This document shows positions 1 to 64,000 of a stretch of 64,000 nt of DNA, in pieces. Within the stretch, counting starts at the first letter, position 1, and every line of letters starts with the position of its first letter. The DNA is taken from NCBI GenBank assembly GCA_022792295.1, contig JAAWAR010000111.1, forward strand, positions 11,447-75,446, given 5' to 3'. Made by a program: the position numbers and the translations under genes. A model generated the notes under the pieces. That model saw only the letters and a list, made by a program, of their open reading frames with translations, was not told the DNA's origin and made no database searches. Source of the stretch: Lachnospiraceae bacterium. GTDB lineage: Bacteria > Bacillota > Clostridia > Lachnospirales > Lachnospiraceae.

Positions 1-1338
1 GAGGGCGTCTTTGACCGGGGGCATTTTTAACGGATCCGGCTGTTCTTCCTGATAAGAAGCGAGCGGACTCCCGTCCGAAGCGGTGATGGAGACACGAAGA
101 AGGGAGTCTGGCCGCTCAAAAGGAATGAATACCGGAGCCCCGGGAGCCAAGGAAACGTTCGTGTCAAGCAGGAGCTCTCCGTCTGCACAGATCCGGATCG
201 CGCAGTCTCCGAGCGGCCTTGTTGCCTGGATAGCGAGCTGTTTGGGGATGAAGCGGAGGGCGCAGTTTAGGTTTGCAAAGTCCGGAGCGCCGATGCGGCT
301 GATCGGATACCAGAATTGGGAAAATTCCTTCGTCTCATACGGCTCCAGCCAGGAGAAGTCCGGCTGGTTGTCGGTATAGGAGCCGGCCATCAGCTCGGCA
401 TACTGGCCGTCCGTATCGGTCAGGGCCCGCTCCCAGGCTTTGGAGAGCTGGCCGTAGGCCCAGGTGAACAGCTTTTTGCCGGGAGAAATATGATGATTCG
501 CGATGTGGACGACCCCGCATTCCTTCCTGTGGTCGTAGCCGCCAAAGAAATCGTATTTGGAGGCGCAGGCAAAGTAAGACGTGGCATCCCGGGTGTTTTT
601 GTGCCAGGAAATATCCCGTGGTTCGGTCATGTCAAAGCCGTTATACACGCCTCCTCCGGCGACCGGATAGGAGATGCGGGAGTCCAGATAATGAAAACTC
701 ACATAGGAGACATCCTTCGGGAAAAAGATCTGATAGGACTCATCAACCGGGACGGCAGCGTTTTCCCACCATAGGAAGGACTGGGGAAGCGGCGTCCGGT
801 TGCAGAGTTTCACGCGCGTTTCCAGGAACGCGGAATCTGCCCCTAAAACGATTCCCACCAGACCTTTCATACGTCCATCCGGCTCATGCTCGGAAAGCCA
901 GCAGATGACGGAACCATCCTCACATTCCTCTGTCGTAAAGTCGCAGGGCATGAAGCCGGACGGACGGTGGTGGTAGGGCCAGTTGAATTCCACGCCTCCG
1001 GAGATCCAGGATCCCAGGGCGCCGATCAGGGCAGGTTTTATGACATGCTGCCGGTAGAAGAAGTCATAGCCGGTGGTCTTATCCGTCGCAGCAAAGATTC
1101 TTCCGCCGATTTCCGGCAGAACCCATATGTCCAGAAACGCGTTTTCCAGATGGACGGCGGTGTAGGTTTGGTTCGCCCTTTCGGCGCGGTTTACCTCCAG
1201 GACCACCTGATTCGGATAGGGGCGCCCGGATGAACGCTGATGTACACGGTTTTCTGCGAACATGGGGAGCGCCTCCGGTTTGGGTTCCGGATAAGTGGGG
1301 ATCGTGAGAGATTCAATGCGGATTTTTGCTCGTTCCAT
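1..1338 (-). CDS. DUF5107 domain protein (YphG-like), runs off left edge
   Basis: Not in the ORF track because there is no stop in the window. ATG at 1338 after a GAGGAGGA RBS; manual translation MERAKIRIESLTIPTYPEP...LPEIGGRIFAATDKTTGYDFFYRQHVIKPALIGALGSWISGGVEFNWPYHHRP...GKKLFTW...YAELMAGSYTDNQPDF, typical of DUF5107. Confidence 0.85.
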   Translation of the reverse strand, partial: MERAKIRIESLTIPTYPEPKPEALPMFAENRVHQRSSGRPYPNQVVLEVNRAERANQTYTAVHLENAFLDIWVLPEIGGRIFAATDKTTGYDFFYRQHVIKPALIGALGSWISGGVEFNWPYHHRPSGFMPCDFTTEECEDGSVICWLSEHEPDGRMKGLVGIVLGADSAFLETRVKLCNRTPLPQSFLWWENAAVPVDESYQIFFPKDVSYVSFHYLDSRISYPVAGGGVYNGFDMTEPRDISWHKNTRDATSYFACASKYDFFGGYDHRKECGVVHIANHHISPGKKLFTWAYGQLSKAWERALTDTDGQYAELMAGSYTDNQPDFSWLEPYETKEFSQFWYPISRIGAPDFANLNCALRFIPKQLAIQATRPLGDCAIRICADGELLLDTNVSLAPGAPVFIPFERPDSLLRVSITASDGSPLASYQEEQPDPLKMPPVKDAL

Positions 1339-1678
1339 TCTTTTCGTCCTCCTCATTTTGGTTACGGTGTAAGGAAACGGTAATCTTTTTTCATCATAGC
1401 TATTTTTTGAAGGGAGAGAAAGACAAAAAAGCGGGTAAAATGTCCTTGTATTTTAGTTGGGCTACGGCGGAAGTTGCTTTTATGTCAAGTTTGAGGTAAA
1501 ATATTATAAAAAAATGACAAATAAATTTGCTGTTCCCTATAACCCTCCGGGGGATGCACACGATTTTTGTAAGGTAGTTTCTGCGTTCATATGCAGCGAA
1601 AATCGGTGCAGGAAACGCCATAAGGAAAAATCTATGACGTTTCCTAATTAGAAAAAGAAGGAGGCGAGGTGTTCGGAA

Positions 1679-2752
1679 ATGTTGTATCTTTTGGTTGAGG
1701 ATGAGTTCAAGAATTATCCATGGTGCCACAGGGCGCTGCGGGGGTTAAATGAGGAGGTTCGAAGGAAACGTGTCGGCCTGCAGGAAGTTCGGGAGATCGA
1801 GGAAATCCCCAAAGAGGATGGGAAGCCGGGTGTTCTGCTGTTAGGGGCCTCGGAGGGCTGGATCAGCAGACAGGTGTATCTGGCAGGAGAGAGGAGTGTA
1901 CACGCGATCACGCTGATGAGCCGTAAATCAACGCCGCAGGACAGCTCGTTAAGCTCGGTTGTCATGGATGTCCGGGATTCGATGCATCTTGCGTTAGACT
2001 ATATGAAAAGTCTGGGATGCAGAAGGCTGGCCCTCTACGGGGTGAATCCTAGCTCGGCGTCGGACCCCTGGCGGGCGGAGATATTCAGGCAGCTGATCGG
2101 GCAGGAAGGGAAAATTTTTACGAATCATATTTCCTTCCGACAGCTATTTGAAGATTTCTGGAAGGAGCTTGGGCAGTTTGACGGGGTAATCTGTGCGAAT
2201 GACTACGCAGCGATTTCCCTGATCCGGCATTTGCGTAACGAGGGATATGAGACTGCGGGCCGGCTTCCGATCATAAGCTACGGAAATTTGTTGCTTTCCG
2301 GGAAGTTTTCTCCTTCGATCACGTCGATTTCAGATAATTATGAACTGTATGGCAAGGCGGCTCTTATGATTTATAACATGGTAATTAAGGAGAAAATGAT
2401 TTCTTCGGTCAGCATTCAGCTTCGAAGCTATCTGCACATCCGGGAGACGACGTGGAACCGGCCGTATGTGCGGGAGCAGGGTGTGGTGGCCGAATCGGAG
2501 CTCCCGAAGAATATGTTTTATGAAGATCAGGAGATTTCGCGGATGGCAAAGCTGGAGCTCATGCTGAACCAGTGTGATGATACGGATTTGGCGACGATTC
2601 AGTGTTTGATGCAGAATGATACATACACGGCGATTGCGGAAAAGTGCTTTATGTCGGAGACGGCGACGAAGTACCGGATTAAAAAGATGGAGGCGATGTG
2701 CGGGGTTTCGTCACGGGAGGAATTGGCGAAGCTGCTGAAGGAGTTTTTTTGA
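1679..2752 (+). CDS. Transcriptional regulator: LacI-type sugar-binding domain with C-terminal LuxR-like HTH
   Basis: GVICANDYAA and PSITSI (LacI/PBP sensor motifs); C-terminal TYTAIAEKCFMSETATKYRIKKM...SREEL HTH; no N-terminal HTH. Confidence 0.75.
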   Translation: MLYLLVEDEFKNYPWCHRALRGLNEEVRRKRVGLQEVREIEEIPKEDGKPGVLLLGASEGWISRQVYLAGERSVHAITLMSRKSTPQDSSLSSVVMDVRDSMHLALDYMKSLGCRRLALYGVNPSSASDPWRAEIFRQLIGQEGKIFTNHISFRQLFEDFWKELGQFDGVICANDYAAISLIRHLRNEGYETAGRLPIISYGNLLLSGKFSPSITSISDNYELYGKAALMIYNMVIKEKMISSVSIQLRSYLHIRETTWNRPYVREQGVVAESELPKNMFYEDQEISRMAKLELMLNQCDDTDLATIQCLMQNDTYTAIAEKCFMSETATKYRIKKMEAMCGVSSREELAKLLKEFF

Positions 2753-2770
2753 AATGTGAGGACTGGAGGT

Positions 2771-2811
2771 CCGCAAAAGCCTGGCCCCCTGCTCCTGGCC
2801 CGGCTTTTGCG
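2771..2811 (+). terminator. Hairpin after regulator gene
   Basis: ccgcaaaagcc...ggcttttgcgg inverted repeat just after the stop. Confidence 0.4.
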
Positions 2812-2947
2812 GAGCCATCTGCCATCCTCTTTTCCGTCTAAAAGTTGCGTGAAATTTCACAAAAAAAATAGACTTTAAAAAAATATATTGCACAAGTATA
2901 CTAATTACAATGCAATATCTAAATAATAATCCACCGGGGAGGGAACT

Positions 2948-4456
2948 ATGCCGAATGTCATTGAATTCAGAAATATAACCAAATACTTTCCCGGAGTGAA
3001 GGCTCTGGACAGCGTCAGCTTCACAGCGAATGGCGGTGAGGTATTGGCGTTAATGGGGGAAAACGGGGCGGGCAAATCGACGCTTTTAAAGATTTTAAAC
3101 GGTGATTACCAGCAGGATATGGGAGAGTATCTTATAAACGGGCAGGCTTGTCACTTTAATAACCCCAGGGAGGCGGTCGCTGCCGGGATCGGTGTGATTT
3201 ATCAGGAACGGCAGATCATGCTGGAGCTGACCGTCGGGGAAAATATGTTTCTCGGGCGTCTGCCGTCTGGGCTTTTTGGAAGAATTAAGATGAACGAGGT
3301 GCATGAGAAGGCCCAGAAGATCATTGATGAGTTTGGTCTGGACATGAAATCTACCGATAAGGTGAAGGACCTGAGTGTCGCGTATCAGCAGATGGTGGAG
3401 ATCATGAAGGCGTACAGCCGGGAAAACTTAAAAATGATCGCATTTGATGAACCGACGGCGTCTTTGAGCGGGACGGAGATTGAAAGCTTGTTCCGGATTA
3501 TCCAGAAGCTCAAGGCAGAAGGAAAGGTTATCATCTATGTTTCGCACCGCATGGCCGAGATTCGGGATATTGCGGACCGGGTGGCGATCTTTAAGGATGG
3601 CTGCTTTGTTGGGGATTCTCCGATCCATGAGATCACAGACGAGGAGCTGATCCAAAAGATGGTTGGCCGGGATCTGGGGGATATTTTTTCTTCCCTTGAC
3701 AAGAAGAAGGAGATCGGCGAGGTGATTTTGGATGTCAGAAATCTGAAATCTCCTTATTTAAAGGAAGCTTCGTTTGTCGTGCGCGCCGGCGAGATCGTCG
3801 GATTTTCAGGGCTTGTCAGCGCGGGCCGGACCGAGGTGGTACGCGCGATCACAGGGGCAGACCCGCAGACAGGGGGCGAGGTCTGGCTGGATGGAAAGAA
3901 AATCCAGTGCAAAACGCCTCATGATGCGATCAAAAACGGAATCGTCATGGTGCCGGAGGACAGAAAGCTCCAAGGGATCATCCCGCGGATGAGCGTAGGC
4001 CGCAATATAACAGTGGGGAGCCTCGATGCACTGGCAAACCGGCTGGGAGTCATCAACAGCCAAAGAGAGACGGAAATCGGCCTGGAGGGAAAGAAAAATT
4101 TCAATATCAAGACGCCGGATCTGGAAAAGCCGATTGTGGAGCTTTCCGGGGGCAACCAGCAGAAGGCCATTGTCGCCCGCTGGCTTTCAACCGACCCGCG
4201 GATCCTGATTCTGGACGAACCGACGAAGGGGATCGACATTGGTGCCAAGTCGGAGTTTTACAACATGATCTGCGACATTGCAAAGCGCGGGATCGGTGTG
4301 ATTTTGATCTCCTCTGAGCTTCCGGAGGTGCTGGGCCTGTCGGACCGCATTCTTGTTATGCGCGGCAAGCAGATCGTCGGCGAGATCGACGCTACGGAGG
4401 CGACGGAGGAAGAACTGCTTACTATGGCGATGATGGAGGGAAGTGTTTATGGATAA
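2948..4456 (+). CDS. Sugar ABC transporter ATP-binding protein (RbsA/AraG type)
   Basis: GENGAGKST Walker A, two ABC domains, LSGGNQQK, DEPTKGID. Confidence 0.95.
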   Translation: MPNVIEFRNITKYFPGVKALDSVSFTANGGEVLALMGENGAGKSTLLKILNGDYQQDMGEYLINGQACHFNNPREAVAAGIGVIYQERQIMLELTVGENMFLGRLPSGLFGRIKMNEVHEKAQKIIDEFGLDMKSTDKVKDLSVAYQQMVEIMKAYSRENLKMIAFDEPTASLSGTEIESLFRIIQKLKAEGKVIIYVSHRMAEIRDIADRVAIFKDGCFVGDSPIHEITDEELIQKMVGRDLGDIFSSLDKKKEIGEVILDVRNLKSPYLKEASFVVRAGEIVGFSGLVSAGRTEVVRAITGADPQTGGEVWLDGKKIQCKTPHDAIKNGIVMVPEDRKLQGIIPRMSVGRNITVGSLDALANRLGVINSQRETEIGLEGKKNFNIKTPDLEKPIVELSGGNQQKAIVARWLSTDPRILILDEPTKGIDIGAKSEFYNMICDIAKRGIGVILISSELPEVLGLSDRILVMRGKQIVGEIDATEATEEELLTMAMMEGSVYG

Positions 4457-5444
4457 GAGGAAAATAAAACTGCCGGTTTCCGGCAATCAGCTTGTGCTGA
4501 TCATTGCGCTTGCGTTGGTTACGGTTATTTTTTCGGCGTTAAATAAAAATTATTTTACATACACGAACCTGATTAATATTCTGGTTTCCTCTACTTTGAT
4601 CGGTCTGACCTCGATCGGCATCACGTTCTTAATCATGACCGGAGGAAATGATCTGTCGGCGGGATCGGTGGCTGCGTTTGCCGGAGTGTTTGTGGCCTGG
4701 GCATTAAAGGCGACCTCTATGAGCTGGTTTCTGATCGCCCTGATCGCGATTGCGATCTCAGCAGTGGCGGGAGTCACAAACGCCCTGATGGTTACAAAGT
4801 TAAATATCGTCCCTTTTATTGCGACGTTAGTGAGCCAGTCGATCTGGCGCGGATTTGCCTATCTGATGTGTGACGGCAAGCCCATCTCGATCGCAGACAA
4901 GGGATTCCTCGCATTCGGCAAGGCGCGGGTAGGAGGCGCAGAGGGCATTCCGGTGACGGTGATCCTTATGATTGTCTTTTTCGTGATTTTCGGCTTTATT
5001 CTCGCAAAAACCAAATTCGGACGCAGCATTTTTGCGATCGGAGGCAATGCGGAGGCGGCGCGTCTGGCAGGTATCAATGCGAACCGGATCAAAACGATCT
5101 GTTATGTGATGACGTCGATGTTTGCGGCGTTAGCCGGGATCATTCTGGCGGCCCGTATGAATTCAGGTCAGCCGTCCGCCAGTCCGAACCTGCATTTCGA
5201 TGCAATCACGGCGGCCAACTTAGGCGGTGTATCCATGATCGGCGGAATCGGCTCGATTCCCAGCGTTATCCTGGGCGTTCTGCTTGTGCAGGCCTTTAAC
5301 TCGGGGCTTAACATGGTGAATGTATCATCCTACTGGCAGTATGTGGCGCGCGGCCTGCTTCTTTTCGCATCGCTGGCGATCGACTTCTACAGACAGCGCA
5401 CAAGGGCGAAAAAGTTGTTGGCGGACAGCATGAAAAGCCTGTAA
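4449..5444 (+). CDS. Sugar ABC transporter permease (RbsC/AraH type)
   Basis: GGNDLSAGS, FGRSIFAIGGNAEAARLAGI, multiple TM segments. Confidence 0.95.
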   Translation: MDKRKIKLPVSGNQLVLIIALALVTVIFSALNKNYFTYTNLINILVSSTLIGLTSIGITFLIMTGGNDLSAGSVAAFAGVFVAWALKATSMSWFLIALIAIAISAVAGVTNALMVTKLNIVPFIATLVSQSIWRGFAYLMCDGKPISIADKGFLAFGKARVGGAEGIPVTVILMIVFFVIFGFILAKTKFGRSIFAIGGNAEAARLAGINANRIKTICYVMTSMFAALAGIILAARMNSGQPSASPNLHFDAITAANLGGVSMIGGIGSIPSVILGVLLVQAFNSGLNMVNVSSYWQYVARGLLLFASLAIDFYRQRTRAKKLLADSMKSL

Positions 5445-5511
5445 TTTCGTACTGTTTTCCACAGGAGACTGTGGCGGTATATAAAATTTTAGAAAAATGG
5501 AGGAAAAATGC

Positions 5512-6603
5512 ATGAGAAAAATGATGGCATTATTACTGGCAGGAGCGATGGCCTTAAGCCTTACCGGCTGCAGCGGTTCCGGAACCAACACGACGACGGC
5601 TGCTGCGGCAGAAGCGCAGACCACAACGGCTGCCGCAACCGAAGCTACTAAGGAGCAGACCACAGCGGCTCCCGAGGCAGACACAAAGCTGGAAGGGCTG
5701 AACATCTACGGTATCTATAAATCAGAGTCTGCATATTTTGTCAACGAGGCGGCGTCCATCGAGAAGACACTGCAGGAACTGGGCGAGCAGTACGGCTTTG
5801 AGGCGACTTGGCATTTTAACAACTGCGACGGCGACCCGGAGAAATTTATGACGTTGGTTGATACGGCGATCGCGGATAAATGTGATGCGATTTTGGCCTG
5901 TGTACCGGATCAGACAATGTCCCAGTCCGTGGTGGACAAATGTGCGGCTGCCGGGGTTCCGATTATCGCGGTTGATGACGGCTTAATCGATGATGCGGGC
6001 GAGAAGATCGCTCCCTGGTTTGGAATCGACGCTTACAACATCGGCTATGCAGCGGGCGAATGGATGGCAGAGTATGCAGCTACAAACAACCTTTTAGAGG
6101 ATGAGACGGTCGGCCTGCTTTACATGACGATGGATACGGTTTCCTCCTGCGTGCCGCGTACAGAGGGCGAGAGAGATGCCTGGAAGGAAAAGGCAGGCGA
6201 CGCTTTGGCGGACCGCACCTATTCGGCGGACTATGTGTCCACCCAGGAGGACGCTTTTAACAACGCTTCCGCAGTAATCACCGGACATCCGGAGATCAAG
6301 ACCTGGCTTGTTATGGTTGCTTCCGAGAACGGGGCACTGGGAGCCGGAGCAGCTGTTGAGAATGCGGGCTTGGCAGAGAGTTCCTGCGTGATCACGTTGG
6401 GCTGTGACGAGATGGTAGGCCAGTGGGCAGACGGAAACTATGAGATCGTGCGCGCCGCGTCCTATTTCTCCGGCAAAGTGGTCGGCAAGGAAGCCATCAC
6501 GAGCGTTGTCGAGTATCTGGTTAACGGAACTGAGATCCCGAAGGAATATGCGACACCGGCGGTTATCTGTACGCCTGAAAATTATCAGGATGTAGTCCTG
6601 TAA
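5512..6603 (+). CDS. Sugar ABC transporter substrate-binding lipoprotein
   Basis: Lipobox LTGC, Thr/Ala linker, PBP type-1 motif GVPIIAVDD; GGAGG RBS. Confidence 0.9.
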   Translation: MRKMMALLLAGAMALSLTGCSGSGTNTTTAAAAEAQTTTAAATEATKEQTTAAPEADTKLEGLNIYGIYKSESAYFVNEAASIEKTLQELGEQYGFEATWHFNNCDGDPEKFMTLVDTAIADKCDAILACVPDQTMSQSVVDKCAAAGVPIIAVDDGLIDDAGEKIAPWFGIDAYNIGYAAGEWMAEYAATNNLLEDETVGLLYMTMDTVSSCVPRTEGERDAWKEKAGDALADRTYSADYVSTQEDAFNNASAVITGHPEIKTWLVMVASENGALGAGAAVENAGLAESSCVITLGCDEMVGQWADGNYEIVRAASYFSGKVVGKEAITSVVEYLVNGTEIPKEYATPAVICTPENYQDVVL

Positions 6604-6622
6604 CAAAAACGGAGGATTCGGA

Positions 6623-7420
6623 ATGAGGACGGTTCAGTTTGAGCTCATGAGACCGGGAGAATTCCTGGAAGAAAGAGAACGATTTTCGGTGGCCTACCTG
6701 CCGGTGGGACCGTTAGAGTGGCACGGGCCGCACATGCCCTTCGGGACAGACCCGTTAAACGCACAGGCCGTGGCCCGTGGCGTGGCAGAGAGGATCGGAG
6801 GCGTGGTCTTTCCGCCCCTGTTCTGCGGTACAGAGGAAGCCAGGCCGCCGGAGCTTCTGAACTGGATGGGGTTTGAAGACGACAGCCAGTATGTCGTGGG
6901 CATGGATGTGCCGTCCAATCCGATTAAAAGCTGTTACTTTCCGGAGGAACTGTTCGGGACGATTCTGCGGGCGAATCTGATACAGATTGTGAGCCTGGGA
7001 TTTCGGATCGTTGTAATCATAAACGGCCACGGGGCTACGGGACAGTTAAGGACTGGGGCGAGGCTTGCGCGGGAATTTTCTAATACAACAAAAAGCCAAG
7101 TCCTTTTCTGCCGGGCGATGCAGAAGTTAGACGAGACGGATGACAGGCTCGGCCATGCGAATATTGTCGAGACTTCCATGCAGATGTATGTGAGCAAAGA
7201 CAGTGTGCAGCTTAGCAAGCTGCCGCCCAGGGAGATTCCGTTAAAGACGAGTGAGTGGGGGATTGCGGACGGGTATCTGATGACAGGGGAGTCTGTCAAT
7301 GAAGGCCATACTGTCGAGCATGACCCGCGTGACGCTACGGCGGAGCTCGGGAGAAGGTATGTGGAAAACGGGATCGAGAGGATCGCGAAAGAGGTGCTGG
7401 AGGTCTACAAGGAGAGATAA
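6623..7420 (+). CDS. Creatininase-family amidohydrolase
   Basis: LPVGPLEWHGPHMPFGTD, INGHG, GHANIVETS metal-binding motifs. Confidence 0.9.
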   Translation: MRTVQFELMRPGEFLEERERFSVAYLPVGPLEWHGPHMPFGTDPLNAQAVARGVAERIGGVVFPPLFCGTEEARPPELLNWMGFEDDSQYVVGMDVPSNPIKSCYFPEELFGTILRANLIQIVSLGFRIVVIINGHGATGQLRTGARLAREFSNTTKSQVLFCRAMQKLDETDDRLGHANIVETSMQMYVSKDSVQLSKLPPREIPLKTSEWGIADGYLMTGESVNEGHTVEHDPRDATAELGRRYVENGIERIAKEVLEVYKER

Positions 7421-7423
7421 CAG

Positions 7424-7470
7424 AACAAAGAAGACGGTAAGCCTTGGGCATGCCGTCTTCTTTGTTTTAT
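7424..7470 (+). terminator. Rho-independent terminator of the ABC-creatininase operon
   Basis: aacaaagaagacgg / ccgtcttctttgtt 14-bp inverted repeat followed by T-rich tail. Confidence 0.7.
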
Positions 7471-7575
7471 GAGGAGAGACCCGCATAAGCCGGGGCGGTC
7501 ATCTGACGAGCCAACGATGATTGTGTAAGTATGCGCCATACGGAACTTAGTTCACTTTTAGATGGAGGTATGTCT

Positions 7576-7665
7576 ATGTACTAGGCGGTAATGGAAAAGT
7601 TTTACAAATGGGAAGAAAGTAAACAGAGAAGGCCGCTGGTCCCTCAGGACACAAGACAGGCCAGG
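7576..7665 (+). pseudogene. Relic 5' end of an AAA+ ATPase (AAA_14/DUF4143 type)
   Basis: GGAGG RBS, then MY*AVMEKFYKWEESKQRRPLVPQDTRQ, resembling the family N-terminus (..KWK..RKPL..GARQVGKT); stop at codon 3 and degenerate Walker A. Confidence 0.45.
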
Positions 7666-7964
7666 ATAGTCCGGCTGAAAAAATCCCCTCGCGCCCTGGA
7701 ACCGAACAGAATTACCTTTTTTATGCCATGGTGCTCTGCCAGTGCACAGAGTTCCTTTGGTACGATAGGTTTTATGCCTGTTTTTTTCTCTCTTTAGGTC
7801 GGTTTACAAGAAGCTGCACAAAATTTCAGACGGAACTGGTGAAAAAATATCAAATGGCAATAGTATGTTCTTTTCCCTAGAAAACATTAAAAAAGGCCGG
7901 CATAATTCCTGTATGCCGGCCTTTCGTATATCAATTAGTTCATTGGTTTTTCTTTTCCTCATCC

Positions 7965-8793
7965 TTAATCCAGCCTGCAGATCAATACGGACGTGTTCGT
8001 AAACATTCCGTTCCCGTTTTCCGTTTCCAGGGTAATCGAATGAGGTGGGGCAGCCACGGTTACAAATGTGGTTGCGGAAAGCGTGGTCACATCATGGGCC
8101 TGGCGAATAGTTGCCATTGATGTTGTTCCGGGAATCGGGATCTTATTGCTGGCAAGGGACACTCCTACGGAAACCGGTAAAGTGACTGACGCCGCATTGG
8201 TGGCAACAGTGTGATACGAAACCTCATAATGCCCACTTGTCACCAGGGTAAATGTCCTTATGGACGGTGTATAATATATATCTATGCCGTTGTCTATAAG
8301 GTTATCTTTAAGGGCTAACGCAGATTTAGCCGCCGGGGTCTGGGCCGGATCATTGGCAGGCCCGATGGCTCCTGAAATACCCTGGAGACCCTGGGCTCCG
8401 GCCGGACCCTGAATACCTTGGGCTCCCCGTGTCCCGATGGGGCCTGTAGGACCTGTCGCAGTCACCAGGTCAAAGTTCAAAGACCCTCCCGGCACTCCGA
8501 CCGGAAAAAATCCAGTTTGTACGATATAGAGCGCCATTCCAATAGACGAGATCTCCCAGCCGATATTGTTTGTTGGGATCAAAGACTTCTGCCTCACTTA
8601 ATCCCGGCCCCATCGGCCCCTGAGGGCCTCGGCAGCAGCAGGAAAAATTGGGCCTGCAGCACATGCTACTGCCGCAGTCTTGCTGATTCACGCAGTTCTG
8701 AATATTTTCACAATTTACATTTCCTTCACATCCGGGGCTTTCACAGCAATTCGAATTTTTTCCGCACCCGGAAGCCATTGAGTCATAATACAT
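7965..8793 (-). pseudogene. BclA-like collagen/exosporium-type protein split by a frameshift
   Basis: ORF 8470-8793 (Cys-rich N-terminus, GPQGPMGP) and ORF 7965-8597 (GXY repeats plus beta-rich C-terminal domain ending ICRLD) fuse if one base is removed from the A6 run at 8505-8510. Confidence 0.7.
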
Positions 8794-9273
8794 ATCATCG
8801 CTTCTTATAGTTGTTTCCAGTTGGATTAACCCATTTTTTGACGGCTTTTCTAACCGGCTTATTATATCATATGTTCGGCAGTTGGTGTTGGTTCGTCTGA
8901 CACAGCGGTTTCGGCAGGAGCGGGCAAGCCGGATTCAAATCCTCTGCTGCATGCACGGCACCTGGCCCATTGCTGGCAAAAATAAAACTGCGGCCGACAG
9001 TTTTTCCGTATATGACAGTATAAAAAGTTCATGAAACATACAGGCTTTTGAGCTTTCAGATGCAGCCGATGATCTGGTAAATCTCCGAATATCTGCAGAC
9101 GGAGGAGAAAATCGCTGTGCCTATCGGGGAGAGTTTTTGACAGCGACGGTGAAAAAGAGAAGTGCGGCGGGGCCGTGGCTAATGGCTGTTATCGGGATTT
9201 CTATCAGGTAATCCGACAGGATTTTCCAGTGTTCAGCAAAGAAGGATTCAGGCGTACGCAGGCAGGTAGTGGA

Positions 9274-10681
9274 TTACCGGTGTAAGCATGCCAGCCTATT
9301 TTTATGGCTCAGAGAATGCTTTTTTCGTAGAATATTCAAAGGATCATCTTCAGAATGAAATTCTTTGTATAGCTGGCTCCTAAATAATAGGGCTGCAAGA
9401 ATCGCAGTCAATATATCTGTGGCTGCCTGTGATATAAGAATCTCCATATACCAGATTGTATGGTATGCAATGACAAGAATTATCAAAAAAATAATGCCCT
9501 GTCGGCTGACGGATAAGAGAAATGAACCGGCCACTTTTTCCATTACCTGAAAAATAATCGTTATCAAGAGAACGATTCCTACAAATAGCATGGTAATGAC
9601 CTGCCAGCGGAGCATAGCGGTTCCATCGTTTATAATGTCATGATTGCTCATAAAACATTTTTATCAAAAACGGAGCGGCCGAAAAAATAATCGCTGTCAG
9701 AGCGGCGGCAAGGAGATTGCTAAAGCGGACACAGAAACGGAATAGTTCAGGAAGACATTTTTTATCGCCCGATCCATAGTAATATCCGAAAAGAGGCTGT
9801 CCTCAAAATGCAAATCCTGTTAAAAGCAAAAGCGCGATCATATTTACTTTCAGGACAATTCCCATTGCTGCAATTTTGTCATTTCCAACAAGGAAGCAAA
9901 AATTGATTCATTAGTACAACGCTTACACTCTGCATAAGATTGACAATAGCGGCCGGAATACCAATGCCGAAAATCTGCCGGATATGCAGTGTGGGTACCT
10001 GGATTTCTTTTGGATTTACGGATACTATTTTACTTTTCCTTGCAACAACATAAATAAAGAAAATATCTGCAAATACATATCCAATTACGGTGGCAATCGT
10101 AGCGTCACTGGCGCCTAGGCCCAGAACAGAGATAAAAACAGGGTCTAAAACAAGATTAACGACTGCACCTAAAACAGTTCACGCCATAGATTCCTTTGAC
10201 ATTCCCTCGGAACGCAGGAAATTGGAATGAACGAAAGAGAGCATGATCGCCGGAGCGCCAAGAGCCAGATATATATAATAATTTGACGCATGGGGAAGGT
10301 TTTCGCACTGGCTCCGATCACAAACAGAAGCGATATGCGAAAAACCAGTATGACAAAAGCATTTGCAATACCTAAAAATAGAGCTGTATAAAAGCAAAAA
10401 GAACTGACATTGCGCACGTCCTGCTCGTCTTTTTGCCCCAATAACCGTGAAATAAGAGAGGCTCCGCCTTGTCCAAAGATGTTTCCCAATGCCATAAGGA
10501 GCGTAAATACCGGCATATCCAGGGAAACACCTGCAACTATGTTCGTGTCATTCGTCTGTGCGGCAAAGAAAGTGTCTGCCAGATTGTAAATCAAGGTTAC
10601 GACCATACTGAATACGAGCGGCAGAGATAAACGCATATATGCCTTTGATATTTTGGGTTCTTTAAAAATTTTATTTTCTAT
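9274..10681 (-). pseudogene. MATE efflux transporter, multiply frameshifted
   Basis: LSLPLVFSMVVTLIYNLADTFF, FLRSEG and SRQG pieces lie in different frames; start codon appears as ATA. Confidence 0.85.
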
Positions 10682-10765
10682 GTTTTTAGACTCACTTTCT
10701 AATATGTTTAAGATGATAGTAGGTTTTCTTGCTTTTTCTGTGTCATATGGCACAATAAAAAAGAA

Positions 10766-11421
10766 GTGAGAGCATTGAGAAAAATACTGGATAGAAACCA
10801 ACGGGAATATTGGCTTGAAAAAGGAAATATCTACAATTACTTTGATACGCCGAATTTGGTTTTTCAGGGGTATTGCTACGAAAAAGGGGAATACATCACG
10901 GTTCCGGGCAAGAAAATGGATAAAATTTTGTTTTTAGTTGAAGGAACCGTTCAAATTTACGGGGTTCGTGAAGACGGAAGCCTTTTCTCCGATTAATCAG
11001 ATTGTGAGCCCTGCAATTTTGGAAGATTTGGAATTTCACAATCAGGGGGTTACTCCGTTTTTAACAGAAACAAAGGCACAGTCGATCTGTCTGGCATTAT
11101 CCACGGAACAATATCGCAGGCAGCTTGCCTGTAATTTTCGGTTCCTGCATATGCTTCTTCAATCTTACCCTCAGTGGACAAGGGTACCCTTGTTCACTGA
11201 GGGTATGCAGATAAATTAAAAATTTTTTCTTTTGCAAATACCGTGGCGGCAACTCTGGAAGAACGCGTATTGTTATATGTGAAAAATGTCTGTCCGCCGT
11301 ATGAAATTAACGGAATTGAAACAGCCATTTTCCAGCTTCGCTGCAGCGTGTGTTGAAAAAGCTGTGTGAGAGCGGGGAGATTGAAAAGACTGGGAAGGGC
11401 AGGTACAAGCTTAAAACGTGA
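10766..11421 (+). pseudogene. Crp/Fnr-family regulator, frameshifted
   Basis: YEKGEYI...FLVEGTVQIYGVREDG cNMP-binding piece, continuation in other frames, C-terminal ...RLEKTGKGRYKL-type wing. Confidence 0.7.
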
Positions 11422-11552
11422 AATCCAAACAGTCAGGTCAAAGAAAAAGTGCTGCTGAAGCGGCAAACCTTTAACCTGGCTGTTTTATTTTTAAAATTAT
11501 AGGAAAGGCTGAACTTTATTCGGTCGTGCATATCCTGCGGATTCCGGGTTGG

Positions 11553-12503
11553 CTAATAATTCAGAACGCTCCCGATATCCTGAATTGCTGCAAAATATTT
11601 GCGAGTAACCTCCAAAAAATCCTGTTCATACGAGGTCAGATAGTGATCTTTGCGGTAACAGGCATTGGCCTGCAGAGAATACTCGATGTCGGAAAGCGGC
11701 AGATACAGGAGCGGGTTTTCGGAGTCCTGGCATTTGGGAGGAGGGATAAAGCAGGAAATCCCGGCCCCAAAGCCCTCGGAGCTGATCAGATAGGAATTGC
11801 TGTGTTGAGTTTCCAGTAGAATATTAGGGGAGAAGGTATGCTCCTCAAAATAGGAATCGAGAATTTCACGCAGGCGCCAGCCTCTGCATGGGAGGATCAG
11901 AGGAAGCGGAGCAAGCTGTTTCAAGGAGATTCCATGTTTAAAAAACGGTTTCAGCGCTTGCTCGGAAAGACCGGTATGGCTTAAAAATGTCTGCTTTCGG
12001 ACCATGACAGACAGAGGGAGATTAAAGAGGAAAACGGCTGCCAAAAGGGGACTTTTTGGCAGGTAACTGGAAAGAAACAGGTCGATGGTACCATCTGTGG
12101 TCATTTGTTCCAGCCGCCGGCTGATTTCCACAGAGGTGGAAATACTGCAGTCGGAGTGGAGCTTGAAAAATTCGCAGAGGAGAGGGCCGATGTGGGATTC
12201 CGCGATATAAGAGGAACAGCCAATGGAAATCTGGCCTCTTTTTTGGGAGGCTATATCCTGTATTTCTGAGAGTACTTCCTTTTGCATGCGCAGAATCCGG
12301 CGGGCTGTTTTCTCCAGCCGCTCGGCGGCCAGCGTTGGAACAAAGGAAGGACGTCGCCGGAACAGAGGGCAGCCACATTCCTCCTCCAGCCGTTGAATAT
12401 GGGCAGAAAGGTTTTGCTGGCTCACATAAAGCTTTTTTGCCGCACGTGTGATACTGCGCTCCTCATATACGGCCAAAAAATAAGAAAGGCTTTGATTTGT
12501 CAT
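11553..12503 (-). CDS. LysR-family transcriptional regulator
   Basis: SITRAAKKLYVSQQNLSAHIQRLEEECGCPLFRR HTH; divergent from the M20 operon. Confidence 0.95.
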   Translation of the reverse strand: MTNQSLSYFLAVYEERSITRAAKKLYVSQQNLSAHIQRLEEECGCPLFRRRPSFVPTLAAERLEKTARRILRMQKEVLSEIQDIASQKRGQISIGCSSYIAESHIGPLLCEFFKLHSDCSISTSVEISRRLEQMTTDGTIDLFLSSYLPKSPLLAAVFLFNLPLSVMVRKQTFLSHTGLSEQALKPFFKHGISLKQLAPLPLILPCRGWRLREILDSYFEEHTFSPNILLETQHSNSYLISSEGFGAGISCFIPPPKCQDSENPLLYLPLSDIEYSLQANACYRKDHYLTSYEQDFLEVTRKYFAAIQDIGSVLNY

Positions 12504-12625
12504 ACGGAATTCCCCTATACAATAAAAATATTGTGTAAAACTTCTACTAACTGTGTTTTACAGAGATATTTTACCATGGTAAAATTTGATTATCAACAAA
12601 AACACACAGAAGGGTGGAAGTATGA

Positions 12626-13861
12626 ATGAAGCAAGCTGAAAAATTATTGAAAACGCCGCAGTTTGCGGTTGCGTTGGAATGGTTGAAGCAGGATCGAGAG
12701 CTTACTTTAGAGCAGCAGATGGAGCTGGCACAAATTCCGTCCTATTCGAACCATGAAAGCGAGAAGGCCGGCCGCTTTGCCGAGCTAGTCCAGGAGGCCG
12801 GCTATGAAACTGTGACCATAGATGCCGTAGGAAATGTCTATACGAAAGTGAAAGGGACAAAAGGGTATCCTAGACTTCTGGTAGTGGGGCACAGTGATAC
12901 GGTTTTTCCGATGGATACCGATTTAAAAATCAGGCATGGAGAGGATGGGAAAATATATTGCCCGGGAATCGCGGATGATACGAGAGCCATGGCGGAAATT
13001 CTTTCCATGCTACGGGCCATCAAGGCACAGGGATTACAGCCGGTTGGAGATATTATTTTCGGAAGTGACGTGGGAGAGGAAGGCCCCGGGAATATGCGGG
13101 GTGTCCGTCATCTTTGCGAGACCTTGGGAAATGAGCTGGACGGATTTATTTCCATCGACTTAGCGGGCGTAGGTACGGTTGTATATTGTGGTACCGGTGC
13201 GAAGCGATACAGAGTTACCTTCCGCGGCTCGGGAGGCCATAGCTTTTTAAATTTTGGGACGCCCAATCCGGCTTATGCTCTTGGACGCGCGGTTGCCGAT
13301 ATTTCGGAAATTTTAGTTCCGGCGGCTCCGAGAACTACCTTTAATGTTGGGAGCATAGGCGGTGGCTCTGGGGCTACTGCCATTCCCAAGGAGATGGAAA
13401 TGCAGATTGATATCCGGTCAAACGGGGAAAAGGAAATGGAATGGCTGGACAAGAGGATAAACGTTATTATACAACAGGCGGTAGAAAAGGAAAACGCCAG
13501 ATGGCCGGAAAGCCCACATGCAGTTACATACAAGATCGAAGTATTGGGGGAACTTCCACCGGCGAATCAGGCGGAGGATCATCCCATAATCTATGCAGCG
13601 TTTGAAGCACTGGAGCAGTTAAAGATTCCATACGTTCCGCGGGCAGAAGGTGCTGCCGGCTCTGACAGCAACTGGGCGATCCGATATGGGATACCGGCGG
13701 TGACGCTGGGCCGAGGAGGCAAGAGCGGGGGAGGACATTCTATATCGGAATGGTTTCTTCCCGAAGAAGAATATAAGGGACCTCAAAAGGATCTTCTGAC
13801 GATTTTTTCTCTGGTTGGACTGGAAGGGATCACAGAACCTTTGCTGGAAACAAGAAAATAG
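12626..13861 (+). CDS. M20/M25/M40 metallo-hydrolase
   Basis: GHSDTV, ADD, GEE, GGHSF, FNVG, GSDSN, GHS motifs. Confidence 0.9.
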   Translation: MKQAEKLLKTPQFAVALEWLKQDRELTLEQQMELAQIPSYSNHESEKAGRFAELVQEAGYETVTIDAVGNVYTKVKGTKGYPRLLVVGHSDTVFPMDTDLKIRHGEDGKIYCPGIADDTRAMAEILSMLRAIKAQGLQPVGDIIFGSDVGEEGPGNMRGVRHLCETLGNELDGFISIDLAGVGTVVYCGTGAKRYRVTFRGSGGHSFLNFGTPNPAYALGRAVADISEILVPAAPRTTFNVGSIGGGSGATAIPKEMEMQIDIRSNGEKEMEWLDKRINVIIQQAVEKENARWPESPHAVTYKIEVLGELPPANQAEDHPIIYAAFEALEQLKIPYVPRAEGAAGSDSNWAIRYGIPAVTLGRGGKSGGGHSISEWFLPEEEYKGPQKDLLTIFSLVGLEGITEPLLETRK

Positions 13862-13984
13862 GACAGGAATTAGAAGAAGGAACGCTTATGGAATAGAGCT
13901 TCACAATGGGAATACATTCCAGCGGCTTGGTAGGTTACACGAAGCGGTGTATGCCGATACATAGAATACGAGGAGGAAATCCAC

Positions 13985-15373
13985 ATGGATAATAAACCGA
14001 AGAAATCATTTAAGATGCCCCATTCTTTTATTGCTGTCATATTCGTTCTGATTTTGGTATCTGTTATGACCTATCTCGTACCGGCGGGAAAATATGGGGT
14101 GTTCGTGGATGCGGCAGGAAAGGAGAGCATTGATCCTTCTAATTTTCAATATATAGATTCCACACCGGTTTCTATTTTTTTGATCCCATATTATATCGTA
14201 CGGGCCCTGATCAAGCAGGTCAATATTATTATCCCTCTATTCGTGATCTCTGGCGGGCTTGAGGTGATTATTAAAACCAATACCATGCATGCGTTTTGCT
14301 GTATCCTTGGCGAAAAATGTACCAACGGAAATCAGAAAATTTTTATTCCGTTGTTGATATTTGTGTTTTCCATGATCGGGATTACGCAGGCGCCTATGAA
14401 ATTTATCGGATTTGCGCCGATCGGAGTCATGCTGGCGGTGACACTGGGGTATGATGCGGTTGTGGGGGTTGCGATTGCCCTGTGTGGAATCGGCTTAGGC
14501 TTTTCTGCGGGAATTGTAGGCCCCACGACGGCCGTCGCACAGGAGCTAGCCGGTATTCCTGCATATTCGGGATTGTCTATGCGCGTGGCGGCTCATGCAG
14601 TGTTGTTTGTAGTGACGGCTGTGTATATCGTCCGTTACGGAGAACGTGTGAGAAAGGAACCAGCACAGAGTGTCCTTTGGGGAGCCAAGGGCATTATGGA
14701 GTTTCGTGTGGATGAGAATAAGGTGGAGATGAACAGAAAACACTGCCTAGTTCTTGCCACGTTCATAATCGGCTTTATCGCTATGATGACAGGCTGTCTG
14801 AAATGGGGCTGGGATCTTCCCACTACCTCAGTCGTATTTATTTGGATGGCAATCATCGGGGGCTTGGTTTATGGATTTTCCCCGTCGGAAATTTGTGAGA
14901 TCTTTGTCTCCGGGGCGAAGGGAAGTGTCTTTTCGGCAATGATCGTAGGGCTTGGTGCAGCGGCCGCGTTAATGATGGATGATGCGAATATTCTGGATAC
15001 GGTCGTCATGGCGCTGGCCTCATGTATGTCGTATCTGCCTGTGATTTTAAGGGCGCCGGCCATGTTCATCATGAACACGGTCATCAACTTCTTTGTGTCG
15101 TCGGCTACGGGACAGTCTGCGATCGTAATGCCGATTTTCACGCCATTGGCAGATTTGTCAGGTGTAACAAGGCAGACTGCTGTGTTGGCATATAAGCTGG
15201 GAGACGGACTTTCCAACTATATTTTCCCACATGTTTCGAGCCTGATGGGATTTATCGGGGCAGCCGGTATTTCCTATGACCGTTGGATGCGGTTTATGTG
15301 GAAACTGTTTATCATGCAGGCGCTTGTGTCCGTCGGGATTATGATGCTCTGCCAAATGATTTCTTACACATAA
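13985..15373 (+). CDS. YfcC/AbgT-family transporter
   Basis: FKMPHSF, VPAGKY, SSATGQS..MPI..PLAD, AYKLGDGLSN, ISYDRW. Confidence 0.85.
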   Translation: MDNKPKKSFKMPHSFIAVIFVLILVSVMTYLVPAGKYGVFVDAAGKESIDPSNFQYIDSTPVSIFLIPYYIVRALIKQVNIIIPLFVISGGLEVIIKTNTMHAFCCILGEKCTNGNQKIFIPLLIFVFSMIGITQAPMKFIGFAPIGVMLAVTLGYDAVVGVAIALCGIGLGFSAGIVGPTTAVAQELAGIPAYSGLSMRVAAHAVLFVVTAVYIVRYGERVRKEPAQSVLWGAKGIMEFRVDENKVEMNRKHCLVLATFIIGFIAMMTGCLKWGWDLPTTSVVFIWMAIIGGLVYGFSPSEICEIFVSGAKGSVFSAMIVGLGAAAALMMDDANILDTVVMALASCMSYLPVILRAPAMFIMNTVINFFVSSATGQSAIVMPIFTPLADLSGVTRQTAVLAYKLGDGLSNYIFPHVSSLMGFIGAAGISYDRWMRFMWKLFIMQALVSVGIMMLCQMISYT

Positions 15374-16233
15374 GGAAGCAGTCTGGAACCTATTCGAGCG
15401 GGACTTATATCGTTTTCTTCTTCATCCAGTCTGCATTCTCAGCCAAAATAGTCAGGCGATTGGCTGATCTGGCTATTTTGGCTGTTAGCTGTTTTTTATC
15501 ATTCTACTGGCTGATTTTTTTAGATTTCTATTAATAATAAAAATATCTTTGAATCCCATAAAAATCTGTTTGCCTACAAGCTATCTGCTACAATTCCCTT
15601 CAAATTCTAATATATCGGGGCTCTTATTTTTAATCACAGACCTAGTAGCAAATAATGCTATGAATTAATTGATTCACTGCATAAGCTGCAATTCGTACCA
15701 TAGAAACATATGTATCCGACCTGAAAAGCCCCGTTAACTTTTTAGTGATACTGTTTATTCAATCCATAAAATTTCCATGAATGCCATGGATTTGTTTTAC
15801 TTTGCCTCATATTCTCCGCTTCCCTTCTATTTTTCTCTTTGGCAAGCGCTTCTGCTAGCAACACACTATTGTGCTGGGCTTGCCTGAATTTCCATCTGCC
15901 GCGTTAGATTGCTTAGACGTAACCGCCGCTGCGCCGTTGGAAATCTGTCTTGCAGACTGAAAATTCATTCTGTGTCATTTGGTTGAAAGGAATTCGGTCT
16001 GTACAATGGTATAACGAATAAATACCAATCACACAAACACTTCTTAAATTATAATCTCAAATCTTCCTTAATATGTACAACGAAAAAGAGCGTCTCTTAA
16101 GTCCGTGACAAAAAGATCAGAAATTCCTTGAACCGGATCCCCTGCAAAGATATAATAGAAGAAAGAAAGGATTTTTTCTGTGAAAAGGGGAGCATCTGGC
16201 TTCGCCTTTATAAGGAAAGGAGGTTTTGATTCT

Positions 16234-16623
16234 ATGACCAGTCTTTCGCAGGACGTGGGCCTGTTTTTTGATAAGATGCCAGAGGCGCTGCCTCTTTATG
16301 AGGCATTTGAGCAGCGTGTGCTGGAGGAAATCAAGGATGTGCAGATCCGTGTGCAGAAGACGCAGATTGGCTTTTCCAATCGGCATAACTTTGCGTTTGT
16401 TTCGTTTCTCCCGGTGCGAAAGGCCGCAAAACGGCCGAAGATTTATATTGTGGTAACGTTTGGGCTTGCCTATCGGGTGGAATCGCCCAGGATCGACGTG
16501 GCGACAGAGCCCTATCCGAACCGTTGGACGCACCATGTCCTCCTTGCAAGTGAGGAGGAGATCGACAGCGAGCTGATGACCTGGGTGAAGGAAGCGGCGG
16601 CTTTTGCGGCGGCAAAGCGCTGA
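16234..16623 (+). CDS. DUF5655 domain protein
   Basis: QKTQIGF...ESPRIDVATEPYPNRWTHHV...IDSELMTWVKEA; AGGAGG RBS. Confidence 0.75.
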   Translation: MTSLSQDVGLFFDKMPEALPLYEAFEQRVLEEIKDVQIRVQKTQIGFSNRHNFAFVSFLPVRKAAKRPKIYIVVTFGLAYRVESPRIDVATEPYPNRWTHHVLLASEEEIDSELMTWVKEAAAFAAAKR

Positions 16624-16804
16624 GAAGCTTTAGTCTCCGGTTCACCGGCCGGCTGGCAGGCGTTCAAGGCCGCCATCATCTTCATTCCGCCCATCAGATG
16701 CTTGTCAGGCTTGCTGATGGGTCTTTTGCTGTAACAGGAAATGCAGACAATCCAAATAATATGTTAACATTAATATAAAAATGTAATCAAAATATATAAA
16801 AATG

Positions 16805-16833
16805 TTGACAAATAAAAAATTATGTCCTATACT
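16805..16833 (+). promoter_or_regulatory. sigmaA promoter of the GntR-TRAP operon
   Basis: TTGACA-N17-TATACT; palindrome ATGTTAACAT at 16761-16770 is a possible operator. Confidence 0.7.
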
Positions 16834-16858
16834 ACAACTATCAGTAAAGGAGTAAAGT

Positions 16859-17545
16859 ATGAGCTCATTATCATCCCCTTTGCAGAGATCTCTCATTGCG
16901 AAAGATATTTTGTCAACGCTTCGTTACGAAATCGTATCGGGTGAATTGAAAGAAGGCGAATATCTGCGGGAGGTTGCAATCAGTAAACGCATGAATGTCA
17001 GCCGCGGACCCGTGAGACGGGCACTTCAGCAGCTTGAGGCGGAGGGCCTCGTCGTCTCGGAGGAAAACGGCAGGACGAGAGTGGTCGGCATATCCAATAC
17101 GGATATTGACGACATTTATGACCTGCGCCTTATTTTAGAAAAAAAAGCAGTTTTAATCCTGCGGGACAAGGATTTTGTGGACTACACGCCCATTTTGGAG
17201 AACTTAAACCGCTTAAAGCAGGAAAGAGACAAAGGCCCGGAGAGCGATCCCGTCGTAATGGCGGGTTTGGGATATGACGTGCATGTCGCGATCATGAGAT
17301 GCTCTGGCAACAAGGCGATTTTTAATGCCTGGAAATCGCTTTCCACCACGCTGCAGCTCATCATGGAGATGAACGGGAATTATGTGGAGAGTGAGCGGGC
17401 GTTTGCCAGCCATAAGCTGCTGGTTGATGCGATTATACAAAAGCGTGAGGATATCGAACAGGTGATTGAACAGCACCTTTTGCAGGATTCGAAGGATATT
17501 TATTTAAGCGGGTTACACAAAAAGACAGAGAACGAGGCGGATTAG
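16859..17545 (+). CDS. GntR-family regulator (FCD domain)
   Basis: LREVAISKRMNVSRGPVRRALQQLEAEGLV wHTH; FCD His residues. Confidence 0.95.
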   Translation: MSSLSSPLQRSLIAKDILSTLRYEIVSGELKEGEYLREVAISKRMNVSRGPVRRALQQLEAEGLVVSEENGRTRVVGISNTDIDDIYDLRLILEKKAVLILRDKDFVDYTPILENLNRLKQERDKGPESDPVVMAGLGYDVHVAIMRCSGNKAIFNAWKSLSTTLQLIMEMNGNYVESERAFASHKLLVDAIIQKREDIEQVIEQHLLQDSKDIYLSGLHKKTENEAD

Positions 17546-17597
17546 CGGCCTTTTAAACGGAGCCTCCGCGCGTTCCGAAAAAGAGGAGGTATTTTTT

Positions 17598-18713
17598 ATG
17601 AGACTAAGACAATTAAAGCGCGGATTTGCCGGCGTGGCGGCTGCGGGGCTGCTGCTTCTGACAGCGGGCTGCGGCAGCCTTTCTGTCCCGGAGACGACAG
17701 CGGCGAAAGCAGAGGAGACGACTGCCGCACAGACAAAAGCAGAGGAAAAGACGGAGGCGGCTTCCCGGGAGGAAGCTCTGAAAGAGGCAAAGAAGACCGT
17801 CCGCGTGGTCGGAAACTTAAGCGGGCTGTCCTTAGATATGGGCAATGCATTCTGCGACAGTCTGGAGGAACTTTCCGGCGGAAGCATTGCGGTTGAACGT
17901 TACCTGACCGGACAGGTTGGTACGAACGACGAAGATCTGTGCATCGCGCTGTCAGAGGGGAATTTTGACGTTTACCTGACCTCGGATATGCTGGCGACCT
18001 GGGTGCTGCCGGAGTGGCTTGGATATGCAAACGTGGCATTCTGCTTCCGGGATGCCGATCATGTAAAGAAATACTGGACCATGCTGGATCAGGAGTATGC
18101 GCTGAACGGCAGGATGATCGAGCAGTATAACGTGCGTGCATTGATCACGGATTCAGTCGCGGTTCGCACGCCGCGGTATATCACGGCGAACAAGGAAATC
18201 AAGTCTCCGCAGGACATGAAGGGGCTTAAATTCCGCACGCCGAGCGTGGAGGGCGTCGTGGCTTCCTGGCAGGCATGCGGGGCGTCAATCGTTCCGATCC
18301 CGTTTGGCGAGCTGTACAGCGCACTGCAGACAGGAACCGCGGATGCGCAGGAAAATCCGACGGATATGATCATGCAGGGAGGCTTCTATGGAGTCCAGAA
18401 GTATATGATGTTAACCAGCCATCAGTACGGTGCTTATCTGTTCCATGCAAATGAGACCTGGTATCAGAGCTTAAGCGATACGGAGAAGGATTGGGTCTCA
18501 CAGGCGGCCACAAAGGGTTATGAGTTGTTTAACGAGAAGGGCGCCGAGCAGGATGCACAATATATTAAGGAGCTGGCAGAGAAGGGGATGACCGTAATTC
18601 CGGCAGAGGAGATTGACATTGACGCGTTTAAGGAAGCAATCATCGGGCCGGTTCTTGAAAAGTTTAAGGATTCCTGGGCCAAGGACGGCTGGGAAGCGAT
18701 TCAGGCACTATAG
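17598..18713 (+). CDS. dctP: TRAP transporter substrate-binding lipoprotein DctP
   Basis: Lipobox TAGC; MKGLKFRT, GELYSALQTGTADAQENP. Confidence 0.92.
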   Translation: MRLRQLKRGFAGVAAAGLLLLTAGCGSLSVPETTAAKAEETTAAQTKAEEKTEAASREEALKEAKKTVRVVGNLSGLSLDMGNAFCDSLEELSGGSIAVERYLTGQVGTNDEDLCIALSEGNFDVYLTSDMLATWVLPEWLGYANVAFCFRDADHVKKYWTMLDQEYALNGRMIEQYNVRALITDSVAVRTPRYITANKEIKSPQDMKGLKFRTPSVEGVVASWQACGASIVPIPFGELYSALQTGTADAQENPTDMIMQGGFYGVQKYMMLTSHQYGAYLFHANETWYQSLSDTEKDWVSQAATKGYELFNEKGAEQDAQYIKELAEKGMTVIPAEEIDIDAFKEAIIGPVLEKFKDSWAKDGWEAIQAL

Positions 18714-18840
18714 GTACAGGGGAAAAGAGGGCTGTTTATAGGGCAACAGCCCTCTTTCTGACCGTACAGGAATTTTGATGCTGCGATTCGGCTGAAAGCC
18801 AAACAGCAGCAGGCTATAGAAAAAGAAGGGGAAGCATACG

Positions 18841-19410
18841 ATGAAACGGATTATAACTGTCTTGGACACGCTCATTTTTGCCGTGGCCGGAGTGCTGACG
18901 GCGGTGTTGCTCTTTATGGTCCTTTTGCAGAGCCTGTGCCGGAATCTGTTCAATTTTTCTTTTATCCAGATCGAGGAGCTCTGTATCTTGTCCCTGTCCT
19001 GGCTGACATTTTTGGCGGCGGCTTATGCGGTCCGCCACTGCGCTCATGTTGCGGTCGATTTCTTTTTTAACAAAATGCCACGGCCGTTCCGCTATGGGCT
19101 TAATCTCGTCACGATCGTGGTTCTGCTCTTTTTGACAGGCTTCATGGCCTGGCATGGATGGGGCCTTGCGATCCGTCAGATGCGAACGCCTCTGCCGGTC
19201 ACGCATATCCCAAGGGGCTATATCTATTTGGCGGCGCCTGTGTGTAGCGTGTTTATGATTCTATTTTTTGCGGATGCACTGATTGACTGCATTCAAACAC
19301 ATGGTATCCTGGGTGTGGTTGTGGATTCGGAGGAGCAGATTCAAAAGGAGCTTGCGAACGGGCAGCAGCTTGCGAAGGATGTCCTGGATAAAGGCGCAGA
19401 GGGGAGGTAG
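18841..19410 (+). CDS. dctQ: TRAP transporter small permease DctQ
   Basis: EELCILSLSWLTFLAAAYAVRHCAHVAVD; four TM segments. Confidence 0.92.
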   Translation: MKRIITVLDTLIFAVAGVLTAVLLFMVLLQSLCRNLFNFSFIQIEELCILSLSWLTFLAAAYAVRHCAHVAVDFFFNKMPRPFRYGLNLVTIVVLLFLTGFMAWHGWGLAIRQMRTPLPVTHIPRGYIYLAAPVCSVFMILFFADALIDCIQTHGILGVVVDSEEQIQKELANGQQLAKDVLDKGAEGR

Positions 19411-19414
19411 AACG

Positions 19415-20692
19415 ATGAAAATCGGGATTTTTATTATTGTACTGTTTCTGATCCTTTTGCTGGCGCGGGTTCCGGCGGCATTCTGTATGCTGCTTACCAC
19501 GCTGGCTTACGTACTCGTGACAAAGGCAGTCCCGCCGACCTTTATCCCACAAGCTATGGTAAGCGGCTCAGCCTCCTACACGATTTTGGCTGCCCCGTTT
19601 TTTATCATTGTCGGGGAGCTGATGAACAGCTCGGGGATTACAAGACGGCTCTTTAAATTTGCCAATGTTCTGGTGGGTCATATTACCGGCGGCCTAGGGC
19701 ATGTCAATGTACTTGCAAGCGTATTTTTTGCCGGTGTTTCAGGTTCGGCGATCGCCGATGCGGCGGGCCTTGGCAATGTGGAGATAAAGGCAATGGTGGA
19801 CGCCGGCTATGACCCGGATTTTTCCGTCGGGATCACGGCGGCCTCCTCAACCATCGGGCCGATTATCCCGCCAAGCAGCCCAATGGTATTATATGGAATC
19901 ATGAGCGGAACATCAATCGGCGCTTTGTTTATGGCTGGAATTCCCACAGGGATTCTGATGGCTGGCTTTATGATGGTTGTTGTTTATATTATTTCTAAAA
20001 AAAGGAATTATCCCAAAAGTGAAAAAGCTTCCATAAAAGAGATATGGAATGTATTTAAAGAGGCATTTTGGGCACTTCTCTCTCCATTAATTTTGGTTGT
20101 TGGTATGACAACAGGGATTGCGACTCCAACCGAGACGGCGGCAATCGCGGTAGCCTATTCTTTATTTCTCGGATTTTTCATCTACAAAGAGATGACCTGG
20201 AAAAGCTTGCTGGAAATCCTGAAAAGCTCGATCAAGAGCATCGGCATGGTTATGCTGCTGATTGCAACGGGAACTGTTTTTGCGTGGATGATCGGAACGG
20301 AGAAGGTGGCAGAGAAAAGTGCGGAGCTTTTATTCAGCCTGACAAACAATCCGTATGTGATCCTTTTGCTGATCAATCTGTTCCTTTTGTTTGTAGGGAC
20401 GTTTATGGAAACGACCTCAGCGCTTTTGGTTACACTGCCGGTGCTGCTTCCGATTGTGAAGGCCATCGGGATGAGTACGGTGCAGTTCGGCGTTATCATG
20501 GTACTGCTTTTGATGATCGGGATGCTGACGCCGCCAATGGCATTATGTCTGTTTGTGACGTCGAAGATCGGAGGGATTTCCTTCGACCAGGCATTCCGGG
20601 CGGTACTTCCATATTATGCGGCGCTGCTTGCTGTACTTATTATTATCAACCTGTTTCCGGGCGTAACACTTGGCGTAAGCGGCCTGCTGTAG
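19415..20692 (+). CDS. dctM: TRAP transporter large permease DctM
   Basis: SGSAIADAA, IGPIIPPS, TPTE, IGMLTPP. Confidence 0.95.
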   Translation: MKIGIFIIVLFLILLLARVPAAFCMLLTTLAYVLVTKAVPPTFIPQAMVSGSASYTILAAPFFIIVGELMNSSGITRRLFKFANVLVGHITGGLGHVNVLASVFFAGVSGSAIADAAGLGNVEIKAMVDAGYDPDFSVGITAASSTIGPIIPPSSPMVLYGIMSGTSIGALFMAGIPTGILMAGFMMVVVYIISKKRNYPKSEKASIKEIWNVFKEAFWALLSPLILVVGMTTGIATPTETAAIAVAYSLFLGFFIYKEMTWKSLLEILKSSIKSIGMVMLLIATGTVFAWMIGTEKVAEKSAELLFSLTNNPYVILLLINLFLLFVGTFMETTSALLVTLPVLLPIVKAIGMSTVQFGVIMVLLLMIGMLTPPMALCLFVTSKIGGISFDQAFRAVLPYYAALLAVLIIINLFPGVTLGVSGLL

Positions 20693-20909
20693 CTTTTAAG
20701 GAAACGAAAAGTAAAGCAGCCGAGATACCAGGGCCAAAAAGTCATATATGACTTTGGGATCCGCAAAAATATGAAAAAATAGCCTGATAGGACAAAGTTT
20801 TAAAAGTTTTTAGGATTGCAGGAGCATGAAATGCAAAGCCATCCGTGCAGCATAGGGGACAAAATCCGTTTGGACCCCAACATCATTTTAGAGATAAGGA
20901 GACTGGTTT

Positions 20910-21914
20910 ATGCAAGCAAAGATTCAATTACTGGGCTGCCAGCTTAACACGATCGATCCCGAAACCTTGAAATATTTTTTGCAGCTTGGCATTACAGACA
21001 TACAGTATAATACGCCGGATATCCCGGGTGAGACAACCTGGAGCTTTGAGGATATAAAGGCGTACAAAGAAAAGACAGAATCGTATGGGGTCAGGCTCGT
21101 CTGTATCGAGAACGTTCCAATCCGGTTTTACGATAAAGTCATGCTGGGGCTCCCCGGGCGGGATGAGCAGATTGAGAAGTATATTGGCTTAATCAAAAGC
21201 TTCGGGAAGCTGGGGATTCCCTATTTCGGGTATCATTTTACGCCAACATTCGTATGGCGGACGTCCTATGATGAGACGACGCGCGGCGGGGCGAGAGTCT
21301 CGGCCTACCATGAGGAGACGGCAAAAAAGAACGGCAATCAGGTAAAGTATGCGGCCAGGCTGGATGTAGAGGTGCCGGACCCCGAGGATATGTGGAAGAA
21401 TCATCAGTATTTTATGAAGGCGATTCTGCCCGAGGCGGAGAAGGCGGGCGTGAAAATGGCGCTGCATCCGGATGATCCGCCGGTCGCCTCAACGGCGGGC
21501 GTGGCACGGATCTTTAACAGTTTTGAGAGCTATGTGCGTGCGGAAAAGGAGACAAACAGCAAGGCATGGGGGCTGGATCTGTGTCTTGGATGCTGTTCGG
21601 AGATGGGCGGAGCAAAGACCGTGGAGCAGTTTATTGATTATTTCGGGCCAAAGGGAAAGATTTTTTACGTGCATTTCCGGGATGTGATCGGGGAGCCGCA
21701 TGATTTTAAGGAGTGTTATCTCGGAGAAGGAAATTTCGATCCAGCCCGGGTGATGCGCAGGCTCAAGGAATCCGGATTCGAAGGGTATGTCTGCGAGGAC
21801 CACGTGCCGATCATGGACAATGACTCTGCGTTCGGACATCGGGCCAGGGCGTATGAGATCGGGAAACTGCAGGGGCTGATTCGGATGATGGAATATGATG
21901 ACGAGAAAAGGTAA
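20910..21914 (+). CDS. uxuA: Mannonate dehydratase (UxuA) family protein
   Basis: ALHPDDPP, YVHFRDV, EDHVP; substrate may differ from mannonate. Confidence 0.8.
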   Translation: MQAKIQLLGCQLNTIDPETLKYFLQLGITDIQYNTPDIPGETTWSFEDIKAYKEKTESYGVRLVCIENVPIRFYDKVMLGLPGRDEQIEKYIGLIKSFGKLGIPYFGYHFTPTFVWRTSYDETTRGGARVSAYHEETAKKNGNQVKYAARLDVEVPDPEDMWKNHQYFMKAILPEAEKAGVKMALHPDDPPVASTAGVARIFNSFESYVRAEKETNSKAWGLDLCLGCCSEMGGAKTVEQFIDYFGPKGKIFYVHFRDVIGEPHDFKECYLGEGNFDPARVMRRLKESGFEGYVCEDHVPIMDNDSAFGHRARAYEIGKLQGLIRMMEYDDEKR

Positions 21915-22046
21915 AAGTGTGTGCAGGCAGGGCTCGAGGACCCTGCCTGCAAAAGCAAGAGGAGTGTGTACAGCAGACCGGCTGGCGGGGATTTTTGCAG
22001 GCCGGATATTTTTTTGCACGATATTGAAAATAATTTTTATAATTTA

Positions 22047-22075
22047 TTGACTTTAATTTAAAAATATTTTACAAT
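22047..22075 (+). promoter_or_regulatory. sigmaA promoter of the RpiR-gnd operon
   Basis: TTGACT-N17-TACAAT in AT-rich DNA. Confidence 0.6.
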
Positions 22076-22099
22076 TTCAAGAGAAACGGAGTGAGAAAG

Positions 22100-22960
22100 A
22101 TGGAAAATGGACGGTCCGGAGTGAATGCGGTTTTGCTGCAGAAGATTGAGGAGCTGCGGACGGAGGGTGCGTTGACAGAGGGCGATGAGAGAATTGCAGG
22201 GCATTTGCTTGCGAATCCGGAGGATTTTGCGTATCTTCCTTTGACGAGGCTGAAGGAAAAGTACGGAATCAGTACGGCGGCGATCACGCGGTTTTCCAGA
22301 AAGCTGGCGTATGGGCGGCTTTCGGATATGCGTATGGATATTTTGCGGTTTAAGGAGGTCCGGCCCTTTTTGTATGCAGACATTTCAAAGACGGGTTCTA
22401 CGACTGCGCGTATTGAGGGGCTTGTGGCGTCTACGATTCATGGGCTTGAGTCTTTGAAGGGGAGTCTGGACGTCAAGCAGGTCAAGGAGGCGGCCAGGCT
22501 TTTGGAGACGGCAGGGCGTGTTGTGGTCACAGGCTTTGGGGGGTCTGCAAGTGTGGCGTATGATGCGTACCACAAATTCCTGCGGGCCGGTAAGCATGTG
22601 GAGATCATCACGGATGCGCATCGTCTGATGATTGCGGCCACTGTGGCGGGGCCGGGGGAAGTGTTTCTTGCAATCAGCGAGTCGGGGAATACCCCGGGGC
22701 AGACGGCGGCCGTAAGGACAGCGAAAGAGCGGGGCGCCGCGGTGATTGCGGTGACGCAGTTTTCCAGGAACGCCTTGAGCCGGCTTGCCGACGTCTGCCT
22801 GCACAGCATGCGGTCGGAGCAGGAGATCAATAAGGCATTGATCTCAAGAGCCGTTTCGTATGCGGTTGTAGATATTTTGTTTATTGAATATTATGTCCGG
22901 GATTCGGAGCGGATCGAACGGCTGCAAAAGGAAATATCGGAGAATACAAAATTATTATAA
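22100..22960 (+). CDS. MurR/RpiR-family regulator
   Basis: ISTAAITRFSRKLAY HTH; SIS domain GFGGS, ISESG. Confidence 0.92.
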   Translation: MENGRSGVNAVLLQKIEELRTEGALTEGDERIAGHLLANPEDFAYLPLTRLKEKYGISTAAITRFSRKLAYGRLSDMRMDILRFKEVRPFLYADISKTGSTTARIEGLVASTIHGLESLKGSLDVKQVKEAARLLETAGRVVVTGFGGSASVAYDAYHKFLRAGKHVEIITDAHRLMIAATVAGPGEVFLAISESGNTPGQTAAVRTAKERGAAVIAVTQFSRNALSRLADVCLHSMRSEQEINKALISRAVSYAVVDILFIEYYVRDSERIERLQKEISENTKLL

Positions 22961-22974
22961 GGAGGAAGTGCAAA

Positions 22975-23877
22975 ATGAAGATCGGTTTTATCGGTGTAGG
23001 GAAAATGGGGCTGGAGATGGCGACCCGGTTAAAAAATGCGGGGCATGAGGTGTACTGCTATGATGTCGGGGAACAGGGGCGCTGGCGTGCGGCGCAGCGC
23101 GGACTTTTTGTCGTAGGCGATGTGGCGGCTTTGTGCGCAGCCTGTATGCCGCCGCGGGTGATCTGGATCCAGACGCCTCCCGGAGAGGCGACCGGAGAGG
23201 CGATTGCAGAGGCGGCGGCGCATTGCCAGGCAGGAGATATTCTCGTGGACGGAGGAAATTCGGATTTTCGCGATTCGTTAAAACGGGCCCGGACGGTTGA
23301 GGAGAAAGGGATTCATTTTATTGATGCAGGCGTGAGCGGCGGCGTAAAAGGTGCAAAAGAGGGCTGCGGTCTGCTGGTCGGCGCTTCGCAGGATTTGTTT
23401 GAACGGCTGACGCCGGTGTTTGAGGCGCTCGCGGCTCGCGGCGGATACGTCCGCGCGGGCAATACCGGGGCTGGCCATTTCGCGAAGATGGTACATAACG
23501 GCGTGGAATACGCGATCATGGAGGCGTACGGGGAGGGCTATGAGCTTCTTTCGGCCTCTGACATCGGCATCGACGTGCTGGCGACGCTGAAGGCGTGGCA
23601 GGGCGGCTGTAGCATCCGTTCTCTGCTCCTGGAGAAGATGATCGAGGCACTGGAGCCGGATGTGGCGCTGGAGGGCATAGCTGATTTTGTGGCGGATTCC
23701 GGCATGGGCCGCTGGACCGTGGAGGAAGGGATTCGCTTAAAGGTGCCGACCCCGGCGATCTATGCCGCGCTGCAGGCAAGGTTTGCCTCGCAGCAGGCAG
23801 AATCCCCCAATATGAAAAGCCTGGCGGCGCTCCGGGGAACGATCGGCGGTCATCCGGTAAAGAAAAAAGGAGAGTAG
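22975..23877 (+). CDS. gnd: Short decarboxylating 6-phosphogluconate dehydrogenase
   Basis: GVGKMG, DGGNS, DAGVSGG, GHFAKMVHNGVEY, DSGMGRWTV, GGH. Confidence 0.92.
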   Translation: MKIGFIGVGKMGLEMATRLKNAGHEVYCYDVGEQGRWRAAQRGLFVVGDVAALCAACMPPRVIWIQTPPGEATGEAIAEAAAHCQAGDILVDGGNSDFRDSLKRARTVEEKGIHFIDAGVSGGVKGAKEGCGLLVGASQDLFERLTPVFEALAARGGYVRAGNTGAGHFAKMVHNGVEYAIMEAYGEGYELLSASDIGIDVLATLKAWQGGCSIRSLLLEKMIEALEPDVALEGIADFVADSGMGRWTVEEGIRLKVPTPAIYAALQARFASQQAESPNMKSLAALRGTIGGHPVKKKGE

Positions 23878-23879
23878 AA

Positions 23880-24416
23880 ATGGGAGAGCAGATCAAAGAA
23901 AGAGTATCGGTGATTTTAAAGGAGCACGAGGCGCTCCTTGCATGCCTAAACGAGGAAGCGCTTGAGAGTCTGGCGGAAAAAATAGCAAATGCGCGTGCGG
24001 TGTTTTTCACGGCGCAGGGTCGTTCGGGAAACATGGCAAGGGCTCTGGCGATCCGGTTTTTACATATGGGGATCGCAGTCCATGTTGCCGGGGAGCCGAG
24101 TACGCCGGCGATAGGAGCGGGGGATCTTTTGATCGCAATCTCCTCCTCCGCCAAGACGAAAATTACATTAAACCATCTGGAAACCGCAAAAAAGGAAAGA
24201 GCGGCGACGGCCCTCCTTACGGCGGCCGAGGACCCGGGCGTCAGCGACATGTATGTACGAATTCCCGCGAAGACAGGGATTCCTTCCGTACAGCATGCGG
24301 GCTCCCTGTTTGAACAGGCCATCCTTCTTGTGGGCGATGCGCTTGCATGGTATGTGCAGGGGCGGCTGGGGGCGAGTGAGGAGAGCATGAACCAGAGACA
24401 TTCCAACTTACAGTAA
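23880..24416 (+). CDS. hxlB: SIS-domain 6-phospho-3-hexuloisomerase-like protein
   Basis: GRSG..RFLHMG, TPAIGAGDLLIAISSS, GSLFEQ, C-terminal RHSNLQ. Confidence 0.85.
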   Translation: MGEQIKERVSVILKEHEALLACLNEEALESLAEKIANARAVFFTAQGRSGNMARALAIRFLHMGIAVHVAGEPSTPAIGAGDLLIAISSSAKTKITLNHLETAKKERAATALLTAAEDPGVSDMYVRIPAKTGIPSVQHAGSLFEQAILLVGDALAWYVQGRLGASEESMNQRHSNLQ

Positions 24417-24430
24417 ACGGAGGAGGAAAT

Positions 24431-25873
24431 ATGCTGGTATTGGGGCTGGAGGCGAGCACAACCTCCGCAAAGGCCATGCTGTATGACAGCGAAGAGGGAG
24501 TGCTCGCCCTAGAGACAGAGAGCTACAGGAAAAATCAGGCGTTTGCAGGGCTTGAGGAGGGAATGCTGGACGCCGAGACGGTGTACAAGAAGCTGATGGC
24601 CGTCGGCGCACGGGCCGCAAAGGGGAGGCCCGTTGCCTGCATCGCGGTTTCCGCGACCTGGCAGAGCCTCCTTGTCTGTGACCCGGGAGGAACGCCCATC
24701 CTGCCGCTCATGCTCTGGTCCTGCCGGAGGGCGGAGGCAGTCAGCCGGAGGATCGGCCGCAATAAGGAGCAGGCAGACCGGATCTATCGGCGGACCGGAG
24801 CAATCGTGAATGCCTCATATCCGCTTTTTAAGCTTTTGTACCTGAAAGAGGAGGGCTATGACCTCACAAAGCTGCGGTTTTGCGGCAGTGGAAGCCATCT
24901 GACGAAGCGTATGACCGGGGAAGAACTGGTGACGGAGTCTATGGCTTCCGGCAGCGGGCTTTTTAACGGGGAAAAGAGAGGCTGGGATTTGGAAATCCTT
25001 TCGGCGCTTGGAATCCATGAGGCACAGTTTTTTCCGCTCGGCAGTTACCGGGATACAAAACCGCTTGCCAGGGAGGCGGCAGAGCTTCTTGGAGTTAGGC
25101 AGGGGATCCCCGTCGTTCCCGCGGAGCCGGACGGCGGCTTGGACCAGATCGGTGCAGGGGCGATGGAGGAGTGTGTTATGACCTTTTCCATGGGCACCAG
25201 CGGGTCGCTCCGGCTGCGGACAGACGGGCCGCGAAAATCAAAGACGCCGGGGACATGGTGCTATCTGGCACCAACCGGGGAGTGGCTTAGCGGGATCGGG
25301 ACTTCAGGCTGTACGAATTGCGTGGACTGGGTGAAGGAGAAGTTTTTCCCGTCCGGAACGAGCTATCAGGAGATCGAGAAGCGTTTAAAGCTTTTTGGCA
25401 GTGCACCGATTTTCCTTCCGTTTGTTTTCGGAGAACGCGGGCCTGCCTGGACGAATATGCGAAAGGGCGGGTTTGTGAACATCCTTGGTGAGCATGGGCC
25501 AGAGGCGTTTTATTATGCTGTCCTGGAAGGCGTTTTGTTTAACCTGTATCAATGCTATGAGCTTTTATGCGAGGTCAACAAGACGCCGCATACGATAAAG
25601 CTTTCGGGCGGTGTGTTGCATTCGCCTGTGTGGAGCGCGATGTGTGCCGATCTTTTCGGAAGGGAGCTGGAGGTGGTGAGCCAGAAACACTCCTCCGTCT
25701 TGGGTGCGGTCGCCCTGGGGCTTGTGGCATCGGGCTGCCTCCGGAATGTGGGAGAATTTCGGGCACTTCCCCAAAAAGAAAAACGGATGCTCGTACCAGG
25801 CGGGGACCGGGGCTATTATATGGAACGGTATCGGGAATATCTGAAGTTTTATAGAGACGGTTCGCTGCAATGA
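24431..25873 (+). CDS. FGGY carbohydrate kinase, gluconokinase-like
   Basis: LEASTTSAKA, ASGSGL, DGGL..IGAG, GTSG, FLPFVFGERGP, LSGG. Confidence 0.85.
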   Translation: MLVLGLEASTTSAKAMLYDSEEGVLALETESYRKNQAFAGLEEGMLDAETVYKKLMAVGARAAKGRPVACIAVSATWQSLLVCDPGGTPILPLMLWSCRRAEAVSRRIGRNKEQADRIYRRTGAIVNASYPLFKLLYLKEEGYDLTKLRFCGSGSHLTKRMTGEELVTESMASGSGLFNGEKRGWDLEILSALGIHEAQFFPLGSYRDTKPLAREAAELLGVRQGIPVVPAEPDGGLDQIGAGAMEECVMTFSMGTSGSLRLRTDGPRKSKTPGTWCYLAPTGEWLSGIGTSGCTNCVDWVKEKFFPSGTSYQEIEKRLKLFGSAPIFLPFVFGERGPAWTNMRKGGFVNILGEHGPEAFYYAVLEGVLFNLYQCYELLCEVNKTPHTIKLSGGVLHSPVWSAMCADLFGRELEVVSQKHSSVLGAVALGLVASGCLRNVGEFRALPQKEKRMLVPGGDRGYYMERYREYLKFYRDGSLQ

Positions 25874-26177
25874 CCATGTATCCCTTTGTCCACGGGGACA
25901 TCCTCGGCAGACGATAAATAAATTCGCTGTTTTGCAGCAGTTCAGGAAAATATGCAAGGGTCCGCAGAAAGGCTGGGTCAGGCAGCCGGCAGCGGACCTT
26001 TCTGTGCCCATACCTGCCTGCCAGAACTGGCTGTTTTGCCGTACACTGTCAAGATAGAAATTTTTATTTACGTGGCGTTAAAATGTTGGTATACTCTTTC
26101 TTAATGAACCGTGTTGGAGAGGGGGGATGACCTCTTATTCCCACGGGCTGGGGGTAATTCTTATGGGCAGAGTAACT

Positions 26178-27230
26178 ATGCCGGATATTTATGGAACGCT
26201 TGGGCCGGGCTGTGCAGATGAGGCTGTGCTTCGGCAGATGTTTTCGTTTGGGATGACGGGCATGCGGCTGAATCTTTCGCATGGATCGCTCAAGGAATTC
26301 AAAGAAATGATTCACGGGATGCAAAGGGCTGCTGCTGCCTGCGGGGTCCGGCCACAGCTTTTGCTCGATCTGCAGGGACCGGAGCTGCGGACCGGCGTCC
26401 TTCCTGCGCCGCTATTTCTGAAGGAAGGGGAGACGGTGCGGCTTGGAGAGAAAGGAATTCCGATGCAGGAGATGGTCCTTGGTGCGCTTTTGCCCGAACA
26501 GAAGCTGCTTCTTGATGACGGAAAGCTTCTTCTGGAGGTGAGAGAGTGCACAGAGATTCCTGGAAAGGCCCCGGCAGTCAGCGCGCTTGTGCTGCGGGGC
26601 GGAGTTTTGAAAAACCGCAAAAGCGTGGCGCTTCCCGGCTTGCGGCTGTACCCGCCGGCGCTGACAGAGGCTGATTTGGAAAATCTGAAGATGGCCGCCG
26701 AATACGGGGTCACGGCCGTTATGCAGCCGTTTGTGAGAAACAGGGCCGATCTTCGGGAGGTTCGGGAGGCGCTTCTTACGGCCGGAGGCGGGGCAATCCG
26801 CTTGTTTGCCAAGATCGAAAACCTGGATGGGGTAAGACAGATCGACGAGCTGCTTCCTGCGGCGGATGAGATCGTGATCGCCCGTGGAGATCTGGGGAAC
26901 GCGGTCCCGCTTTGGAAGCTGCCTGCGCTGCAGAAATTCCTGGCGAAAAAATGCCGGGAGGCCCAAAAGCCGTTTATGGTAGTAACGCAGCTTCTTGCTT
27001 CCATGGAACAGAACCCGGTTCCGACGCGTGCGGAAGTAAGTGATATTTTCAATGCGGTCTTAGACGGCGCCGCATCTTTGATGGTCACGGGAGAGACGGC
27101 CGCCGGGCGTTATCCGGCGGAGGCAGTCCGCTACCTGGCAGAGACGGCCGCAAGTGCCGCAGAATGGCTGCGGCACGACTTTTCTCTCACGGATCTGGAA
27201 GATACGTCGGAAGACGTAAATGAATGGTAA
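26178..27230 (+). CDS. pyk: Pyruvate kinase, short form lacking the C-terminal domain
   Basis: RLNLSHG, DLQGPELR, AKIE, ARGDLG, PTRAEVSD, GETA; about 350 aa. Confidence 0.85.
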   Translation: MPDIYGTLGPGCADEAVLRQMFSFGMTGMRLNLSHGSLKEFKEMIHGMQRAAAACGVRPQLLLDLQGPELRTGVLPAPLFLKEGETVRLGEKGIPMQEMVLGALLPEQKLLLDDGKLLLEVRECTEIPGKAPAVSALVLRGGVLKNRKSVALPGLRLYPPALTEADLENLKMAAEYGVTAVMQPFVRNRADLREVREALLTAGGGAIRLFAKIENLDGVRQIDELLPAADEIVIARGDLGNAVPLWKLPALQKFLAKKCREAQKPFMVVTQLLASMEQNPVPTRAEVSDIFNAVLDGAASLMVTGETAAGRYPAEAVRYLAETAASAAEWLRHDFSLTDLEDTSEDVNEW

Positions 27231-27343
27231 AGCCTGTATGGCGGAAATAAAGCCATGCTTAAAAAGCATGGCAGAAGCCAAGAAAGGAAAACAAATCTGT
27301 CCGCAGGCGGGGCGCAACAGAGCCCGCCGTCAGGAGTCTCGTT

Positions 27344-27817
27344 TTAATCCTTTGCCATGCAGATCGTGCCCGTTCGCTGAAGCTCAAGAATCCCGAAGCT
27401 CCGGACGAGCTCGATAAAGTCTGAAATCACGTCAGGCGCAGCATGGAACTCAATCACCATATTTTTGGCGGAGACATGTTTGATCTGCGCACCCATCACG
27501 CTGCATAGCTCGATCAGAGAGGCCCGGTTTGTCAAGGAGTAGGAAACCTTGATTAACATCATTTCCAGCAGCACGCTCCGGGTCTCCTCGAGCCTGCGCA
27601 CCTTAATCACATCCAGTTTTTTATTCAGATGCTTTTCAATCTGGTCGATGGTTCTCTGATCTCCGGTTGATACGATCGTCATGCTGGAGATGTCCTGCCG
27701 TTCGGTTTCTCCGACGGCGAGACTGTCTATGTTGAAGCCTCTCCTTGCAAACAGGCCGGAAATCTGCGAGAGGACGCCGTCTTTATTTTCCACCAGTACT
27801 GAAAAAATCCCTTTCAT
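27344..27817 (-). CDS. ilvN: Acetolactate synthase small subunit
   Basis: VENKDGVLSQISGLFARRGFNIDSLAVG, ELQRTG. Confidence 0.95.
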   Translation of the reverse strand: MKGIFSVLVENKDGVLSQISGLFARRGFNIDSLAVGETERQDISSMTIVSTGDQRTIDQIEKHLNKKLDVIKVRRLEETRSVLLEMMLIKVSYSLTNRASLIELCSVMGAQIKHVSAKNMVIEFHAAPDVISDFIELVRSFGILELQRTGTICMAKD

Positions 27818-27830
27818 TTTATGCGCCTCC

Positions 27831-29453
27831 CTACTTCGTATTATTCGCGCTGTCAACCTCACAGACCATGAGACAGGCCCCCTTGCAGGCTAGGAACCGG
27901 TCAAGTGCCCCGTCTAAGGCTTCGTTGTCGCTGCATGTAAAATAGTCCATGTCATAGGCCTCGGCGATCTTATCGTATTTTGGATAATCGTAGAGCTGGA
28001 CGCCCGAATAGTGGCTGTCATAGACCTTTTCCTGATGCTCGCGTACGAGGCCAAGAAACTCGTTTTTGACAATAAGAATCTTGACGGGAAGCCGGTTGAC
28101 CGCGATCGTTGCCAGCTCATACATGGACATCTGGAAGGCCCCGTCCCCGCAGACGGCAACTGTCTGAAGATCCGGCATACAGACCTTCGCACCGATGGCG
28201 GCCGGGATCGAATAGCCCATTGTGCCCATACCGCCCGTTGTTAAAAAGCGGCCGTTTTTCATCACATAGTTGTCTGCGGACCAGAGCTGATTCTGCCCGA
28301 CATCGGCCACGTAGATTGCATTGTCGTCCATTTTTTCCGAGAGACGCTGGACAAGAAGCATGGGGTTGACGAGCCGGTCGCTGAAGATCCGGTGATCCAC
28401 GGTGTTCCGCTTAATTTCCTCAAGGGCCGCGATCCAGTCGGAGGTATCGAGGCCGAAATCCTCGGTAAGAAGGCGCTCGAAGATGCCTTTTACGTCTCCG
28501 ACCAGGGGGAGAGTGGGACCTAAATTTTTTCCGATCTCGGCCGTGTCGATGTCGATGTGAATGATATTGACCTGGCGTTCGAGGCTTTCCGGCTTCGGGA
28601 CGGCCCGGTCTGCGATACGCGCGCCGACGATGATCAAAAGGTCGCTGGCGGCGACAGCCCGGTTGGCATAGGGCTTTCCGTTGTTGCCAAGCATGCCGAA
28701 ATAGAGGGGATGCGCTTTGGGGAGGACACCGATGCCCATCATCGTGGAGACCAGGGGAACCTGGTTTTTCTCACAAAAGCTTCGTACGCACTCCTCACTG
28801 TTGCCTAAAATCACGCCGCCGCCGACACATAACAGCGGCTTTTTTGCCTTGCGGATCGCGGCGATGACCTTATTCATCTGCTGATTGTTGCCCTTTGTAT
28901 TGGGCTTATAGCCGCGGATGTTGACTTCCTCGGGGTAAGAGAACGGTTTTTTCAGATTCGCTAACTGGACGTCGCAGGGGATGTCAATGAGCACAGGGCC
29001 CTTGCGCCCGGTGGAGGCGATGTAAAAGGCCTCTTTCATGATCTGCGTAAGCTCGTCGGCATTTTTGACGAGATAGCTGTATTTGACAAAGGATTCGGTA
29101 GAGCCGCGCATATCGGCCTCCTGGAATACATCGCGTCCGAGAAGGCTGCTATCGACCTGCCCGGTAATCGCGACGAGGGGAATGCTGTCGGCGTAGGCCG
29201 TGGCGAGGGCGGTAATGAGATTCGTCGCTCCGGGGCCCGACGAGGTGACACAGACTGCGGGTTTTCTGGATATTCTTGCGTAACCATTAGCGGCATGGCC
29301 GGCCGCCTGTTCCTGACGGACCAAGATATGTTCAATGGAATCGGAATGATAGACGGCCTCATAAAAGGGCGCGATGGCAACTCCCGGATAGCCGAAAATC
29401 CGCGTAATGCCCTCTGCTTCGAGGCATCTGACCATGGCTTGTGCACCGTTCAT
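27831..29453 (-). CDS. ilvB: Acetolactate synthase large subunit
   Basis: MNGAQ, FGYPG, SGPGATN, DVGQNQLW, GDGAFQM TPP motif. Confidence 0.95.
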   Translation of the reverse strand: MNGAQAMVRCLEAEGITRIFGYPGVAIAPFYEAVYHSDSIEHILVRQEQAAGHAANGYARISRKPAVCVTSSGPGATNLITALATAYADSIPLVAITGQVDSSLLGRDVFQEADMRGSTESFVKYSYLVKNADELTQIMKEAFYIASTGRKGPVLIDIPCDVQLANLKKPFSYPEEVNIRGYKPNTKGNNQQMNKVIAAIRKAKKPLLCVGGGVILGNSEECVRSFCEKNQVPLVSTMMGIGVLPKAHPLYFGMLGNNGKPYANRAVAASDLLIIVGARIADRAVPKPESLERQVNIIHIDIDTAEIGKNLGPTLPLVGDVKGIFERLLTEDFGLDTSDWIAALEEIKRNTVDHRIFSDRLVNPMLLVQRLSEKMDDNAIYVADVGQNQLWSADNYVMKNGRFLTTGGMGTMGYSIPAAIGAKVCMPDLQTVAVCGDGAFQMSMYELATIAVNRLPVKILIVKNEFLGLVREHQEKVYDSHYSGVQLYDYPKYDKIAEAYDMDYFTCSDNEALDGALDRFLACKGACLMVCEVDSANNTK

Positions 29454-29723
29454 TCGTGCTCCTCCTGTTTCATTAGAAATTGATATTTGGAAAAAAAGAG
29501 ATACCGATACCGTAGCATAAGATAGGAGAGTTGTCAAGCGCGTGGGTAGAGTGCTCATAATTGTAATGAAGTCGAAATTCCTCTAATATTATAAGAAATT
29601 ATCTGCTGCATTTTGGCACCCGGCCAAACCGGAGCAGATATTTACTTACAAAAGGAGCCTTCCCGGAATCTCTCTTGCATAAGGAGACTGTGTGGGGCAC
29701 GCAAAGAAGAAACGGAGGAAAAC

Positions 29724-30323
29724 ATGGAGAACAGGATTTACGGGTATATCCGCGTATCAACCAAGGAGCAGAAAGAAGACAGACAGCGGGCGGCCATGAA
29801 GGAGTTTGGCGTGCCTTCCGACTGCGTGTTTATGGACAAGCAGTCCGGCAAGGATTTCAAACGGCCAGGCTACAGGCGGCTGATGCGAATGCTCAAGCCG
29901 TCCGACACGCTGGTAATTAAAAGCATTGACCGGTTGGGCCGGAATTATGAGGAGATCCTGGCACAGTGGAGGATTATCACCAAGGAAAAGCAGGCCTCCG
30001 TCGTGGTATTGGACATGCCGCTTTTGGATACGAGAGAGGGACGGGATTTGACGGGGACATTGATCGCGGACATCGTTTTGCAGCTTCTCTCATATGTTGC
30101 ACAGACAGAACGGGACTTTATCAGACAGAGGCAGGCGGAAGGGATTGCGGCAGCCAAGGCACGCGGAGTACGCTTTGGACGGGAGGCGATGGTACGGCCG
30201 GAGCTTTATGAGAGGCTGTGCGAGGAATGGAAAAGCGGAAGGGTATCGGCGAGGAGAGCGGCCAAGATATTGGGAATTACGCATCGAACATTTTTAAAGT
30301 GGGTGCGGAAGGAGTCGTGGTAA
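29724..30323 (+). CDS. Small serine recombinase (Hin/resolvase-invertase type)
   Basis: GGAGG RBS; YGYIRVST catalytic Ser, SIDRLGR, RQRQAEGIAAAKARGVRFGR, C-terminal HTH SARRAAKILGITHRTF. Confidence 0.95.
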   Translation: MENRIYGYIRVSTKEQKEDRQRAAMKEFGVPSDCVFMDKQSGKDFKRPGYRRLMRMLKPSDTLVIKSIDRLGRNYEEILAQWRIITKEKQASVVVLDMPLLDTREGRDLTGTLIADIVLQLLSYVAQTERDFIRQRQAEGIAAAKARGVRFGREAMVRPELYERLCEEWKSGRVSARRAAKILGITHRTFLKWVRKESW

Positions 30324-30503
30324 ATATTTGATACAGCCGGAAATCATCCGTGTGTGTCCATATAAAAGGAGGGTTAAAAGGAGCCTGTAAACCGAGGAGC
30401 AAGGCCTTTTTGGAATGGGAAATATTTTACATTTTTTAACTTTTTAAACGTGTAAACGGGAAAAATATCTAGGGAACTTTGTATGCCTAGCCTGTAATAA
30501 TTT

Positions 30504-30529
30504 GGATAAAAAAGTACAGTTTGGTATCC
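30504..30529 (+). repeat. Left invertase crossover site (26 bp, hix-like)
   Basis: GGATAAAAAAGT-AC-AGTTTGGTATCC (12+2+12); 30513-30533 is a perfect 21-bp inverted repeat of 30618-30638. Confidence 0.88.
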
Positions 30530-30581
30530 GCCAGAAAAAGGTGCCCTTTTATATACCTTATAGCGCACAAACTACGTAAAT

Positions 30582-30610
30582 ATCATAGCATAATCCATCT
30601 ATGATTGCAA
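30582..30610 (-). promoter_or_regulatory. Invertible sigmaA promoter, currently facing away from tnpB and the glycan cluster (OFF)
   Basis: Minus strand TTGCAA-N17-TATGAT with extended -10 TGn, lying between the two inverted sites. Confidence 0.85.
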
Positions 30611-30621
30611 TACCCCTTGGC

Positions 30622-30647
30622 GGATACCAAACTGTACTCTGGTATCC
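30622..30647 (-). repeat. Right invertase crossover site (26 bp, hix-like)
   Basis: Plus strand GGATACCAAACT-GT-ACTCTGGTATCC; half-sites 10/12 palindromic; core inverted relative to the left site. Confidence 0.88.
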
Positions 30648-30672
30648 ATTCAGGGGTTTTTTGGAGGTACAG

Positions 30673-31863
30673 ATGGAGCGGCGCTATAATTTCCGGATTT
30701 ATCCGAATCCGGCGCAGGAAACGCAGATACAGAAGAATTTTGACTGCGTTCGTTTTGTTTATAATTATTACCTGGCAAAGCGCAGGGAGGCGTACGAGAG
30801 CGGAAGGGGGATTATCGGCTATAACGAGATGTGCCGGGACATGACGCAGCTTAAGCGGACGGCGGGGTATGAGTGGCTTCGCGAGGCGGATCATAATTCC
30901 CTGCAGCGGGCACTGAAACAGCTAGATTTAGCCTTTCAGAAGTTTTTTCGGAATGTAAAGCAGAAGGGCACGGCGCCGGGATTTCCCGTCTTTAAATCGA
31001 AAAAGAGCCTGCGTCAGTCATACACGAGTCCCGCAAGTACGCCGAAACAGTACACAGACAAACGAACGGGAAACGTACGGGAACAAAAATCAAGTGTGGC
31101 GCTGTATGAAAATTCCATTAAGCTTCCGAAGCTTGGCAGGGTAAAATGCCGTGTATCCAAAAAGGCAGAGGGGCGTATTCTCTCCGCGACGGTTTTAAGG
31201 ACGGCTGCGGGGAGATATTTTGTTTCTCTCGTCTTTACGGACTGGGGGCCGGTGCCGTTTTTGCAAACGGGGAAAGCGGCAGGAATGCAGCTTGGCATCC
31301 GAACGCTTGTGACTCTGTCGGACGGGACGGAAATCAAGAATCCCTATTTTTTAAAGAAATCCAGAAAAAAGATCCTGCGCCTGCAAAAGGAGCTGTCGCG
31401 AAAGACAAGCGGCAGCCAAAATTATGAGAAGGCCAGGAAAAGGCTGGCACGGGCATATGAGCATACCCATAACCAGAAGGCGGATATGCTTCACAAGCTG
31501 ACGACGCAGCTTGTGCGGGAATACGATGTGCTTTGTGTGCGTGACGAGCCGTTAAAGAAGATGATAAGAGAGCGTCGGTTTGCAGGACCTCTTTTGGACG
31601 CGGGATGGGGGGCACTTGTAAGCGAGCTGTCTTATAAATGTGGCTGGTATGGAAAAACACTTGTAAAAATTGACCCGCTTTATCCGAGTACAAGGCGCTG
31701 CAGCGTATGCGGCTTTGAGTATATGCCTGTATCAAGGCAAAAGAGGATAATGGAATGGAACTGTCCGAGCTGTCATACGAGGCATAAGCGCGCAGTCAAT
31801 GCGGCAGTCAATCTGTTAAAGGAAGGAATGCGTCTGGCAGAGACCGGCCGGGAGGCGTCCTGA
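30673..31863 (+). CDS. tnpB: Nuclease-dead TnpB (TldR-like RNA-guided DNA-binding protein)
   Basis: GGAGG RBS then MERRYNFRIYPN (IS605 OrfB HTH), IKLPKLG, intact CSVC/CPSC Zn ribbon; RuvC motifs read GMQLG, CVRDE, HKRAVNAA instead of GxDLG, xEDL, HDRDxNAA. Confidence 0.9.
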   Translation: MERRYNFRIYPNPAQETQIQKNFDCVRFVYNYYLAKRREAYESGRGIIGYNEMCRDMTQLKRTAGYEWLREADHNSLQRALKQLDLAFQKFFRNVKQKGTAPGFPVFKSKKSLRQSYTSPASTPKQYTDKRTGNVREQKSSVALYENSIKLPKLGRVKCRVSKKAEGRILSATVLRTAAGRYFVSLVFTDWGPVPFLQTGKAAGMQLGIRTLVTLSDGTEIKNPYFLKKSRKKILRLQKELSRKTSGSQNYEKARKRLARAYEHTHNQKADMLHKLTTQLVREYDVLCVRDEPLKKMIRERRFAGPLLDAGWGALVSELSYKCGWYGKTLVKIDPLYPSTRRCSVCGFEYMPVSRQKRIMEWNCPSCHTRHKRAVNAAVNLLKEGMRLAETGREAS

Positions 31864-31882
31864 TAGAGAAAGAATGAAAAAA

Positions 31883-32009
31883 GCGGTACGGCCGGGCAGG
31901 CCGGAACCAAAACGCCTGTGGAGAAAGTGTGCAGATACAGTAAAAAAGCGTTCAGGGAAGCAGGAATCCTGGACTTACGGGAGTGCCAAAATCCATATGA
32001 TAATAAATG
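31883..32009 (+). ncRNA. Putative omegaRNA/gRNA scaffold (about 31883-31989) plus guide (about 31990-32009)
   Basis: Immediately 3' of tnpB: cggcc-GGGCA-ggccg hairpin, aacgcctgtggag...gaagcaggaatcc, terminal hairpin tcctg/cggga, then gTGCCaa; loop GGCA is complementary to TGCC (pseudoknot). Confidence 0.7.
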
Positions 32010-32047
32010 CGGCTGGAACACCATTTCAGACCGAAAGGCGGACAGAG

Positions 32048-34567
32048 ATGGAGAGATATAGGAAAAAGGATGTATTGCAGAAAGTGGCAATATTAATAGA
32101 GGCGAATGAGGCGACCGCCGGCGGGAAGGCAGATACTGACTTAGAGGAGTCGGTCAATCAGTTAATACAATGCCAGGATACCGCTGTCCAGATTGGAACG
32201 TATCTGGAGGCAATGGGGGAAGAATGTGCTTTTCTGGTCGGGCTTCTTGAAGATTATTGTGAAAATATTTACCAGATGAGCCTAAGCCTTAACGATGCAA
32301 ACCGCCGCCGGAAGCTTGTCAAAAAGATCAGGAGACAGCTTGCACAAGTAAAAAGCGGTATTGAACTTACCATGCCGGCCGACCGGAGAGAAGTCGTATT
32401 TCTTCCATATAAGGCGAGTATGTGGGATTCATTAGAAAGCGCATGGAAAGCGCTCGATGCAGATGCGAATACGGACGCCTATGTCATCCCGATTCCCTAT
32501 TATGACAAGAATCCGGATGGCAGCTTCGGACAGGAACATTATGAAGGAGATCTGTATCCCGCCAGTGTCCCGATTACGAGGTATGATGCATACAAGATTG
32601 AGGAGCGCAGGCCGGATGCAATTTTTATACATAATCCGTATGATAACGGCAATTTTGTCACAAGCGTGCATCCGTTTTTCTATTCAAAGAACCTGAAGCA
32701 GTATACGGATGAATTGATTTATATCCCTTATTTTATTTTAGATGAAATAGACTCGGAGGATGAAAAAACAGTAGAAGTGATGAAACATTTCTGCATGGTG
32801 CCGGGGGTTTTTAACGCGGACAAAGTCATCGTACAGTCAGAAAATATAAAACGATTTTATATAAAGGCGCTTCTCAAAGCCGGGGATAGTCACAGTCCAG
32901 AGGTAAAAAGGTATTGGGAAAATAAGATCCTTGGGCTGGGATCGCCCAAAATTGACAAGGTATTGCATACAAAAAAAGAGGACCTGGAAATCCCGGAAGA
33001 ATGGGTAAAGATCATAGAAAAACCAGACAGAACCTGGAAAAAAATTATTTTCTATAATACAAGTGTCGGAGCCCTGTTAGAGCACAGGGAACGGATGATC
33101 GGCAAAATAGAGAATGTACTGCGGATCTTTAAAAGCGTGCAGGACGATGTGGCCTTACTTTGGAGGCCGCATCCTTTGACGGAGAGCACGCTTAAATCCA
33201 TGCATCCGACCCTACTTAAAAAATATGAAAGGATTGTAGAAGTTTATAAAAAGGAAAACTGGGGAATCTATGACGACACGGCGGACATGGACAGGGCCAT
33301 AGTGTTGAGCGACGCCTATTACGGGGATAACAGCAGTGTGTTGCATCTGTATAAATTAAGGAGAAAGCCTGTTTTTTTACAGAATCCGTCTATCATAGAT
33401 GAGCTGGCAGATGGCAGAACCCACAGGACGGATCCCTGTCTTCATTTTGAAAACCTGTACGACGACGGGGAATGCTTCTGGTTTACGGAGGATCGGTTTA
33501 ACGCGCTTTTTAGGATGGATAAGGACACTTGGGAAGCGGAATACATCGGCCGGTTTCCCAACGAAAAGGATACGGGGATCCGGCTTTATGCGGAAATTAT
33601 AGAGCATGGGAATAAATTGTATTTTACACCGCTTTATGCAGACGAGATCGGCGTATACGATAAAGGGAACGGGGCCTTTTCCAAAATTTCGTTTGCAGAA
33701 TTGGAGATCGGCTTTATAGAGGGCTCCGGAAGGTCGGCAAACTTTTATTCGGCGCATTTGATTGACGACTGCATGTATTTTATGCCGCACGAGAGAAATG
33801 CCGTGCTGAAGTATGATTTAAAAAACGGTGAAGTACAGGCCATATACAGCTGGGGCAGAGCGATCACGGAGAGATATGAGCTATCGGCTCCCCGGCTGGC
33901 GTTTCAAAGTATTTATGCAAACGGCTGCATTTTTGCTCCCATATCAGGCGGCAACCTTTTAGCAGTCCTTGACATAAAAACGGAAACGACAGAAATTTTG
34001 GAGATAGGCAGCAAGGAAAATACATATTTTGATGTCTGCTTATGGAAGAACCGATTGATTCTGGCACCGCTGCAGGGAAAGGAAATCATCAGTCTGCGGC
34101 TGCCGGATATGCAAACGGAGAAACTTTTTCTGGAAGAATCCAATCCCTATCAATTTTTTTCGATTATACAATGCCATGACAGGCTGTATATGTTCCCCTA
34201 TCAGTATAAGGAGATATTGGAGATTACCGTAAATGAGGAAGGGCGTATGACCTGCGGCCCCTGTAAAGTATGGAACGATACACAAAAGATGGGCTACAGG
34301 CATCCGACAGACAGCCGATACTTAAGTGTAGCCGTGTATTCCGGCCGACTGTATGCGTATGACAGCTTTGAAAAAAAGCTGATTCGTTTTACGCCGAAAA
34401 CCGGGGAATTAAGAAAAGAGGCAGTCAAAATTTGTATCAGCGCTCCTCATGGAAGGGACGTAAGGGAGGCTTTAAAGAAAGCGTATTTCAAGGCATTCGA
34501 GGAGGCTCCAATCGTGTGGGAGGCCGGCTGGAGAACCCTTGGAAGCTTTTTGGAGCTTATGACTTAG
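32048..34567 (+). CDS. CDP-glycerol glycerophosphotransferase-like (GT-B) protein with C-terminal beta-propeller-like region
   Basis: VVFLPYKASMWDSLES, IHNPYD, LGSPKID, LWRPHP, DAYYGDNSS; start moved to ATG 32048 (GAAAGG RBS) because the track's longer N-terminus overlaps the omegaRNA. Confidence 0.65.
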   Translation: MERYRKKDVLQKVAILIEANEATAGGKADTDLEESVNQLIQCQDTAVQIGTYLEAMGEECAFLVGLLEDYCENIYQMSLSLNDANRRRKLVKKIRRQLAQVKSGIELTMPADRREVVFLPYKASMWDSLESAWKALDADANTDAYVIPIPYYDKNPDGSFGQEHYEGDLYPASVPITRYDAYKIEERRPDAIFIHNPYDNGNFVTSVHPFFYSKNLKQYTDELIYIPYFILDEIDSEDEKTVEVMKHFCMVPGVFNADKVIVQSENIKRFYIKALLKAGDSHSPEVKRYWENKILGLGSPKIDKVLHTKKEDLEIPEEWVKIIEKPDRTWKKIIFYNTSVGALLEHRERMIGKIENVLRIFKSVQDDVALLWRPHPLTESTLKSMHPTLLKKYERIVEVYKKENWGIYDDTADMDRAIVLSDAYYGDNSSVLHLYKLRRKPVFLQNPSIIDELADGRTHRTDPCLHFENLYDDGECFWFTEDRFNALFRMDKDTWEAEYIGRFPNEKDTGIRLYAEIIEHGNKLYFTPLYADEIGVYDKGNGAFSKISFAELEIGFIEGSGRSANFYSAHLIDDCMYFMPHERNAVLKYDLKNGEVQAIYSWGRAITERYELSAPRLAFQSIYANGCIFAPISGGNLLAVLDIKTETTEILEIGSKENTYFDVCLWKNRLILAPLQGKEIISLRLPDMQTEKLFLEESNPYQFFSIIQCHDRLYMFPYQYKEILEITVNEEGRMTCGPCKVWNDTQKMGYRHPTDSRYLSVAVYSGRLYAYDSFEKKLIRFTPKTGELRKEAVKICISAPHGRDVREALKKAYFKAFEEAPIVWEAGWRTLGSFLELMT

Positions 34568-34593
34568 GAAAAGGAAAGGATTGGACGAGATAT

Positions 34594-35700
34594 ATGGCAA
34601 ATATAGATCAGCTGGAAAAAGAAATCAAAACACCGCTTCCCGGTGCGCCTGCAAGAGAGGAAGCCAGCACATATTATGTAGAGATTTTGTCGGAATGCAA
34701 TCTGAAATGTGTGATGTGCGGGTTTGGAAGCCGGGAGATATTTGAGAGAAAACGCGGGAAAATGGATGTTGCGCTGTTTGGGAAAATTGTAGATGAAATA
34801 GCAAAAAGAAGCCCGCATGCCACAGTCGCTCCCTACCATCACTGTGAACCGCTGCTTCATCCACAACTTTCAGAGATGGTTAAAATAATAAAGTCGCATA
34901 ATCTGTTTTGTGAGGTGTCTACAAACCTGAATGTTGCAGGGGGGCTAAAGGAACTATTGGAGGCAGGAGTAGATTCGCTTGACATTTCAGTCTCCGGCTT
35001 TTATCAGGAAACCTACGAAAAAAATCATGTTGGCGGAGACATCGAAGAAGTAAAGCGGAATTTAAAGCTTCTGCATGATTTGATAAAGCAGATGAAAACA
35101 GGCCCGCAGATTACCGTCTTTTATCATATGTATACGGATAATTTGGGAGAAGACTTTGAACGGATGAAAGAATATGTGGAGAGCCTGGGCTTTTCCTTTA
35201 GCCCTAACTGGTCGCGCTCCATATGTACGGAAATGTCACTGAAATATATAAGAGAGACCGGCTATTCCCGGTATCATGGAGAGACTCTTAAATGGTTTGA
35301 CGACATGCCTCCTCTAACAGATGCATATAAAAGCGGGATCGAGAGAATGATCTATCTCCCGCAGGATTATCTGGAAGGGAAATGGGGAGAGACCAGGCTT
35401 GACGAATGTCCGATGAATGGCAGGCTCATTAATATTCGATGGAACGGAAAACTTTCCTTATGCAGCTGTACGTTTGACGACAGGCTGTCTGTCTATGAAT
35501 ATCTGACAACTCCGATCGAACAACTGTGGGAAGCAAGGCGCAGCCATCCGGTCTGCAGAGAGTGCCTGGCAAATAATTATGCATTGTATATGAACTATTT
35601 TGATATGGATTACATAGACAAAATTGCAAGAGCCAGGCTTTCACCGGATTTGGCGTCAAACAGAAGATTTTTTGGAGATAATGGAGTGGCAGAGCTGTGA
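34594..35700 (+). CDS. Radical SAM protein with SPASM/twitch-like C-terminus
   Basis: CNLKCVMC (CxxxCxxC), EPLLHP, STN, C-terminal C...C...CREC. Confidence 0.9.
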   Translation: MANIDQLEKEIKTPLPGAPAREEASTYYVEILSECNLKCVMCGFGSREIFERKRGKMDVALFGKIVDEIAKRSPHATVAPYHHCEPLLHPQLSEMVKIIKSHNLFCEVSTNLNVAGGLKELLEAGVDSLDISVSGFYQETYEKNHVGGDIEEVKRNLKLLHDLIKQMKTGPQITVFYHMYTDNLGEDFERMKEYVESLGFSFSPNWSRSICTEMSLKYIRETGYSRYHGETLKWFDDMPPLTDAYKSGIERMIYLPQDYLEGKWGETRLDECPMNGRLINIRWNGKLSLCSCTFDDRLSVYEYLTTPIEQLWEARRSHPVCRECLANNYALYMNYFDMDYIDKIARARLSPDLASNRRFFGDNGVAEL

Positions 35701-37304
35701 GGAAATGTGAAAGATGGCCGGAGGAGAATGGCATAAAATTTTCCGTTTTGATCCCGACGAGAGACAGACTGGATCTATTAAAAACGGCTGTGGCCAGTGT
35801 ACAGAACCAAACATATGAGAATTGGGAACTGGTTATCGTGGATAATTGCAGCGAGGAGGACGTGGGCGGCTATGCGGCCTCTCTTGCAGACAGCCGGATT
35901 GTTTTTTATAGGCAGTCGGAAGCGGTGAGCGTTACGAAAAACTGGAATACGGCGAACGGCCTGGCGTCGGGGGATTACAGGATTATGCTGGGAGACGACG
36001 ACGCGCTGCTGCCTAAGGCGCTGGAAATCCTTGCAGAACGGATTTCGCGCCACGGACATCCGGAGATCGTAAGCTTTATGGCATATGAGTATTTGCAGCC
36101 GCATGTCGATCCCCAAAACAGGGAGGGAAATGTAGCGTTAAGCGTCCCGTTTCTTTTGGATGACAATACGGAAGAAATGTATCTGTCCATGGACTGGAGA
36201 AGAAGGAGCATCGAAGCCTGCTTTTCCTTTGAGAAGGTACTTGGGTACAATATGCAGTTTTACTGCTATAGCAGAAAACTGGTGCAGCGTCTGGAGCGCT
36301 ATGGCGCCTTTTATGAGCCGCCTTATCCGGATTATTATACGACGAGCATGGCGATGCTTCTGGCAGAAACGTTTTTATACATTCCCGAGGTTATCACGGT
36401 AATCGGAGTGACTCCGAAATCCTATGGCTGTTATTACAGGAACAACAACGAAAAGGAGGGCATGAAGTTCCACAAAGAGGAGAACTTCCGCTCTTTTGCG
36501 CCGCTGTCCGTGAGAGAAATGTTATGCAGTGTAGATGAAATGGATACGGCGGCATTTGCGACGTTTGCGTTGGCGGCAAAAAGGCTGAAGGGGCCGTATC
36601 CGAGCCTAAAGGGATATTATAAAGCAGTGCTTAAAAGAGAGGCTCTGTATCGGACCGTAGAGGAGCTTCGTTTTCTGACAGACCAGGAAATGGCGGCTCA
36701 CATAACGGAAGCGGAAAAGAGGGAGCTGTATGCCTATGCACAAGAACTTAAAAATACGAGGAAAGGCGCTCCGGCAGCCAATCCAGAAAAGCCGATTTGC
36801 TTTGCATCGTTAAACGGCCTTCTAAAAAACGTGGAGGGGGTCGAAAAGGCACTGCTTGAGCGCAGTGACAGGCAGTATGGAGACATTGACGAATGGCTTA
36901 AAGCAGAGGGGCTGGAGATAATAACCGCTAATTATGCGGGAAGAAGCATACGAGTGTGGGGCGCATATCCGAGAGGAATATACCTGAAACAGAAATTGCG
37001 AAAAGCCGGATTTTTGGTGAATGGGTGTATAGACCGAATGGCGCTCGAGAAAAATTTTGCAGAAAAAACCTTTGCAGAGAACACGGTCCTATCTCCCAAA
37101 CAGGCCCTTAGCAGAAACAGAGAAGAATATATTGTGATTCCTCTGCTGAGCCGGCACGCAGAGATACTCGAATGGCTGAAGCAAGGGGAGTACGAACCGG
37201 AGAAGGATTTTTTGTATATGGGCGTGTCCGGCGGGAAACCAGAGGGAGAGATGAATGGAAAGGCTTTGCATTTTACAAGTATACCCACAGGGGAGAGGGA
37301 TTGA
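35697..37304 (+). CDS. Glycosyltransferase family 2
   Basis: FSVLIPTRDR, QTYENWELVIVDNCS, LGDDD. Confidence 0.9.
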   Translation: MRKCERWPEENGIKFSVLIPTRDRLDLLKTAVASVQNQTYENWELVIVDNCSEEDVGGYAASLADSRIVFYRQSEAVSVTKNWNTANGLASGDYRIMLGDDDALLPKALEILAERISRHGHPEIVSFMAYEYLQPHVDPQNREGNVALSVPFLLDDNTEEMYLSMDWRRRSIEACFSFEKVLGYNMQFYCYSRKLVQRLERYGAFYEPPYPDYYTTSMAMLLAETFLYIPEVITVIGVTPKSYGCYYRNNNEKEGMKFHKEENFRSFAPLSVREMLCSVDEMDTAAFATFALAAKRLKGPYPSLKGYYKAVLKREALYRTVEELRFLTDQEMAAHITEAEKRELYAYAQELKNTRKGAPAANPEKPICFASLNGLLKNVEGVEKALLERSDRQYGDIDEWLKAEGLEIITANYAGRSIRVWGAYPRGIYLKQKLRKAGFLVNGCIDRMALEKNFAEKTFAENTVLSPKQALSRNREEYIVIPLLSRHAEILEWLKQGEYEPEKDFLYMGVSGGKPEGEMNGKALHFTSIPTGERD

Positions 37305-39216
37305 AGCATACCTTTATTATCTGGCTGAAAAATTGCAGGAAATTTCTGCTTTTATGGTGGTTGCCGCAAACGGCGGGGTAAAGGACTGCGACAGGCAGCG
37401 CTTAAAAGAAATGCATTTGAACCTGTATGAGCGCCCGGACGCCGGATTTGACTGCGGGGCGTTTAAGGACACGCTGGAAAGGTACATAACATGGGAAGGC
37501 GTACAGGAATATGACGAATTGATTTTAGTAAATGATTCCTGCTATGGACCGCTTTTCCCCCTCGATGAAATGTTTCATAAAATGGACAAAGAAAAGGCTT
37601 CCCTGGATTTTTGGACGATTACTGAGCAGCAGCCGTTTAAAAAGGGACCATACTGTGAGGAAAAGATACCGTATCATATACAGCCGTATTTTGCAGTCAT
37701 CCGAAAAAAACTGCTGCATAGCCCGGATTTTTCTGATTTTTGGAAGGGCTTAACCGTACCGGAGAATTATTGGGAGGCGGTTGAGAACTATGAATTGAAA
37801 TTTGCCGCATTTTTTGCGGCGCGGGGCTATACGTGCGGAGCCTATGTGGATTCTGCCAGGTTTTGCAAGAGCGATACGGAGTGGTTTGCCTATGTTATGT
37901 TTGATATATTTCGTCTGATTTCCGAGTGCAGATGCCCGTTTGTCAAGAGAAAGGCGTTCAAATATATACAGGAAACGATATATAAATTAAACGCCGGTGA
38001 AACGGTGCGGAAGACTTTGGATTATATCCAAACGCATACCGCTTATCCGGCCGAGCTGATTTGGGAGGATCTGATCCATGACCTGCCGCCCAAAGCCCTG
38101 CATTTGGCGCTTCATTTAGACTATATGGTTCCTTCACACGATCGGACAGAGGGACACCAGGACGGTTTAAAGCGGAAGCTGTTCGTGTATGTCCGGGATA
38201 TAGACTTTGCAGAAGCATGCCTGAAACGGATCAATACCCTGCCTCCGAACACAGATGCTTATATGTATGCCGAAGGGCCTGCCATTAAAAAAATTTTTAA
38301 CGGCAGTACGCATGCAAAGCTTTGGAACCGGATTGATTCATGGGAGCAGACAGAAGAAATACATGCCGGCGAGTCGGATTATCTGTGTCTCATAATAGAC
38401 GACACAGCCACAAAAAAATTTTTTTATCATGCGGCAAAGCTTTCCTATATAGAAAGCGTATGGGAAAATATGTGGTTGGATCCTTCCTACGTTGAAAATG
38501 TGGTTTTTATTTTTGAAAAAGAAAAGAAATTAGGGCTTTTAACGCCTCCGGAGCCTTATTTTTCGATTTTCTTTACCTCCTGCTTTGCGTCTAAACCGTC
38601 TTCGGATGAAACTTTTACGACCAATCACGCGTTTTGGATTCGAACGGCAGCGATTCGGGAGCGTCTGTCCGGGCGTATAGAAAAAGAGTGGCTGTTTCCT
38701 TTGGCAGACACGTTATCCAAAGCCGTAAGGCGGTCCGGATTTTACAGCGGAATTTTGATGGAGGAACACTGGACATCCGTGTTTACGGCGAATTACCGTT
38801 ATATGCTGGAAGGGCTGACAAAACATATAGCGGGGGATGTCTTGTGCAACGGAGAATATGCGGAGATCATTTCCGTCAATCCCGAAATCTATCATTTTTG
38901 TCATGTATACAAAAAAATATATATCTACGGCGCCGGAAAGTTCGGGCATCACTGCCTGAACTATCTGAGTCAGAACGAAATCGAGTTTAAGGGGTTTGTC
39001 GTATCGGACGGGCAAAAGGAAAAAAACCATGGCATACAGCCGGTCTATGGGCTGAGTGAGATTGCGCTTGGCCCGGATGAGGGAATTATAGTCGGAGTCG
39101 GAAAAGAATATCTGGCAGAGGTCGAAAATGAATTGAAGAAAAGAAAAATCAGCCGTTTTGTCAGATGCGTAGACTGGGATGCGCAGATTGAGGAAAAGGC
39201 AAAAAACTATACATGA
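37255..39216 (+). CDS. Rhamnan synthesis F (RgpF) family protein
   Basis: GFDCGAF, LVNDSCYGP, DFWTIT, HIQPYF, YELKF, CPFVKRK. Confidence 0.85.
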   Translation: MERLCILQVYPQGRGIEAYLYYLAEKLQEISAFMVVAANGGVKDCDRQRLKEMHLNLYERPDAGFDCGAFKDTLERYITWEGVQEYDELILVNDSCYGPLFPLDEMFHKMDKEKASLDFWTITEQQPFKKGPYCEEKIPYHIQPYFAVIRKKLLHSPDFSDFWKGLTVPENYWEAVENYELKFAAFFAARGYTCGAYVDSARFCKSDTEWFAYVMFDIFRLISECRCPFVKRKAFKYIQETIYKLNAGETVRKTLDYIQTHTAYPAELIWEDLIHDLPPKALHLALHLDYMVPSHDRTEGHQDGLKRKLFVYVRDIDFAEACLKRINTLPPNTDAYMYAEGPAIKKIFNGSTHAKLWNRIDSWEQTEEIHAGESDYLCLIIDDTATKKFFYHAAKLSYIESVWENMWLDPSYVENVVFIFEKEKKLGLLTPPEPYFSIFFTSCFASKPSSDETFTTNHAFWIRTAAIRERLSGRIEKEWLFPLADTLSKAVRRSGFYSGILMEEHWTSVFTANYRYMLEGLTKHIAGDVLCNGEYAEIISVNPEIYHFCHVYKKIYIYGAGKFGHHCLNYLSQNEIEFKGFVVSDGQKEKNHGIQPVYGLSEIALGPDEGIIVGVGKEYLAEVENELKKRKISRFVRCVDWDAQIEEKAKNYT

Positions 39217-39246
39217 AACATGCATAGTTGTCTGGGAGAATGAAAC

Positions 39247-41313
39247 ATGAAGCGGATAGCAGTATTTACTGTATATGACAAGGATGGCGTTTTATATGCA
39301 TATCGCCGGCATATCCTGAAGGAATTGAGGGCCGTGGCTGACCGGGTAATCGTCGTATGCAACGGCCCAATGGAGCCGGGCAGCAAAAAGGCTCTGTATG
39401 AAATGGCAGATGAAGTTTTTTTCAGGACCAACAGCGGCTATGACGCGTTCGCCTACAAATATGCCCTGGAAGAAGCAGTCGGGTGGGCCAAACTGGAACA
39501 GTATGACGAGCTGCTGTTAATGAACGATTCATTTTACGGCCCGTTTTGGCTGATGGCAGACATTCTGGAAGAAATGGCAGAAAGGGACGCCGATTTTTGG
39601 GGGCTCACCGCACAGCCGCCGATGGCGAACACGTTTGGCAGCGCGTATTTTTACAGGGAGCTTCCCTACCACATTCAGACCTATTTTCTTGTAGTCAGGG
39701 ACAGGCTGCTGCATGCCCCTGCCTTTTGCAGATTTTGGGATACATTAGAGCCTGTAAACGGATTTACGGATGCGGTTACGAAATTTGAACTGCGGTTTAC
39801 TGCGTTTTTTCAGAAGGAAGGATTTTTGGCCGCCTCCTACGTCGATTGCGCCTGCATGGAACAGGAAAAAACGGAAAACAGGCTTCCGTATATTATGTAT
39901 GAGCCCTATGAGATGATAAAAGAGCATCATTGTCCCATTTTAAAAAGAAAATGTTTTACAATGCCTTATTCGGATATTCTGCAGTATTCGGTCGGACAGG
40001 ATGCCAAACGGGCACTGGAATTCATTTCCAGGCATACGGACTATGACGAGGGAATGATATGGGAACACCTTATACGGACCGTTGAGCCGGGAAAGCTGCA
40101 GCAGGCCCTGCATCTTAGCTTTATTCTGCCTTCTGCATACACCTCAAAAAAAGACAGGAGCAAAACACATAAGACGGCTGTGATCGCGCATGTTAACTAT
40201 CCGGAATTATTGGAAGAATGCTTTGCCTATCTGTGCCGGGTTCCTGCAAGGATCGATCTGTACATAACGACAAAATCCCTGGACATCAAAAAGAAGCTGG
40301 AAGAAAAATTTTATTCGCGCGGCCGCCTGAATGTTAAGGTGCGTATGATCGGGGACCGCGGCAGGGAGATCAGGGGGATGCTCATCGAGTGCGCGGATGT
40401 GTTTCGCGAGTACGAATATGTAGGCTATGTGCACGATAAACGAACGGCAGGAAATGCAGGGGAGGCCAAAATCGGAGAAATATACCGTTCTTTGCTGTGG
40501 GATAACATGTTGAAAAGCAGCGCATATATCAACAACGCCCTGGCTTTGCTGGAAGAAAACACGCATATCGGCCTGTTGGCGCCTCCGGAGCCATACCATG
40601 GAAACTATTTCCGGTATCTGGGGCAGGAATGGACGCAGAACTACCAAACGACGTGTGAATTAGCGTCCCGGCTGAAACTGCAATGTGTTCTGGAGGAAGA
40701 CTGTCCTCCGTTTGTACTGGGAACAACCTTCTGGTGCAAAAGCCGGGCGCTGGCTCCGTTAATCGACTTTGGATTTTCGGAGAACGATTTTGAAGAAGAA
40801 CCGCTGGGTCTGGATGGGACGATCAATCACGCTATAGAGAGAATTTTTCAATATGCGGCGCAAAGCCAGGGCTACGCGTCGGGAATCGTGATGAATGACG
40901 CCTTTGCATCCGACTATTTTGAAGATTATCACTGTATGCTGAACGGAGTCCTTTCGGAATTCAGAAAGACAGAAAAGTACTGTACACTTCGGGAGTGCAT
41001 GGAGTTTGGTGATACAGAGGCGCTGAAGGAATTTTGCGGCAGGTATAAAAGCGTGTATGTATATGGAACGGGAAGCTATGCCGCTATTTTGACAGATATT
41101 TTGCGTAATCTTAAAGTGGACTGGCAGGGATACGTTGTATCAGAAGGGCACAGGACAAAGAACCGCTGGAAGGGCAGGCCGGTCTGCCTGCTGTCTGAAA
41201 TAGAGAAGGAACGCAGAGAGGTCGGGTTGATTCTTGCACTTGACAAAATCCATCAGGCTGAAGTGCTTCCTGCATTGAGAGAAAAGGATTTTACAAACAT
41301 TTATAGAGTGTGA
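39247..41313 (+). CDS. Rhamnan synthesis F (RgpF) family protein
   Basis: NSGYDAFAY, MNDSFYGP, DFWGLT, HIQTYF, RGRE, HDKR, HAIER. Confidence 0.88.
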   Translation: MKRIAVFTVYDKDGVLYAYRRHILKELRAVADRVIVVCNGPMEPGSKKALYEMADEVFFRTNSGYDAFAYKYALEEAVGWAKLEQYDELLLMNDSFYGPFWLMADILEEMAERDADFWGLTAQPPMANTFGSAYFYRELPYHIQTYFLVVRDRLLHAPAFCRFWDTLEPVNGFTDAVTKFELRFTAFFQKEGFLAASYVDCACMEQEKTENRLPYIMYEPYEMIKEHHCPILKRKCFTMPYSDILQYSVGQDAKRALEFISRHTDYDEGMIWEHLIRTVEPGKLQQALHLSFILPSAYTSKKDRSKTHKTAVIAHVNYPELLEECFAYLCRVPARIDLYITTKSLDIKKKLEEKFYSRGRLNVKVRMIGDRGREIRGMLIECADVFREYEYVGYVHDKRTAGNAGEAKIGEIYRSLLWDNMLKSSAYINNALALLEENTHIGLLAPPEPYHGNYFRYLGQEWTQNYQTTCELASRLKLQCVLEEDCPPFVLGTTFWCKSRALAPLIDFGFSENDFEEEPLGLDGTINHAIERIFQYAAQSQGYASGIVMNDAFASDYFEDYHCMLNGVLSEFRKTEKYCTLRECMEFGDTEALKEFCGRYKSVYVYGTGSYAAILTDILRNLKVDWQGYVVSEGHRTKNRWKGRPVCLLSEIEKERREVGLILALDKIHQAEVLPALREKDFTNIYRV

Positions 41314-42590
41314 GCGGGGGGAGAGGCAAAATGCGGGCAGTTGAGGATACCGGCAGAATTTCGGAATATGTATGTTCTGCTTCGATCCATATGGCTTCTG
41401 AGGAGATTTTGACAGAAAATACGGCGCTCATCGTACATTTGTATTACGAGAGGCTGTTTGGGGAATGTATTTCATATTTGTGCGAGGTTCCTGAAGAAAT
41501 AGACGTTTATATCACCACAACATCGGAAGAAAAAAGGAAACAAATAGAAAAGATATGTCTGGAAAAGAAGGCGGCGTACCAAGAGATCCGAGTGGTCAAA
41601 AACAGAGGGCGCGAGCTTAGCGCATTATTTACTGCATGTGCGGATGTCTGGAAAAGCTATGCCTATCTGTGTTTTGTACATGACAAGGCTACGTCGGGGA
41701 ATGCGGGTCCCAAGAAAATCGGGGAAACCTACATGTTTCTGCTGTGGGAAAATTTGCTGAAAAATAAAATTTATATACGGAACCTTTGGTATTTTTTAAA
41801 GACGCATGAAAAGACAGGCCTGCTTGTGCCGCCTGTGCCGTATCACGACGGTTATTTCTCGAACTATGGAAACGAATGGACATCCTGTTATGAAAAAACG
41901 GGGGAGCTGGCAAAAAGACTGGGAATTACGAAGGAAATCTCCAAGGAATCCCCTCCGCCCGCCCTGGGGAGTGCCTTTTGGTGTAAGACAAAGGCGATGA
42001 AAACGCTCTGTGAGGCGAACCTTTCCTATGAGGAGTTTGATCCGGAACCGATGAAGACGGACAATACGATCAGCCATGCGATCGAACGAATCCTTCCTTA
42101 TGCGGCAGAACACGACGGCTATGAAACGGCGGCTGTGATGAACGACGAGTTTGCGTCGATTCAGGCGTCCAATTATCATTTTATGCTGAACAGCCTGGTG
42201 AAAAGAAAAACAAAGAATACTTGTTTTGCCACATACAGAGATTTAACGCAGCATGAGAATTATTTGAACTGCAGCAAGGCTGCGAAGTTTTTCGAAGCGT
42301 GCAGACCGAGATACGTGTACGGAACCGGCTTCTTTTCGGGCGAGGTAAGCCGATACCTGCAAAAACAGGGGATCCAATATGACGGTTATGTGGTATCTGA
42401 CGGCTACAGCCATCCGGAAACCTTCTGGGGAAAGCCCGTCATGAGCCTGTCATCTGTGCAGCCGGGAGAAAAGACGGGAATTGTTGTCGCTGTCAACATG
42501 AAAAACACACAAGAGATCGCATCGATCTTAAAGGAACGCGGATTTCATCATGTATATTTCAATCAAGCGGATGAGGGGATAAACGATTGA
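41310..42590 (+). CDS. RgpF-family protein (second RgpF domain only)
   Basis: VHLYY, NRGRE, FVHDK, GSAFWC, HAIERILP. Confidence 0.85.
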   Translation: MSGGRGKMRAVEDTGRISEYVCSASIHMASEEILTENTALIVHLYYERLFGECISYLCEVPEEIDVYITTTSEEKRKQIEKICLEKKAAYQEIRVVKNRGRELSALFTACADVWKSYAYLCFVHDKATSGNAGPKKIGETYMFLLWENLLKNKIYIRNLWYFLKTHEKTGLLVPPVPYHDGYFSNYGNEWTSCYEKTGELAKRLGITKEISKESPPPALGSAFWCKTKAMKTLCEANLSYEEFDPEPMKTDNTISHAIERILPYAAEHDGYETAAVMNDEFASIQASNYHFMLNSLVKRKTKNTCFATYRDLTQHENYLNCSKAAKFFEACRPRYVYGTGFFSGEVSRYLQKQGIQYDGYVVSDGYSHPETFWGKPVMSLSSVQPGEKTGIVVAVNMKNTQEIASILKERGFHHVYFNQADEGIND

Positions 42591-44419
42591 GAAATAATCT
42601 GGCGATCTATGCTACCTATGATAAAAACGGAAAAATTGACGACTATATTCTTTACTGTCTGCATGAACTGAGGAAGGTGGCAGATGATATAGCGGTCGTA
42701 AGCAATGCAAAACTTCCCCGAAAGGAGAAGGATAAGCTTTCCATGGTTCGCTATCTGTATGAACGGGAGGATACCGGATATGATGCGGGCGGATTCGCGT
42801 ACGCACTTGACAGGCTGCGGGGAGAAGGCCGGCTGGAAACGTATGATGCGGTTCTGTTTATGAATGATTCCGTATTCGGACCGTTTTATCCGTTTCAGGA
42901 GATGTTTGAGACGATGGAAAAAAGAGAGGACTTGGATTTTTGGGGAATCACCAAAAGAGGAGTCTCAGACTTTGACGGAGGCGATGCGGTCTATCCGGAA
43001 CATATCCAGCTGTATTTTTATGTGGTGCGAAAGAGGATGCTGCAAAGCGCCGATTTTACAGAGTATTGGACGACGCTCCCCCAAAAGCTGACGGATTTTA
43101 GGAGTGCGATTCTAAAGTACGAGTTTTTGTTTACAAAATATTTTGCAGACCGGGGCTTTCGATGGGATGTTTATTGCAAAACGGACGGATATGTGACAGA
43201 GAATCCTCACTTAAATATAAGCCCGTACCATTACTGCAGTTATGAGCTTGTAAAAGAGGCAAGATGCCCTCTGCTGAAAAGAAGGCTCTTTACGGGAGAC
43301 TTTGTGGAAGGAAGATTCAGCGACCGGTCGGATTTAAGGAAAGCCGTGTCTTACCTGGCGGATAATACGGCTTATGACATGGATCTGATATGGTCGCACA
43401 TCCTGCGGACTTATCCGCTGGGAGCCGTGATGGAGAGCATGCAGATGTACGAGCTGTTAGACACGCCTGCCGGCGCCTCTTTGCCGCAGCGCCTTCCGGT
43501 TCGGGTAATCGATCTGTTCGGGAACGTACTGCAAAATGCGGGTCTGGCTGTAAACGGCTTTTTTCCTGCCGAATATACACTGTTTATAGCCATAGAGGAA
43601 AACGGCACAATCCCCAGGGCATTGCTTGATGCACAGAAACACTGTATTCTTCAGAATTTAGTCAACGATGAAGCCTATCTTTTGGGCGTTTGCGAGCTGT
43701 TTGCAGGAAATCCCAGACTGGGTATGCTGATTCCGCCTGCGAATGTGTTCGGGAAGCTGAGCGGTTCGCTTGAAAAAAGATGGAAAAGGGAAGATCTCGC
43801 GGTAAAAATTCGGGATGCCTATCATTTGACCGTTCCGTTTGGCACATGTGCGCCCACGCATGATTTTTATGCGTTCTGGTGCAGAAGCAGTGTGCTTGAC
43901 GCCCCTCTTTTGGAAGCTTTAAAGGCAGACCGAACGGGGACCATGATGCAGATGATGCCGTTATTTGCCCAACAAAAGGGCTATTATACGGAGGTATTGG
44001 TAGGCAGAGCGTATGTGGTGGGCCTGCTGGCCAATATGCAGCGCACGATGTATGAGTTTTTTCACATGCAGGGATATGCATTGGCAGAGGATAAAGACAT
44101 AGAGGAGCTGAAAGAGGAGGCCTACAAAAGGCAGATTGCCGGATTTATTGGGAAGAAGGACAAAGTGTATGTCTACGGAGCCGGTCAGCTTGCATGCAGG
44201 GTGATCCGCATCCTGGAGGGAATGAGAAAGCCAAGCGGCATTGTCGTCAGCGACAAAAACGGAAATGCAGAAACCATATGCGGATATCCGGTGAAAGGAA
44301 TCGAGGAAGCAAATCTGCAGGGCTGCATCCTAATCCTTGCAGTCGGAGAAAAAAATAACACGGCTGTGGAGGAAAGGCTTAAGAAACTAGGAATCACGGA
44401 CTATCTGACGCTTGTGTAG
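42587..44419 (+). CDS. Rhamnan synthesis F (RgpF) family protein
   Basis: GYDAGGF, MNDSVFGP, DFWGIT, HIQLYF, CPLLKRR. Confidence 0.85.
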   Translation: MRNNLAIYATYDKNGKIDDYILYCLHELRKVADDIAVVSNAKLPRKEKDKLSMVRYLYEREDTGYDAGGFAYALDRLRGEGRLETYDAVLFMNDSVFGPFYPFQEMFETMEKREDLDFWGITKRGVSDFDGGDAVYPEHIQLYFYVVRKRMLQSADFTEYWTTLPQKLTDFRSAILKYEFLFTKYFADRGFRWDVYCKTDGYVTENPHLNISPYHYCSYELVKEARCPLLKRRLFTGDFVEGRFSDRSDLRKAVSYLADNTAYDMDLIWSHILRTYPLGAVMESMQMYELLDTPAGASLPQRLPVRVIDLFGNVLQNAGLAVNGFFPAEYTLFIAIEENGTIPRALLDAQKHCILQNLVNDEAYLLGVCELFAGNPRLGMLIPPANVFGKLSGSLEKRWKREDLAVKIRDAYHLTVPFGTCAPTHDFYAFWCRSSVLDAPLLEALKADRTGTMMQMMPLFAQQKGYYTEVLVGRAYVVGLLANMQRTMYEFFHMQGYALAEDKDIEELKEEAYKRQIAGFIGKKDKVYVYGAGQLACRVIRILEGMRKPSGIVVSDKNGNAETICGYPVKGIEEANLQGCILILAVGEKNNTAVEERLKKLGITDYLTLV

Positions 44420-44453
44420 GGCGGATTGACGAGAGCATGAAGGGGAACGGATT

Positions 44454-44987
44454 ATGGTTTTTAACAAATTAAAAATTGAAGGTGCCTTTTTGATCTGCCG
44501 TCAGCCCAATCAGGATGAACGCGGATATTTTTCAAGACTCTATTGTGAAAACGAGTTTCACGAAGCCGGGATCCGAATGGATCTCAGGCAGATGAATCTG
44601 TGTGAAAACAGAGAAAAAGGGACGCTGCGGGGGCTGCACTTTCAGAAGGGAGAGTATGCGGAGGATAAAGTGGTTTCGTGTACGCGGGGGTGCATTTACG
44701 ATGTGTGTGTAGATGTAAGGCCTGACTCGCCGACGTATCAAAGCTATTGCGCCTATGAGCTGTCGGAGGAGAATGGAAGGATGCTCTATATCCCAAAGGG
44801 CTGCGCGCACGGTTACGTCACACTGACAGAAAACTGTCAGCTTTTGTACCTGATGTCTCAGTTTTATGCCCCCGGCCATGACGGGGGATACCGGTATGAC
44901 GATCCGGCGTTCCAGATAGACTGGCCGGTAAAGACGGGGCTGATTCTTTCAAAAAAGGACAGGGAGTTGCCGTGGATCGGCAGCTGA
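44454..44987 (+). CDS. rfbC: NDP-4-keto-6-deoxyhexose 3,5-epimerase (RmlC/RfbC family)
   Basis: DERGYF, GTLRGLHFQ, DVRPDSPTY, IPKGCAHGY, IDWP. Confidence 0.92.
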   Translation: MVFNKLKIEGAFLICRQPNQDERGYFSRLYCENEFHEAGIRMDLRQMNLCENREKGTLRGLHFQKGEYAEDKVVSCTRGCIYDVCVDVRPDSPTYQSYCAYELSEENGRMLYIPKGCAHGYVTLTENCQLLYLMSQFYAPGHDGGYRYDDPAFQIDWPVKTGLILSKKDRELPWIGS

Positions 44988-45027
44988 AAAATAATAAGAA
45001 AATAAAAAAGGTGAGGAATCAAACAGT

Positions 45028-46260
45028 ATGGACAGAAAGCAATGCCGGTTTTGCGGCAAAGAGTTAAAACATACCATGGTGGATCTGGGGCTGTCTCCCA
45101 TATCCAACGAATATGTGACAAAGGAAAACGTGGATTTGGGGCAGTATTATTATCCGCTGCATGTGATGGTATGCGAGGAGTGTCTGCTTGCACAGGCGAT
45201 GGAATATAAAGCGCCGGAACAGATATTCACGAATTACAAATATTTCAGTTCTTATTCAAAAAGCTGGCTGGAGCACTGTAAAAGATATGTAGACAGGATC
45301 GTTGACAGACTTTCTCTGGGCAGGGAGAGCCTGGTCTATGAGATAGCCTGCAATGACGGATACCTGCTTCAATATTTTAAGCCCTATGGGATACCGGTTT
45401 TTGGAATCGAGCCTGCCGAAAATGTCGCAGAGGAGACGAGAAAAAAAGGGATCGACGTAGCCGTAGAATTCTGGGGAGAACAAACGGCGGTGCAAATTGC
45501 AGGAGAACATGGCAGAGCGGATCTGATTATCGGGAATAATGTGCTTGCCCATGTTCCGGACATCAATGGCTTTGTGGAGGGGCTTCGTATCGCCCTGAAG
45601 GAGACAGGCACCATCACGATGGAGTTCCCGCATTTGCTGAGGCTTATAGAACTCAATCAGTTTGATACGATTTATCAGGAGCATTTTTCTTACCTCTCTC
45701 TGCTGACTGTCCGCAGAATTTTCCAAGCGCACGGACTGAAGATCTATGATGTGGAGGAGTTAGCGACACACGGAGGTTCTCTGCGGATTTATGCGGCACA
45801 TACACAAAACGCCGCCTGTGAGGTGTCCGAGAACGTAAGCCGGGTGATCCAGGATGAAAAAGAGTATGGCTTTGAGCACATGGAGACGTACGAGGACTTT
45901 GCAAAAAAAGTAGAAGCAATCAAACGGGATAGCTGTAAGCTCCTAATCCGTCTGAAAGAGGAAGGGAAAAAAATAGCCGCGTTTGGGGCGGCTGCCAAGG
46001 GGAACACCTTTTTAAATTACTGCGGCATAGGCAGAGAATACATTGATTTTGTGGCAGACTCGAGCATCCCCAAGCAGGGCTTATACCTACCGGGGACAAG
46101 AATCCCGATCGTAAGCCCGGAAAGGATACGGGAGGAAAAGCCGGATTATATCGTTTTGCTTGCCTGGAATCTGCGGGACGAGTTTTCGGAGCTGCTTGCC
46201 TATACGCGCGAATGGGGCTGTAAGCTGATCACATTTATTCCCCGGACGGAAGTATTTTGA
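45028..46260 (+). CDS. NDP-hexose C-methyltransferase (Zn-binding, class I SAM)
   Basis: CRFC...CEEC, EIACNDGYLL, NNVLAHVPD, FDTIYQEH, THGGSLR, GAAAKGNT. Confidence 0.9.
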   Translation: MDRKQCRFCGKELKHTMVDLGLSPISNEYVTKENVDLGQYYYPLHVMVCEECLLAQAMEYKAPEQIFTNYKYFSSYSKSWLEHCKRYVDRIVDRLSLGRESLVYEIACNDGYLLQYFKPYGIPVFGIEPAENVAEETRKKGIDVAVEFWGEQTAVQIAGEHGRADLIIGNNVLAHVPDINGFVEGLRIALKETGTITMEFPHLLRLIELNQFDTIYQEHFSYLSLLTVRRIFQAHGLKIYDVEELATHGGSLRIYAAHTQNAACEVSENVSRVIQDEKEYGFEHMETYEDFAKKVEAIKRDSCKLLIRLKEEGKKIAAFGAAAKGNTFLNYCGIGREYIDFVADSSIPKQGLYLPGTRIPIVSPERIREEKPDYIVLLAWNLRDEFSELLAYTREWGCKLITFIPRTEVF

Positions 46261-47201
46261 TGAAAAAGGTATTTATGACAGGCGCCACAGGTTTCATCGG
46301 AATCCATCTGCTGCGGGAAATGCGAAAAAGAGGAACGGAAGTCTGGGCATTGTGCAGAGAGAGCAGCAGGGAGTATGAAGCTGTAAAAAAAATAGCGGGC
46401 GTACATATTGTCGGCTGCGGTCTGGAAGACGTACAGACCGTTTTAAAGCTGTGTCGAGAGAGGGAATTTGATGCTTTTTACCATTTGGCATGGAACGGTG
46501 CCTCCGGGCCTCTTAGGAAGGAATACGGCGTACAGCTGCAGAATGTCAAGTGGACCTGTGATTGTGTCAAGGCGGCAAAGTTTCTGCAGTGCAAAAAAAT
46601 AATCGTCACGGGGACTGTCTGTGAAAACCAGTGCAGTGCGATTGACGGCCTGGAAGAATTTGTGGGAGCCTCCTATTATTTATTTGCCAAAAGGTATGCG
46701 CACAGGCTGGCAAGAGAAATCAGCAAAGAGCTGGATATGCCTCTCGTATGGTGCCAGTTTTACCATCCGATCGGTGTATTTAACAAAAAGGAACAGATTA
46801 TAGCGGATACCATACAAAAGCTTCTGCATCAGGAAAGTCTCCGATTTGGACCGGCAAACGGGCTGTTTGATGTGATTGACGTAAGGGACTTGGCCTGCGC
46901 CTTATATAAAATGGGGGAAACGGCGCTTAAAAACGACACGTATTTCATCGGGAGCGGCAGTCCCAGAAGACTGAAGGAATACTTAGAAGATATAAAGGAG
47001 ATTTTGGATCCTTTTGCCGACATGCAGTATGGGTCGATAAAAACGGCAGACCTTCCGATGGAACGGGCCTGGCTGGACCCTTCCGCTTTTCAGGAGGAAA
47101 CAGGCTTTATCCCGTCAATCTCTTTTTCGGAGAGTGTGGAAGAAATGCGGACATGGCTGGAGAATGAAAAAAGATATGATTTTGAAAAATGGTTCTTTTG
47201 A
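46260..47201 (+). CDS. NAD-dependent epimerase/reductase (extended SDR)
   Basis: TGATGFIG, YHLAW, YLFAK (YxxxK). Confidence 0.88.
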   Translation: MKKVFMTGATGFIGIHLLREMRKRGTEVWALCRESSREYEAVKKIAGVHIVGCGLEDVQTVLKLCREREFDAFYHLAWNGASGPLRKEYGVQLQNVKWTCDCVKAAKFLQCKKIIVTGTVCENQCSAIDGLEEFVGASYYLFAKRYAHRLAREISKELDMPLVWCQFYHPIGVFNKKEQIIADTIQKLLHQESLRFGPANGLFDVIDVRDLACALYKMGETALKNDTYFIGSGSPRRLKEYLEDIKEILDPFADMQYGSIKTADLPMERAWLDPSAFQEETGFIPSISFSESVEEMRTWLENEKRYDFEKWFF

Positions 47202-48282
47202 GGAAATGGCGCGGCAGATCGAACAGAAGAAACAACAGATCGTCATTTTTGGCGCAGGCATGATAGGGAGGGTTACAACCCTGGCCATATTAAAAAAACA
47301 CAATCTGGAAAACAGGGTGTCTTTTTATGTGGACAATGACCCCGATAAGGCAGGCAATACGAAAGGTGGATACGAGGTCCGGCCGGTGGAACGGCTGAAG
47401 GAGGTAAACGGGGACAGAACCGTTATTCTTTTGGCCGTAAGCAGATTTGCAGACAGCCTGGCGCAGCTTGAGAATTTTAAAAATCTGGAGCATACGGCCT
47501 GTTTCCTGATTCCGATGATGTGTATCACCAATTTCAGGCCGTCCGGGGAAAATCTGATTCAAAAGGACAGCAAAGTCCGCAGGATTCCTAAAATCATCCA
47601 TTATATGTGGCTGGGAGGCCAAAAGATTCCCGCTGTCCTTTTGCGGTGTATGGAAAGCTGGAAGAAATACTGCCCGGACTATGAAATACGCTGCTGGGAT
47701 GAGTCCAATTATGATATAAATAAGAATTCGTATATGAGGGAGGCATACAGGCGCGGCATGTACGGGTTTGTGCCGGATTATGCAAGATTAGATATTCTGT
47801 ATACATATGGAGGGATCTATCTTGACACGGATGTCGAGCTCATAAAGGGGTTAGACGACATGCTGTACCAGGAGGCGTTTTGCTGCGTGGAAAAGTGGCA
47901 GAATATAAATTTCGGCGGCGGCAGCGGCGCCGTAAAGGGCAGCAGGGCGATCGGGGAGTTATTAAAGACGAGAGCGGAGTTGGCCTTTATAGATGAAAAG
48001 GGCAATATAAATAAAAATACCTGTGGATACTACGATACGCTGGCGCTGCAGAAATTTGGCTATAAAATCTGCGGCGGACCGCAGAAAATCCTTGACATGA
48101 ATATTTATCCATATGAAGTGTTCCATCCATATGATTACATGTCAAAAAGAACGGCCCGGTCGGTCAATACACATGGGATTCATCACTTTAACGGCGGCTG
48201 GCTGGACGAATCAATGAGGCGTGCAAACCAGAAGACGGCAGAGGAATTCGAGGAAATATACCAGAGGACTGTTACTTTGTAA
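47164..48282 (+). CDS. GT32 DxD glycosyltransferase with N-terminal Rossmann-like domain
   Basis: IPKIIHYMWLGG, DYARLDILYTYGGIYLDTD; start uncertain (47164 or 47176). Confidence 0.88.
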   Translation: MKKDMILKNGSFEEMARQIEQKKQQIVIFGAGMIGRVTTLAILKKHNLENRVSFYVDNDPDKAGNTKGGYEVRPVERLKEVNGDRTVILLAVSRFADSLAQLENFKNLEHTACFLIPMMCITNFRPSGENLIQKDSKVRRIPKIIHYMWLGGQKIPAVLLRCMESWKKYCPDYEIRCWDESNYDINKNSYMREAYRRGMYGFVPDYARLDILYTYGGIYLDTDVELIKGLDDMLYQEAFCCVEKWQNINFGGGSGAVKGSRAIGELLKTRAELAFIDEKGNINKNTCGYYDTLALQKFGYKICGGPQKILDMNIYPYEVFHPYDYMSKRTARSVNTHGIHHFNGGWLDESMRRANQKTAEEFEEIYQRTVTL

Positions 48283-48291
48283 ATGAAATGC

Positions 48292-48320
48292 TTGTATAAA
48301 TTGGTTGAATCCTGTACAAT
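48292..48320 (+). promoter_or_regulatory. Internal sigmaA-like promoter for the CDP-alditol module
   Basis: TTGTAT-N17-TACAAT in the gap between GT32 and the epimerase. Confidence 0.5.
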
Positions 48321-48345
48321 GGAGATACGTTCTGGAGGAAAGGGT

Positions 48346-49008
48346 ATGCAAATTGAACTGAATGCGTCAATGATGTGCGCGGATTATGGACATCTGGAGC
48401 AGGAGGTAAGAAATCTGGAGCAGGGCGGCATTGATTCCTTCCACATCGACATCATGGATGGCCGGTATGTCCCTAACTTTGCCATGTCGTTAAACGATCT
48501 GCGCTACATTGCAGGCGCGACAAAAAAGCCGCTCGATATTCATCTGATGATCGAGCATCCAAGCAATAACATCGGTTTGTTTATAAAAAGCCTGCGAAAG
48601 GGGGATACGGTTTATATCCATCCGGAGGCTGAATACCATCCGTCCACGACGCTGCAGAGCATAATCAACGCGGGAATCACTCCGGGGATTGCCATCACTC
48701 CGGGTACCTCGGTGGAGACGGTGATGGAGATGTTACGCATCGTAAAAAAGGTTTTGGTGATGTCTGTCAACCCCGGGAATGCAGGGCAGATGTATCTGCC
48801 GTATGTCGGAAAGAAAATTATTAAGCTGCTTGCCATGAAAGAGGATATGGATTTTGAAATCTACTGGGACGGAGCGTGCAGTGCGGATAAGATTCTGGAA
48901 TTTGCCCCCAAGGGCGTGAGAGGATTCGTGCTGGGGACGACGCTGCTTTTTGGGAAAGGAAAGCCGTATGGAGAGATTTTGCAGAATATACGGGAAATGA
49001 GGTTTTAG
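48346..49008 (+). CDS. Ribulose/allulose-phosphate 3-epimerase family protein
   Basis: SMMCAD, FHIDIMDG..VPN, DIHLM, VMSVNPG, WDG. Confidence 0.88.
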   Translation: MQIELNASMMCADYGHLEQEVRNLEQGGIDSFHIDIMDGRYVPNFAMSLNDLRYIAGATKKPLDIHLMIEHPSNNIGLFIKSLRKGDTVYIHPEAEYHPSTTLQSIINAGITPGIAITPGTSVETVMEMLRIVKKVLVMSVNPGNAGQMYLPYVGKKIIKLLAMKEDMDFEIYWDGACSADKILEFAPKGVRGFVLGTTLLFGKGKPYGEILQNIREMRF

Positions 49009-49013
49009 ACGGT

Positions 49014-49724
49014 ATGAATATAGGAATCCTGCTGGCAGGCGGGACAGGCACAAGGCTCGGGACAGAGATTCCGAAGCAATATATAAAAGCAGGCGGACGG
49101 GCGGTGATGACGTATTCGCTCGAATGCCTGTGCCGTCATGAGAAGATTGACGCGGTGCAGATCGTGGCAGAGCCCGCCTGGCGGGCGCAGATTACAGAAT
49201 GGCTTTTAAAGTATGACCCCGGGAGAAAATTCCGGGGCTTTTGTGCACCCGGGCAGACACGCCAGCTTTCCGTTTTTTATGCGCTAAAGGAGATAAAGAA
49301 CTATGCGGAGGCAGAGGACTGTGTGCTGATTCATGACGCCGCACGGCCGCTTCTTTCAGCCGAACAGGTCACAGAATGTCTGGCTGCGGTACGAGAGGGG
49401 CACGACGGCGCCCTTCCGGTGCTGCCTATGAAGGATACCGTGTACCAAAGCCGTGACAAAAAAACAGTCTCTTGTCTTCTGGAACGGAAGGAAATATTTG
49501 CAGGGCAGGCGCCGGAGGCGTTTCGCTTCGGGAAATACTACGAGGCAAATAGAAGGCTTTTCCCAGAGCAAATCTACGGGATCAACGGCTCAACGGAGCC
49601 CGCGGTTCTGGCGGGAATGGACATTTTGATGATACCGGGAGACGAGGAAAATTTTAAGATTACGACAAAGGCGGATCTGGACCGGTTCTGCCGGATTCTG
49701 CAGGAAAGGGACGGGATACTATAA
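49014..49724 (+). CDS. IspD/TarI-family cytidylyltransferase
   Basis: LLAGGTGTRLG..PKQY, IHDAARP, NFKITT. Confidence 0.92.
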   Translation: MNIGILLAGGTGTRLGTEIPKQYIKAGGRAVMTYSLECLCRHEKIDAVQIVAEPAWRAQITEWLLKYDPGRKFRGFCAPGQTRQLSVFYALKEIKNYAEAEDCVLIHDAARPLLSAEQVTECLAAVREGHDGALPVLPMKDTVYQSRDKKTVSCLLERKEIFAGQAPEAFRFGKYYEANRRLFPEQIYGINGSTEPAVLAGMDILMIPGDEENFKITTKADLDRFCRILQERDGIL

Positions 49725-50804
49725 ATGAACGCATGGGTGCTGCATGGGATCGGGGATATACGGCTTGAGACGGTAAAAAAACCAGAGCCGCAGCCGGGAG
49801 AGGTATTGGTCGCCGTAAAGGCGGCGGGGATCTGTGGCTCAGACATTCCGCGGATCTATCGGACGGGAGCGCATAAGGCCCCGCTGATTCCCGGACATGA
49901 ATTTTCCGGCGTGGTGGAGGAGCTTGGCAAAGGCGTGTCAAAGGAATGGCTGGGAAAGCGGGCCGGCGTATTTCCGCTCATTCCGTGCGGGGCGTGTTCT
50001 CCTTGTAAGAAGCAGCAGTACGAGCTTTGCAGAAGCTATGATTATCTGGGCTCGCGCAGAGACGGGGGCTTTGCGGAGTATGTAACAGTCCCGGTGTGGA
50101 ATCTGATAAAACTGCCGGACGGGGTGTTATACGAGGAAGCCGCGATGCTGGAGCCGATGGCAGTGGCGGCGCATGCGATGCGCAGGGTAAACTTCCTCAA
50201 GGAGCAGAGTGTGGCAGTCTGCGGCCTTGGGACAATCGGGCTGCTGCTTTTGCTGTTTCTCTTGGAAGCGGAGGAGACGGCGGGCTTTGGCGGTTTAGGC
50301 AATGGCAAGAGGATTTTCGCAATCGGGAATAAAGATCTGCAAAAGGAGACGGCCGTACGGCTGGGACTTTCAGAGGAAAATTTCTGCGACAGCCGGATAA
50401 TGGACGTGGAAAGCTGGCTGCTTGAAAGGACATGCGGGGCCGGCGCAGACGTGTTTTTTGAGTGCGTGGGGAAAAATGAAACGGTAAAGCAGGCGGTTGG
50501 CGCTGCCGCCTCGTCGGGACAGGTGGTTCTGGTAGGAAATCCGTATTCGGATATGAAGCTGGAAAAGGATGTGTATTGGAAAATTTTGCGGAATCAGCTC
50601 ACCGTGACCGGCACATGGAATTCGTCGTTTTGGCACAGTCCGGATGACGACTGGCAGTATGCGCTGGAGCGGATTTCGAAAAAGCGGATTCAGCCTGCCG
50701 CATTGCTTACGCACAGCCTGCACATGGAACAGCTGGAACACGGACTGAAGATCATGCGGGATAAGACGGAGGCATTTGTGAAGGTGATGGGGCGGTTTGC
50801 GTAG
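49725..50804 (+). CDS. Zn-dependent alditol-phosphate dehydrogenase (TarJ/GatD-like)
   Basis: GICGSD, GHEFSG, CGACSPC..C, GLGTIG. Confidence 0.88.
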   Translation: MNAWVLHGIGDIRLETVKKPEPQPGEVLVAVKAAGICGSDIPRIYRTGAHKAPLIPGHEFSGVVEELGKGVSKEWLGKRAGVFPLIPCGACSPCKKQQYELCRSYDYLGSRRDGGFAEYVTVPVWNLIKLPDGVLYEEAAMLEPMAVAAHAMRRVNFLKEQSVAVCGLGTIGLLLLLFLLEAEETAGFGGLGNGKRIFAIGNKDLQKETAVRLGLSEENFCDSRIMDVESWLLERTCGAGADVFFECVGKNETVKQAVGAAASSGQVVLVGNPYSDMKLEKDVYWKILRNQLTVTGTWNSSFWHSPDDDWQYALERISKKRIQPAALLTHSLHMEQLEHGLKIMRDKTEAFVKVMGRFA

Positions 50805-50825
50805 AAAAACAGAGCCGCATGTGAG

Positions 50826-50870
50826 AGTTCTGCCCGGCAGTCTGAATGTTACAGGCTGTCGGGCAGGGCT
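50826..50870. terminator. Hairpin between convergent glycan cluster and aroF
   Basis: agttctgcccggcagtctg / caggctgtcgggcagggct inverted repeat. Confidence 0.65.
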
Positions 50871-50879
50871 TTCTGAAAT

Positions 50880-51893
50880 TTATGCCTCAAGCGTTCGGAA
50901 AAACGCTGCGGATTTCGTAAGCTTTTTCATCAAAGTATCAAACATCTGCGGCGTCAGGGACTGAGCGCCGTCGCAGAGCGCTTTTTCTGGGTTGTTGTGG
51001 ACTTCGATCATCAGGCCGTCGGCCCCGGCAGCGATGGCGGCCATGGAGAGCGGCTCCACGAGAGAGCGGATTCCGGCGGCATGGCTCGGGTCAATGACGA
51101 TAGGGAGATGCGTTTTCTGCTTTAAAATCGGGATAGCAGAGATGTCGAGGGTGTTTCTTGTAGAGGTTTCGAAGGTGCGGATGCCGCGCTCGCAGAGAAT
51201 GACCTTTTCGTTTCCACCGGCCATGATGTATTCGGCGCTCATCAAAAGCTCGTCGATCGTATTGGCGAGGCCGCGCTTTAAAAGGATCGGCTTGTCGAGC
51301 CTTCCGAGTTCCTTTAAAAGCTCAAAGTTCTGCATGTTGCGTGCGCCTACCTGGATGACATCAACATCAGCAAAGAGCGGGAGATGGGCCGGGCTCATGA
51401 TCTCCGTCACGACCGGGAGACCGGAGGCACGCTTGGCTTCAAGAAGCAGGTCGAGGCCCTGCTCATGAAGGCCCTGGAATGCATACGGGGAGGTCCTTGG
51501 TTTGAACGCGCCGCCGCGCAGCAGATGCGCGCCGGAGCGCTTGACATCCATGGCGACGCCGGTGATCTGCTCTTTTGTCTCGATGGAGCAGGGGCCGGCG
51601 ATGACCTGGAAATTGCCGCCGCCGATTTTTTGGCCGCAGATGTCAATGACAGTATCTTCCGGGTGCATGGACCGGTTCGCTTTTTTGTAGGGTTCCCGGA
51701 TGCGCCGAACGCTTTCGACGACATCCAGAGCCCTGAACGAGTCTTCGTGAAGGGATGAGGTGTCTCCGATCAGGCCGATAAAAGAGGCCTCGATTCCGTC
51801 GGACAGGTGCAGTTTAAAGCCGCGTTTGATGAGATTTTGTTTCAGTTCCTCGACCTTTTTTGGATTTGCGTTTTGTTTTAAGATGATAATCAT
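50880..51893 (-). CDS. aroF: DAHP synthase (type I-beta, N-terminal regulatory domain)
   Basis: IAGPCSIE, GGAFKPRTSPY, GARNMQNF, CERGIR, DPSH. Confidence 0.95.
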   Translation of the reverse strand: MIIILKQNANPKKVEELKQNLIKRGFKLHLSDGIEASFIGLIGDTSSLHEDSFRALDVVESVRRIREPYKKANRSMHPEDTVIDICGQKIGGGNFQVIAGPCSIETKEQITGVAMDVKRSGAHLLRGGAFKPRTSPYAFQGLHEQGLDLLLEAKRASGLPVVTEIMSPAHLPLFADVDVIQVGARNMQNFELLKELGRLDKPILLKRGLANTIDELLMSAEYIMAGGNEKVILCERGIRTFETSTRNTLDISAIPILKQKTHLPIVIDPSHAAGIRSLVEPLSMAAIAAGADGLMIEVHNNPEKALCDGAQSLTPQMFDTLMKKLTKSAAFFRTLEA

Positions 51894-52032
51894 GTTGTTT
51901 ACTCCTTTCGCTGGTACGCAGCAGACCGCCTTTATGGGAACTTTGCATTCCGTCAGGCCAAAACCGTGTACAGCCTTGGCCTGTCAGGGCCTTTTGCCTT
52001 ATTGCATAGGCCAAAGGATTTTCCCATAAGAC

Positions 52033-52063
52033 AAAAAAACGGCGTTTGCTGCTGCAAACGCCG
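52033..52063 (-). terminator. Attenuator terminator upstream of aroF
   Basis: CGGCGTTTGC-AGCA-GCAAACGCCG perfect 10-bp stem followed by T7. Confidence 0.9.
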
Positions 52064-52090
52064 GCTCCCGGTTTCGTGACGGTATGGGAC

Positions 52091-52210
52091 TTACAGTGCC
52101 CCGGTCCGGAGTGGTTCGTCTTTGCAGCAGAAAAAGCCCGCGCCGTAAGAATAGCCCGGATAATAAAAGAAGAAATTGTTGTCAGCGAAATGGTTCTTCT
52201 TTGGATTCAT
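52091..52210 (-). CDS. aroF leader peptide (39 aa, Phe/Tyr-rich)
   Basis: MNPKKNHFADNNFFFYYPGYSYGAGFFCCKDEPLRTGAL*; AGGAG RBS; lies between promoter and terminator. Confidence 0.8.
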   Translation of the reverse strand: MNPKKNHFADNNFFFYYPGYSYGAGFFCCKDEPLRTGAL

Positions 52211-52241
52211 GTCTGCCTTACACTCCTTTTTTCTGGTGTTT

Positions 52242-52270
52242 ATCATAACGCTTCTAAATGGATTTGTCAA
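52242..52270 (-). promoter_or_regulatory. sigmaA promoter of aroF leader
   Basis: TTGACA-N17-TATGAT. Confidence 0.8.
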
Positions 52271-52362
52271 CAGGTAAATTTACCAATTTAAAGCGCAACG
52301 CTTTTAATCGGTAACAATTCAGATGAAAAACACAAAAGGAATCCGCCAAGGAGGGGCGAGCC

Positions 52363-53244
52363 TTAAGATTCAGTAAAGTATGCCTGTTTTACCAAAGAAA
52401 CCGGCATCTGTTTTCCGGTCCAAAGGCGGAAGGCCTCGGCTCCCTGGTAAAGAAGCATATAGAAGCCGTTGAAACAGGGATTGCCGTTTTCACGGGCAGT
52501 CTTAAGGAGCAGGGTCTCCTGCGGATTGTAAATGATGTCAGAGACGATGAGACCGTCCGGAAAGAGGGCTGCATCGGGGATCGGGCTGGCATTCTCGTTG
52601 GGAGCCATACCGACGGAGGTCGCGTTGGTTAAGATCTGGCTGTCGGAGAGCTCTGCGCGCAGCGCCTCCTCATCGGCATAGTCGCACAGCTTGATTTTAC
52701 AGGCGGTTCGCTCTCTAAGCATCTCGGCAGTCCGCTCTGCGCGCGCAAAAAAGCGGCTTTCCCTGCGCAGAAAGACGGAGATCTCTGCTGCACCGTCTAA
52801 GGCGGCCTGCACCCAGATCGCGGTAGCCGCACCGCCGGCGCCGAGAAGTGTCATTTTTTTGCCGATGATGGAATACCCAGCATCAAGGACGGAGAGCATG
52901 TAGCCGGTTCCATCGGTGTTATGGCCGGTGAGCCTGCCGTCCTCATCAATAACGACCGTGTTGACCGCCTGTGTAATGCGGGCAGCGGGGGAGAGCTCGT
53001 CACAGAGGGAGACCATCTTGTTTTTATTGGGCATAGTAAGATTAAACCCCTTTGCGCCCAGGGCCTTCAGCCCTTCGACGGCGCCGGGCAGCTCGTCCTC
53101 CCCGACTTCAAACGCCAGATAAACGGCGTCGATGCCGTTTGCGCGAAAGGAGAGATTGTGCATGGCAGGGGAGATACTGTGGGAGGCTGGTTTCCCCAGG
53201 AGGCCATATAAGGCAGTATGGCCGGTGATTGGGATCTGATTCAT
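52363..53244 (-). CDS. aroE: Shikimate dehydrogenase
   Basis: HSISPAMHN, NLTMPNK, AVNT, HNTDG, GAGGAA, MLLYQG. Confidence 0.95.
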   Translation of the reverse strand: MNQIPITGHTALYGLLGKPASHSISPAMHNLSFRANGIDAVYLAFEVGEDELPGAVEGLKALGAKGFNLTMPNKNKMVSLCDELSPAARITQAVNTVVIDEDGRLTGHNTDGTGYMLSVLDAGYSIIGKKMTLLGAGGAATAIWVQAALDGAAEISVFLRRESRFFARAERTAEMLRERTACKIKLCDYADEEALRAELSDSQILTNATSVGMAPNENASPIPDAALFPDGLIVSDIIYNPQETLLLKTARENGNPCFNGFYMLLYQGAEAFRLWTGKQMPVSLVKQAYFTES

Positions 53245-53427
53245 GAGATTTCTCCTGAAAATTTGATTTTTAATTTTGCATAGCTCCGATTTTTTCCATT
53301 ATAGCAGGCGTTCGGGACGATTGCAATGGCGGTTTTTTTCTGCTATACTGGGAAAGCAGACCGGCTGCTCCTATTGTAGGAGCGGCGGTAACAGGAAAGG
53401 ACGAATGACAGAAAAGGACGGGAGACA

Positions 53428-53952
53428 ATGAAACTGGAGCAGACGATTTTTTTGATCGGCTTTATGGGCTGCGGAAAGAGTACAAATGCAGTCTGTCTGG
53501 CCGGGCTTACGGATACGGCGCGTGTGGAAATGGACGAGGAGATAGCAAAGGAGCAGGGAATGGCGATTCCCAGACTGTTTGAGATTTACGGCGAGGAGCA
53601 TTTCCGTAATCTGGAGACAGAGTTTTTAAGGCGGCTTCTGACACAAAAGCCGCGTATTGTTTCCTGCGGCGGCGGGGCAGCCCTGCGGGAGGAAAATGTG
53701 AAGCTCATGAAACGGATGGGAAAAATCGTTCTCCTGACAGCGAGCCCAAAGACCGTACATGAGCGGTTAAAAGGCGGAGAAGGCCGCCCGGCCCTGGGAG
53801 GCCGCGCAGATGTGGGACATATCGCCGAGCTTATGGAAAACCGCCGGGCGCGCTATGAGGCGGCGGCAGATTTTGCCGTTGCAACCGACGGGCGCAGCAT
53901 GGAGGAGATCTGTGCGGAGATCTTAAGACGGGTATGCGGGGAAAACGGATGA
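53428..53952 (+). CDS. aroK: Shikimate kinase
   Basis: GFMGCGKST, GEEHFRNLE, SCGGG, RP. Confidence 0.95.
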   Translation: MKLEQTIFLIGFMGCGKSTNAVCLAGLTDTARVEMDEEIAKEQGMAIPRLFEIYGEEHFRNLETEFLRRLLTQKPRIVSCGGGAALREENVKLMKRMGKIVLLTASPKTVHERLKGGEGRPALGGRADVGHIAELMENRRARYEAAADFAVATDGRSMEEICAEILRRVCGENG

Positions 53953-56726
53953 AACGGCTGGTAATGGGGATTCTTGCGCACGTGGACGCAGGAAAGACTA
54001 CGCTCTGTGAGGGGATTTTGTATACGACGGGAACGATTCGGAAGCTCGGCCGTGTGGACAGCCGTGATGCGTTTCTGGATACGTACGCGCTGGAGCGGGT
54101 GCGGGGGATCACGATTTTTTCAAAGCAGGCCGTATTTTCGCTCGGGGATATGTCTGTGACGCTCCTTGACACGCCGGGCCATGTGGATTTTTCGGCGGAG
54201 ATGGAGAGAACCCTGCAGGTGTTGGATTATGCCGTCCTGGTGATTAATGGGGCTGACGGAGTGCAGGGCCATACAGAGACATTATGGCGGCTCTTAAAGC
54301 GCTATCGGATTCCGGTGTTTATATTTGTCAACAAGATGGACCAGGCGGGGACAGATAGGGAATATCTGCTCGCTGAACTGAAAAGACGATTTGGTGAGGC
54401 GGTTGTAGATTTTACCGGCCTTGCAGAACAACTGGCCGGGGAGGAGCTAAAGGCCGGCGGGGCGGTTTCTTCGGAGCGCTTGGAGGAGCTTTCTTTGTGC
54501 GGCGAGGCACTTCTGGAGGAATATCTGGAACGGGAAAGTCTTTCTCTGCGGCAGCTTAAGAGCTGCATCAAGGAGCGCAGGCTGTTTCCCTGCTATTTCG
54601 GGTCAGCGCTTAAACTGACCGGTGTGGACGAATTTTTAAAAGGGATCGAAGTATTTGCGGCTTGCCCGGCATATGAAGAAGCTTTTGGCGCGAAGGTATT
54701 TAAGATCTCACGGGACGGGCAGGGAAGCAGGCTCACACACATGAAAATCACGGGCGGGGTTCTTAAAGTAAAGGAGCAGCTTGGCGGACCGGATGGGGAA
54801 AAGATCAACCAGCTTCGTATCTATTCAGGCGCAAAGTTTGAGACGGCGGCCGAGGCCGGTGCGGGCATGATCTGTGCGGCGGCCGGTCCTGTAAAGACAA
54901 GGCCGGGGCAGGGCTTTGGGGCGGAGGCTGCATCGGAGCAGCCGCTTTTAGAGCCGGTTCTGACGTATCAGGTCGTGCTTCCTGCCGGTCTGGATGTGCA
55001 TACGGCGTTAAAGGCGCTTCGCGAACTCGAGGAGGAAGATCCGCTGCTTTATATCATCTGGGATGAGGCGTTAGGCGAGCTGCAGGCCAAGGTGATGGGG
55101 GATGTGCAGATGGAAATTTTAAAGAGCCAGATGAAGGAACGCTTTGGCATGGAGATCGGCTTCGGAAGCGGGAGCATTGTATATAAAGAAACGATTCGGA
55201 AGGCGGCAGAGGGCGTGGGACATTTTGAACCGCTGCGCCACTATGCGGAGGTGCATCTTTTGCTGGAGCCGGGCGAGCCGGGGAGCGGGCTGCAGTTTGA
55301 GACAGCCTGCAGCGAGGACATGCTGGACAGGAACTGGCAGCGGCTTATTCTGACCCATCTGGAGGAGAAACGGCACCGCGGAGTGCTGACCGGCTCAGAG
55401 ATCACAGATATGAAAATTACGTTGATTGCCGGCCGTGCGCATATAAAGCATACGGAGGGCGGTGATTTCAGGCAGGCTACGTACCGGGCCGTGCGTCAGG
55501 GCCTCATGGAGGCGGGCTGCAGGCTTTTGGAACCCTTTTATTCCTTTCGGCTGGAGATCCCTTCTGAGTCGCTTGGCCGTGCGATGGCGGATATGGAACG
55601 TATGCAGGGGAACTTTGCGCCGCCCGTTCAGGAGGGGGATACGGCGACTCTCACGGGAAGCGCTCCGGTGGCTGCGATGCGGGATTACCAGAGAGAGGTG
55701 GCGGCCTACACGAGGGGCCGTGGAAGGCTTTTTTGCAGTTTAAAGGGCTACGAGCCATGCCGGAACGAGGAGGAGGCCGTAGCGAAGATCGGGTATGATT
55801 TCGACTTGGACCTGCAGAACCCGGCAGGCTCAGTCTTTTGTGCACATGGGGCAGGCTTTACGGTCCCATGGAACGAGGTCAAACGGCACATGCATGTGGA
55901 AAGTCCGCTAAAGAGGAGCCAGGGGCAGGCCGCCTCTTTGGCGCGCGTCGATGACGGCCATGTGCCTGCAAAAGCCTCGGGGGGCCGTTTTGGGGCAGGG
56001 CTGTCTGCGGGGAGCCGTGCCGCGCGGGGTGTATCTGCACACGATGAGGAGAAGGAGCTTGAGGAGATTTTTATCCGCACCTACGGAGAACAGAAGCGCA
56101 GAAATCCACCGGAGGCGGCAAGACGGATCATCCGGGCGGAAAAGCCTGCGGCTTTGAAAAAGAACACGGATGAGGAGACGGACCCCGAGGAAGAATATCT
56201 TCTTGTAGACGGTTATAATATTATCTTTGCCTGGGAAGAACTGCAGGCCCTTGCAGAGACAAATATAGACGGCGCGCGATACCGGCTCATGGATATTCTC
56301 TGTAATTACCAGGCGTATCGCCGGTGTACCCTGATCGTAGTTTTTGACGCGTATAAGGTGGTTGGGGGAATCGGTGAGGCTTTAAAGTATCACAACATTC
56401 ACGTGGTCTATACAAAGGAGGCCGAGACGGCGGACCAATACATCGAGAAGCTGGCTCACAAGATCGGCAGACGCTGCCGGGTCACGGTCGCCACGTCGGA
56501 TGGACTGGAGCAGCTTATTATTCGGGGGCAGGGCTGTGTGCTCCTTTCCGCCGGCGATTTAAAGGAGGAGGTAGAGCGCGTCCGCCGGCTCATCGAGACG
56601 GAAAAGGGCCGGCATACCGGACGCGGGACAAACTATCTCCTGTCCCATGCCGACGAGGAGACGAGAGAGTATTTGGAACGGGTACGCCTCGGGGAGGGGC
56701 GTGCAAAAAACGGTTCCAATAAATGA
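53949..56726 (+). CDS. EF-G/TetM-like translational GTPase fused to a C-terminal YacP/NYN RNase domain
   Basis: AHVDAGKTT, RGITI, DTPGHVDF, NKMD; C-terminal LLVDGYNII, VVFDAY, ETADQYIE, VATSD. Confidence 0.9.
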   Translation: MKRLVMGILAHVDAGKTTLCEGILYTTGTIRKLGRVDSRDAFLDTYALERVRGITIFSKQAVFSLGDMSVTLLDTPGHVDFSAEMERTLQVLDYAVLVINGADGVQGHTETLWRLLKRYRIPVFIFVNKMDQAGTDREYLLAELKRRFGEAVVDFTGLAEQLAGEELKAGGAVSSERLEELSLCGEALLEEYLERESLSLRQLKSCIKERRLFPCYFGSALKLTGVDEFLKGIEVFAACPAYEEAFGAKVFKISRDGQGSRLTHMKITGGVLKVKEQLGGPDGEKINQLRIYSGAKFETAAEAGAGMICAAAGPVKTRPGQGFGAEAASEQPLLEPVLTYQVVLPAGLDVHTALKALRELEEEDPLLYIIWDEALGELQAKVMGDVQMEILKSQMKERFGMEIGFGSGSIVYKETIRKAAEGVGHFEPLRHYAEVHLLLEPGEPGSGLQFETACSEDMLDRNWQRLILTHLEEKRHRGVLTGSEITDMKITLIAGRAHIKHTEGGDFRQATYRAVRQGLMEAGCRLLEPFYSFRLEIPSESLGRAMADMERMQGNFAPPVQEGDTATLTGSAPVAAMRDYQREVAAYTRGRGRLFCSLKGYEPCRNEEEAVAKIGYDFDLDLQNPAGSVFCAHGAGFTVPWNEVKRHMHVESPLKRSQGQAASLARVDDGHVPAKASGGRFGAGLSAGSRAARGVSAHDEEKELEEIFIRTYGEQKRRNPPEAARRIIRAEKPAALKKNTDEETDPEEEYLLVDGYNIIFAWEELQALAETNIDGARYRLMDILCNYQAYRRCTLIVVFDAYKVVGGIGEALKYHNIHVVYTKEAETADQYIEKLAHKIGRRCRVTVATSDGLEQLIIRGQGCVLLSAGDLKEEVERVRRLIETEKGRHTGRGTNYLLSHADEETREYLERVRLGEGRAKNGSNK

Positions 56727-56758
56727 AAAAATGATGCTGCCATAACAGAAATTGGAAC

Positions 56759-56787
56759 TTGAAAAACAGGAACATCTGCGCTATAAT
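56759..56787 (+). promoter_or_regulatory. sigmaA promoter for ncRNA locus
   Basis: TTGAAA-N17-TATAAT with no credible CDS for about 540 bp downstream. Confidence 0.75.
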
Positions 56788-56807
56788 AGAGCAAGAAGAA
56801 ATAAAGT

Positions 56808-56998
56808 GTAATAGTTCAGACAGGTCTGCGCATTTTCTGCGCTGCCTGCAAGACATTGTACCCTTTGGGTAAAGCGTAAAAAAGCAGGCGGGAATCCTTT
56901 TTCGCGTTGTTAAAAACGGCGCCACCGGTGCTTTGAGCAGCGATTGGCAGTTCAAGATGGATTTTTGCCTGCGGCAGTGAAGGTATCTGAACTGTTAC
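56808..56998 (+). ncRNA. Rod-shaped 6S-like RNA (candidate second copy)
   Basis: 5' gtaatagttcaga pairs with 3' tctgaactgttac; inner ctgcc/ggcag and cattt/agatg pairs; gccacc...gttcaa motif. Confidence 0.5.
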
Positions 56999-57010
56999 CG
57001 TGAATCAGAC

Positions 57011-57190
57011 GTGATTCCTGAGATGTTCGATACTCCTGTTTATTTTGAACCTACATTATGACGAAGGGGATTCCTATATTTTTAGGCGGATGTCAGGCCT
57101 CCTTTTGAGTGGAAGGCAGAAGTCTAAGTGCGGTTGCCCACCTAGCAAGGCTAGGAGTCAATTATGCAGGAACCGGCATTTTGGGATTGC
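57011..57190 (+). ncRNA. ssrS: 6S RNA
   Basis: About 180-nt rod: gtgattcctgagatgttcg pairs with cggcattttgggattgc; cctg/cagg and ttga/tcaa inner helices; cccacct motif as in firmicute 6S RNAs. Confidence 0.72.
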
Positions 57191-57329
57191 GAAAGATAAA
57201 AGCAGCGAGAAATCGCTGCTTTCTTCTATATATGTTCTCTTTTTCAGTTACCCTCTTTTTTATTGGACAAAAGTATGATAGTATAAGAATCAAAGATGAT
57301 TTGGCGAAGGAGAGGTTTGAAAAAAGAAC

Positions 57330-58604
57330 ATGAGGGACCATCGTTTTGACAGATATATTTATATGGGTATGACGGCAATACTGGTTATTCTTGCGGCCAC
57401 GCTGGTAATTTTCGGCTTCCTGGAACGTGCTTCCGTCGCGTCAGCGGGAAAGAAGATTTTAACAGTCCTGGCCCCGGTCATTTACGGAGCCGTGCTTACC
57501 TTCTTACTGTGCCCTGTCTATAATCTGGGCGGAGCCTGCACCAGGCATTTTTTGGGAACCAGAGTAAAAAATGGGAGACTCCTCCATGTGGCGGAGCGAA
57601 TCATAGGAACCGTTTTAAGCCTCGTGTTTCTGTGGGCGGTCATCTCCAGCCTTTTACAGCTTGTGATTCCCCAGATTTATACGAGTATTATCGGAATCGT
57701 AAATATGATGCCGGTGTACGTCCAGAATATTCAAAGATGGATCGAGGATATTTTTGCAAACAACCAAAATCTGGAGCAGATGGCGCTTTCTTATTATCAG
57801 CAGGCGGTCGCGTATTTCCAAAGCTGGGCCGGTGAGAATCTGATTCCCAGTCTCCAGAATTTTCAGAATCCGGAGAGCTGGAAAGGGCTTGAGAAAATTG
57901 TCGGCGGTGTTTCGAGCGGCGTCATGGGCGTTTATAATCTGGCAAAAAATCTGCTGATCGGCCTGATCGTTATGATCTACCTGCTAAACATCAAGGATAC
58001 GCTGACAGCGCAGTCAAAGAAGATGATCTATGCCTTCCTGCCCCTGCGCTATGCCAATGCGACGGTTGATGAGTTTCGCTATATCCACAGAGTATTTTCG
58101 GGCTTCATCATCGGCAAACTGATTGATTCTTTGATCATCGGCGTGCTCTGTTTTGTCCTGATGTCGATCTGCAAAATGCCGTTTGAACTTTTGATCAGTG
58201 TGATTATCGGCGTGACGAATATCGTTCCGTTTTTCGGCCCGTTTATCGGGGCGATTCCGAGCGCCGTGCTGGTTTTTTTGATCAGCCCCCTTCAATGCGT
58301 GTATTTTATCCTGCTGATCCTGGCTCTGCAGCAGTTTGACGGCAACATCCTGGGGCCCAAAATTCTGGGAAATTCCACGGGCCTTTCAAGCTTCTGGGTC
58401 CTGTTTTCCATTTTGCTGTTTGGAGGTCTTTTCGGCTTTGGAGGCATGATTGTCGCGGTTCCGCTGATGGCAGTGATTTTTGATCTGTTTTCCAAGTGCC
58501 AATACCATTTCCTGCGAAAGAAAAAGCTGTCGCCGGACACGCGTGATTATATGGAGCTGCTAAGGATTGACGAGAAGACGGGAAATTATATCAGTCATGA
58601 ATAA
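57330..58604 (+). CDS. AI-2E family transporter
   Basis: GKLIDSLIIG, TNIVPFFGPFIG, QQFDGNILGPKILG. Confidence 0.93.
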   Translation: MRDHRFDRYIYMGMTAILVILAATLVIFGFLERASVASAGKKILTVLAPVIYGAVLTFLLCPVYNLGGACTRHFLGTRVKNGRLLHVAERIIGTVLSLVFLWAVISSLLQLVIPQIYTSIIGIVNMMPVYVQNIQRWIEDIFANNQNLEQMALSYYQQAVAYFQSWAGENLIPSLQNFQNPESWKGLEKIVGGVSSGVMGVYNLAKNLLIGLIVMIYLLNIKDTLTAQSKKMIYAFLPLRYANATVDEFRYIHRVFSGFIIGKLIDSLIIGVLCFVLMSICKMPFELLISVIIGVTNIVPFFGPFIGAIPSAVLVFLISPLQCVYFILLILALQQFDGNILGPKILGNSTGLSSFWVLFSILLFGGLFGFGGMIVAVPLMAVIFDLFSKCQYHFLRKKKLSPDTRDYMELLRIDEKTGNYISHE

Positions 58605-58612
58605 GAGGGAAT

Positions 58613-60916
58613 ATGAACGAGAGCAGAAAGCTGATTAACTGGGTGGCGGGGGTCTCGACCCTGATCGTCGCCCTTCTTATCATTATTGTAGTAAATGAGC
58701 CGCAAAGGGATCAGGTATCCCGGGCATCCGCGGCACGTGCGGTAGCGCTGACGGTAGCCGCAAAGAGCGAAATTCTGGCATCCGCGCCAAAGACCTCCTG
58801 GTTTCCGGAGGAGCTGCAGAGTGAGTGGTACGTAAAATACATGGATTATCTGTATGAGAAGGGACTGTTAGACCCCGAAACATGTCCGCCGACTGAGGAG
58901 AGCGCGCTTTCCGGGGTCACGCGGGGAGATCTCTCGGATATGCTGACGGGACAGGGTCTTGCGGAGGAAGCGCCTGCGTCTCTTTCGGAATATATTCTCG
59001 AAAAGGGAGCAAAAAAGGCGCAGAGAAGGATTGGGAAGTCGGAGTTCTGGGAATTTTACGATATGTTCCGGGAAGCGGCGGACCCGAGAGGCGTCGTGCA
59101 TGAGCTGGTGACGGACGTGTACGGAACGCCGAACAATGTGGCAGAGGCAGCGCCGTGGACAGCCTACACCCGAGATGGAAAATTTTTGTTTGAGGGACTG
59201 TATCTGGATGCCTGCATTGACAAAAATGTGCGGCTTTTAGTGCGGGACTCGGATATTTTGAAGGTTGAGGAGATCATATCTTCAGAAATCGTTTATGAGA
59301 ATGCCTGGATCTCCGGTGTGTCTGAAGCCGGTGTAACGGTTTTCATCGGTAATATCAAACGAGAGTTTCCGGTCAAGGGTGTCTTACAGGATGAGGAGGA
59401 GATCTCCGGGCAGATCGGTGATCTCTATTTAAAAAACGGGACGCCGAACCGGCTTGTGTTAAAGAAAGAGCGGATTACGGGGACGGTCCTGGCGGTGCGG
59501 GATGAGGAGATCGAGATCGAAGGCTACGGAAATGTGCCGCTTTCCCCCAATTTTAAAATTTATCGTACATATGGAGTCCTGAAGGAGCAGCAGAAGAAGG
59601 ACATTCTTGTGGGTTATCATATGCAGCAGTTCGTCGTGGCGGGCGGAGAGATTTGTGCGGCTCTGACGACGGAACGGCCTGAGATTGACACGATCCGCGT
59701 TCTTTTGATGAGCGATCAGTATCAGTCGCTGTTTCACGAGGAGATTACACTGTCCTGCGATTCGATGGCTGTCCTGGAATACGGCGGTGAAAAGGAAAAA
59801 CAGAGCCGGTCGGTAGCGGCTGGCGAGAAGGTAACAATAGCAGCGGATGATGAGCGGCTGGCCGGCGGGCGTATGATATTCCGCTCTGCCAATGAGGGCG
59901 GAATGATCACCGTGGAAAGTATTTCGCGCGGCCAGGGAACGCCGGTCTATCCCGGGCATATGGAGATCACCAGGGAGACGGCCGGGCTCCTTCTTTTAAA
60001 CGAGGTTGATCTGGAGGAGTATTTAAAGCGGGTCGTGCCGAGCGAGATGCCGCAGAGCTATGAGCTGGAGGCCCTGAAGGCGCAGGCGATCTGTGCGAGG
60101 ACATATGCCTGGAAGAAAATCCAGGATAATACGTATTCCAAGTTCGGCGCGCATGTGGATGACAGCACCAATTATCAGGTGTACAACAACATGGAAACCT
60201 ATGAATCGACCGACCGGGCCGTCAACGAGACGTTCGGCCAGCTTCTTGCCTGGGGGGATACGGTGATCGAGGCGTTTTACTATTCCACCTCGTGCGGATA
60301 CGGGACCGACGGGAGTGTGTGGGGATCCGATTCGTCAAGCATTCCCTATCTGAAAGCGGTTCCGATCAGTGAGGCAGGGACACCTGCAGATCTGACAAAC
60401 AATGAGGCGTTTGCCGCTTTTATTAAGAATATGGACGCTGAAGCCTACGAGTCTGAATTCGCCATGTTTCGCTGGCAGGTCACGACGACCAGCCAGATTC
60501 TTGACGAGAAGATTGACGGTGTGGGCCGGATCACAGGTCTTGCGGTCACGGAGCGCGGGCCGGGCGGAGTTGCCAGGAAATTAAAGGTTGTAGGGACCGA
60601 GGGGGAAAAGACGTTCCAGGGGCAAAGCCGGATCCGAAATGTGCTCGGAAATGAACGGCTTACATTGACAAGAAAGAATGGGAGCACGGCGCAGGGATTT
60701 GATTCCCTGCCAAGCGGCTTTATTTACATTGAGAATGCAGGGACAGATGAGAACCATGTGACGAGTTTTGTAATTTATGGTGGCGGTTCGGGCCATGGAG
60801 CGGGCATGAGCCAGAACGGGGCGCAGGCAATGGCAAAAAAGGGAAAGGGCTGTAAGGAGATTTTGCAGTTTTTCTATGATTCGTGCGAAGTGGTTGACAT
60901 TGGGGATGTAGAGTAA
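58613..60916 (+). CDS. SpoIID/LytB domain protein
   Basis: LEEYLKRVVPSEMP..EALKAQAICARTY, DDSTNYQVY, GHGAGMSQNGA; N-terminal TM. Confidence 0.92.
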   Translation: MNESRKLINWVAGVSTLIVALLIIIVVNEPQRDQVSRASAARAVALTVAAKSEILASAPKTSWFPEELQSEWYVKYMDYLYEKGLLDPETCPPTEESALSGVTRGDLSDMLTGQGLAEEAPASLSEYILEKGAKKAQRRIGKSEFWEFYDMFREAADPRGVVHELVTDVYGTPNNVAEAAPWTAYTRDGKFLFEGLYLDACIDKNVRLLVRDSDILKVEEIISSEIVYENAWISGVSEAGVTVFIGNIKREFPVKGVLQDEEEISGQIGDLYLKNGTPNRLVLKKERITGTVLAVRDEEIEIEGYGNVPLSPNFKIYRTYGVLKEQQKKDILVGYHMQQFVVAGGEICAALTTERPEIDTIRVLLMSDQYQSLFHEEITLSCDSMAVLEYGGEKEKQSRSVAAGEKVTIAADDERLAGGRMIFRSANEGGMITVESISRGQGTPVYPGHMEITRETAGLLLLNEVDLEEYLKRVVPSEMPQSYELEALKAQAICARTYAWKKIQDNTYSKFGAHVDDSTNYQVYNNMETYESTDRAVNETFGQLLAWGDTVIEAFYYSTSCGYGTDGSVWGSDSSSIPYLKAVPISEAGTPADLTNNEAFAAFIKNMDAEAYESEFAMFRWQVTTTSQILDEKIDGVGRITGLAVTERGPGGVARKLKVVGTEGEKTFQGQSRIRNVLGNERLTLTRKNGSTAQGFDSLPSGFIYIENAGTDENHVTSFVIYGGGSGHGAGMSQNGAQAMAKKGKGCKEILQFFYDSCEVVDIGDVE

Positions 60917-61367
60917 AGGGGCGAACTTTACTGCTTTTGTCCACCGAGGGTATATAGGTTTAAGCAGACAGTACACTTGTGTACTGTCTGTGCTGTATTG
61001 GCTAAAACTTGGCAGGATACATTTTCGCCGGCAAGGCAAAGGAGGAAAGCGATGCGGGAACCTTTGCTTTGCCGGCGGAAATTGTATCATCTATCTATTT
61101 CGCTATGCTGTTTTTTCGATCACACAAGTGCAAAATACGCAGTACAGCCGCACGGTGTCTCTGGCTTTGCATCTGCATGCGCAAAAAAGCATCCCAACCC
61201 GGACAGAAAGGGATTTGGCATGATGGATGCAAATCGAGCCGGTGTTTGAAAGTAAATGCTTTTGCAGTTCGCTTGCTGCCTGCATTCCTGTATGAAACAG
61301 GATAAAATAATAGAATATTTCTAATTATGGAACTATTGGTAAGCAAAGCAATATAAATGGGGTGCGA

Positions 61368-62582
61368 TTATCTGCGATATAAATAACATGGCAGACCGTT
61401 TACTATAGTGTGTTCTGGTTCCCCCTGGATCAGAGGAAGAATGTAGGGGAGAAAAGCCGGGAGAATATCGTTGCCGGCGGGTGCAATCCACTCCCGGGGG
61501 AATTTTTTCTCCAGATTGCAGATTGCGGTCACGTTTTGAGTAAGGCAGGTGATTTGGTAGGGATCGTCGGCTTCGCGCCGAAAGGCGATCATTTTTCCGG
61601 TCTCACCTGCCAGCGCGGCCCTGACGCCTTCGGCGCCTGCCAGGGCGGCTTCGTGGATGTCGGTTTCGGAGGCGAGCATGCCGCTGCAGCGCTGGCTGAC
61701 ATTGAGCTCAATAGAACGGGCTTTGACGCCAAACCGTTCCCGGACAAAGGATTCCAGGATCTCGCCGCAGCCGGTCAGCATCTTGTGCCCGAAGGAGTCA
61801 AGCTTGGCGGCATCGGAGTATTCGCAGACGAAGGTTCCGCCGGCGTCGGCGATTCCCTCAGAAACGCAGACTACGACTTGAGAGCTTTTTGCGAATGCAT
61901 GTTCCAGGTCGGCTGCGAATTGCTCGAGTGAGAAGGGGGTCTCCGGCAGGTAGATCAGATACGGGTTATCTCCCTCAAATTTTCTTGCAAGGACACTGGC
62001 AGCCGTAAGCCAGCCGGCGTGACGCCCCATAATTTCGACGATGGTGACGGCTCTTTGCTGGTAGACGGATGCATCCAGCGTGATTTCACGGACTGTGGCA
62101 GCGACATATTTGGCCGCACTTGCGAAGCCGGGCGTGTGGTCGGTCAGGACGAGGTCGTTGTCAATGGTCTTGGGGATGCCAATAAAGCGGACGTCGCTTT
62201 TGGTCATGGCCGCATAGCGGGACAGCTTGTCTACGGTGTCCATGGAGTCGTTGCCGCCAATGTAAAGGAAGAAGCCGATGTTCATCTCACGGAAGTTGTC
62301 GAAGATAGCCGGATAGACAGCGTCCTGCAGATCTTCGGGCAGTTTATAACGGCAGGAACCGAGATAGGCGGCCGGTGTATGGGCAAGGAGCGCAAGGTCA
62401 TGTTCGGAAAGCGTTTCGGAGAGATCTACGGTCTGGTCGGCTAAAAAGCCTTCGATTCCGTTGAGCATGCCGAGGGCATGTCCCGGCTGGCCGGCTTCCT
62501 TCCAGGCTTTGACAGCCCCAAAAAGGCTTGCATTGATTACGGCGGTCGGACCGCCGGATTGTCCGATTATAAGATTCTTCAT
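61368..62582 (-). CDS. 6-phosphofructokinase, PPi-dependent signature
   Basis: QSGGPT, GGNDS (Asp), PKTIDND (Lys), MGR. Confidence 0.9.
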   Translation of the reverse strand: MKNLIIGQSGGPTAVINASLFGAVKAWKEAGQPGHALGMLNGIEGFLADQTVDLSETLSEHDLALLAHTPAAYLGSCRYKLPEDLQDAVYPAIFDNFREMNIGFFLYIGGNDSMDTVDKLSRYAAMTKSDVRFIGIPKTIDNDLVLTDHTPGFASAAKYVAATVREITLDASVYQQRAVTIVEIMGRHAGWLTAASVLARKFEGDNPYLIYLPETPFSLEQFAADLEHAFAKSSQVVVCVSEGIADAGGTFVCEYSDAAKLDSFGHKMLTGCGEILESFVRERFGVKARSIELNVSQRCSGMLASETDIHEAALAGAEGVRAALAGETGKMIAFRREADDPYQITCLTQNVTAICNLEKKFPREWIAPAGNDILPAFLPYILPLIQGEPEHTIVNGLPCYLYRR

Positions 62583-62738
62583 AAAAATTCTCCAATCTGC
62601 GTTATTGTTTTTGCGGTTTCAAAATCCATTATAAAAAAGAAGGCAGAGAAAAGCAACAAAAAATAATCTGCTTGCTTTATATGGGGGTAAGGAGTATAAT
62701 AAAAAGAATAAATCATGCTTGAAAGGAGGATCGGCGAG

Positions 62739-63029
62739 TTGAGAGGGAAATTATTTGCCGGGTTTGCTGCACTTTTCGTATGTGCCGTTCCGATGACGGC
62801 GTTAGCATGTGGACCATGCGGCGCGAGAGCGGCATCCTGCTCTGTTTCCGGTTGCCGGATTGAACGTGCACATGAGCACTGCGGCTACTGCGGCGGTGCA
62901 GAGCATGAGGCCTGTGAATACTGCGACAGTACGGAGCACTGCAGCTGGCTGCATGACTATACGCAGGCAGAGTATTCGCACCATAGAGAGAGCGGCCATT
63001 CTCACGGACATGGGAGACATCATTCGTAA
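62739..63029 (+). CDS. Small secreted Cys/His-rich hypothetical protein
   Basis: Promoter TTGCTT-N17-TATAAT (62672-62700), GGAGG RBS, TTG start, signal peptide ending ALA, CxxC and His clusters. Confidence 0.6.
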   Translation: MRGKLFAGFAALFVCAVPMTALACGPCGARAASCSVSGCRIERAHEHCGYCGGAEHEACEYCDSTEHCSWLHDYTQAEYSHHRESGHSHGHGRHHS

Positions 63030-63300
63030 CAGAAGCCATATAGACATAAGGAAAGAATCGCTGCCCACTGACGGACAGCGATTCTTTTGATTTTTGTTCG
63101 GAATCGTGTGGTGCCGGCGGCCTATCGTTTGGTTTCGGTTCCGGTTTCTTTCCTGTACATCAGCATTTTTCCACATAATAAATCATGGACAGAAAAGAGG
63201 GGATATGCTACAATATATCCTGAACACGGAACCTGCGGGGAGACTCTGCCATGTGCGGGAAACCTTGAAAGTACAGGTATTTGGAAACGGAGGCAGGAGT

Positions 63301-63657
63301 ATGAAAGGATGGATTAACAATAAATTGGGCAAAATCCAGATTGATACCGATGTGATCGCCCTTTATGCCGGGATGACGGCGGTGGAATGCTTTGGGATCG
63401 TCGGTATGGCCGCGGTCAGTATGAAGGATGGACTGGTAAAGCTCTTAAAACGTGAAAGCCTGACCCATGGAATCAACGTGACGCTCAATGACAATGCAAT
63501 CAGCATCGACTTCCATGTAATCGTATCCTACGGTGTCAGCATCTCGACGGTTGCGGACAACCTGATTGAAAGTGTGAAATACAAAGTAGAAGAATTCACA
63601 GGAATGCCGGTGGAAAAAATCAACATTTTTGTTGAAGGCGTCCGCGTGATAGATTAA
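63301..63657 (+). CDS. Asp23/Gls24 family protein (YloU-like)
   Basis: ECFGIVGMA, HVIVSYGV, VKYKVEEFTG..V..INIFVEGVR. Confidence 0.92.
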   Translation: MKGWINNKLGKIQIDTDVIALYAGMTAVECFGIVGMAAVSMKDGLVKLLKRESLTHGINVTLNDNAISIDFHVIVSYGVSISTVADNLIESVKYKVEEFTGMPVEKINIFVEGVRVID

Positions 63658-63671
63658 GGAGGAAGCAGTCC

Positions 63672-64000
63672 ATGGTGATAAAATCCGTAGATGCAGAACG
63701 GTTGAAGAAAGCAGTTCTGGCTGCCGCCAAAAGTCTGGAAGCAAAAAAAGAATGGATCAATGAATTAAATGTATTTCCGGTTCCCGACGGGGATACGGGT
63801 ACGAATATGACGATGACCATTATGGCGGCTGCAAAGGAAGTAGCGGCGCTTGAGGAGCCTACAATGGCTTCCATTGCGAAGGCTCTTTCCTCCGGATCTC
63901 TGCGGGGGGCGCGCGGAAACTCCGGTGTAATCCTGTCGCAGCTTTTCCGCGGCTTTACAAAGGAGATTGCGCCGGTCGATGAAATCACGGTCACGACACT
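63672..64000 (+). CDS. DAK2 domain protein (YloV/FakA), runs off right edge
   Basis: INELNVFPVPDGDTGTNM, GARGNSGVILSQ. Confidence 0.92.
   Translation, partial: MVIKSVDAERLKKAVLAAAKSLEAKKEWINELNVFPVPDGDTGTNMTMTIMAAAKEVAALEEPTMASIAKALSSGSLRGARGNSGVILSQLFRGFTKEIAPVDEITVTT

Follow-up and report, generated by a model that had tools for sequence, protein, structure and literature searches.

A candidate RNA-guided repressor behind an invertible promoter heads a Lachnospiraceae glycan cassette, with guides matching flagellin-linked TagF-like genes

What could a transposon-derived protein that has lost its nuclease residues do as the first product of a glycan operon, behind a promoter that can be inverted? 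This question is raised by a locus in the window analyzed here (the whole stretch of 64,000 nucleotides from a Lachnospiraceae bacterium). Research on nuclease-dead TnpB proteins of the TldR type is young; three associations have been described (fliC, oppF and csrA), and the authors in this field call the roles of most clades unknown. For the protein at this locus, the initial annotation offered three roles: (a) silencing competing glycan loci, (b) tuning its own promoter, or (c) biasing inversion as an accessory factor. Our analysis points to a form of the first, and we consider it reasonably probable that the locus is a phase-variable glycan cassette headed by a transposon-derived RNA-guided repressor, which cross-silences TagF-like genes of flagellin operons.

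The recombinase gene (29724..30323, plus strand) encodes 199 aa with a resolvase catalytic domain (Pfam Resolvase PF00239, E 7e-31) and a C-terminal HTH (HTH_28), and is a Hin-type serine recombinase as first annotated. Its dN/dS was 0.05, and the orthologue in the sister species, 91% identical, adjoins only one of the cassettes in that genome. Downstream lie a left (IRL, 30503..30533) and a right inverted repeat (IRR, 30618..30648), which pair as 31-nt arms, 90% complementary with 21 nt perfect, 84 nt apart; the repeats and the promoter between them had been recognized before, but with sites of 26 bp. The pair is unique in the genome, and the identical 84-nt spacing is kept in L004/L018 and L019 of the sister species. 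One Logan contig (L010) has its first base exactly at 30618, the start of IRR. A terminator-like hairpin at 30637-30655 was set aside, as it is not kept in the relative.

A promoter scan of the 84-bp invertible core (30534..30617) placed on the minus strand a sigma-70-type extended -10 promoter, TTGCAA-N17-TGnTATGAT (30610..30582; -35 at 30610-30605, -10 at 30587-30582), which is common to three cassettes. Because it lies on the minus strand, it is directed away from tnpB in this assembly (OFF). The window and the three other assemblies of its species (L007, L008 and L009) all show the OFF orientation, and a search of JGI metagenomes for the ON-orientation junction gave 0 matches. In the sister species, the core of L004 is exactly reverse-complemented relative to that of L018 while the flanks are identical, and these opposite orientations in two assemblies demonstrate that the switch flips in nature. 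The catalytic domain with HTH, the repeats bounding a segment beside the recombinase gene and the two orientations of that segment (in the sister species) place the system among Hin/Gin-type invertases. Nothing in the data supported the dead TnpB as an accessory factor biasing the inversion.

The gene next to the switch starts at ATG 30673 and ends at 31863 (plus strand). It encodes a TldR-like protein of 396 aa with three Pfam TnpB domains, which aligned over residues 4-387 with ISDra2 TnpB (PDB 8EXA/8H1J; E 6e-75). In this alignment all three residues of the RuvC triad are replaced (D191->Q, E278->R and D361->A, corresponding to Q206/R290/A374) while the zinc-finger cysteines are retained, in agreement with the first description of a full-length TnpB without RuvC acidic residues. 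The sampled homologues place the protein in a deep nuclease-dead clade, whose age amounts to about 50% protein divergence: those with at least 49% identity all have the dead triad, and those with at most 47% identity, 73 in number, all retain D/E/D. The dN/dS of the gene was about 0.13 (range 0.11-0.16), equal to that of the adjoining TagF-like gene, and the 396-aa frame was intact in all assemblies. These values indicate purifying selection and speak against the neutral evolution that the initial annotation had regarded as fatal to its reading. The gene is present in one copy in the genome, and a Pfam scan of the neighboring ORFs found no transposase among them. As to the synteny check that had been proposed, the order ilvB-recombinase-tldR-TagF is identical in two species and a TagF-like gene is found beside or near the dead tnpB across the dead clade; a family-wide search of 300 other genera gave no close homologue. 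In public records the protein is annotated as a transposase accessory protein.

An omegaRNA-like scaffold had also been noted from the letters alone, and a covariance model (R1) trained on active-TnpB omegaRNAs only located it at 31859..31989 on the plus strand, overlapping the last bases of tldR and with the 3′ end ...GGGAGTGCCAA. The match was full length (29.5 bits, E about 2e-3) and the sole one in the 64-kb window, and in 8 dead-clade loci the same model gave one match, where it was expected. Of the scaffold pairs 90.8% were kept, with compensatory changes in 13 of 17 pairs. An Rfam scan of 29000-33000 recovered no family of known RNAs; its two matches were below threshold and ascribed to chance. 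In the active elements the right-end junction, mapped from the transposon right ends of multi-copy elements, lies one base past GTTCA, and by this junction the predicted guide, AATCCATATGATAATAA, starts at 31990 (31990..32006, plus strand). A start at 31989 with a mismatch at position 1 was discarded, as the right-end mapping gives 31990 and no mismatch. A 22-nt complementarity between 29598-29619 and 31983-32004 is absent in the sister species and was therefore treated as chance and rejected as a functional pairing. Full-length TnpB homology, an inactivated triad, the lack of transposon context and a retained scaffold are all features of TldRs, and the reading of the protein as domesticated and TldR-like, with a guide RNA, behind an invertible promoter heading a glycan operon, is supported at the level of sequence.

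Where might such a guide lead the protein? It matched the coding strand inside a TagF-like paralogue on another contig of the genome at 17 of 17 nt (G000:C129:6128-6144), beginning at exactly the base that the junction mapping predicts. The gene order there is flagellin > GT2 > GT2 > TagF-like > NKWYS/PglD-like > sulfate-activation genes, and in this contig as in L105 and L106, glycan genes lie directly downstream of the flagellin gene in the same orientation. The contig of the window cassette itself carries no flagellin gene. Because second-site matches of 17-mers are not unique in this region, with four others in 2.5 kb, the single C129 match is worth only about p 2e-3. The flank taken as a putative TAM was TACAT at the matched sites (TTCAT at one), which shows a partial resemblance to the TTGAT/TTTAT in active relatives. 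In the cassette's own TagF-like gene a near-cognate site (32628..32647, plus strand) has the TACAT flank followed by AATCCGTATGATAAC, with a synonymous CCG for CCA at guide position 6, and in its own downstream gene each guide matches just 2-5 contiguous bases. The guides of L012, L013, L016 and L034 had no match with at most two mismatches in their own contigs. As judged from these matches, the predicted targets are the interior of TagF-like genes in flagellin-linked glycosylation operons and not generic surface-glycan promoters. With the genome 81% complete, additional cassettes or targets may have escaped the assembly.

The sister species, available in culture as an isolate from the mouse gut, has two cassettes, one of them captured ON. 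A search for several cassettes per genome had been proposed, and here the guides of the two (L018 and L019) match paralogues of other loci and not their own: the L019 guide matches the gene of the L018 cassette, and that of L018 has matches in both flagellin operons. The matches extend over 15-17 nt at three sites, always on the coding strand. Each of the four TagF paralogues of this genome stands behind either a dead tnpB or flagellin, in the latter case with an exact guide match, and the single A/G difference between the two guides equals a target variant present in the same genome. A distant cassette in Gracilibacteraceae has a different guide, which agrees with two TagF-like paralogues in 14 of 15 bases, at another site of the gene; an interpretation of this match as same-codon covariation was dropped, as protein-guided extraction places it about 10 codons downstream. 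A search for a second site for the guide of a Family XIII MAG found none.

The paralogue of the guide target in the cassette is the TagF-like gene (32048..34567, plus strand; an ORF call of 31874-34567 is over-extended), encoding 839 aa with a weak Pfam Glyphos_transf match and 48-52% identical to the target paralogues over the N-terminal ~445 aa. In other dead-clade lineages a TagF-like gene adjoins the dead tnpB in five of seven cases and lies about 3 kb off in the other two. It is followed by 13 further co-oriented glycan genes assigned by Pfam (34516..50804, plus strand), in the same order in the sister species: radical SAM, GT2, four RgpF, RmlC, C-methyltransferase, epimerase, DXD-glycosyltransferase (DXD-GT), ribulose-P 3-epimerase, IspD/TarI-like cytidylyltransferase and zinc ADH (TarJ-like). 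Thus the co-orientation first reported is correct, and the count of glycan genes is 14 (32048-50804) instead of 13. Only the TagF module is common to the cassette and the flagellin operons, for which reason the cassette as a whole was rejected as a paralogous copy of the flagellin island, and flagellin is a putative substrate of the cassette. The TagF-like CD0244 of C. difficile is essential for the flagellin glycan (PMC10714395).

From these observations we infer the following course of events. The recombinase would flip the 84-bp promoter between the 31-nt repeats, and in the ON orientation a single transcript would cover the dead TnpB, the guide RNA, the TagF-like phosphotransferase and the 13 glycan genes that follow it. 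The complex of TldR and guide would bind the C129 paralogue at the AATCCATATGATAATAA sequence of the coding strand with its 5′ flank TACAT, and once bound would block elongation by RNA polymerase. TldRs do repress by steric block, also downstream of the TSS and within ORFs (PMC13622181; PMC13418256 section 11), and homologues differ in how well they stop an elongating polymerase (PMC10705468, Extended Data Fig. 8). Since the guide matches a glycosylation gene in the flagellin operon, the cassette, when ON, probably silences the default glycan-decoration genes downstream of flagellin, and its own paralogue, spared by the synonymous mismatch at guide position 6, would replace them. In the sister species the two cassettes would form a hierarchy, the L019 guide acting on the L018 gene and the L018 guide on both flagellin operons. 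If transcription were blocked only at the third or fourth gene, flagellin and the GT2 genes upstream would still be expressed, which counts against the cross-silencing model. Still, of the three roles first offered, silencing of competing glycan loci fits best, given the 15-17-nt paralogue matches and the self mismatch, with the modification that the targets are intragenic and flagellin-linked. For the wider proposal, we see about an even chance: a deep, glycan-dedicated, TagF-paired TldR clade with guides against TagF paralogues, whose cassettes are Hin-flipped in this Lachnospiraceae genus, at least two of them forming an RNA-guided flagellar-glycan hierarchy in which synonymous seed-region mismatches spare self.

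The cassette itself may instead be the main target, with the protein damping its own operon or stabilizing one orientation of the switch. The promoter spacer of each cassette, between -35 and -10, contains a 7-nt guide seed with a CAT flank (AGCAT followed by AATCC[A/G]T), at the identical position in three of three cassettes and with the A/G tracking the guide of the same cassette; a given 7-mer is expected in the core by chance at about 0.01. The next gene downstream contains the near-cognate site, and oppF-type TldRs use 9-11-nt guides with a seed of about 6 nt (PMC10705468). However, the match breaks after 7 contiguous bases, its flank is AGCAT and not the TACAT of the perfect sites, the A/G covariation represents one event, and much stronger binding would be expected at the perfect 15-17-nt sites elsewhere. 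The suggestion that the protein tunes its own promoter thus gains slight support from the seed, and we regard the cassette as unlikely to be the main target, although this role and cross-silencing are compatible.

Cross-silencing was also weighed against descent, as the guide of an IS200/IS605 element is by construction the DNA flanking its right end (PMC10705468). The guide could then be the leftover flank of an ancestral IS605-type insertion in a TagF-like gene, the protein being kept for other reasons and the paralogue match having no present regulatory role. The position of the dead tnpB beside, or about 3 kb from, a TagF-like gene across the clade is in line with this, and a resemblance to the NPYD-coding site is seen in guides from much of the clade. 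However, the identity is confined to 15-17 nt from the exact junction, with neither side similar, and is still perfect in so old a clade. Further, the A/G difference of the sister-genome guides equals the target variant, the Gracilibacteraceae guide matches this gene family at another site, and protein and scaffold are both under constraint; we give such a relic a small chance. Lastly, a decaying IS605-family remnant upstream of a glycan operon controlled by the inverton alone, for which the public annotation and the lack of a visible tnpA or left end might speak, is very improbable and already contradicted by the intact frame, the low dN/dS, the same triad replacement throughout a deep TagF-associated clade and the compensatory changes in the scaffold.

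The initial annotation held that TldRs were not known to be linked to an invertase or to glycan loci. The second part agrees with the TldR papers searched, in which no glycan association was found, but the first does not: Hin, inverton and TldR with intragenic targets and multi-locus cross-targeting have been published for csrA-associated TldRs (Nat Microbiol 2026). These loci in Oscillibacter and Flavonifractor (PMC13418256, section 11) likewise consist of a chromosomal dead TnpB and guide RNA with a Hin-family recombinase immediately upstream and a small promoter-bearing inversion between, and they likewise target ORFs of a neighboring-gene paralogue, with several cross-targeting loci per genome and a flagellar theme. 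With the hin that precedes the csrA-tldR locus of F. plautii (C194), the window recombinase shares 61% identity. In contrast, the window TldR is only 29% (BLASTP) or 33% (genome search) identical to the csrA-linked TldR of F. plautii, as against 47% to active TnpBs, and lies outside the csrA-associated clade. Its neighbors are the recombinase and the TagF-like gene, without csrA or fliC, whereas the F. plautii locus has CsrA and flagellin; its cargo is the TagF-like gene with 13 glycan genes; its repeats differ in sequence; its promoter looks sigma-70-type and not FliA-dependent; and the gene it is predicted to target is not fliC but one for glycosylation, downstream of flagellin. What is new relative to these is thus the dead clade, the glycan cargo and the glycosylation-gene target.

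The fliC_P-associated TldR of Enterobacteriaceae prophages (PMC10705468; PMC13418256) shares the logic of bringing its own paralogue and silencing that of the host, and also has its guide, of about 16 nt, immediately behind a scaffold of about 100 nt, but it is phage-borne, apparently constitutive and directed at the fliC promoter, while the window cassette is chromosomal and phase-variable with a predicted intragenic target. The oppF-associated TldR of Enterococcus (PMC13622181) also heads or abuts an operon and represses a paralogous gene by obstructing elongation at a point past the TSS, as proposed here, but with a 9-11-nt guide, in an ABC-transporter context and without an invertase. Active IS200/IS605 TnpB-omegaRNA systems (ISDra2 and the Firmicutes relatives L024-L097), 47% identical, have the same domain order, omegaRNA architecture and junction; unlike the single-copy window gene without its triad, they keep D/E/D, are multi-copy with mapped ends and TTGAT/TTTAT TAMs, and carry guides unrelated to neighboring genes. 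In the capsule control of Bacteroides fragilis, one serine invertase (Mpi) acts on several invertible promoters with a common type of repeat, and each glycan locus opens with a regulator that inhibits the other loci, giving a hierarchy (UpxY/UpxZ); UpxZ is a protein inhibitor of antitermination by the NusG-like UpxY. There is no homology to the window locus, and the likeness is one of analogy only.

If the cross-silencing model is true, it would add a fourth TldR clade, with glycan-biosynthesis cargo and a predicted target readable from the genome, and two unrelated dead-TnpB clades would have recruited the same invertase family. The hierarchy would parallel that of Mpi/UpxZ with an RNA-guided mechanism, and self-sparing by a single synonymous base would offer a simple rule for designing compact programmable repressors. 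With its two cassettes, one ON, the cultured sister species makes the hierarchy directly testable. RNA-guided flagellar remodeling would reach beyond the flagellin protein to the glycans that coat it, a coat that both host immunity and flagellotropic phages see, and the model suggests that gut commensals may switch this coat by a stochastic DNA switch combined with RNA-guided silencing of the alternatives.

A row of genes, all on the + strand and preceded by a divergently oriented ilvB-ilvN pair, begins with a serine recombinase of 199 aa (29724-30323; resolvase catalytic domain and C-terminal HTH). It continues with an inverted repeat (30503-30648), a TnpB homologue of 396 aa with its true start at ATG 30673, a spacer of 184 nt and 14 co-oriented glycan genes (32048 to 50804). 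The initial annotation had correctly described inverted sites around a promoter and co-oriented glycan genes behind the TnpB gene, although the arms measure 31 nt (90% complementary, 21 nt perfect, 84-bp core between them) instead of 26 bp and the glycan genes number 14 instead of 13. The contig, C31, belongs to a metagenome-assembled genome of 2.8 Mb (81% complete), and the nearest relatives are mouse-gut Lachnospiraceae. For the TagF-like gene that follows tnpB, the mechanically called ORF (31874-34567) starts 58 codons too early (31874-32047) and so covers the guide-RNA scaffold and guide; gene calls on other assemblies start this gene at the position equivalent to 32048. Just 5′ of the recombinase gene, an imperfect hairpin (29589-29651; 29 nt, 79% complementary, 5-nt loop) overlaps promoter-like hexamers and could be an operator or attenuator for the recombinase.

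The sole good promoter of the core, TTGCAA-N17-TGnTATGAT, lies on the minus strand, and therefore the switch as assembled points away from the TnpB gene (OFF). A sister species retains this promoter together with the repeat pair and its 84-nt spacing, and for that species a metagenome-assembled genome (L004) and an isolate genome (L018) could be compared. Both flanks were identical, and the 84-bp core of one was present in the other solely as the exact reverse complement, with the promoter of L018 directed at the dead tnpB (ON). The switch flips. In the window's own species it was OFF in all four assemblies (the window and three others), and no ON junction was found in the JGI metagenomes. A short-read Logan contig of this species (L010) has its first base precisely at the inner boundary of the right repeat (30618), where an assembly graph would break if the sample held both orientations; this is as expected of a mixed-orientation population but proves nothing. 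Immediately left of the switch, the sister species has an ORF of 134 aa encoding a Spo0A_C DNA-binding domain (E 8e-25; L004:9213-9617 and L018:7214-7594, both minus strand), on the strand faced by the promoter when OFF. In that species the inverton may alternate between expression of this regulator and of the dead-TnpB operon. No remnant of the ORF was found in 30324-30502 of the window.

Alignment to ISDra2 TnpB (PDB 8EXA/8H1J, E 6e-75) placed Q, R and A at the RuvC positions, bearing out the claim that all three acidic residues are missing. Homologues were searched among 5.8 billion proteins and the sampled ones examined at the triad. All those with at least 49% identity carried H/Q/R/K, R/K and A/G/S/T at the three positions, and D/E/D occurred solely below that level. 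Likewise, among 94 fetched loci, 21 of 21 with at least 49% identity were dead (the full triad could be called in 20) and 73 of 73 with at most 47% were D/E/D. Because every sampled homologue above the boundary is dead, loss of the triad is not private to the window's TnpB. Neutral evolution with frameshifts, raised beforehand as an argument against function, was not what the dead tnpB displayed; dN/dS was 0.13 against an 82% identical orthologue and 0.11-0.16 against a 69% identical paralogue, and that of the adjacent TagF-like gene was the same, 0.13.

The start of the guide was deduced from active relatives, whose omegaRNAs share a stem-loop, ACGCCTGTGGAG, a variable stem and GAAGCAGGAA-hairpin-GGGAGGTTCA(N), and whose copy-to-copy homology, in multi-copy elements, stops one base past GTTCA. 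The dead cassettes have the same layout, terminating GGGAGTGCCAA. A covariance model trained solely on 14 omegaRNAs of active elements matched the 64-kb window once, over its full length (31859-31989; 29.5 bits, E about 2e-3), and seven other dead-clade loci once each, at the corresponding position. Together, the junction of the active elements and the layout and scaffold match of the dead cassettes set the guide start at 31990. In a joint alignment, which was fitted to the model and is therefore structure-biased, 90.8% of cells paired versus 31-43% with slid partners, and 13 of 17 pairs had changes on both sides, including the long-range helix (active GAAC/GUUC versus dead GGCA/UGCC). The scaffold of L019, a second cassette of the sister genome, has a 39-nt insertion in the variable stem (L019:9250-9290), which recalls the expanded, RNase III-cleaved stem-loop that has been reported in an Oscillibacter TldR guide RNA (PMC13418256).

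Read from exactly 31990, the guide is identical over 17 nt to G000:C129:6128-6144, on another contig of the window's genome. Sliding the start as a control gave four other second-site 17-mer matches within 2.5 kb, two of them of low complexity; 17-mer matches are thus not unique nearby, and by itself the C129 match is worth about p 2e-3. It gains weight from its context, because it starts at a junction mapped independently and runs along the coding strand of a TagF-like gene (448 aa, 48% identical to the paralogue directly after the dead tnpB), and because this gene is the fourth of a flagellin operon (flagellin, GT2, GT2, TagF-like, NKWYS/PglD-like, sulfate-activation). These two are the only TagF-like paralogues in the assembly, which is 81% complete. 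At the homologous site of the window's own paralogue, the codon at guide position 6 is CCG in place of CCA, which leaves proline unchanged, and there are 3′ mismatches as well. The flanks of the matches, TACAT/TTCAT, only partly resemble the TAMs of active relatives (TTGAT/TTTAT).

TagF-like paralogues number exactly four in the sister genome, and two of them lie in operons (L105 and L106) that both begin with flagellin and GT2 genes. The L018 guide (A variant) matches each of these two over 15 contiguous bases and the L019 guide (G variant) over 5. For the gene of the L018 cassette itself the L018 guide gives 5 and the L019 guide 17, and for that of the L019 cassette both give 2. The single A/G difference between the guides corresponds to a target variant existing in the same genome. 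Every match is on the coding strand, and the template strand is thus the one to which the guide RNA would anneal. Termite-gut metagenomes, Gracilibacteraceae, Family XIII and a Chitinispirillales bin yielded more divergent members of the dead clade. Each of these has a TagF-like paralogue 3′ of its dead tnpB, immediately next to it in five of the seven lineages, and behind the paralogue there usually come a cytidylyltransferase, GT2s and methyltransferases. The guide of the Gracilibacteraceae genome is different, and 14 of its 15 bases match two TagF-like paralogues at another motif of the gene. Matching of the same gene family at a different site favours retargeting under selection and speaks against a frozen insertion scar. 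In three metagenome contexts an XRE-type regulator and a small ORF precede the module in place of the invertase, and these may be another way to control it. In L012, L013, L014 and L016 (about 7230-8000), which are termite-gut and other metagenome members of the clade, the dead tnpB was preceded by an XRE-type HTH gene in divergent orientation and by a conserved ORF of 64-69 aa lacking a Pfam match.

The initial annotation had proposed looking for several such cassettes per genome, and the sister genome (4.0 Mb) indeed has two with one recombinase. The dead tnpB of the second, L019, is 69% identical, with the same repeat type, spacing and promoter and different downstream glycan genes; the repeat motif occurs in that genome at the two cassettes only, and the orthologous recombinase is encoded beside just one of them. 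A dead tnpB is absent from the third species of the genus, and no TagF-like paralogue was detected there. Another Hin-like recombinase, sharing 60-62% identity with that of the window, is encoded elsewhere in both genomes (G000:C102:11045-11602 and G001:C1:807507-808073).

The premise that TldRs, the nuclease-dead TnpB-like repressors, have no known association with an invertase no longer holds. Such a locus was located in Flavonifractor plautii ATCC 29863, with hin, inverton, TldR, CsrA and flagellin. The recombinases of this locus and of the window share 61% identity. The two TldRs share only 29% (BLASTP), a lower value than that between the window's protein and active TnpBs, and the repeat sequences differ; one invertase family thus serves two different dead-TnpB clades. 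Despite this low identity, the F. plautii TldR (L137, G002:C194) has the E-to-R replacement in common with the window's clade (CVRGD versus CVRDE). Beyond flagellin that locus encodes an APS-kinase/methyltransferase fusion, and sulfated flagellin modification may be common to both kinds of system. The TldR literature searched contained no mention of glycosylation or polysaccharide.

We propose that, with the promoter ON, repressor, guide and cassette enzymes would be produced together, and that the TldR-guide complex would bind within the flagellin-linked operon, at its TagF-like gene, and block elongation there, with a polar effect on the downstream decoration genes. Published TldRs block elongation downstream of the TSS and inside fliC ORFs (PMC13622181; PMC13418256), and TldRs differ in this capacity (PMC10705468). 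CD0244, a TagF-like protein of C. difficile encoded in a fliC-adjacent cluster, is required to form the type A flagellin glycan, and its presumed activity is the transfer of a phospho-moiety whose donor is CDP-activated (PMC10714395). By Pfam matches, the last three genes of the window's cassette (48283-50804) encode a ribulose-phosphate 3-epimerase, an IspD/TarI-like cytidylyltransferase and a zinc ADH/TarJ-like protein. Together these would presumably make CDP-ribitol, a plausible donor for the cassette's TagF-like enzyme. The TagF module is the sole part that the cassette has in common with the flagellin operons, and the cassette may decorate flagellin or another surface polymer. Autoregulation is conceivable too, either on top of this role or in its place, since each cassette's own promoter contains a secondary 7-nt seed with a CAT flank that co-varies with that cassette's guide. 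Judged from sequence, the system is real and functional-looking, with a concrete predicted target that is testable in a cultured isolate.

Follow-up and report, generated by a model that had tools for sequence, protein, structure and literature searches.

A 118-bp promoter cassette inverts in nature in the genome of a Lachnospiraceae bacterium. The cassette lies within a stretch of 64,000 nt that was analysed as a whole (the window), between the gene for a small serine recombinase and a gene of the TnpB family, tldR. In the orientation captured in the window, the promoter of the cassette is directed away from tldR and toward the 3′ end of the recombinase gene; this is the OFF state. The locus is very probably a phase-variation switch. 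The adjacent recombinase would flip the cassette. In the ON orientation tldR and a guide RNA would be expressed from it, as probably would a glycan operon, and the TldR protein would most likely silence a paralogous gene on another contig, C129.

Recombination sites and inversion of the cassette

The cassette is bounded by a perfect 21-bp inverted repeat, with its left arm at 30513–30533 and its right arm at 30618–30638, which enclose an invertible interior of 84 nt (30534–30617). Inspection of the window together with a repeat finder extends the arms to 31 nt (30503–30533 and 30618–30648) at 90% complementarity. The 21-bp pair is the sole spaced long inverted repeat of the 64-kb window; the three remaining matches of the repeat finder are hairpins or palindromes. 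Two 26-bp imperfect palindromes form the recombination sites. The left site (30504–30529) reads GGATAAAAAAGT-AC-AGTTTGGTATCC, with its centre at 30516–30517 and half-sites that agree at 9 of 12 positions. The right site (30622–30647) reads GGATACCAAACT-GT-ACTCTGGTATCC, with its centre at 30634–30635 and agreement at 10 of 12. The two centres are 118 bp apart. An arrangement of 12-bp half-sites around a 2-bp centre that is the same in both sites, with the sites inverted, is thus present at the level of sequence. The initial annotation had described a perfect 21-bp repeat in two AC/GT-centred imperfect palindromes of 26 bp; sequence and repeat finder agree with this description, and all of its coordinates are correct.

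The layout of the sites is shared with a second genome of the genus. G001 is a mouse-gut Lachnospiraceae isolate with an orthologous recombinase (85% nucleotide identity) and tldR (82%), and related cassettes lie on its contigs C3 and C6. The cassette on C6 (L010:1168–1309) is paralogous. It is accompanied by a tldR of 69% amino acid identity and a glycosyltransferase-like gene, has no adjacent recombinase, and is preceded by genes for a choline-binding-repeat protein and an NTase-substrate-binding protein; its arms are imperfect. The 12+2+12 layout claimed for the window is kept in all three loci (window, G001:C3 and G001:C6), whose 12 half-sites yield the consensus GGATAcCAAAsT with the centre AC. 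The centre-to-centre distance in these loci is 116–118 bp. In one genome per genus from 400 genera of the family, the exact two-arm pattern is present in this genome only, and the sequence of the sites is therefore genus-specific. A genome-wide scan allowing up to three mismatches gave no convincing additional 26-bp site. At the window locus the crossover is bounded to the 21-bp repeat, and a crossover position at AC/GT is consistent with the data.

Evidence for inversion comes from Logan contigs of sequencing runs X1, X3, X5 and X8 and from the assemblies L019–L021, L023–L025 and G001. Within the species of the window, the OFF orientation is seen in contigs of X1 and X5 that run across the cassette, as well as in L019 and L020. 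X3 and X8 are isolate-type runs from different studies, whose Logan contigs break at 30533, 30504–30638 and 30609; the end of the left arm, 30533, is an exact contig end in both. Each of these two runs contains a 39-nt contig with an inverted junction, in which 30609–30638 is followed by TTTTTATCC, the reverse complement of the left flank. Its k-mer depth is 6.2 in X3, against a flank of about 28, and 5.0 in X8, against about 8. The junction thus stands at about a fifth of the flank in X3 and over half in X8, contig depths being rough. Since the depths of the 135-nt contig do not fit a simple mixture, the ON/OFF ratio is given only as appreciable. L021, a metagenome-assembled contig from this species, begins within the cassette, has its interior reverse-complemented relative to the window and carries the second inverted junction. 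The two inverted junctions of the species therefore derive from separate sources, one from the X3 and X8 contigs and the other from L021. Both the 39-mer and the first 200 nt of L021 match a simulated ON sequence only and are absent from the window. A search of JGI metagenome contigs for the left junction with a 23-nt query returned no match.

Both orientations also occur in the sister species represented by G001. BLAST aligns 30504–30648 of the window with the opposite strand of G001, where the promoter lies on the strand of tldR. G001:C3 is ON, and the cassette is OFF in L023, L024 and L025, three further assemblies of the sister species with an identical TldR. The 84-nt interiors of the two states, compared between L006 and L023, are exact reverse complements of each other, set between flanks that are identical at 149/150 and 150/150 positions. 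The initial annotation had proposed an invertible 118-bp segment caught in its OFF state and had named inverted junctions in related strains as the decisive check. These junctions are found in X3, X8 and L021, and the inverted orientation in G001:C3. A fold-back artefact is an unlikely source of them, because the depth of the junction is sizeable, because it is absent from X1 at 35× and because whole-interior inversions occur in long contigs.

The adjacent serine recombinase

The gene upstream of the cassette (29724–30323, plus strand) encodes a ‘hin’-like small serine recombinase of 199 aa. Its product matches the Pfam family Resolvase (PF00239, E = 6.7e-31), with a weak additional match to HTH_28. 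The predicted catalytic Ser12 lies within IYGYIRVSTKEQ, and the product has the motif YIRVSTKEQ and a C-terminal HTH, in keeping with the recombinase named in the initial annotation. A ribosome-binding site, GGAGGA, stands 5 nt before the ATG, and ilvB/ilvN are divergently oriented upstream. The gene ends at 30323 and is directly followed by the cassette (30504–30647). Ser12, Arg10 and a DRLGR motif align with Sin and γδ resolvase. Among solved structures the nearest are Sin/Bin3 (2r0q, 4.6e-27), γδ resolvase (5e-21) and Gin (5e-15), which places the enzyme nearer to Sin/Bin3 and γδ resolvase than to Gin as judged by alignment score.

Relatives of the recombinase are numerous. At least 8000 candidates were scored, all with E ≤ 1e-20; the best 120 of 8000 are 73–81% identical and come mostly from gut metagenomes. 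Three relatives of 76–78% identity were looked up in their genomic context (L027/L028, L029–L031 and L032–L037), in gut Clostridia from human and animal gut metagenomes. Two stand directly before Tad-pilus operons with PP2C_2, TadZ-like and CpaF-like genes, and one lies inside rml/polysaccharide clusters. Their cassettes, located 3′ of the recombinase stop codons, show an A-rich outer half-site, an AC or AT centre and TTGCAA beside the inner half-site; one homologue has AT where the window locus has AC. The pilus cassettes are flipped between assemblies, L027 relative to L028, and L029 and L031 relative to L030. In the L027/L028 pair the only shared repeat is ACAGGTTA, of 8 bp, starting at the predicted AC centre, so that the crossover there is confined to 8 bp. 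Two variants were seen in the third set: a weaker, second resolvase-like gene occurs downstream in L032, and the DNA that follows the recombinase is different in L034.

The genome of the window contains what looks like a second switch. At C102:11670–11828 (L002:2033–2191), a gene for a 195-aa paralogous serine recombinase (L002:1420–2007) precedes a pair of perfect 21-bp inverted repeats, AAAAAGTGTACTTTTTTGTAA, around 117 nt, after which comes a gene for a 275-aa protein with a signal-peptide-like N-terminus. At least four GC-rich inverted-repeat pairs occur elsewhere (C7:29873–30128, C32:6600–6856, C49:13661–13914 and C132:95–354). With arms of 35–38 bp, interiors of about 181–184 nt and similar arm sequences (GCAGAGGCCGG...), these look like a separate family of repeated elements.

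It is improbable, although this is the alternative that survives best, that the inversion is real but catalysed in trans by another enzyme, either a paralogous serine invertase of the C102 type or a tyrosine recombinase, with the adjacent gene incidental or one of several. At least one paralogous recombinase in the genome comes with an inverted-repeat pair of its own, and the closely similar cassette at G001:C6 lacks a neighbouring recombinase, which makes action in trans possible. The C6 sites, however, keep the half-site consensus, so that the C3 enzyme could serve the C6 cassette. Recombinase and cassette adjoin, moreover, in both species and at every homologous recombinase locus inspected, and 12-bp half-sites around a 2-bp centre fit small serine recombinases. 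Catalysis by the adjacent recombinase remains the preferred reading. A spacing of 116–118 bp between the sites is tight for synapsis by a serine recombinase, which raises a question of mechanism.

Promoter, hairpin and downstream genes

The interior of the cassette holds a predicted σA/σ70-like promoter on the minus strand (30582–30610). It consists of a −35 box TTGCAA (30610–30605), a 17-nt spacer and an extended −10 element with TGc before TATGAT (30587–30582). In a promoter scan of 29400–32200, this minus-strand TTGCAA-17-TATGAT is the sole match with TG before the −10 box. The scan agrees with the initial annotation, which had drawn the same promoter pointing back at the recombinase, and the element is kept in the three loci. 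When the three cassettes are aligned, the −35 box, the −10 box and the stretch GGATTATGC before the −10 are invariant, as are the sites, whereas the rest of the interior has diverged. A FliA promoter was considered and rejected: the interior has TTGCAA-17-TATGAT, and no CCGATA-type or GCCGATAA-type FliA −10 box was found on either strand of it.

The promoter spacer has a further feature. At 30592–30605 it contains CAT followed by AATCCAT, the first 7 nt of the guide described below. At G001:C6, spacer and guide both read AATCCGT, so that a single A/G position co-varies relative to the window; the chance of such co-variation by coincidence is roughly estimated at 1 in 12. The bases before CAT in the spacer differ from those at the real guide targets. 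The 7-nt likeness could mean feedback on the locus's own switch.

In the OFF state, an extended hairpin (CCCC...GGGG) and, after it, a run of T6 stand directly before the ribosome-binding site of tldR (30613–30662, plus strand). The CCCC comes from the cassette and the GGGG from the flank, and the right site lies between them. RNAfold gives −23.4 kcal/mol for the OFF sequence versus −18.5 kcal/mol for the simulated ON sequence, in which 4 nt separate the stem from the U-run and a hairpin near the U-run persists; the same trend is obtained for G001:C3. A terminator scan lists 30637–30655. The hairpin and T6 are a candidate orientation-dependent terminator.

This raises the alternative, which we regard as very unlikely, that the cassette serves mainly to control read-through from the recombinase gene or further upstream, as a terminator or insulator that can be inverted, with the promoter-like motif secondary. 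The position of the OFF-state hairpin and U6 directly before the ribosome-binding site speaks for it, as does G001:C6, where the cassette in its OFF state contains a canonical terminator, CCACCGGAAACGGTGG followed by T7, on the strand of tldR. Against it, all three promoter elements (−35, −10 and extended −10) are held constant in three otherwise diverged cassettes, and a TTGCAA −35 abuts the site in distant members of the family too. The terminator and promoter roles are compatible with each other and with a phase-variation switch.

The gene that the ON promoter would face, tldR (30673–31863, plus strand), encodes a 396-aa homologue of TnpB with Pfam matches to HTH_OrfB_IS605, OrfB_IS605 and Cas12f1-like_TNB. 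Its ribosome-binding site, GGAGG, is at 30663–30667 and its ATG at 30673. Alignment to the TnpB-type nuclease 9yyg indicates that the three acidic RuvC residues are replaced, D to Q (GMQLG), E to R (CVRDE) and D to A (HKRAVNAA), which marks the product as a nuclease-dead protein of the TldR type. The prediction that inversion would aim the promoter at the tnpB ribosome-binding site at 30663 is supported: the aim is borne out by the ON sequence and by G001:C3, and the label tnpB gives way to a RuvC-dead TldR. The gene is single-copy in the genome. Outside the genus the nearest relatives of TldR are only 55% identical, and a search of genome contigs with a TldR alignment recovered two loci only, both in G001.

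The proximity of a TnpB-family gene, within 35 bp, and the capacity of inverted repeats to produce chimeric reads and contig breaks might suggest a transposon end (an IS605/IS607-type left end with tnpB, or a MITE) and inversions that are assembly or library fold-back artefacts, but this can be dismissed, as the gene is single-copy and catalytically dead, the cassette elsewhere precedes unrelated operons with no tnpB, the 84-nt interiors are cleanly reverse-complemented between identical flanks in long contigs of independent assemblies, and X1 passes through at 35× with no break, so that the break effect is not systematic.

Downstream of tldR is a guide-RNA region (31864–32006, plus strand). 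Its scaffold ends in ...GTGCCAA and is followed by the 17-nt guide AATCCATATGATAATAA at 31990–32006; scaffold and guide are conserved in the three tldR loci. Elsewhere in the genome the guide is matched exactly at a single position, C129:6128. The match lies in a gene for a 448-aa TagB/F-like protein, 48% identical to the product of the first gene of the window's glycan operon. The C129 locus starts with a flagellin gene and includes GT2, sulfotransferase-like and PAPS-pathway genes. Against the window's own TagB/F-like paralogue the guide shows 4 mismatches, including one at position 6. Of the two G001 guides, that of C6 is matched over 17 nt by the operon gene of C3, and that of C3 fits two paralogues on contig C2 along 15 nt. 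From the guide matches at C129 and in G001, the switch probably selects which of several glycan programmes is expressed.

The guides of the three loci are nearly alike (AATCC[A/G]TATGATAAT...). They match NPYDN codons in TagB/F-like paralogues of other loci (window 31990–32006; L026:6128–6144; L017:5462–5478; L038 and L039), and all matched target sites are preceded by TTTATACAT or TTTATTCAT. A tentative extension, which we hold to be somewhat less probable than its negation, is that the inverton gates an RNA-guided cross-silencing network among alternative flagellin-glycan loci, in which each TldR guide would fit the first TagB/F-like gene of a rival at the NPYDN stretch and mismatch its own.

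A co-oriented glycan operon of about 19 kb follows (32048–50804, plus strand). Pfam matches identify a TagB/F-like protein of 839 aa, a radical SAM protein, a GT2, four RgpF-like proteins, RmlC, a C-methyltransferase, an epimerase, more glycosyltransferases, and IspD-like and ADH-like proteins. From 29724 to 50804 the genes are the recombinase, tldR and glycan enzymes only. The terminator scan saw no terminator-like site between tldR and 32048. The operon is probably the cargo of the switch and co-transcribed with tldR. Gene callers start its first gene at 32048 (839 aa); the longer open reading frame 31874–34567 (897 aa) over-extends upstream across the guide-RNA region (31874–32047).

In the sister species an additional gene lies within the switch region. 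A stand-alone Spo0A_C-domain gene (Pfam, 4e-24) occupies the minus strand between the recombinase and the cassette of G001:C3 (L006:763–1300). Its start, AAGGAGGG followed by GTG, is about 88 nt from the left site. As the gene is on the opposite strand, the OFF promoter points at it, which suggests that the cassette of the sister species is a two-way toggle. The window locus lacks a Spo0A_C-domain gene.

Proposed mechanism and relation to known systems

A mechanism for the switch can be outlined. (i) The 199-aa recombinase most likely binds both 26-bp sites as dimers, and a synaptic tetramer forms; this step draws on knowledge of the family and on the conserved adjacency of gene and cassette. 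(ii) Staggered cuts of 2 nt at the central dinucleotide, followed by subunit rotation, would leave the 118-bp cassette flipped. (iii) In the OFF state, the promoter would read toward the recombinase gene, with the hairpin and U-tract standing before the tldR ribosome-binding site. (iv) In the ON state, transcription would cross the right site and enter tldR, then the guide RNA and probably also the glycan operon of about 19 kb. (v) TldR and its guide would most likely silence the paralogous TagB/F-like gene in the flagellin-linked glycosylation island, C129. (vi) A sub-population would in this way swap one glycan programme for another.

The classical paradigms are Hin/hix of Salmonella and Gin/Cin/Pin. 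These systems have inverted 26-bp sites of 12+2+12 layout and a promoter inside the segment, and they serve flagellum-related surface variation. The window locus resembles them in its serine recombinase with a C-terminal HTH, its inverted 12+2+12 sites and the promoter within the segment. Unlike Salmonella Hin/hix, however, the segment is about 118 bp rather than about 1 kb or more, and the recombinase gene lies outside it. Members of the Din subfamily depend on a recombinational enhancer bound by Fis, and Fis is a proteobacterial protein. In contrast to the Hin/Gin/Cin/Pin (Din) enzymes, the recombinase scores better with Sin/Bin3 and γδ resolvase than with Gin, and membership of the Din subfamily therefore fails on sequence. 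The Sin, β and Bin3 proteins of Firmicutes are the best matches of solved structure, over the full length including the HTH. Those enzymes, however, act on res or six sites with accessory sites to resolve cointegrates or multimers, whereas the window locus shows only two crossover-type sites, in inverted orientation.

In Bacteroides fragilis, the serine invertase Mpi acts on invertible polysaccharide promoters, and UpxZ mediates trans-locus inhibition. The two cases share short promoter invertons before surface-glycan operons, and one invertase may serve several sites (as at C6). By analogy with UpxZ, the product of the ON locus would silence rival loci. The phylum is different, and silencing here would fall to a dead nuclease guided by RNA, whereas UpxZ inhibits antitermination. 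The cross-silencing network, if true, would be an RNA-guided counterpart of UpxZ that allows one glycan at a time.

The closest precedent is provided by the hin-inverton-csrA-tldR loci of Walker et al. (2026, Nat Microbiol, PMC13418256). These have hin upstream, an inversion of about 120 bp, a FliA-dependent promoter and linkage to csrA/fliC, and they concern flagellin isoforms of Oscillospiraceae. The likeness extends to hin directly upstream, a promoter segment of about 120 bp that is inverted between related loci, a downstream nuclease-dead TnpB with its guide, and a target inside the open reading frame of a paralogous gene. The differences lie in host, promoter and cargo. The host here is a Lachnospiraceae, with no csrA or fliC at the locus and a flagellin gene on another contig, C129. 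The promoter is σA-like and lacks the GCCGATAA-type FliA −10 box. The locus has a glycan operon as its probable cargo, and the guide matches a glycosylation gene, not one for flagellin. Literature searches yielded no specific report of an inverton switch of this kind in Lachnospiraceae or of flagellin glycosylation under invertible control.

The type of switch is thus already known, and the present locus is an added case with a σA-like promoter and glycan cargo. It extends the hin-inverton-tldR arrangement from the flagellin isoforms of Oscillospiraceae to flagellin-linked glycosylation in Lachnospiraceae, and from a FliA-type to a housekeeping-type promoter. An inverton-gated, RNA-guided hierarchy among glycan loci would be its more unusual part. 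The unit of recombinase and cassette is very common in gut Clostridia, where it precedes Tad pili, polysaccharide and other surface genes, and genome annotation or expression work in which a single orientation is taken for granted will misinterpret such loci. In a mouse-gut Lachnospiraceae, as read from public data, DNA inversion probably toggles a putative RNA-guided repressor and a large glycan operon.

Follow-up and report, generated by a model that had tools for sequence, protein, structure and literature searches.

A TnpB-derived, nuclease-dead candidate RNA-guided repressor at the head of a phase-variable glycan operon in Lachnospiraceae

INTRODUCTION

What does an RNA-guided nuclease of transposon origin do for its host once its catalytic residues are gone, its reading frame is kept, and its gene lies between an invertible promoter and a long series of sugar-modifying genes? 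This question is raised by tldR, an open reading frame at 30673–31863 (+) of the 64,000-nucleotide stretch of Lachnospiraceae DNA analyzed here, hereafter the window. An earlier note, made from the letters of this DNA, had described a TnpB in which all three RuvC catalytic residues are replaced, and had taken this to indicate domestication rather than decay. Nuclease-dead, RNA-guided DNA-binding repressors of the TldR type are a recently recognized class of natural CRISPRi-like regulators, of which the fliC-, csrA-, and oppF-associated clades have been characterized (PMC13622181). Measured against these clades, the window locus is best read as representing a new TldR clade of independent origin, which would impose exclusive expression on phase-variable glycan loci. 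We consider it probable that the protein and an adjacent guide RNA form a repressor of this type, which would silence a rival glycan locus when its own operon is switched on.

A NUCLEASE-DEAD TnpB HOMOLOGUE UNDER SELECTION

The tldR frame runs from the ATG at 30673 to the TGA ending at 31863, with GGAGG 7 nt upstream of the start, and encodes 396 amino acids in which Pfam recognizes the HTH_OrfB_IS605, OrfB_IS605, and Cas12f1-like_TNB domains. In a search of solved structures, ISDra2 TnpB (8bf8/8exa/8h1j) aligned with the product end to end (phmmer E 6e-75). The alignment places Q206 at D191 (GMQLG vs GVDVG), R290 at E278 (CVRDE vs GTEHL), and A374 at D361 (HKRAVNAA vs HDRDENAA), and so bears out the claimed loss of the entire triad. 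The four zinc-ribbon cysteines (C343, C346, C364, and C367) do not vary across the clade; together with the ribosome-binding site and the Pfam domains, they uphold the description of a 396-residue frame that retains its N-terminal HTH and zinc ribbon. Shifted acidic residues, namely D291 and E292, were considered as a means of restoring the active site and were ruled out: D291 corresponds to the ordinary, non-catalytic Asp found after the catalytic Glu of active proteins (IEDL), E292 varies within the clade, and no shifted acidic triad exists. The top PDB match of an AlphaFold2 model of the product (pLDDT 88.7) is the ISDra2 TnpB ternary complex (TM 0.81/0.88), and the fold is complete in this model. 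Such a protein would be expected to bind DNA without cleaving it.

The gene also lacks signs of mobility, and thereby differs from active IS200/IS605 tnpB genes in more than its missing D/E/D triad. It is the only TnpB homologue in the 81%-complete, 2.8 Mb genome, and the same assembly yielded no Y1 tnpA (PF01797), in line with the earlier observation that none was evident nearby. No insertion-sequence left end is present at tldR; an inverton occupies its position, as had been proposed.

The loss of the triad extends well beyond the window. Of the 120 protein clusters closest to the window protein, 50 have retained D/E/D and 69 are without the triad, while a single isolated NDY variant groups with the active proteins; the clade, as drawn from these best 120 homologue clusters, therefore comprises at least 69. 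Its replacements are mostly His or Gln, Arg or Lys, and Ala or Gly at the three positions (HRA in 26 clusters, HRG in 15, HKG in 7, and QRA in 4), with Arg or Lys at the Glu position in 66 of 69. In an IQ-TREE phylogeny with the catalytic columns masked, the dead, glycan-associated proteins are monophyletic (UFBoot 95), and their sister group consists of active Clostridia TnpBs with 46–49% identity. A class-wide sample of 399 Clostridia genomes added no further members, and a family-wide sample of 300 genomes added only one (G191); among 50%-identity representatives the clade collapses, and a search of those was uninformative.

A sister genome of the same genus (G301, GCA_022792875.1) carries two tldR modules, whose proteins are 82% and 69% identical to that of the window. 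Against its G301 orthologue tldR has a dN/dS of 0.13 at a dS of 0.78, and comparisons against or between paralogues give 0.11 and 0.155, the dS of the comparisons ranging from 0.8 to 2.1; the adjacent TagF-like gene has a closely similar value (0.127). Judged by these ratios, tldR is under purifying selection, and the triad has been lost across a clade under selection. Synteny with G301 spans pyruvate kinase, acetolactate synthase, the invertase, tldR, the TagF-like gene, radical SAM, GT2, and RgpF. The clade-wide substitutions, the low dN/dS against the orthologue, and this synteny, along with the retained guide-RNA scaffold and the exact genomic target described below, all support domestication as opposed to decay.

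Further truncation has occurred in parts of the family. Some clade members, among them L041 (G191:C4, 5378–6376) and L102, are C-terminally shortened to 329–332 residues with loss of the zinc ribbon; they still have the scaffold and stand at the head of glycan operons, and in this they resemble truncated proteins known from other TldR clades. A different truncated TnpB-like protein of 337 residues, without the TNB domain, is encoded on the minus strand of L042 (G245:C12, 8789–9802), immediately ahead of the genes for the substrate-binding protein and permease of an ABC transporter. As it nests among active TnpBs in the tree, it is probably the product of another, more recent domestication or of decay.

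A COVARYING GUIDE-RNA SCAFFOLD

The next gene truly begins at ATG 32048, and the 184 nt that separate it from the tldR stop are non-coding, since their alignment to G301 contains frame-breaking indels. Within them, 31884–31989 (+) forms an omegaRNA-type scaffold of four stems and a GGCA/UGCC pseudoknot that ends in GUGCCAA, and 31990–32006 (+) is the 17-nt guide, AATCCATATGATAATAA. The boundary between the two, with GTGCCAA ending at 31989 and the guide beginning at 31990, was set by alignment with the right ends of multi-copy active insertion sequences (six copies in G235 and four in G618). The scaffold is conserved and covaries: in an alignment of nine clade sequences, 96% of cells are paired and 14 of 23 pairs, the pseudoknot included, show compensatory changes. 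None of 500 shuffles was as good, and slid controls paired at 27–43%. The pseudoknot itself illustrates the covariation, its loop GGCA with a 3′ UGCC being replaced in L006 by GACA with UGUC.

An Rfam scan of 29400–32400 returned no omegaRNA family, only chance matches. Two other candidates from this region were discarded. The GC-rich 17-nt match of 31881–31897 to contigs C127 and C35 reflects ordinary intergenic hairpins and not RNA relics, and an inverted repeat pairing 29598–29619 with 31983–32004, which resembles the scaffold end and guide, is a chance similarity that is not conserved in G301.

A PROMOTER THAT INVERTS IN NATURE

Upstream of tldR, 29724–30323 (+) encodes a serine invertase of 199 residues, a Hin/Gin-type resolvase with a C-terminal HTH (Pfam Resolvase E 4e-31, with weak HTH matches), which is conserved in G301 at a dN/dS of 0.05. 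It is followed by an inverton with a 31-nt left repeat (30503–30533), 90% complementary to the right repeat (30618–30648), and an inner segment of 84 nt (30534–30617). A consensus scan places in this segment, on the minus strand (30582–30610), a sigma-70-type promoter, TTGCAA-17-TATGAT with TG. In the orientation of the window, the promoter is OFF for tldR; inversion would move it to 30541–30569 (+), reading into the gene. The left repeat in particular is conserved at both G301 TldR loci, and both modules of that genome have the inverton repeats and the promoter (loci 1 and 2), the invertase being found only at locus 1.

Public assemblies of the same species capture both states. L077 (GCA_949552345.1) starts inside the segment, of which it holds the exact reverse complement joined to the right repeat, while L075, L076, and the window have the opposite orientation; the contig of L078 breaks 27 nt upstream of the tldR ATG. 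Because both orientations occur, the 118-bp inverton flips in nature, which substantiates and extends the earlier proposal of an invertible switch in place of the left end.

Additional features of the switch deserve mention. The spacer of the promoter (window 30587–30605) contains CAT and, directly after it, the 7 nt with which the guide of the same locus begins. This 7-mer is AATCCAT in the window genome (G000) and at G301 locus 1, and AATCCGT at G301 locus 2 (invertons L051 and L052), the A/G difference covarying; CAT also constitutes the last three bases flanking the real targets. Such a partial match may be an autoregulatory site, which we suggest with little confidence from the sequence. 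A terminator-like hairpin with a T-run at 30637–30655, upstream of the tldR ribosome-binding site, overlaps the outer half of the right repeat and could damp read-through into tldR. At G301 locus 1, a 134-aa gene with a Spo0A_C domain (L001:9213–9617, minus strand) is situated between invertase and inverton, in the path of the OFF-orientation promoter, so that this switch may toggle between two outputs; a counterpart is missing from 30324–30500 of the window.

GLYCAN OPERONS AS THE SHARED GENOMIC CONTEXT

The first enzyme gene downstream of the guide RNA, at 32048–34567 (+), encodes an 839-aa TagF-like (CDP-glycerol glycerophosphotransferase-like) protein, assigned from a weak Pfam Glyphos_transf match and from atlas neighbors at 0.98, which are Glyphos_transf-like clusters. 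By gene content, the co-oriented glycan operon continues through 34432–50804 (+) with genes for radical SAM, GT2, four RgpF, RmlC, a C-methyltransferase, an epimerase, a DXD glycosyltransferase, Rpe, and TarI-like and TarJ-like proteins; up to 50804, neither an exporter nor a priming transferase was seen. A flagellin gene is absent beside this operon, and neither csrA nor fliC was found near tldR in the window or in the other clade loci examined.

The association recurs across the clade: in 9 of the 11 contexts examined, a clade member leads a co-oriented glycan operon. Such operons follow in the window, G301 loci 1 and 2, L004, L006, L008, L009/10, L041 (G191), L065, and L067, and the exceptions are L066, where the genes downstream are unassigned, and L064, where the contig stops. 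On the upstream side stand a serine invertase, a tyrosine recombinase, or an XRE regulator with a small ORF. As read from these gene neighborhoods, the clade has the specific association with non-transposon genes that is one criterion for TldRs.

CANDIDATE GUIDE TARGETS AT OTHER GLYCAN LOCI

Outside its own position, the guide occurs once more in the window genome, at 6128–6144 (+) of contig C129, where it matches 17/17 from its first base. From base composition about 3e-4 such matches would be expected; in the actual genome about 1% of 17-mers are present more than once, most of them in repeats. The C129 site lies on the sense strand, 589 nt into a gene for a 448-aa TagF-like protein of which the TagF-like protein of the window is a paralogue (47.5% identical), and is preceded by TACAT. 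Around it, C129 carries flagellin, two GT2, the TagF-like target, two NKWYS/PglD-N/sulfotransferase-like, CysD-like, and CysNC-like genes, and another GT2. This gene content suggests a flagellin-glycosylation island, the link to flagellin being adjacency, and flagellin may be the acceptor of the glycan. The homologous site in the window's own TagF-like gene, TACAT followed by AATCCGTATGATAACG at 32633–32648 (+), differs from the guide at 3 of 16 positions, one of them seed position 6, and is predicted to be spared.

A similar pattern emerges in G301. Guide 2 of this genome (AATCCGTATGATAATAA), with G at position 6, has a 17/17 match in the locus 1 TagF-like gene, and guide 1 (AATCCATATGATAATC), with A at position 6, has 15/16 matches in those of loci 3 and 4, the mismatch being position 16 at both putative targets. 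As guide 2 with its G fits locus 1, and guide 1 with its A fits loci 3 and 4, the base at guide position 6 tracks the target locus. No guide matches its own locus: there are 2–3 mismatches, with position 6 always among them. Like C129, loci 3 and 4 sit immediately behind flagellin genes; the orthologue of C129 is locus 3. Of the two features expected of a TldR target, complementarity to the guide and a flanking TAM, the former is represented by one 17/17 match in G000 and by one 17/17 and two 15/16 matches in G301, exact matches and covarying substitutions being observed directly.

Several comparisons bear on these matches. When guides were compared with genes, all close matches (0–2 mismatches) fell on the sense strand, and the best antisense matches had 4–7 mismatches; for the three guides of the genus, shuffled versions did as well as the observed match in none of 200 trials. 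The target genes of C129 and its orthologue L053 share 79% nucleotide identity (dS 0.96), and the TAM side and target fall within a 33-nt run of identity, among the three longest in the gene. Four sites in these two related genomes suggest T(A/T)CAT as the TAM, whereas the nearest active relative has TTGAT; of the three own-locus sites expected to be spared, two are likewise preceded by TACAT.

The guides of more distant clade members resemble other Pro-Tyr motifs of TagF-like genes, and have near matches (1–2 mismatches) or none in the incomplete metagenome-assembled genomes (MAGs) or single contigs searched. In the 68%-complete G191, no target was found beyond the guide itself. The Gracilibacteraceae and Family XIII MAGs have 1–2-mismatch sites or none, two 1-mismatch sites of the Gracilibacteraceae MAG falling in TagF-like paralogues. 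The L006 and L009 guides had no match among the genes compared.

A MODEL OF GUIDE-DIRECTED EXCLUSION

Taken as a working mechanism, TldR and the guide RNA would head a phase-variable glycan operon as its first two products. The serine invertase would flip the 84-nt promoter segment to ON, giving a single transcript of tldR, the guide RNA, and some 19 kb of sugar-modifying genes. The TldR–guide complex would pair with the template strand inside the C129 TagF-like gene, where the TAM side of the site (TACAT) faces the oncoming RNA polymerase, and the bound complex would block elongation into this gene and all genes downstream. The cell would then make the switched-on glycan in place of the resident C129 glycan, while the own-locus paralogue would escape through its seed mismatches. 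Guide-directed shut-off of the C129 locus upon switching on of the own locus is, from the sequence matches, the most likely function. In G301 the same logic would yield a hierarchy, with TldR2 blocking locus 1 and TldR1 blocking loci 3 and 4, so that locus 2 would rank over locus 1, and locus 1 over loci 3 and 4.

Among the points that count against repression is that the C129 target sits deep in the operon and not at its promoter. Published TldRs repress from sites within transcribed regions if their TAM-proximal end points toward the promoter (10.1101/2023.11.30.569447), and a roadblock mechanism is also discussed elsewhere (PMC13622181); a roadblock at C129 would be of this kind.

A wider proposal, which we advance tentatively and stop just short of favoring, is that this TnpB-derived family of RNA-guided repressors constitutes a programmable mutual-exclusion hierarchy among the phase-variable glycan loci of gut Clostridia, here flagellin-glycosylation islands. 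Every invertible operon would open with a TldR, whose guide would roadblock the first conserved enzyme gene of its rivals, synonymous codon differences would decide which loci are silenced, and the 7-nt seed with CAT in the own promoter would provide autoregulation.

With this locus, the known TldRs gain a clade that evolved independently and whose putative regulon is a different one, the biosynthesis of glycans or flagellin glycans; it also offers concrete candidate native targets in two genomes. If the model is true, surface-glycan phase variation in gut Firmicutes includes an RNA-programmed exclusion between loci in trans, comparable in effect to that of Bacteroides UpxZ; intragenic roadblocking would be a natural mode of action, and single synonymous changes would separate self from rival. 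A compact yet full-length dead effector of 396 residues with a 16–17-nt guide is also of interest for tool development.

ALTERNATIVE EXPLANATIONS

The alternative that survives best concerns the regulon. The protein may be an RNA-guided regulator whose targets are cell-wall or capsule polysaccharide loci generally, as opposed to flagellin glycosylation. Operons led by other clade members do contain ABC exporter, pyruvyl transferase, or heptose genes, and the window operon itself contains RgpF and TarIJ-like genes; all three target loci of the genus, however, lie directly behind flagellin genes and are without exporters. We therefore think this reading unlikely, while according it real weight.

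A second possibility is that the guide–target identity is a fossil. An ancestral TnpB element would have inserted after TACAT in a TagF-like gene, leaving 17 nt as a remnant of the flank, and the protein would have been kept for another role, such as regulation of its own promoter or inversion or processing of the operon transcript. The guide of a TnpB element is by construction the DNA flanking its right end, all clade guides resemble codon-phased Pro-Tyr motifs of TagF-like genes, and the own promoter spacer holds CAT and the first seven guide nucleotides with an A/G that covaries between loci. The guide could have originated as the flank of such an insertion, and the fossil may explain where it came from. 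Matches that are exact, specific to a locus, and covarying at such divergence are left unexplained by it: homology stops exactly at the guide ends with no gene remnant flanking it, a neutral 17-mer would not stay exact at a dS of about 0.8–1 between species and about 50% protein identity within the clade, and G301 holds two paralogous modules with different guides, each matching another locus and mismatched to its own. As an account of the present function, a fossil is improbable.

More improbable still is that the protein remains a nuclease or nickase by way of other residues, with targeting of the rival locus leading to cleavage or recombination instead of repression. The zinc ribbon and RuvC fold are kept, but no conserved acidic residue substitutes at any of the three positions, the Glu position is Arg or Lys in nearly the whole clade (66 of the 69 dead clusters), and in two species a guide and its exact self-target persist stably side by side. 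Finally, a decaying, non-functional IS200/IS605 remnant whose frame is open by chance would account for the three lost catalytic residues and the missing tnpA and left end, but is effectively refuted by a dN/dS of 0.11–0.16, substitutions kept across at least 69 clusters, synteny and a consistent tie to glycan operons, a covarying guide RNA, and an intact predicted fold.

COMPARISON WITH KNOWN SYSTEMS

The closest precedent for the proposed exclusion system is provided by the csrA-associated TldRs of Oscillibacter and Flavonifractor (Nat Microbiol 2026, PMC13418256). In both, a chromosomal nuclease-dead TnpB has its guide RNA next to it and is immediately preceded by a hin-type invertase and an inverton of roughly 120 bp; targets fall within ORFs of paralogous genes (fliC in the csrA-associated systems), several loci of a genome cross-target, and there is a link to flagella. 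There are also differences. There, tldR is within 3 kb of csrA and/or fliC, neither of which adjoins it here; the associated and targeted genes are flagellin there and glycan enzymes (TagF-like) here; and the promoter is FliA-dependent there and sigma-A-like here. In our analysis the csrA-associated clade was represented by one member, from the F. plautii csrA-tldR-fliC locus, which has the triad K/R/E in place of Q/R/A. This protein is only 29% identical to that of the window and falls outside many active TnpB lineages, which separate the two in the tree; the present clade is therefore an independent domestication, and the independent inactivation that the earlier note had wished to see checked by phylogeny is what the tree returns. 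The csrA-linked TldR of F. plautii ATCC 29863 (L162, 8114–9283, minus strand) also has Arg at the Glu position, in a CVRG motif that resembles the CVRD/G of the present clade despite the low identity, and the Arg may be a convergent substitution. No TnpB was found near the housekeeping csrA of an Oscillibacter MAG.

The other TldR clades share the principle more than the arrangement. In the fliC-associated TldRs of Enterobacteriaceae prophages (Wiegand et al.; 10.1101/2023.11.30.569447), a repressor with a guide of about 16 nt is likewise encoded beside a replacement gene and silences the resident paralogue. Those systems are carried by phages, act on a promoter, lack an inverton, and often have a truncated C terminus, in contrast to the intragenic target and full-length protein seen here. 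The oppF-associated TldRs of Enterococcus (PMC13622181) are also domesticated TnpBs that repress a paralogue of neighboring genes, with the E. faecalis target downstream of the transcription start site, but they have a 9–11-nt guide, a TTTAA TAM, and an ABC-transporter context, and are not phase variable. In the literature searched, we found no paper that ties a TldR or TnpB to glycan loci.

With ISDra2 TnpB and the nearest active Clostridia TnpBs (46–49% identity), the window system shares its fold (TM 0.81), zinc ribbon, pseudoknotted omegaRNA architecture, and a guide that starts directly after the right end. Those elements have the D/E/D triad and a TTGAT TAM and are multi-copy and mobile, whereas here the triad is lost and the gene is single-copy and syntenic. 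A parallel in the protein world is found in the capsule loci of Bacteroides, which have promoter invertons and UpxY/UpxZ as first genes, UpxZ being a protein inhibitor of antitermination. By analogy, in both systems the first gene of a flip-switched glycan operon would silence competing glycan loci in trans; unlike that of UpxZ, the specificity here would come from a 16–17-nt RNA guide.
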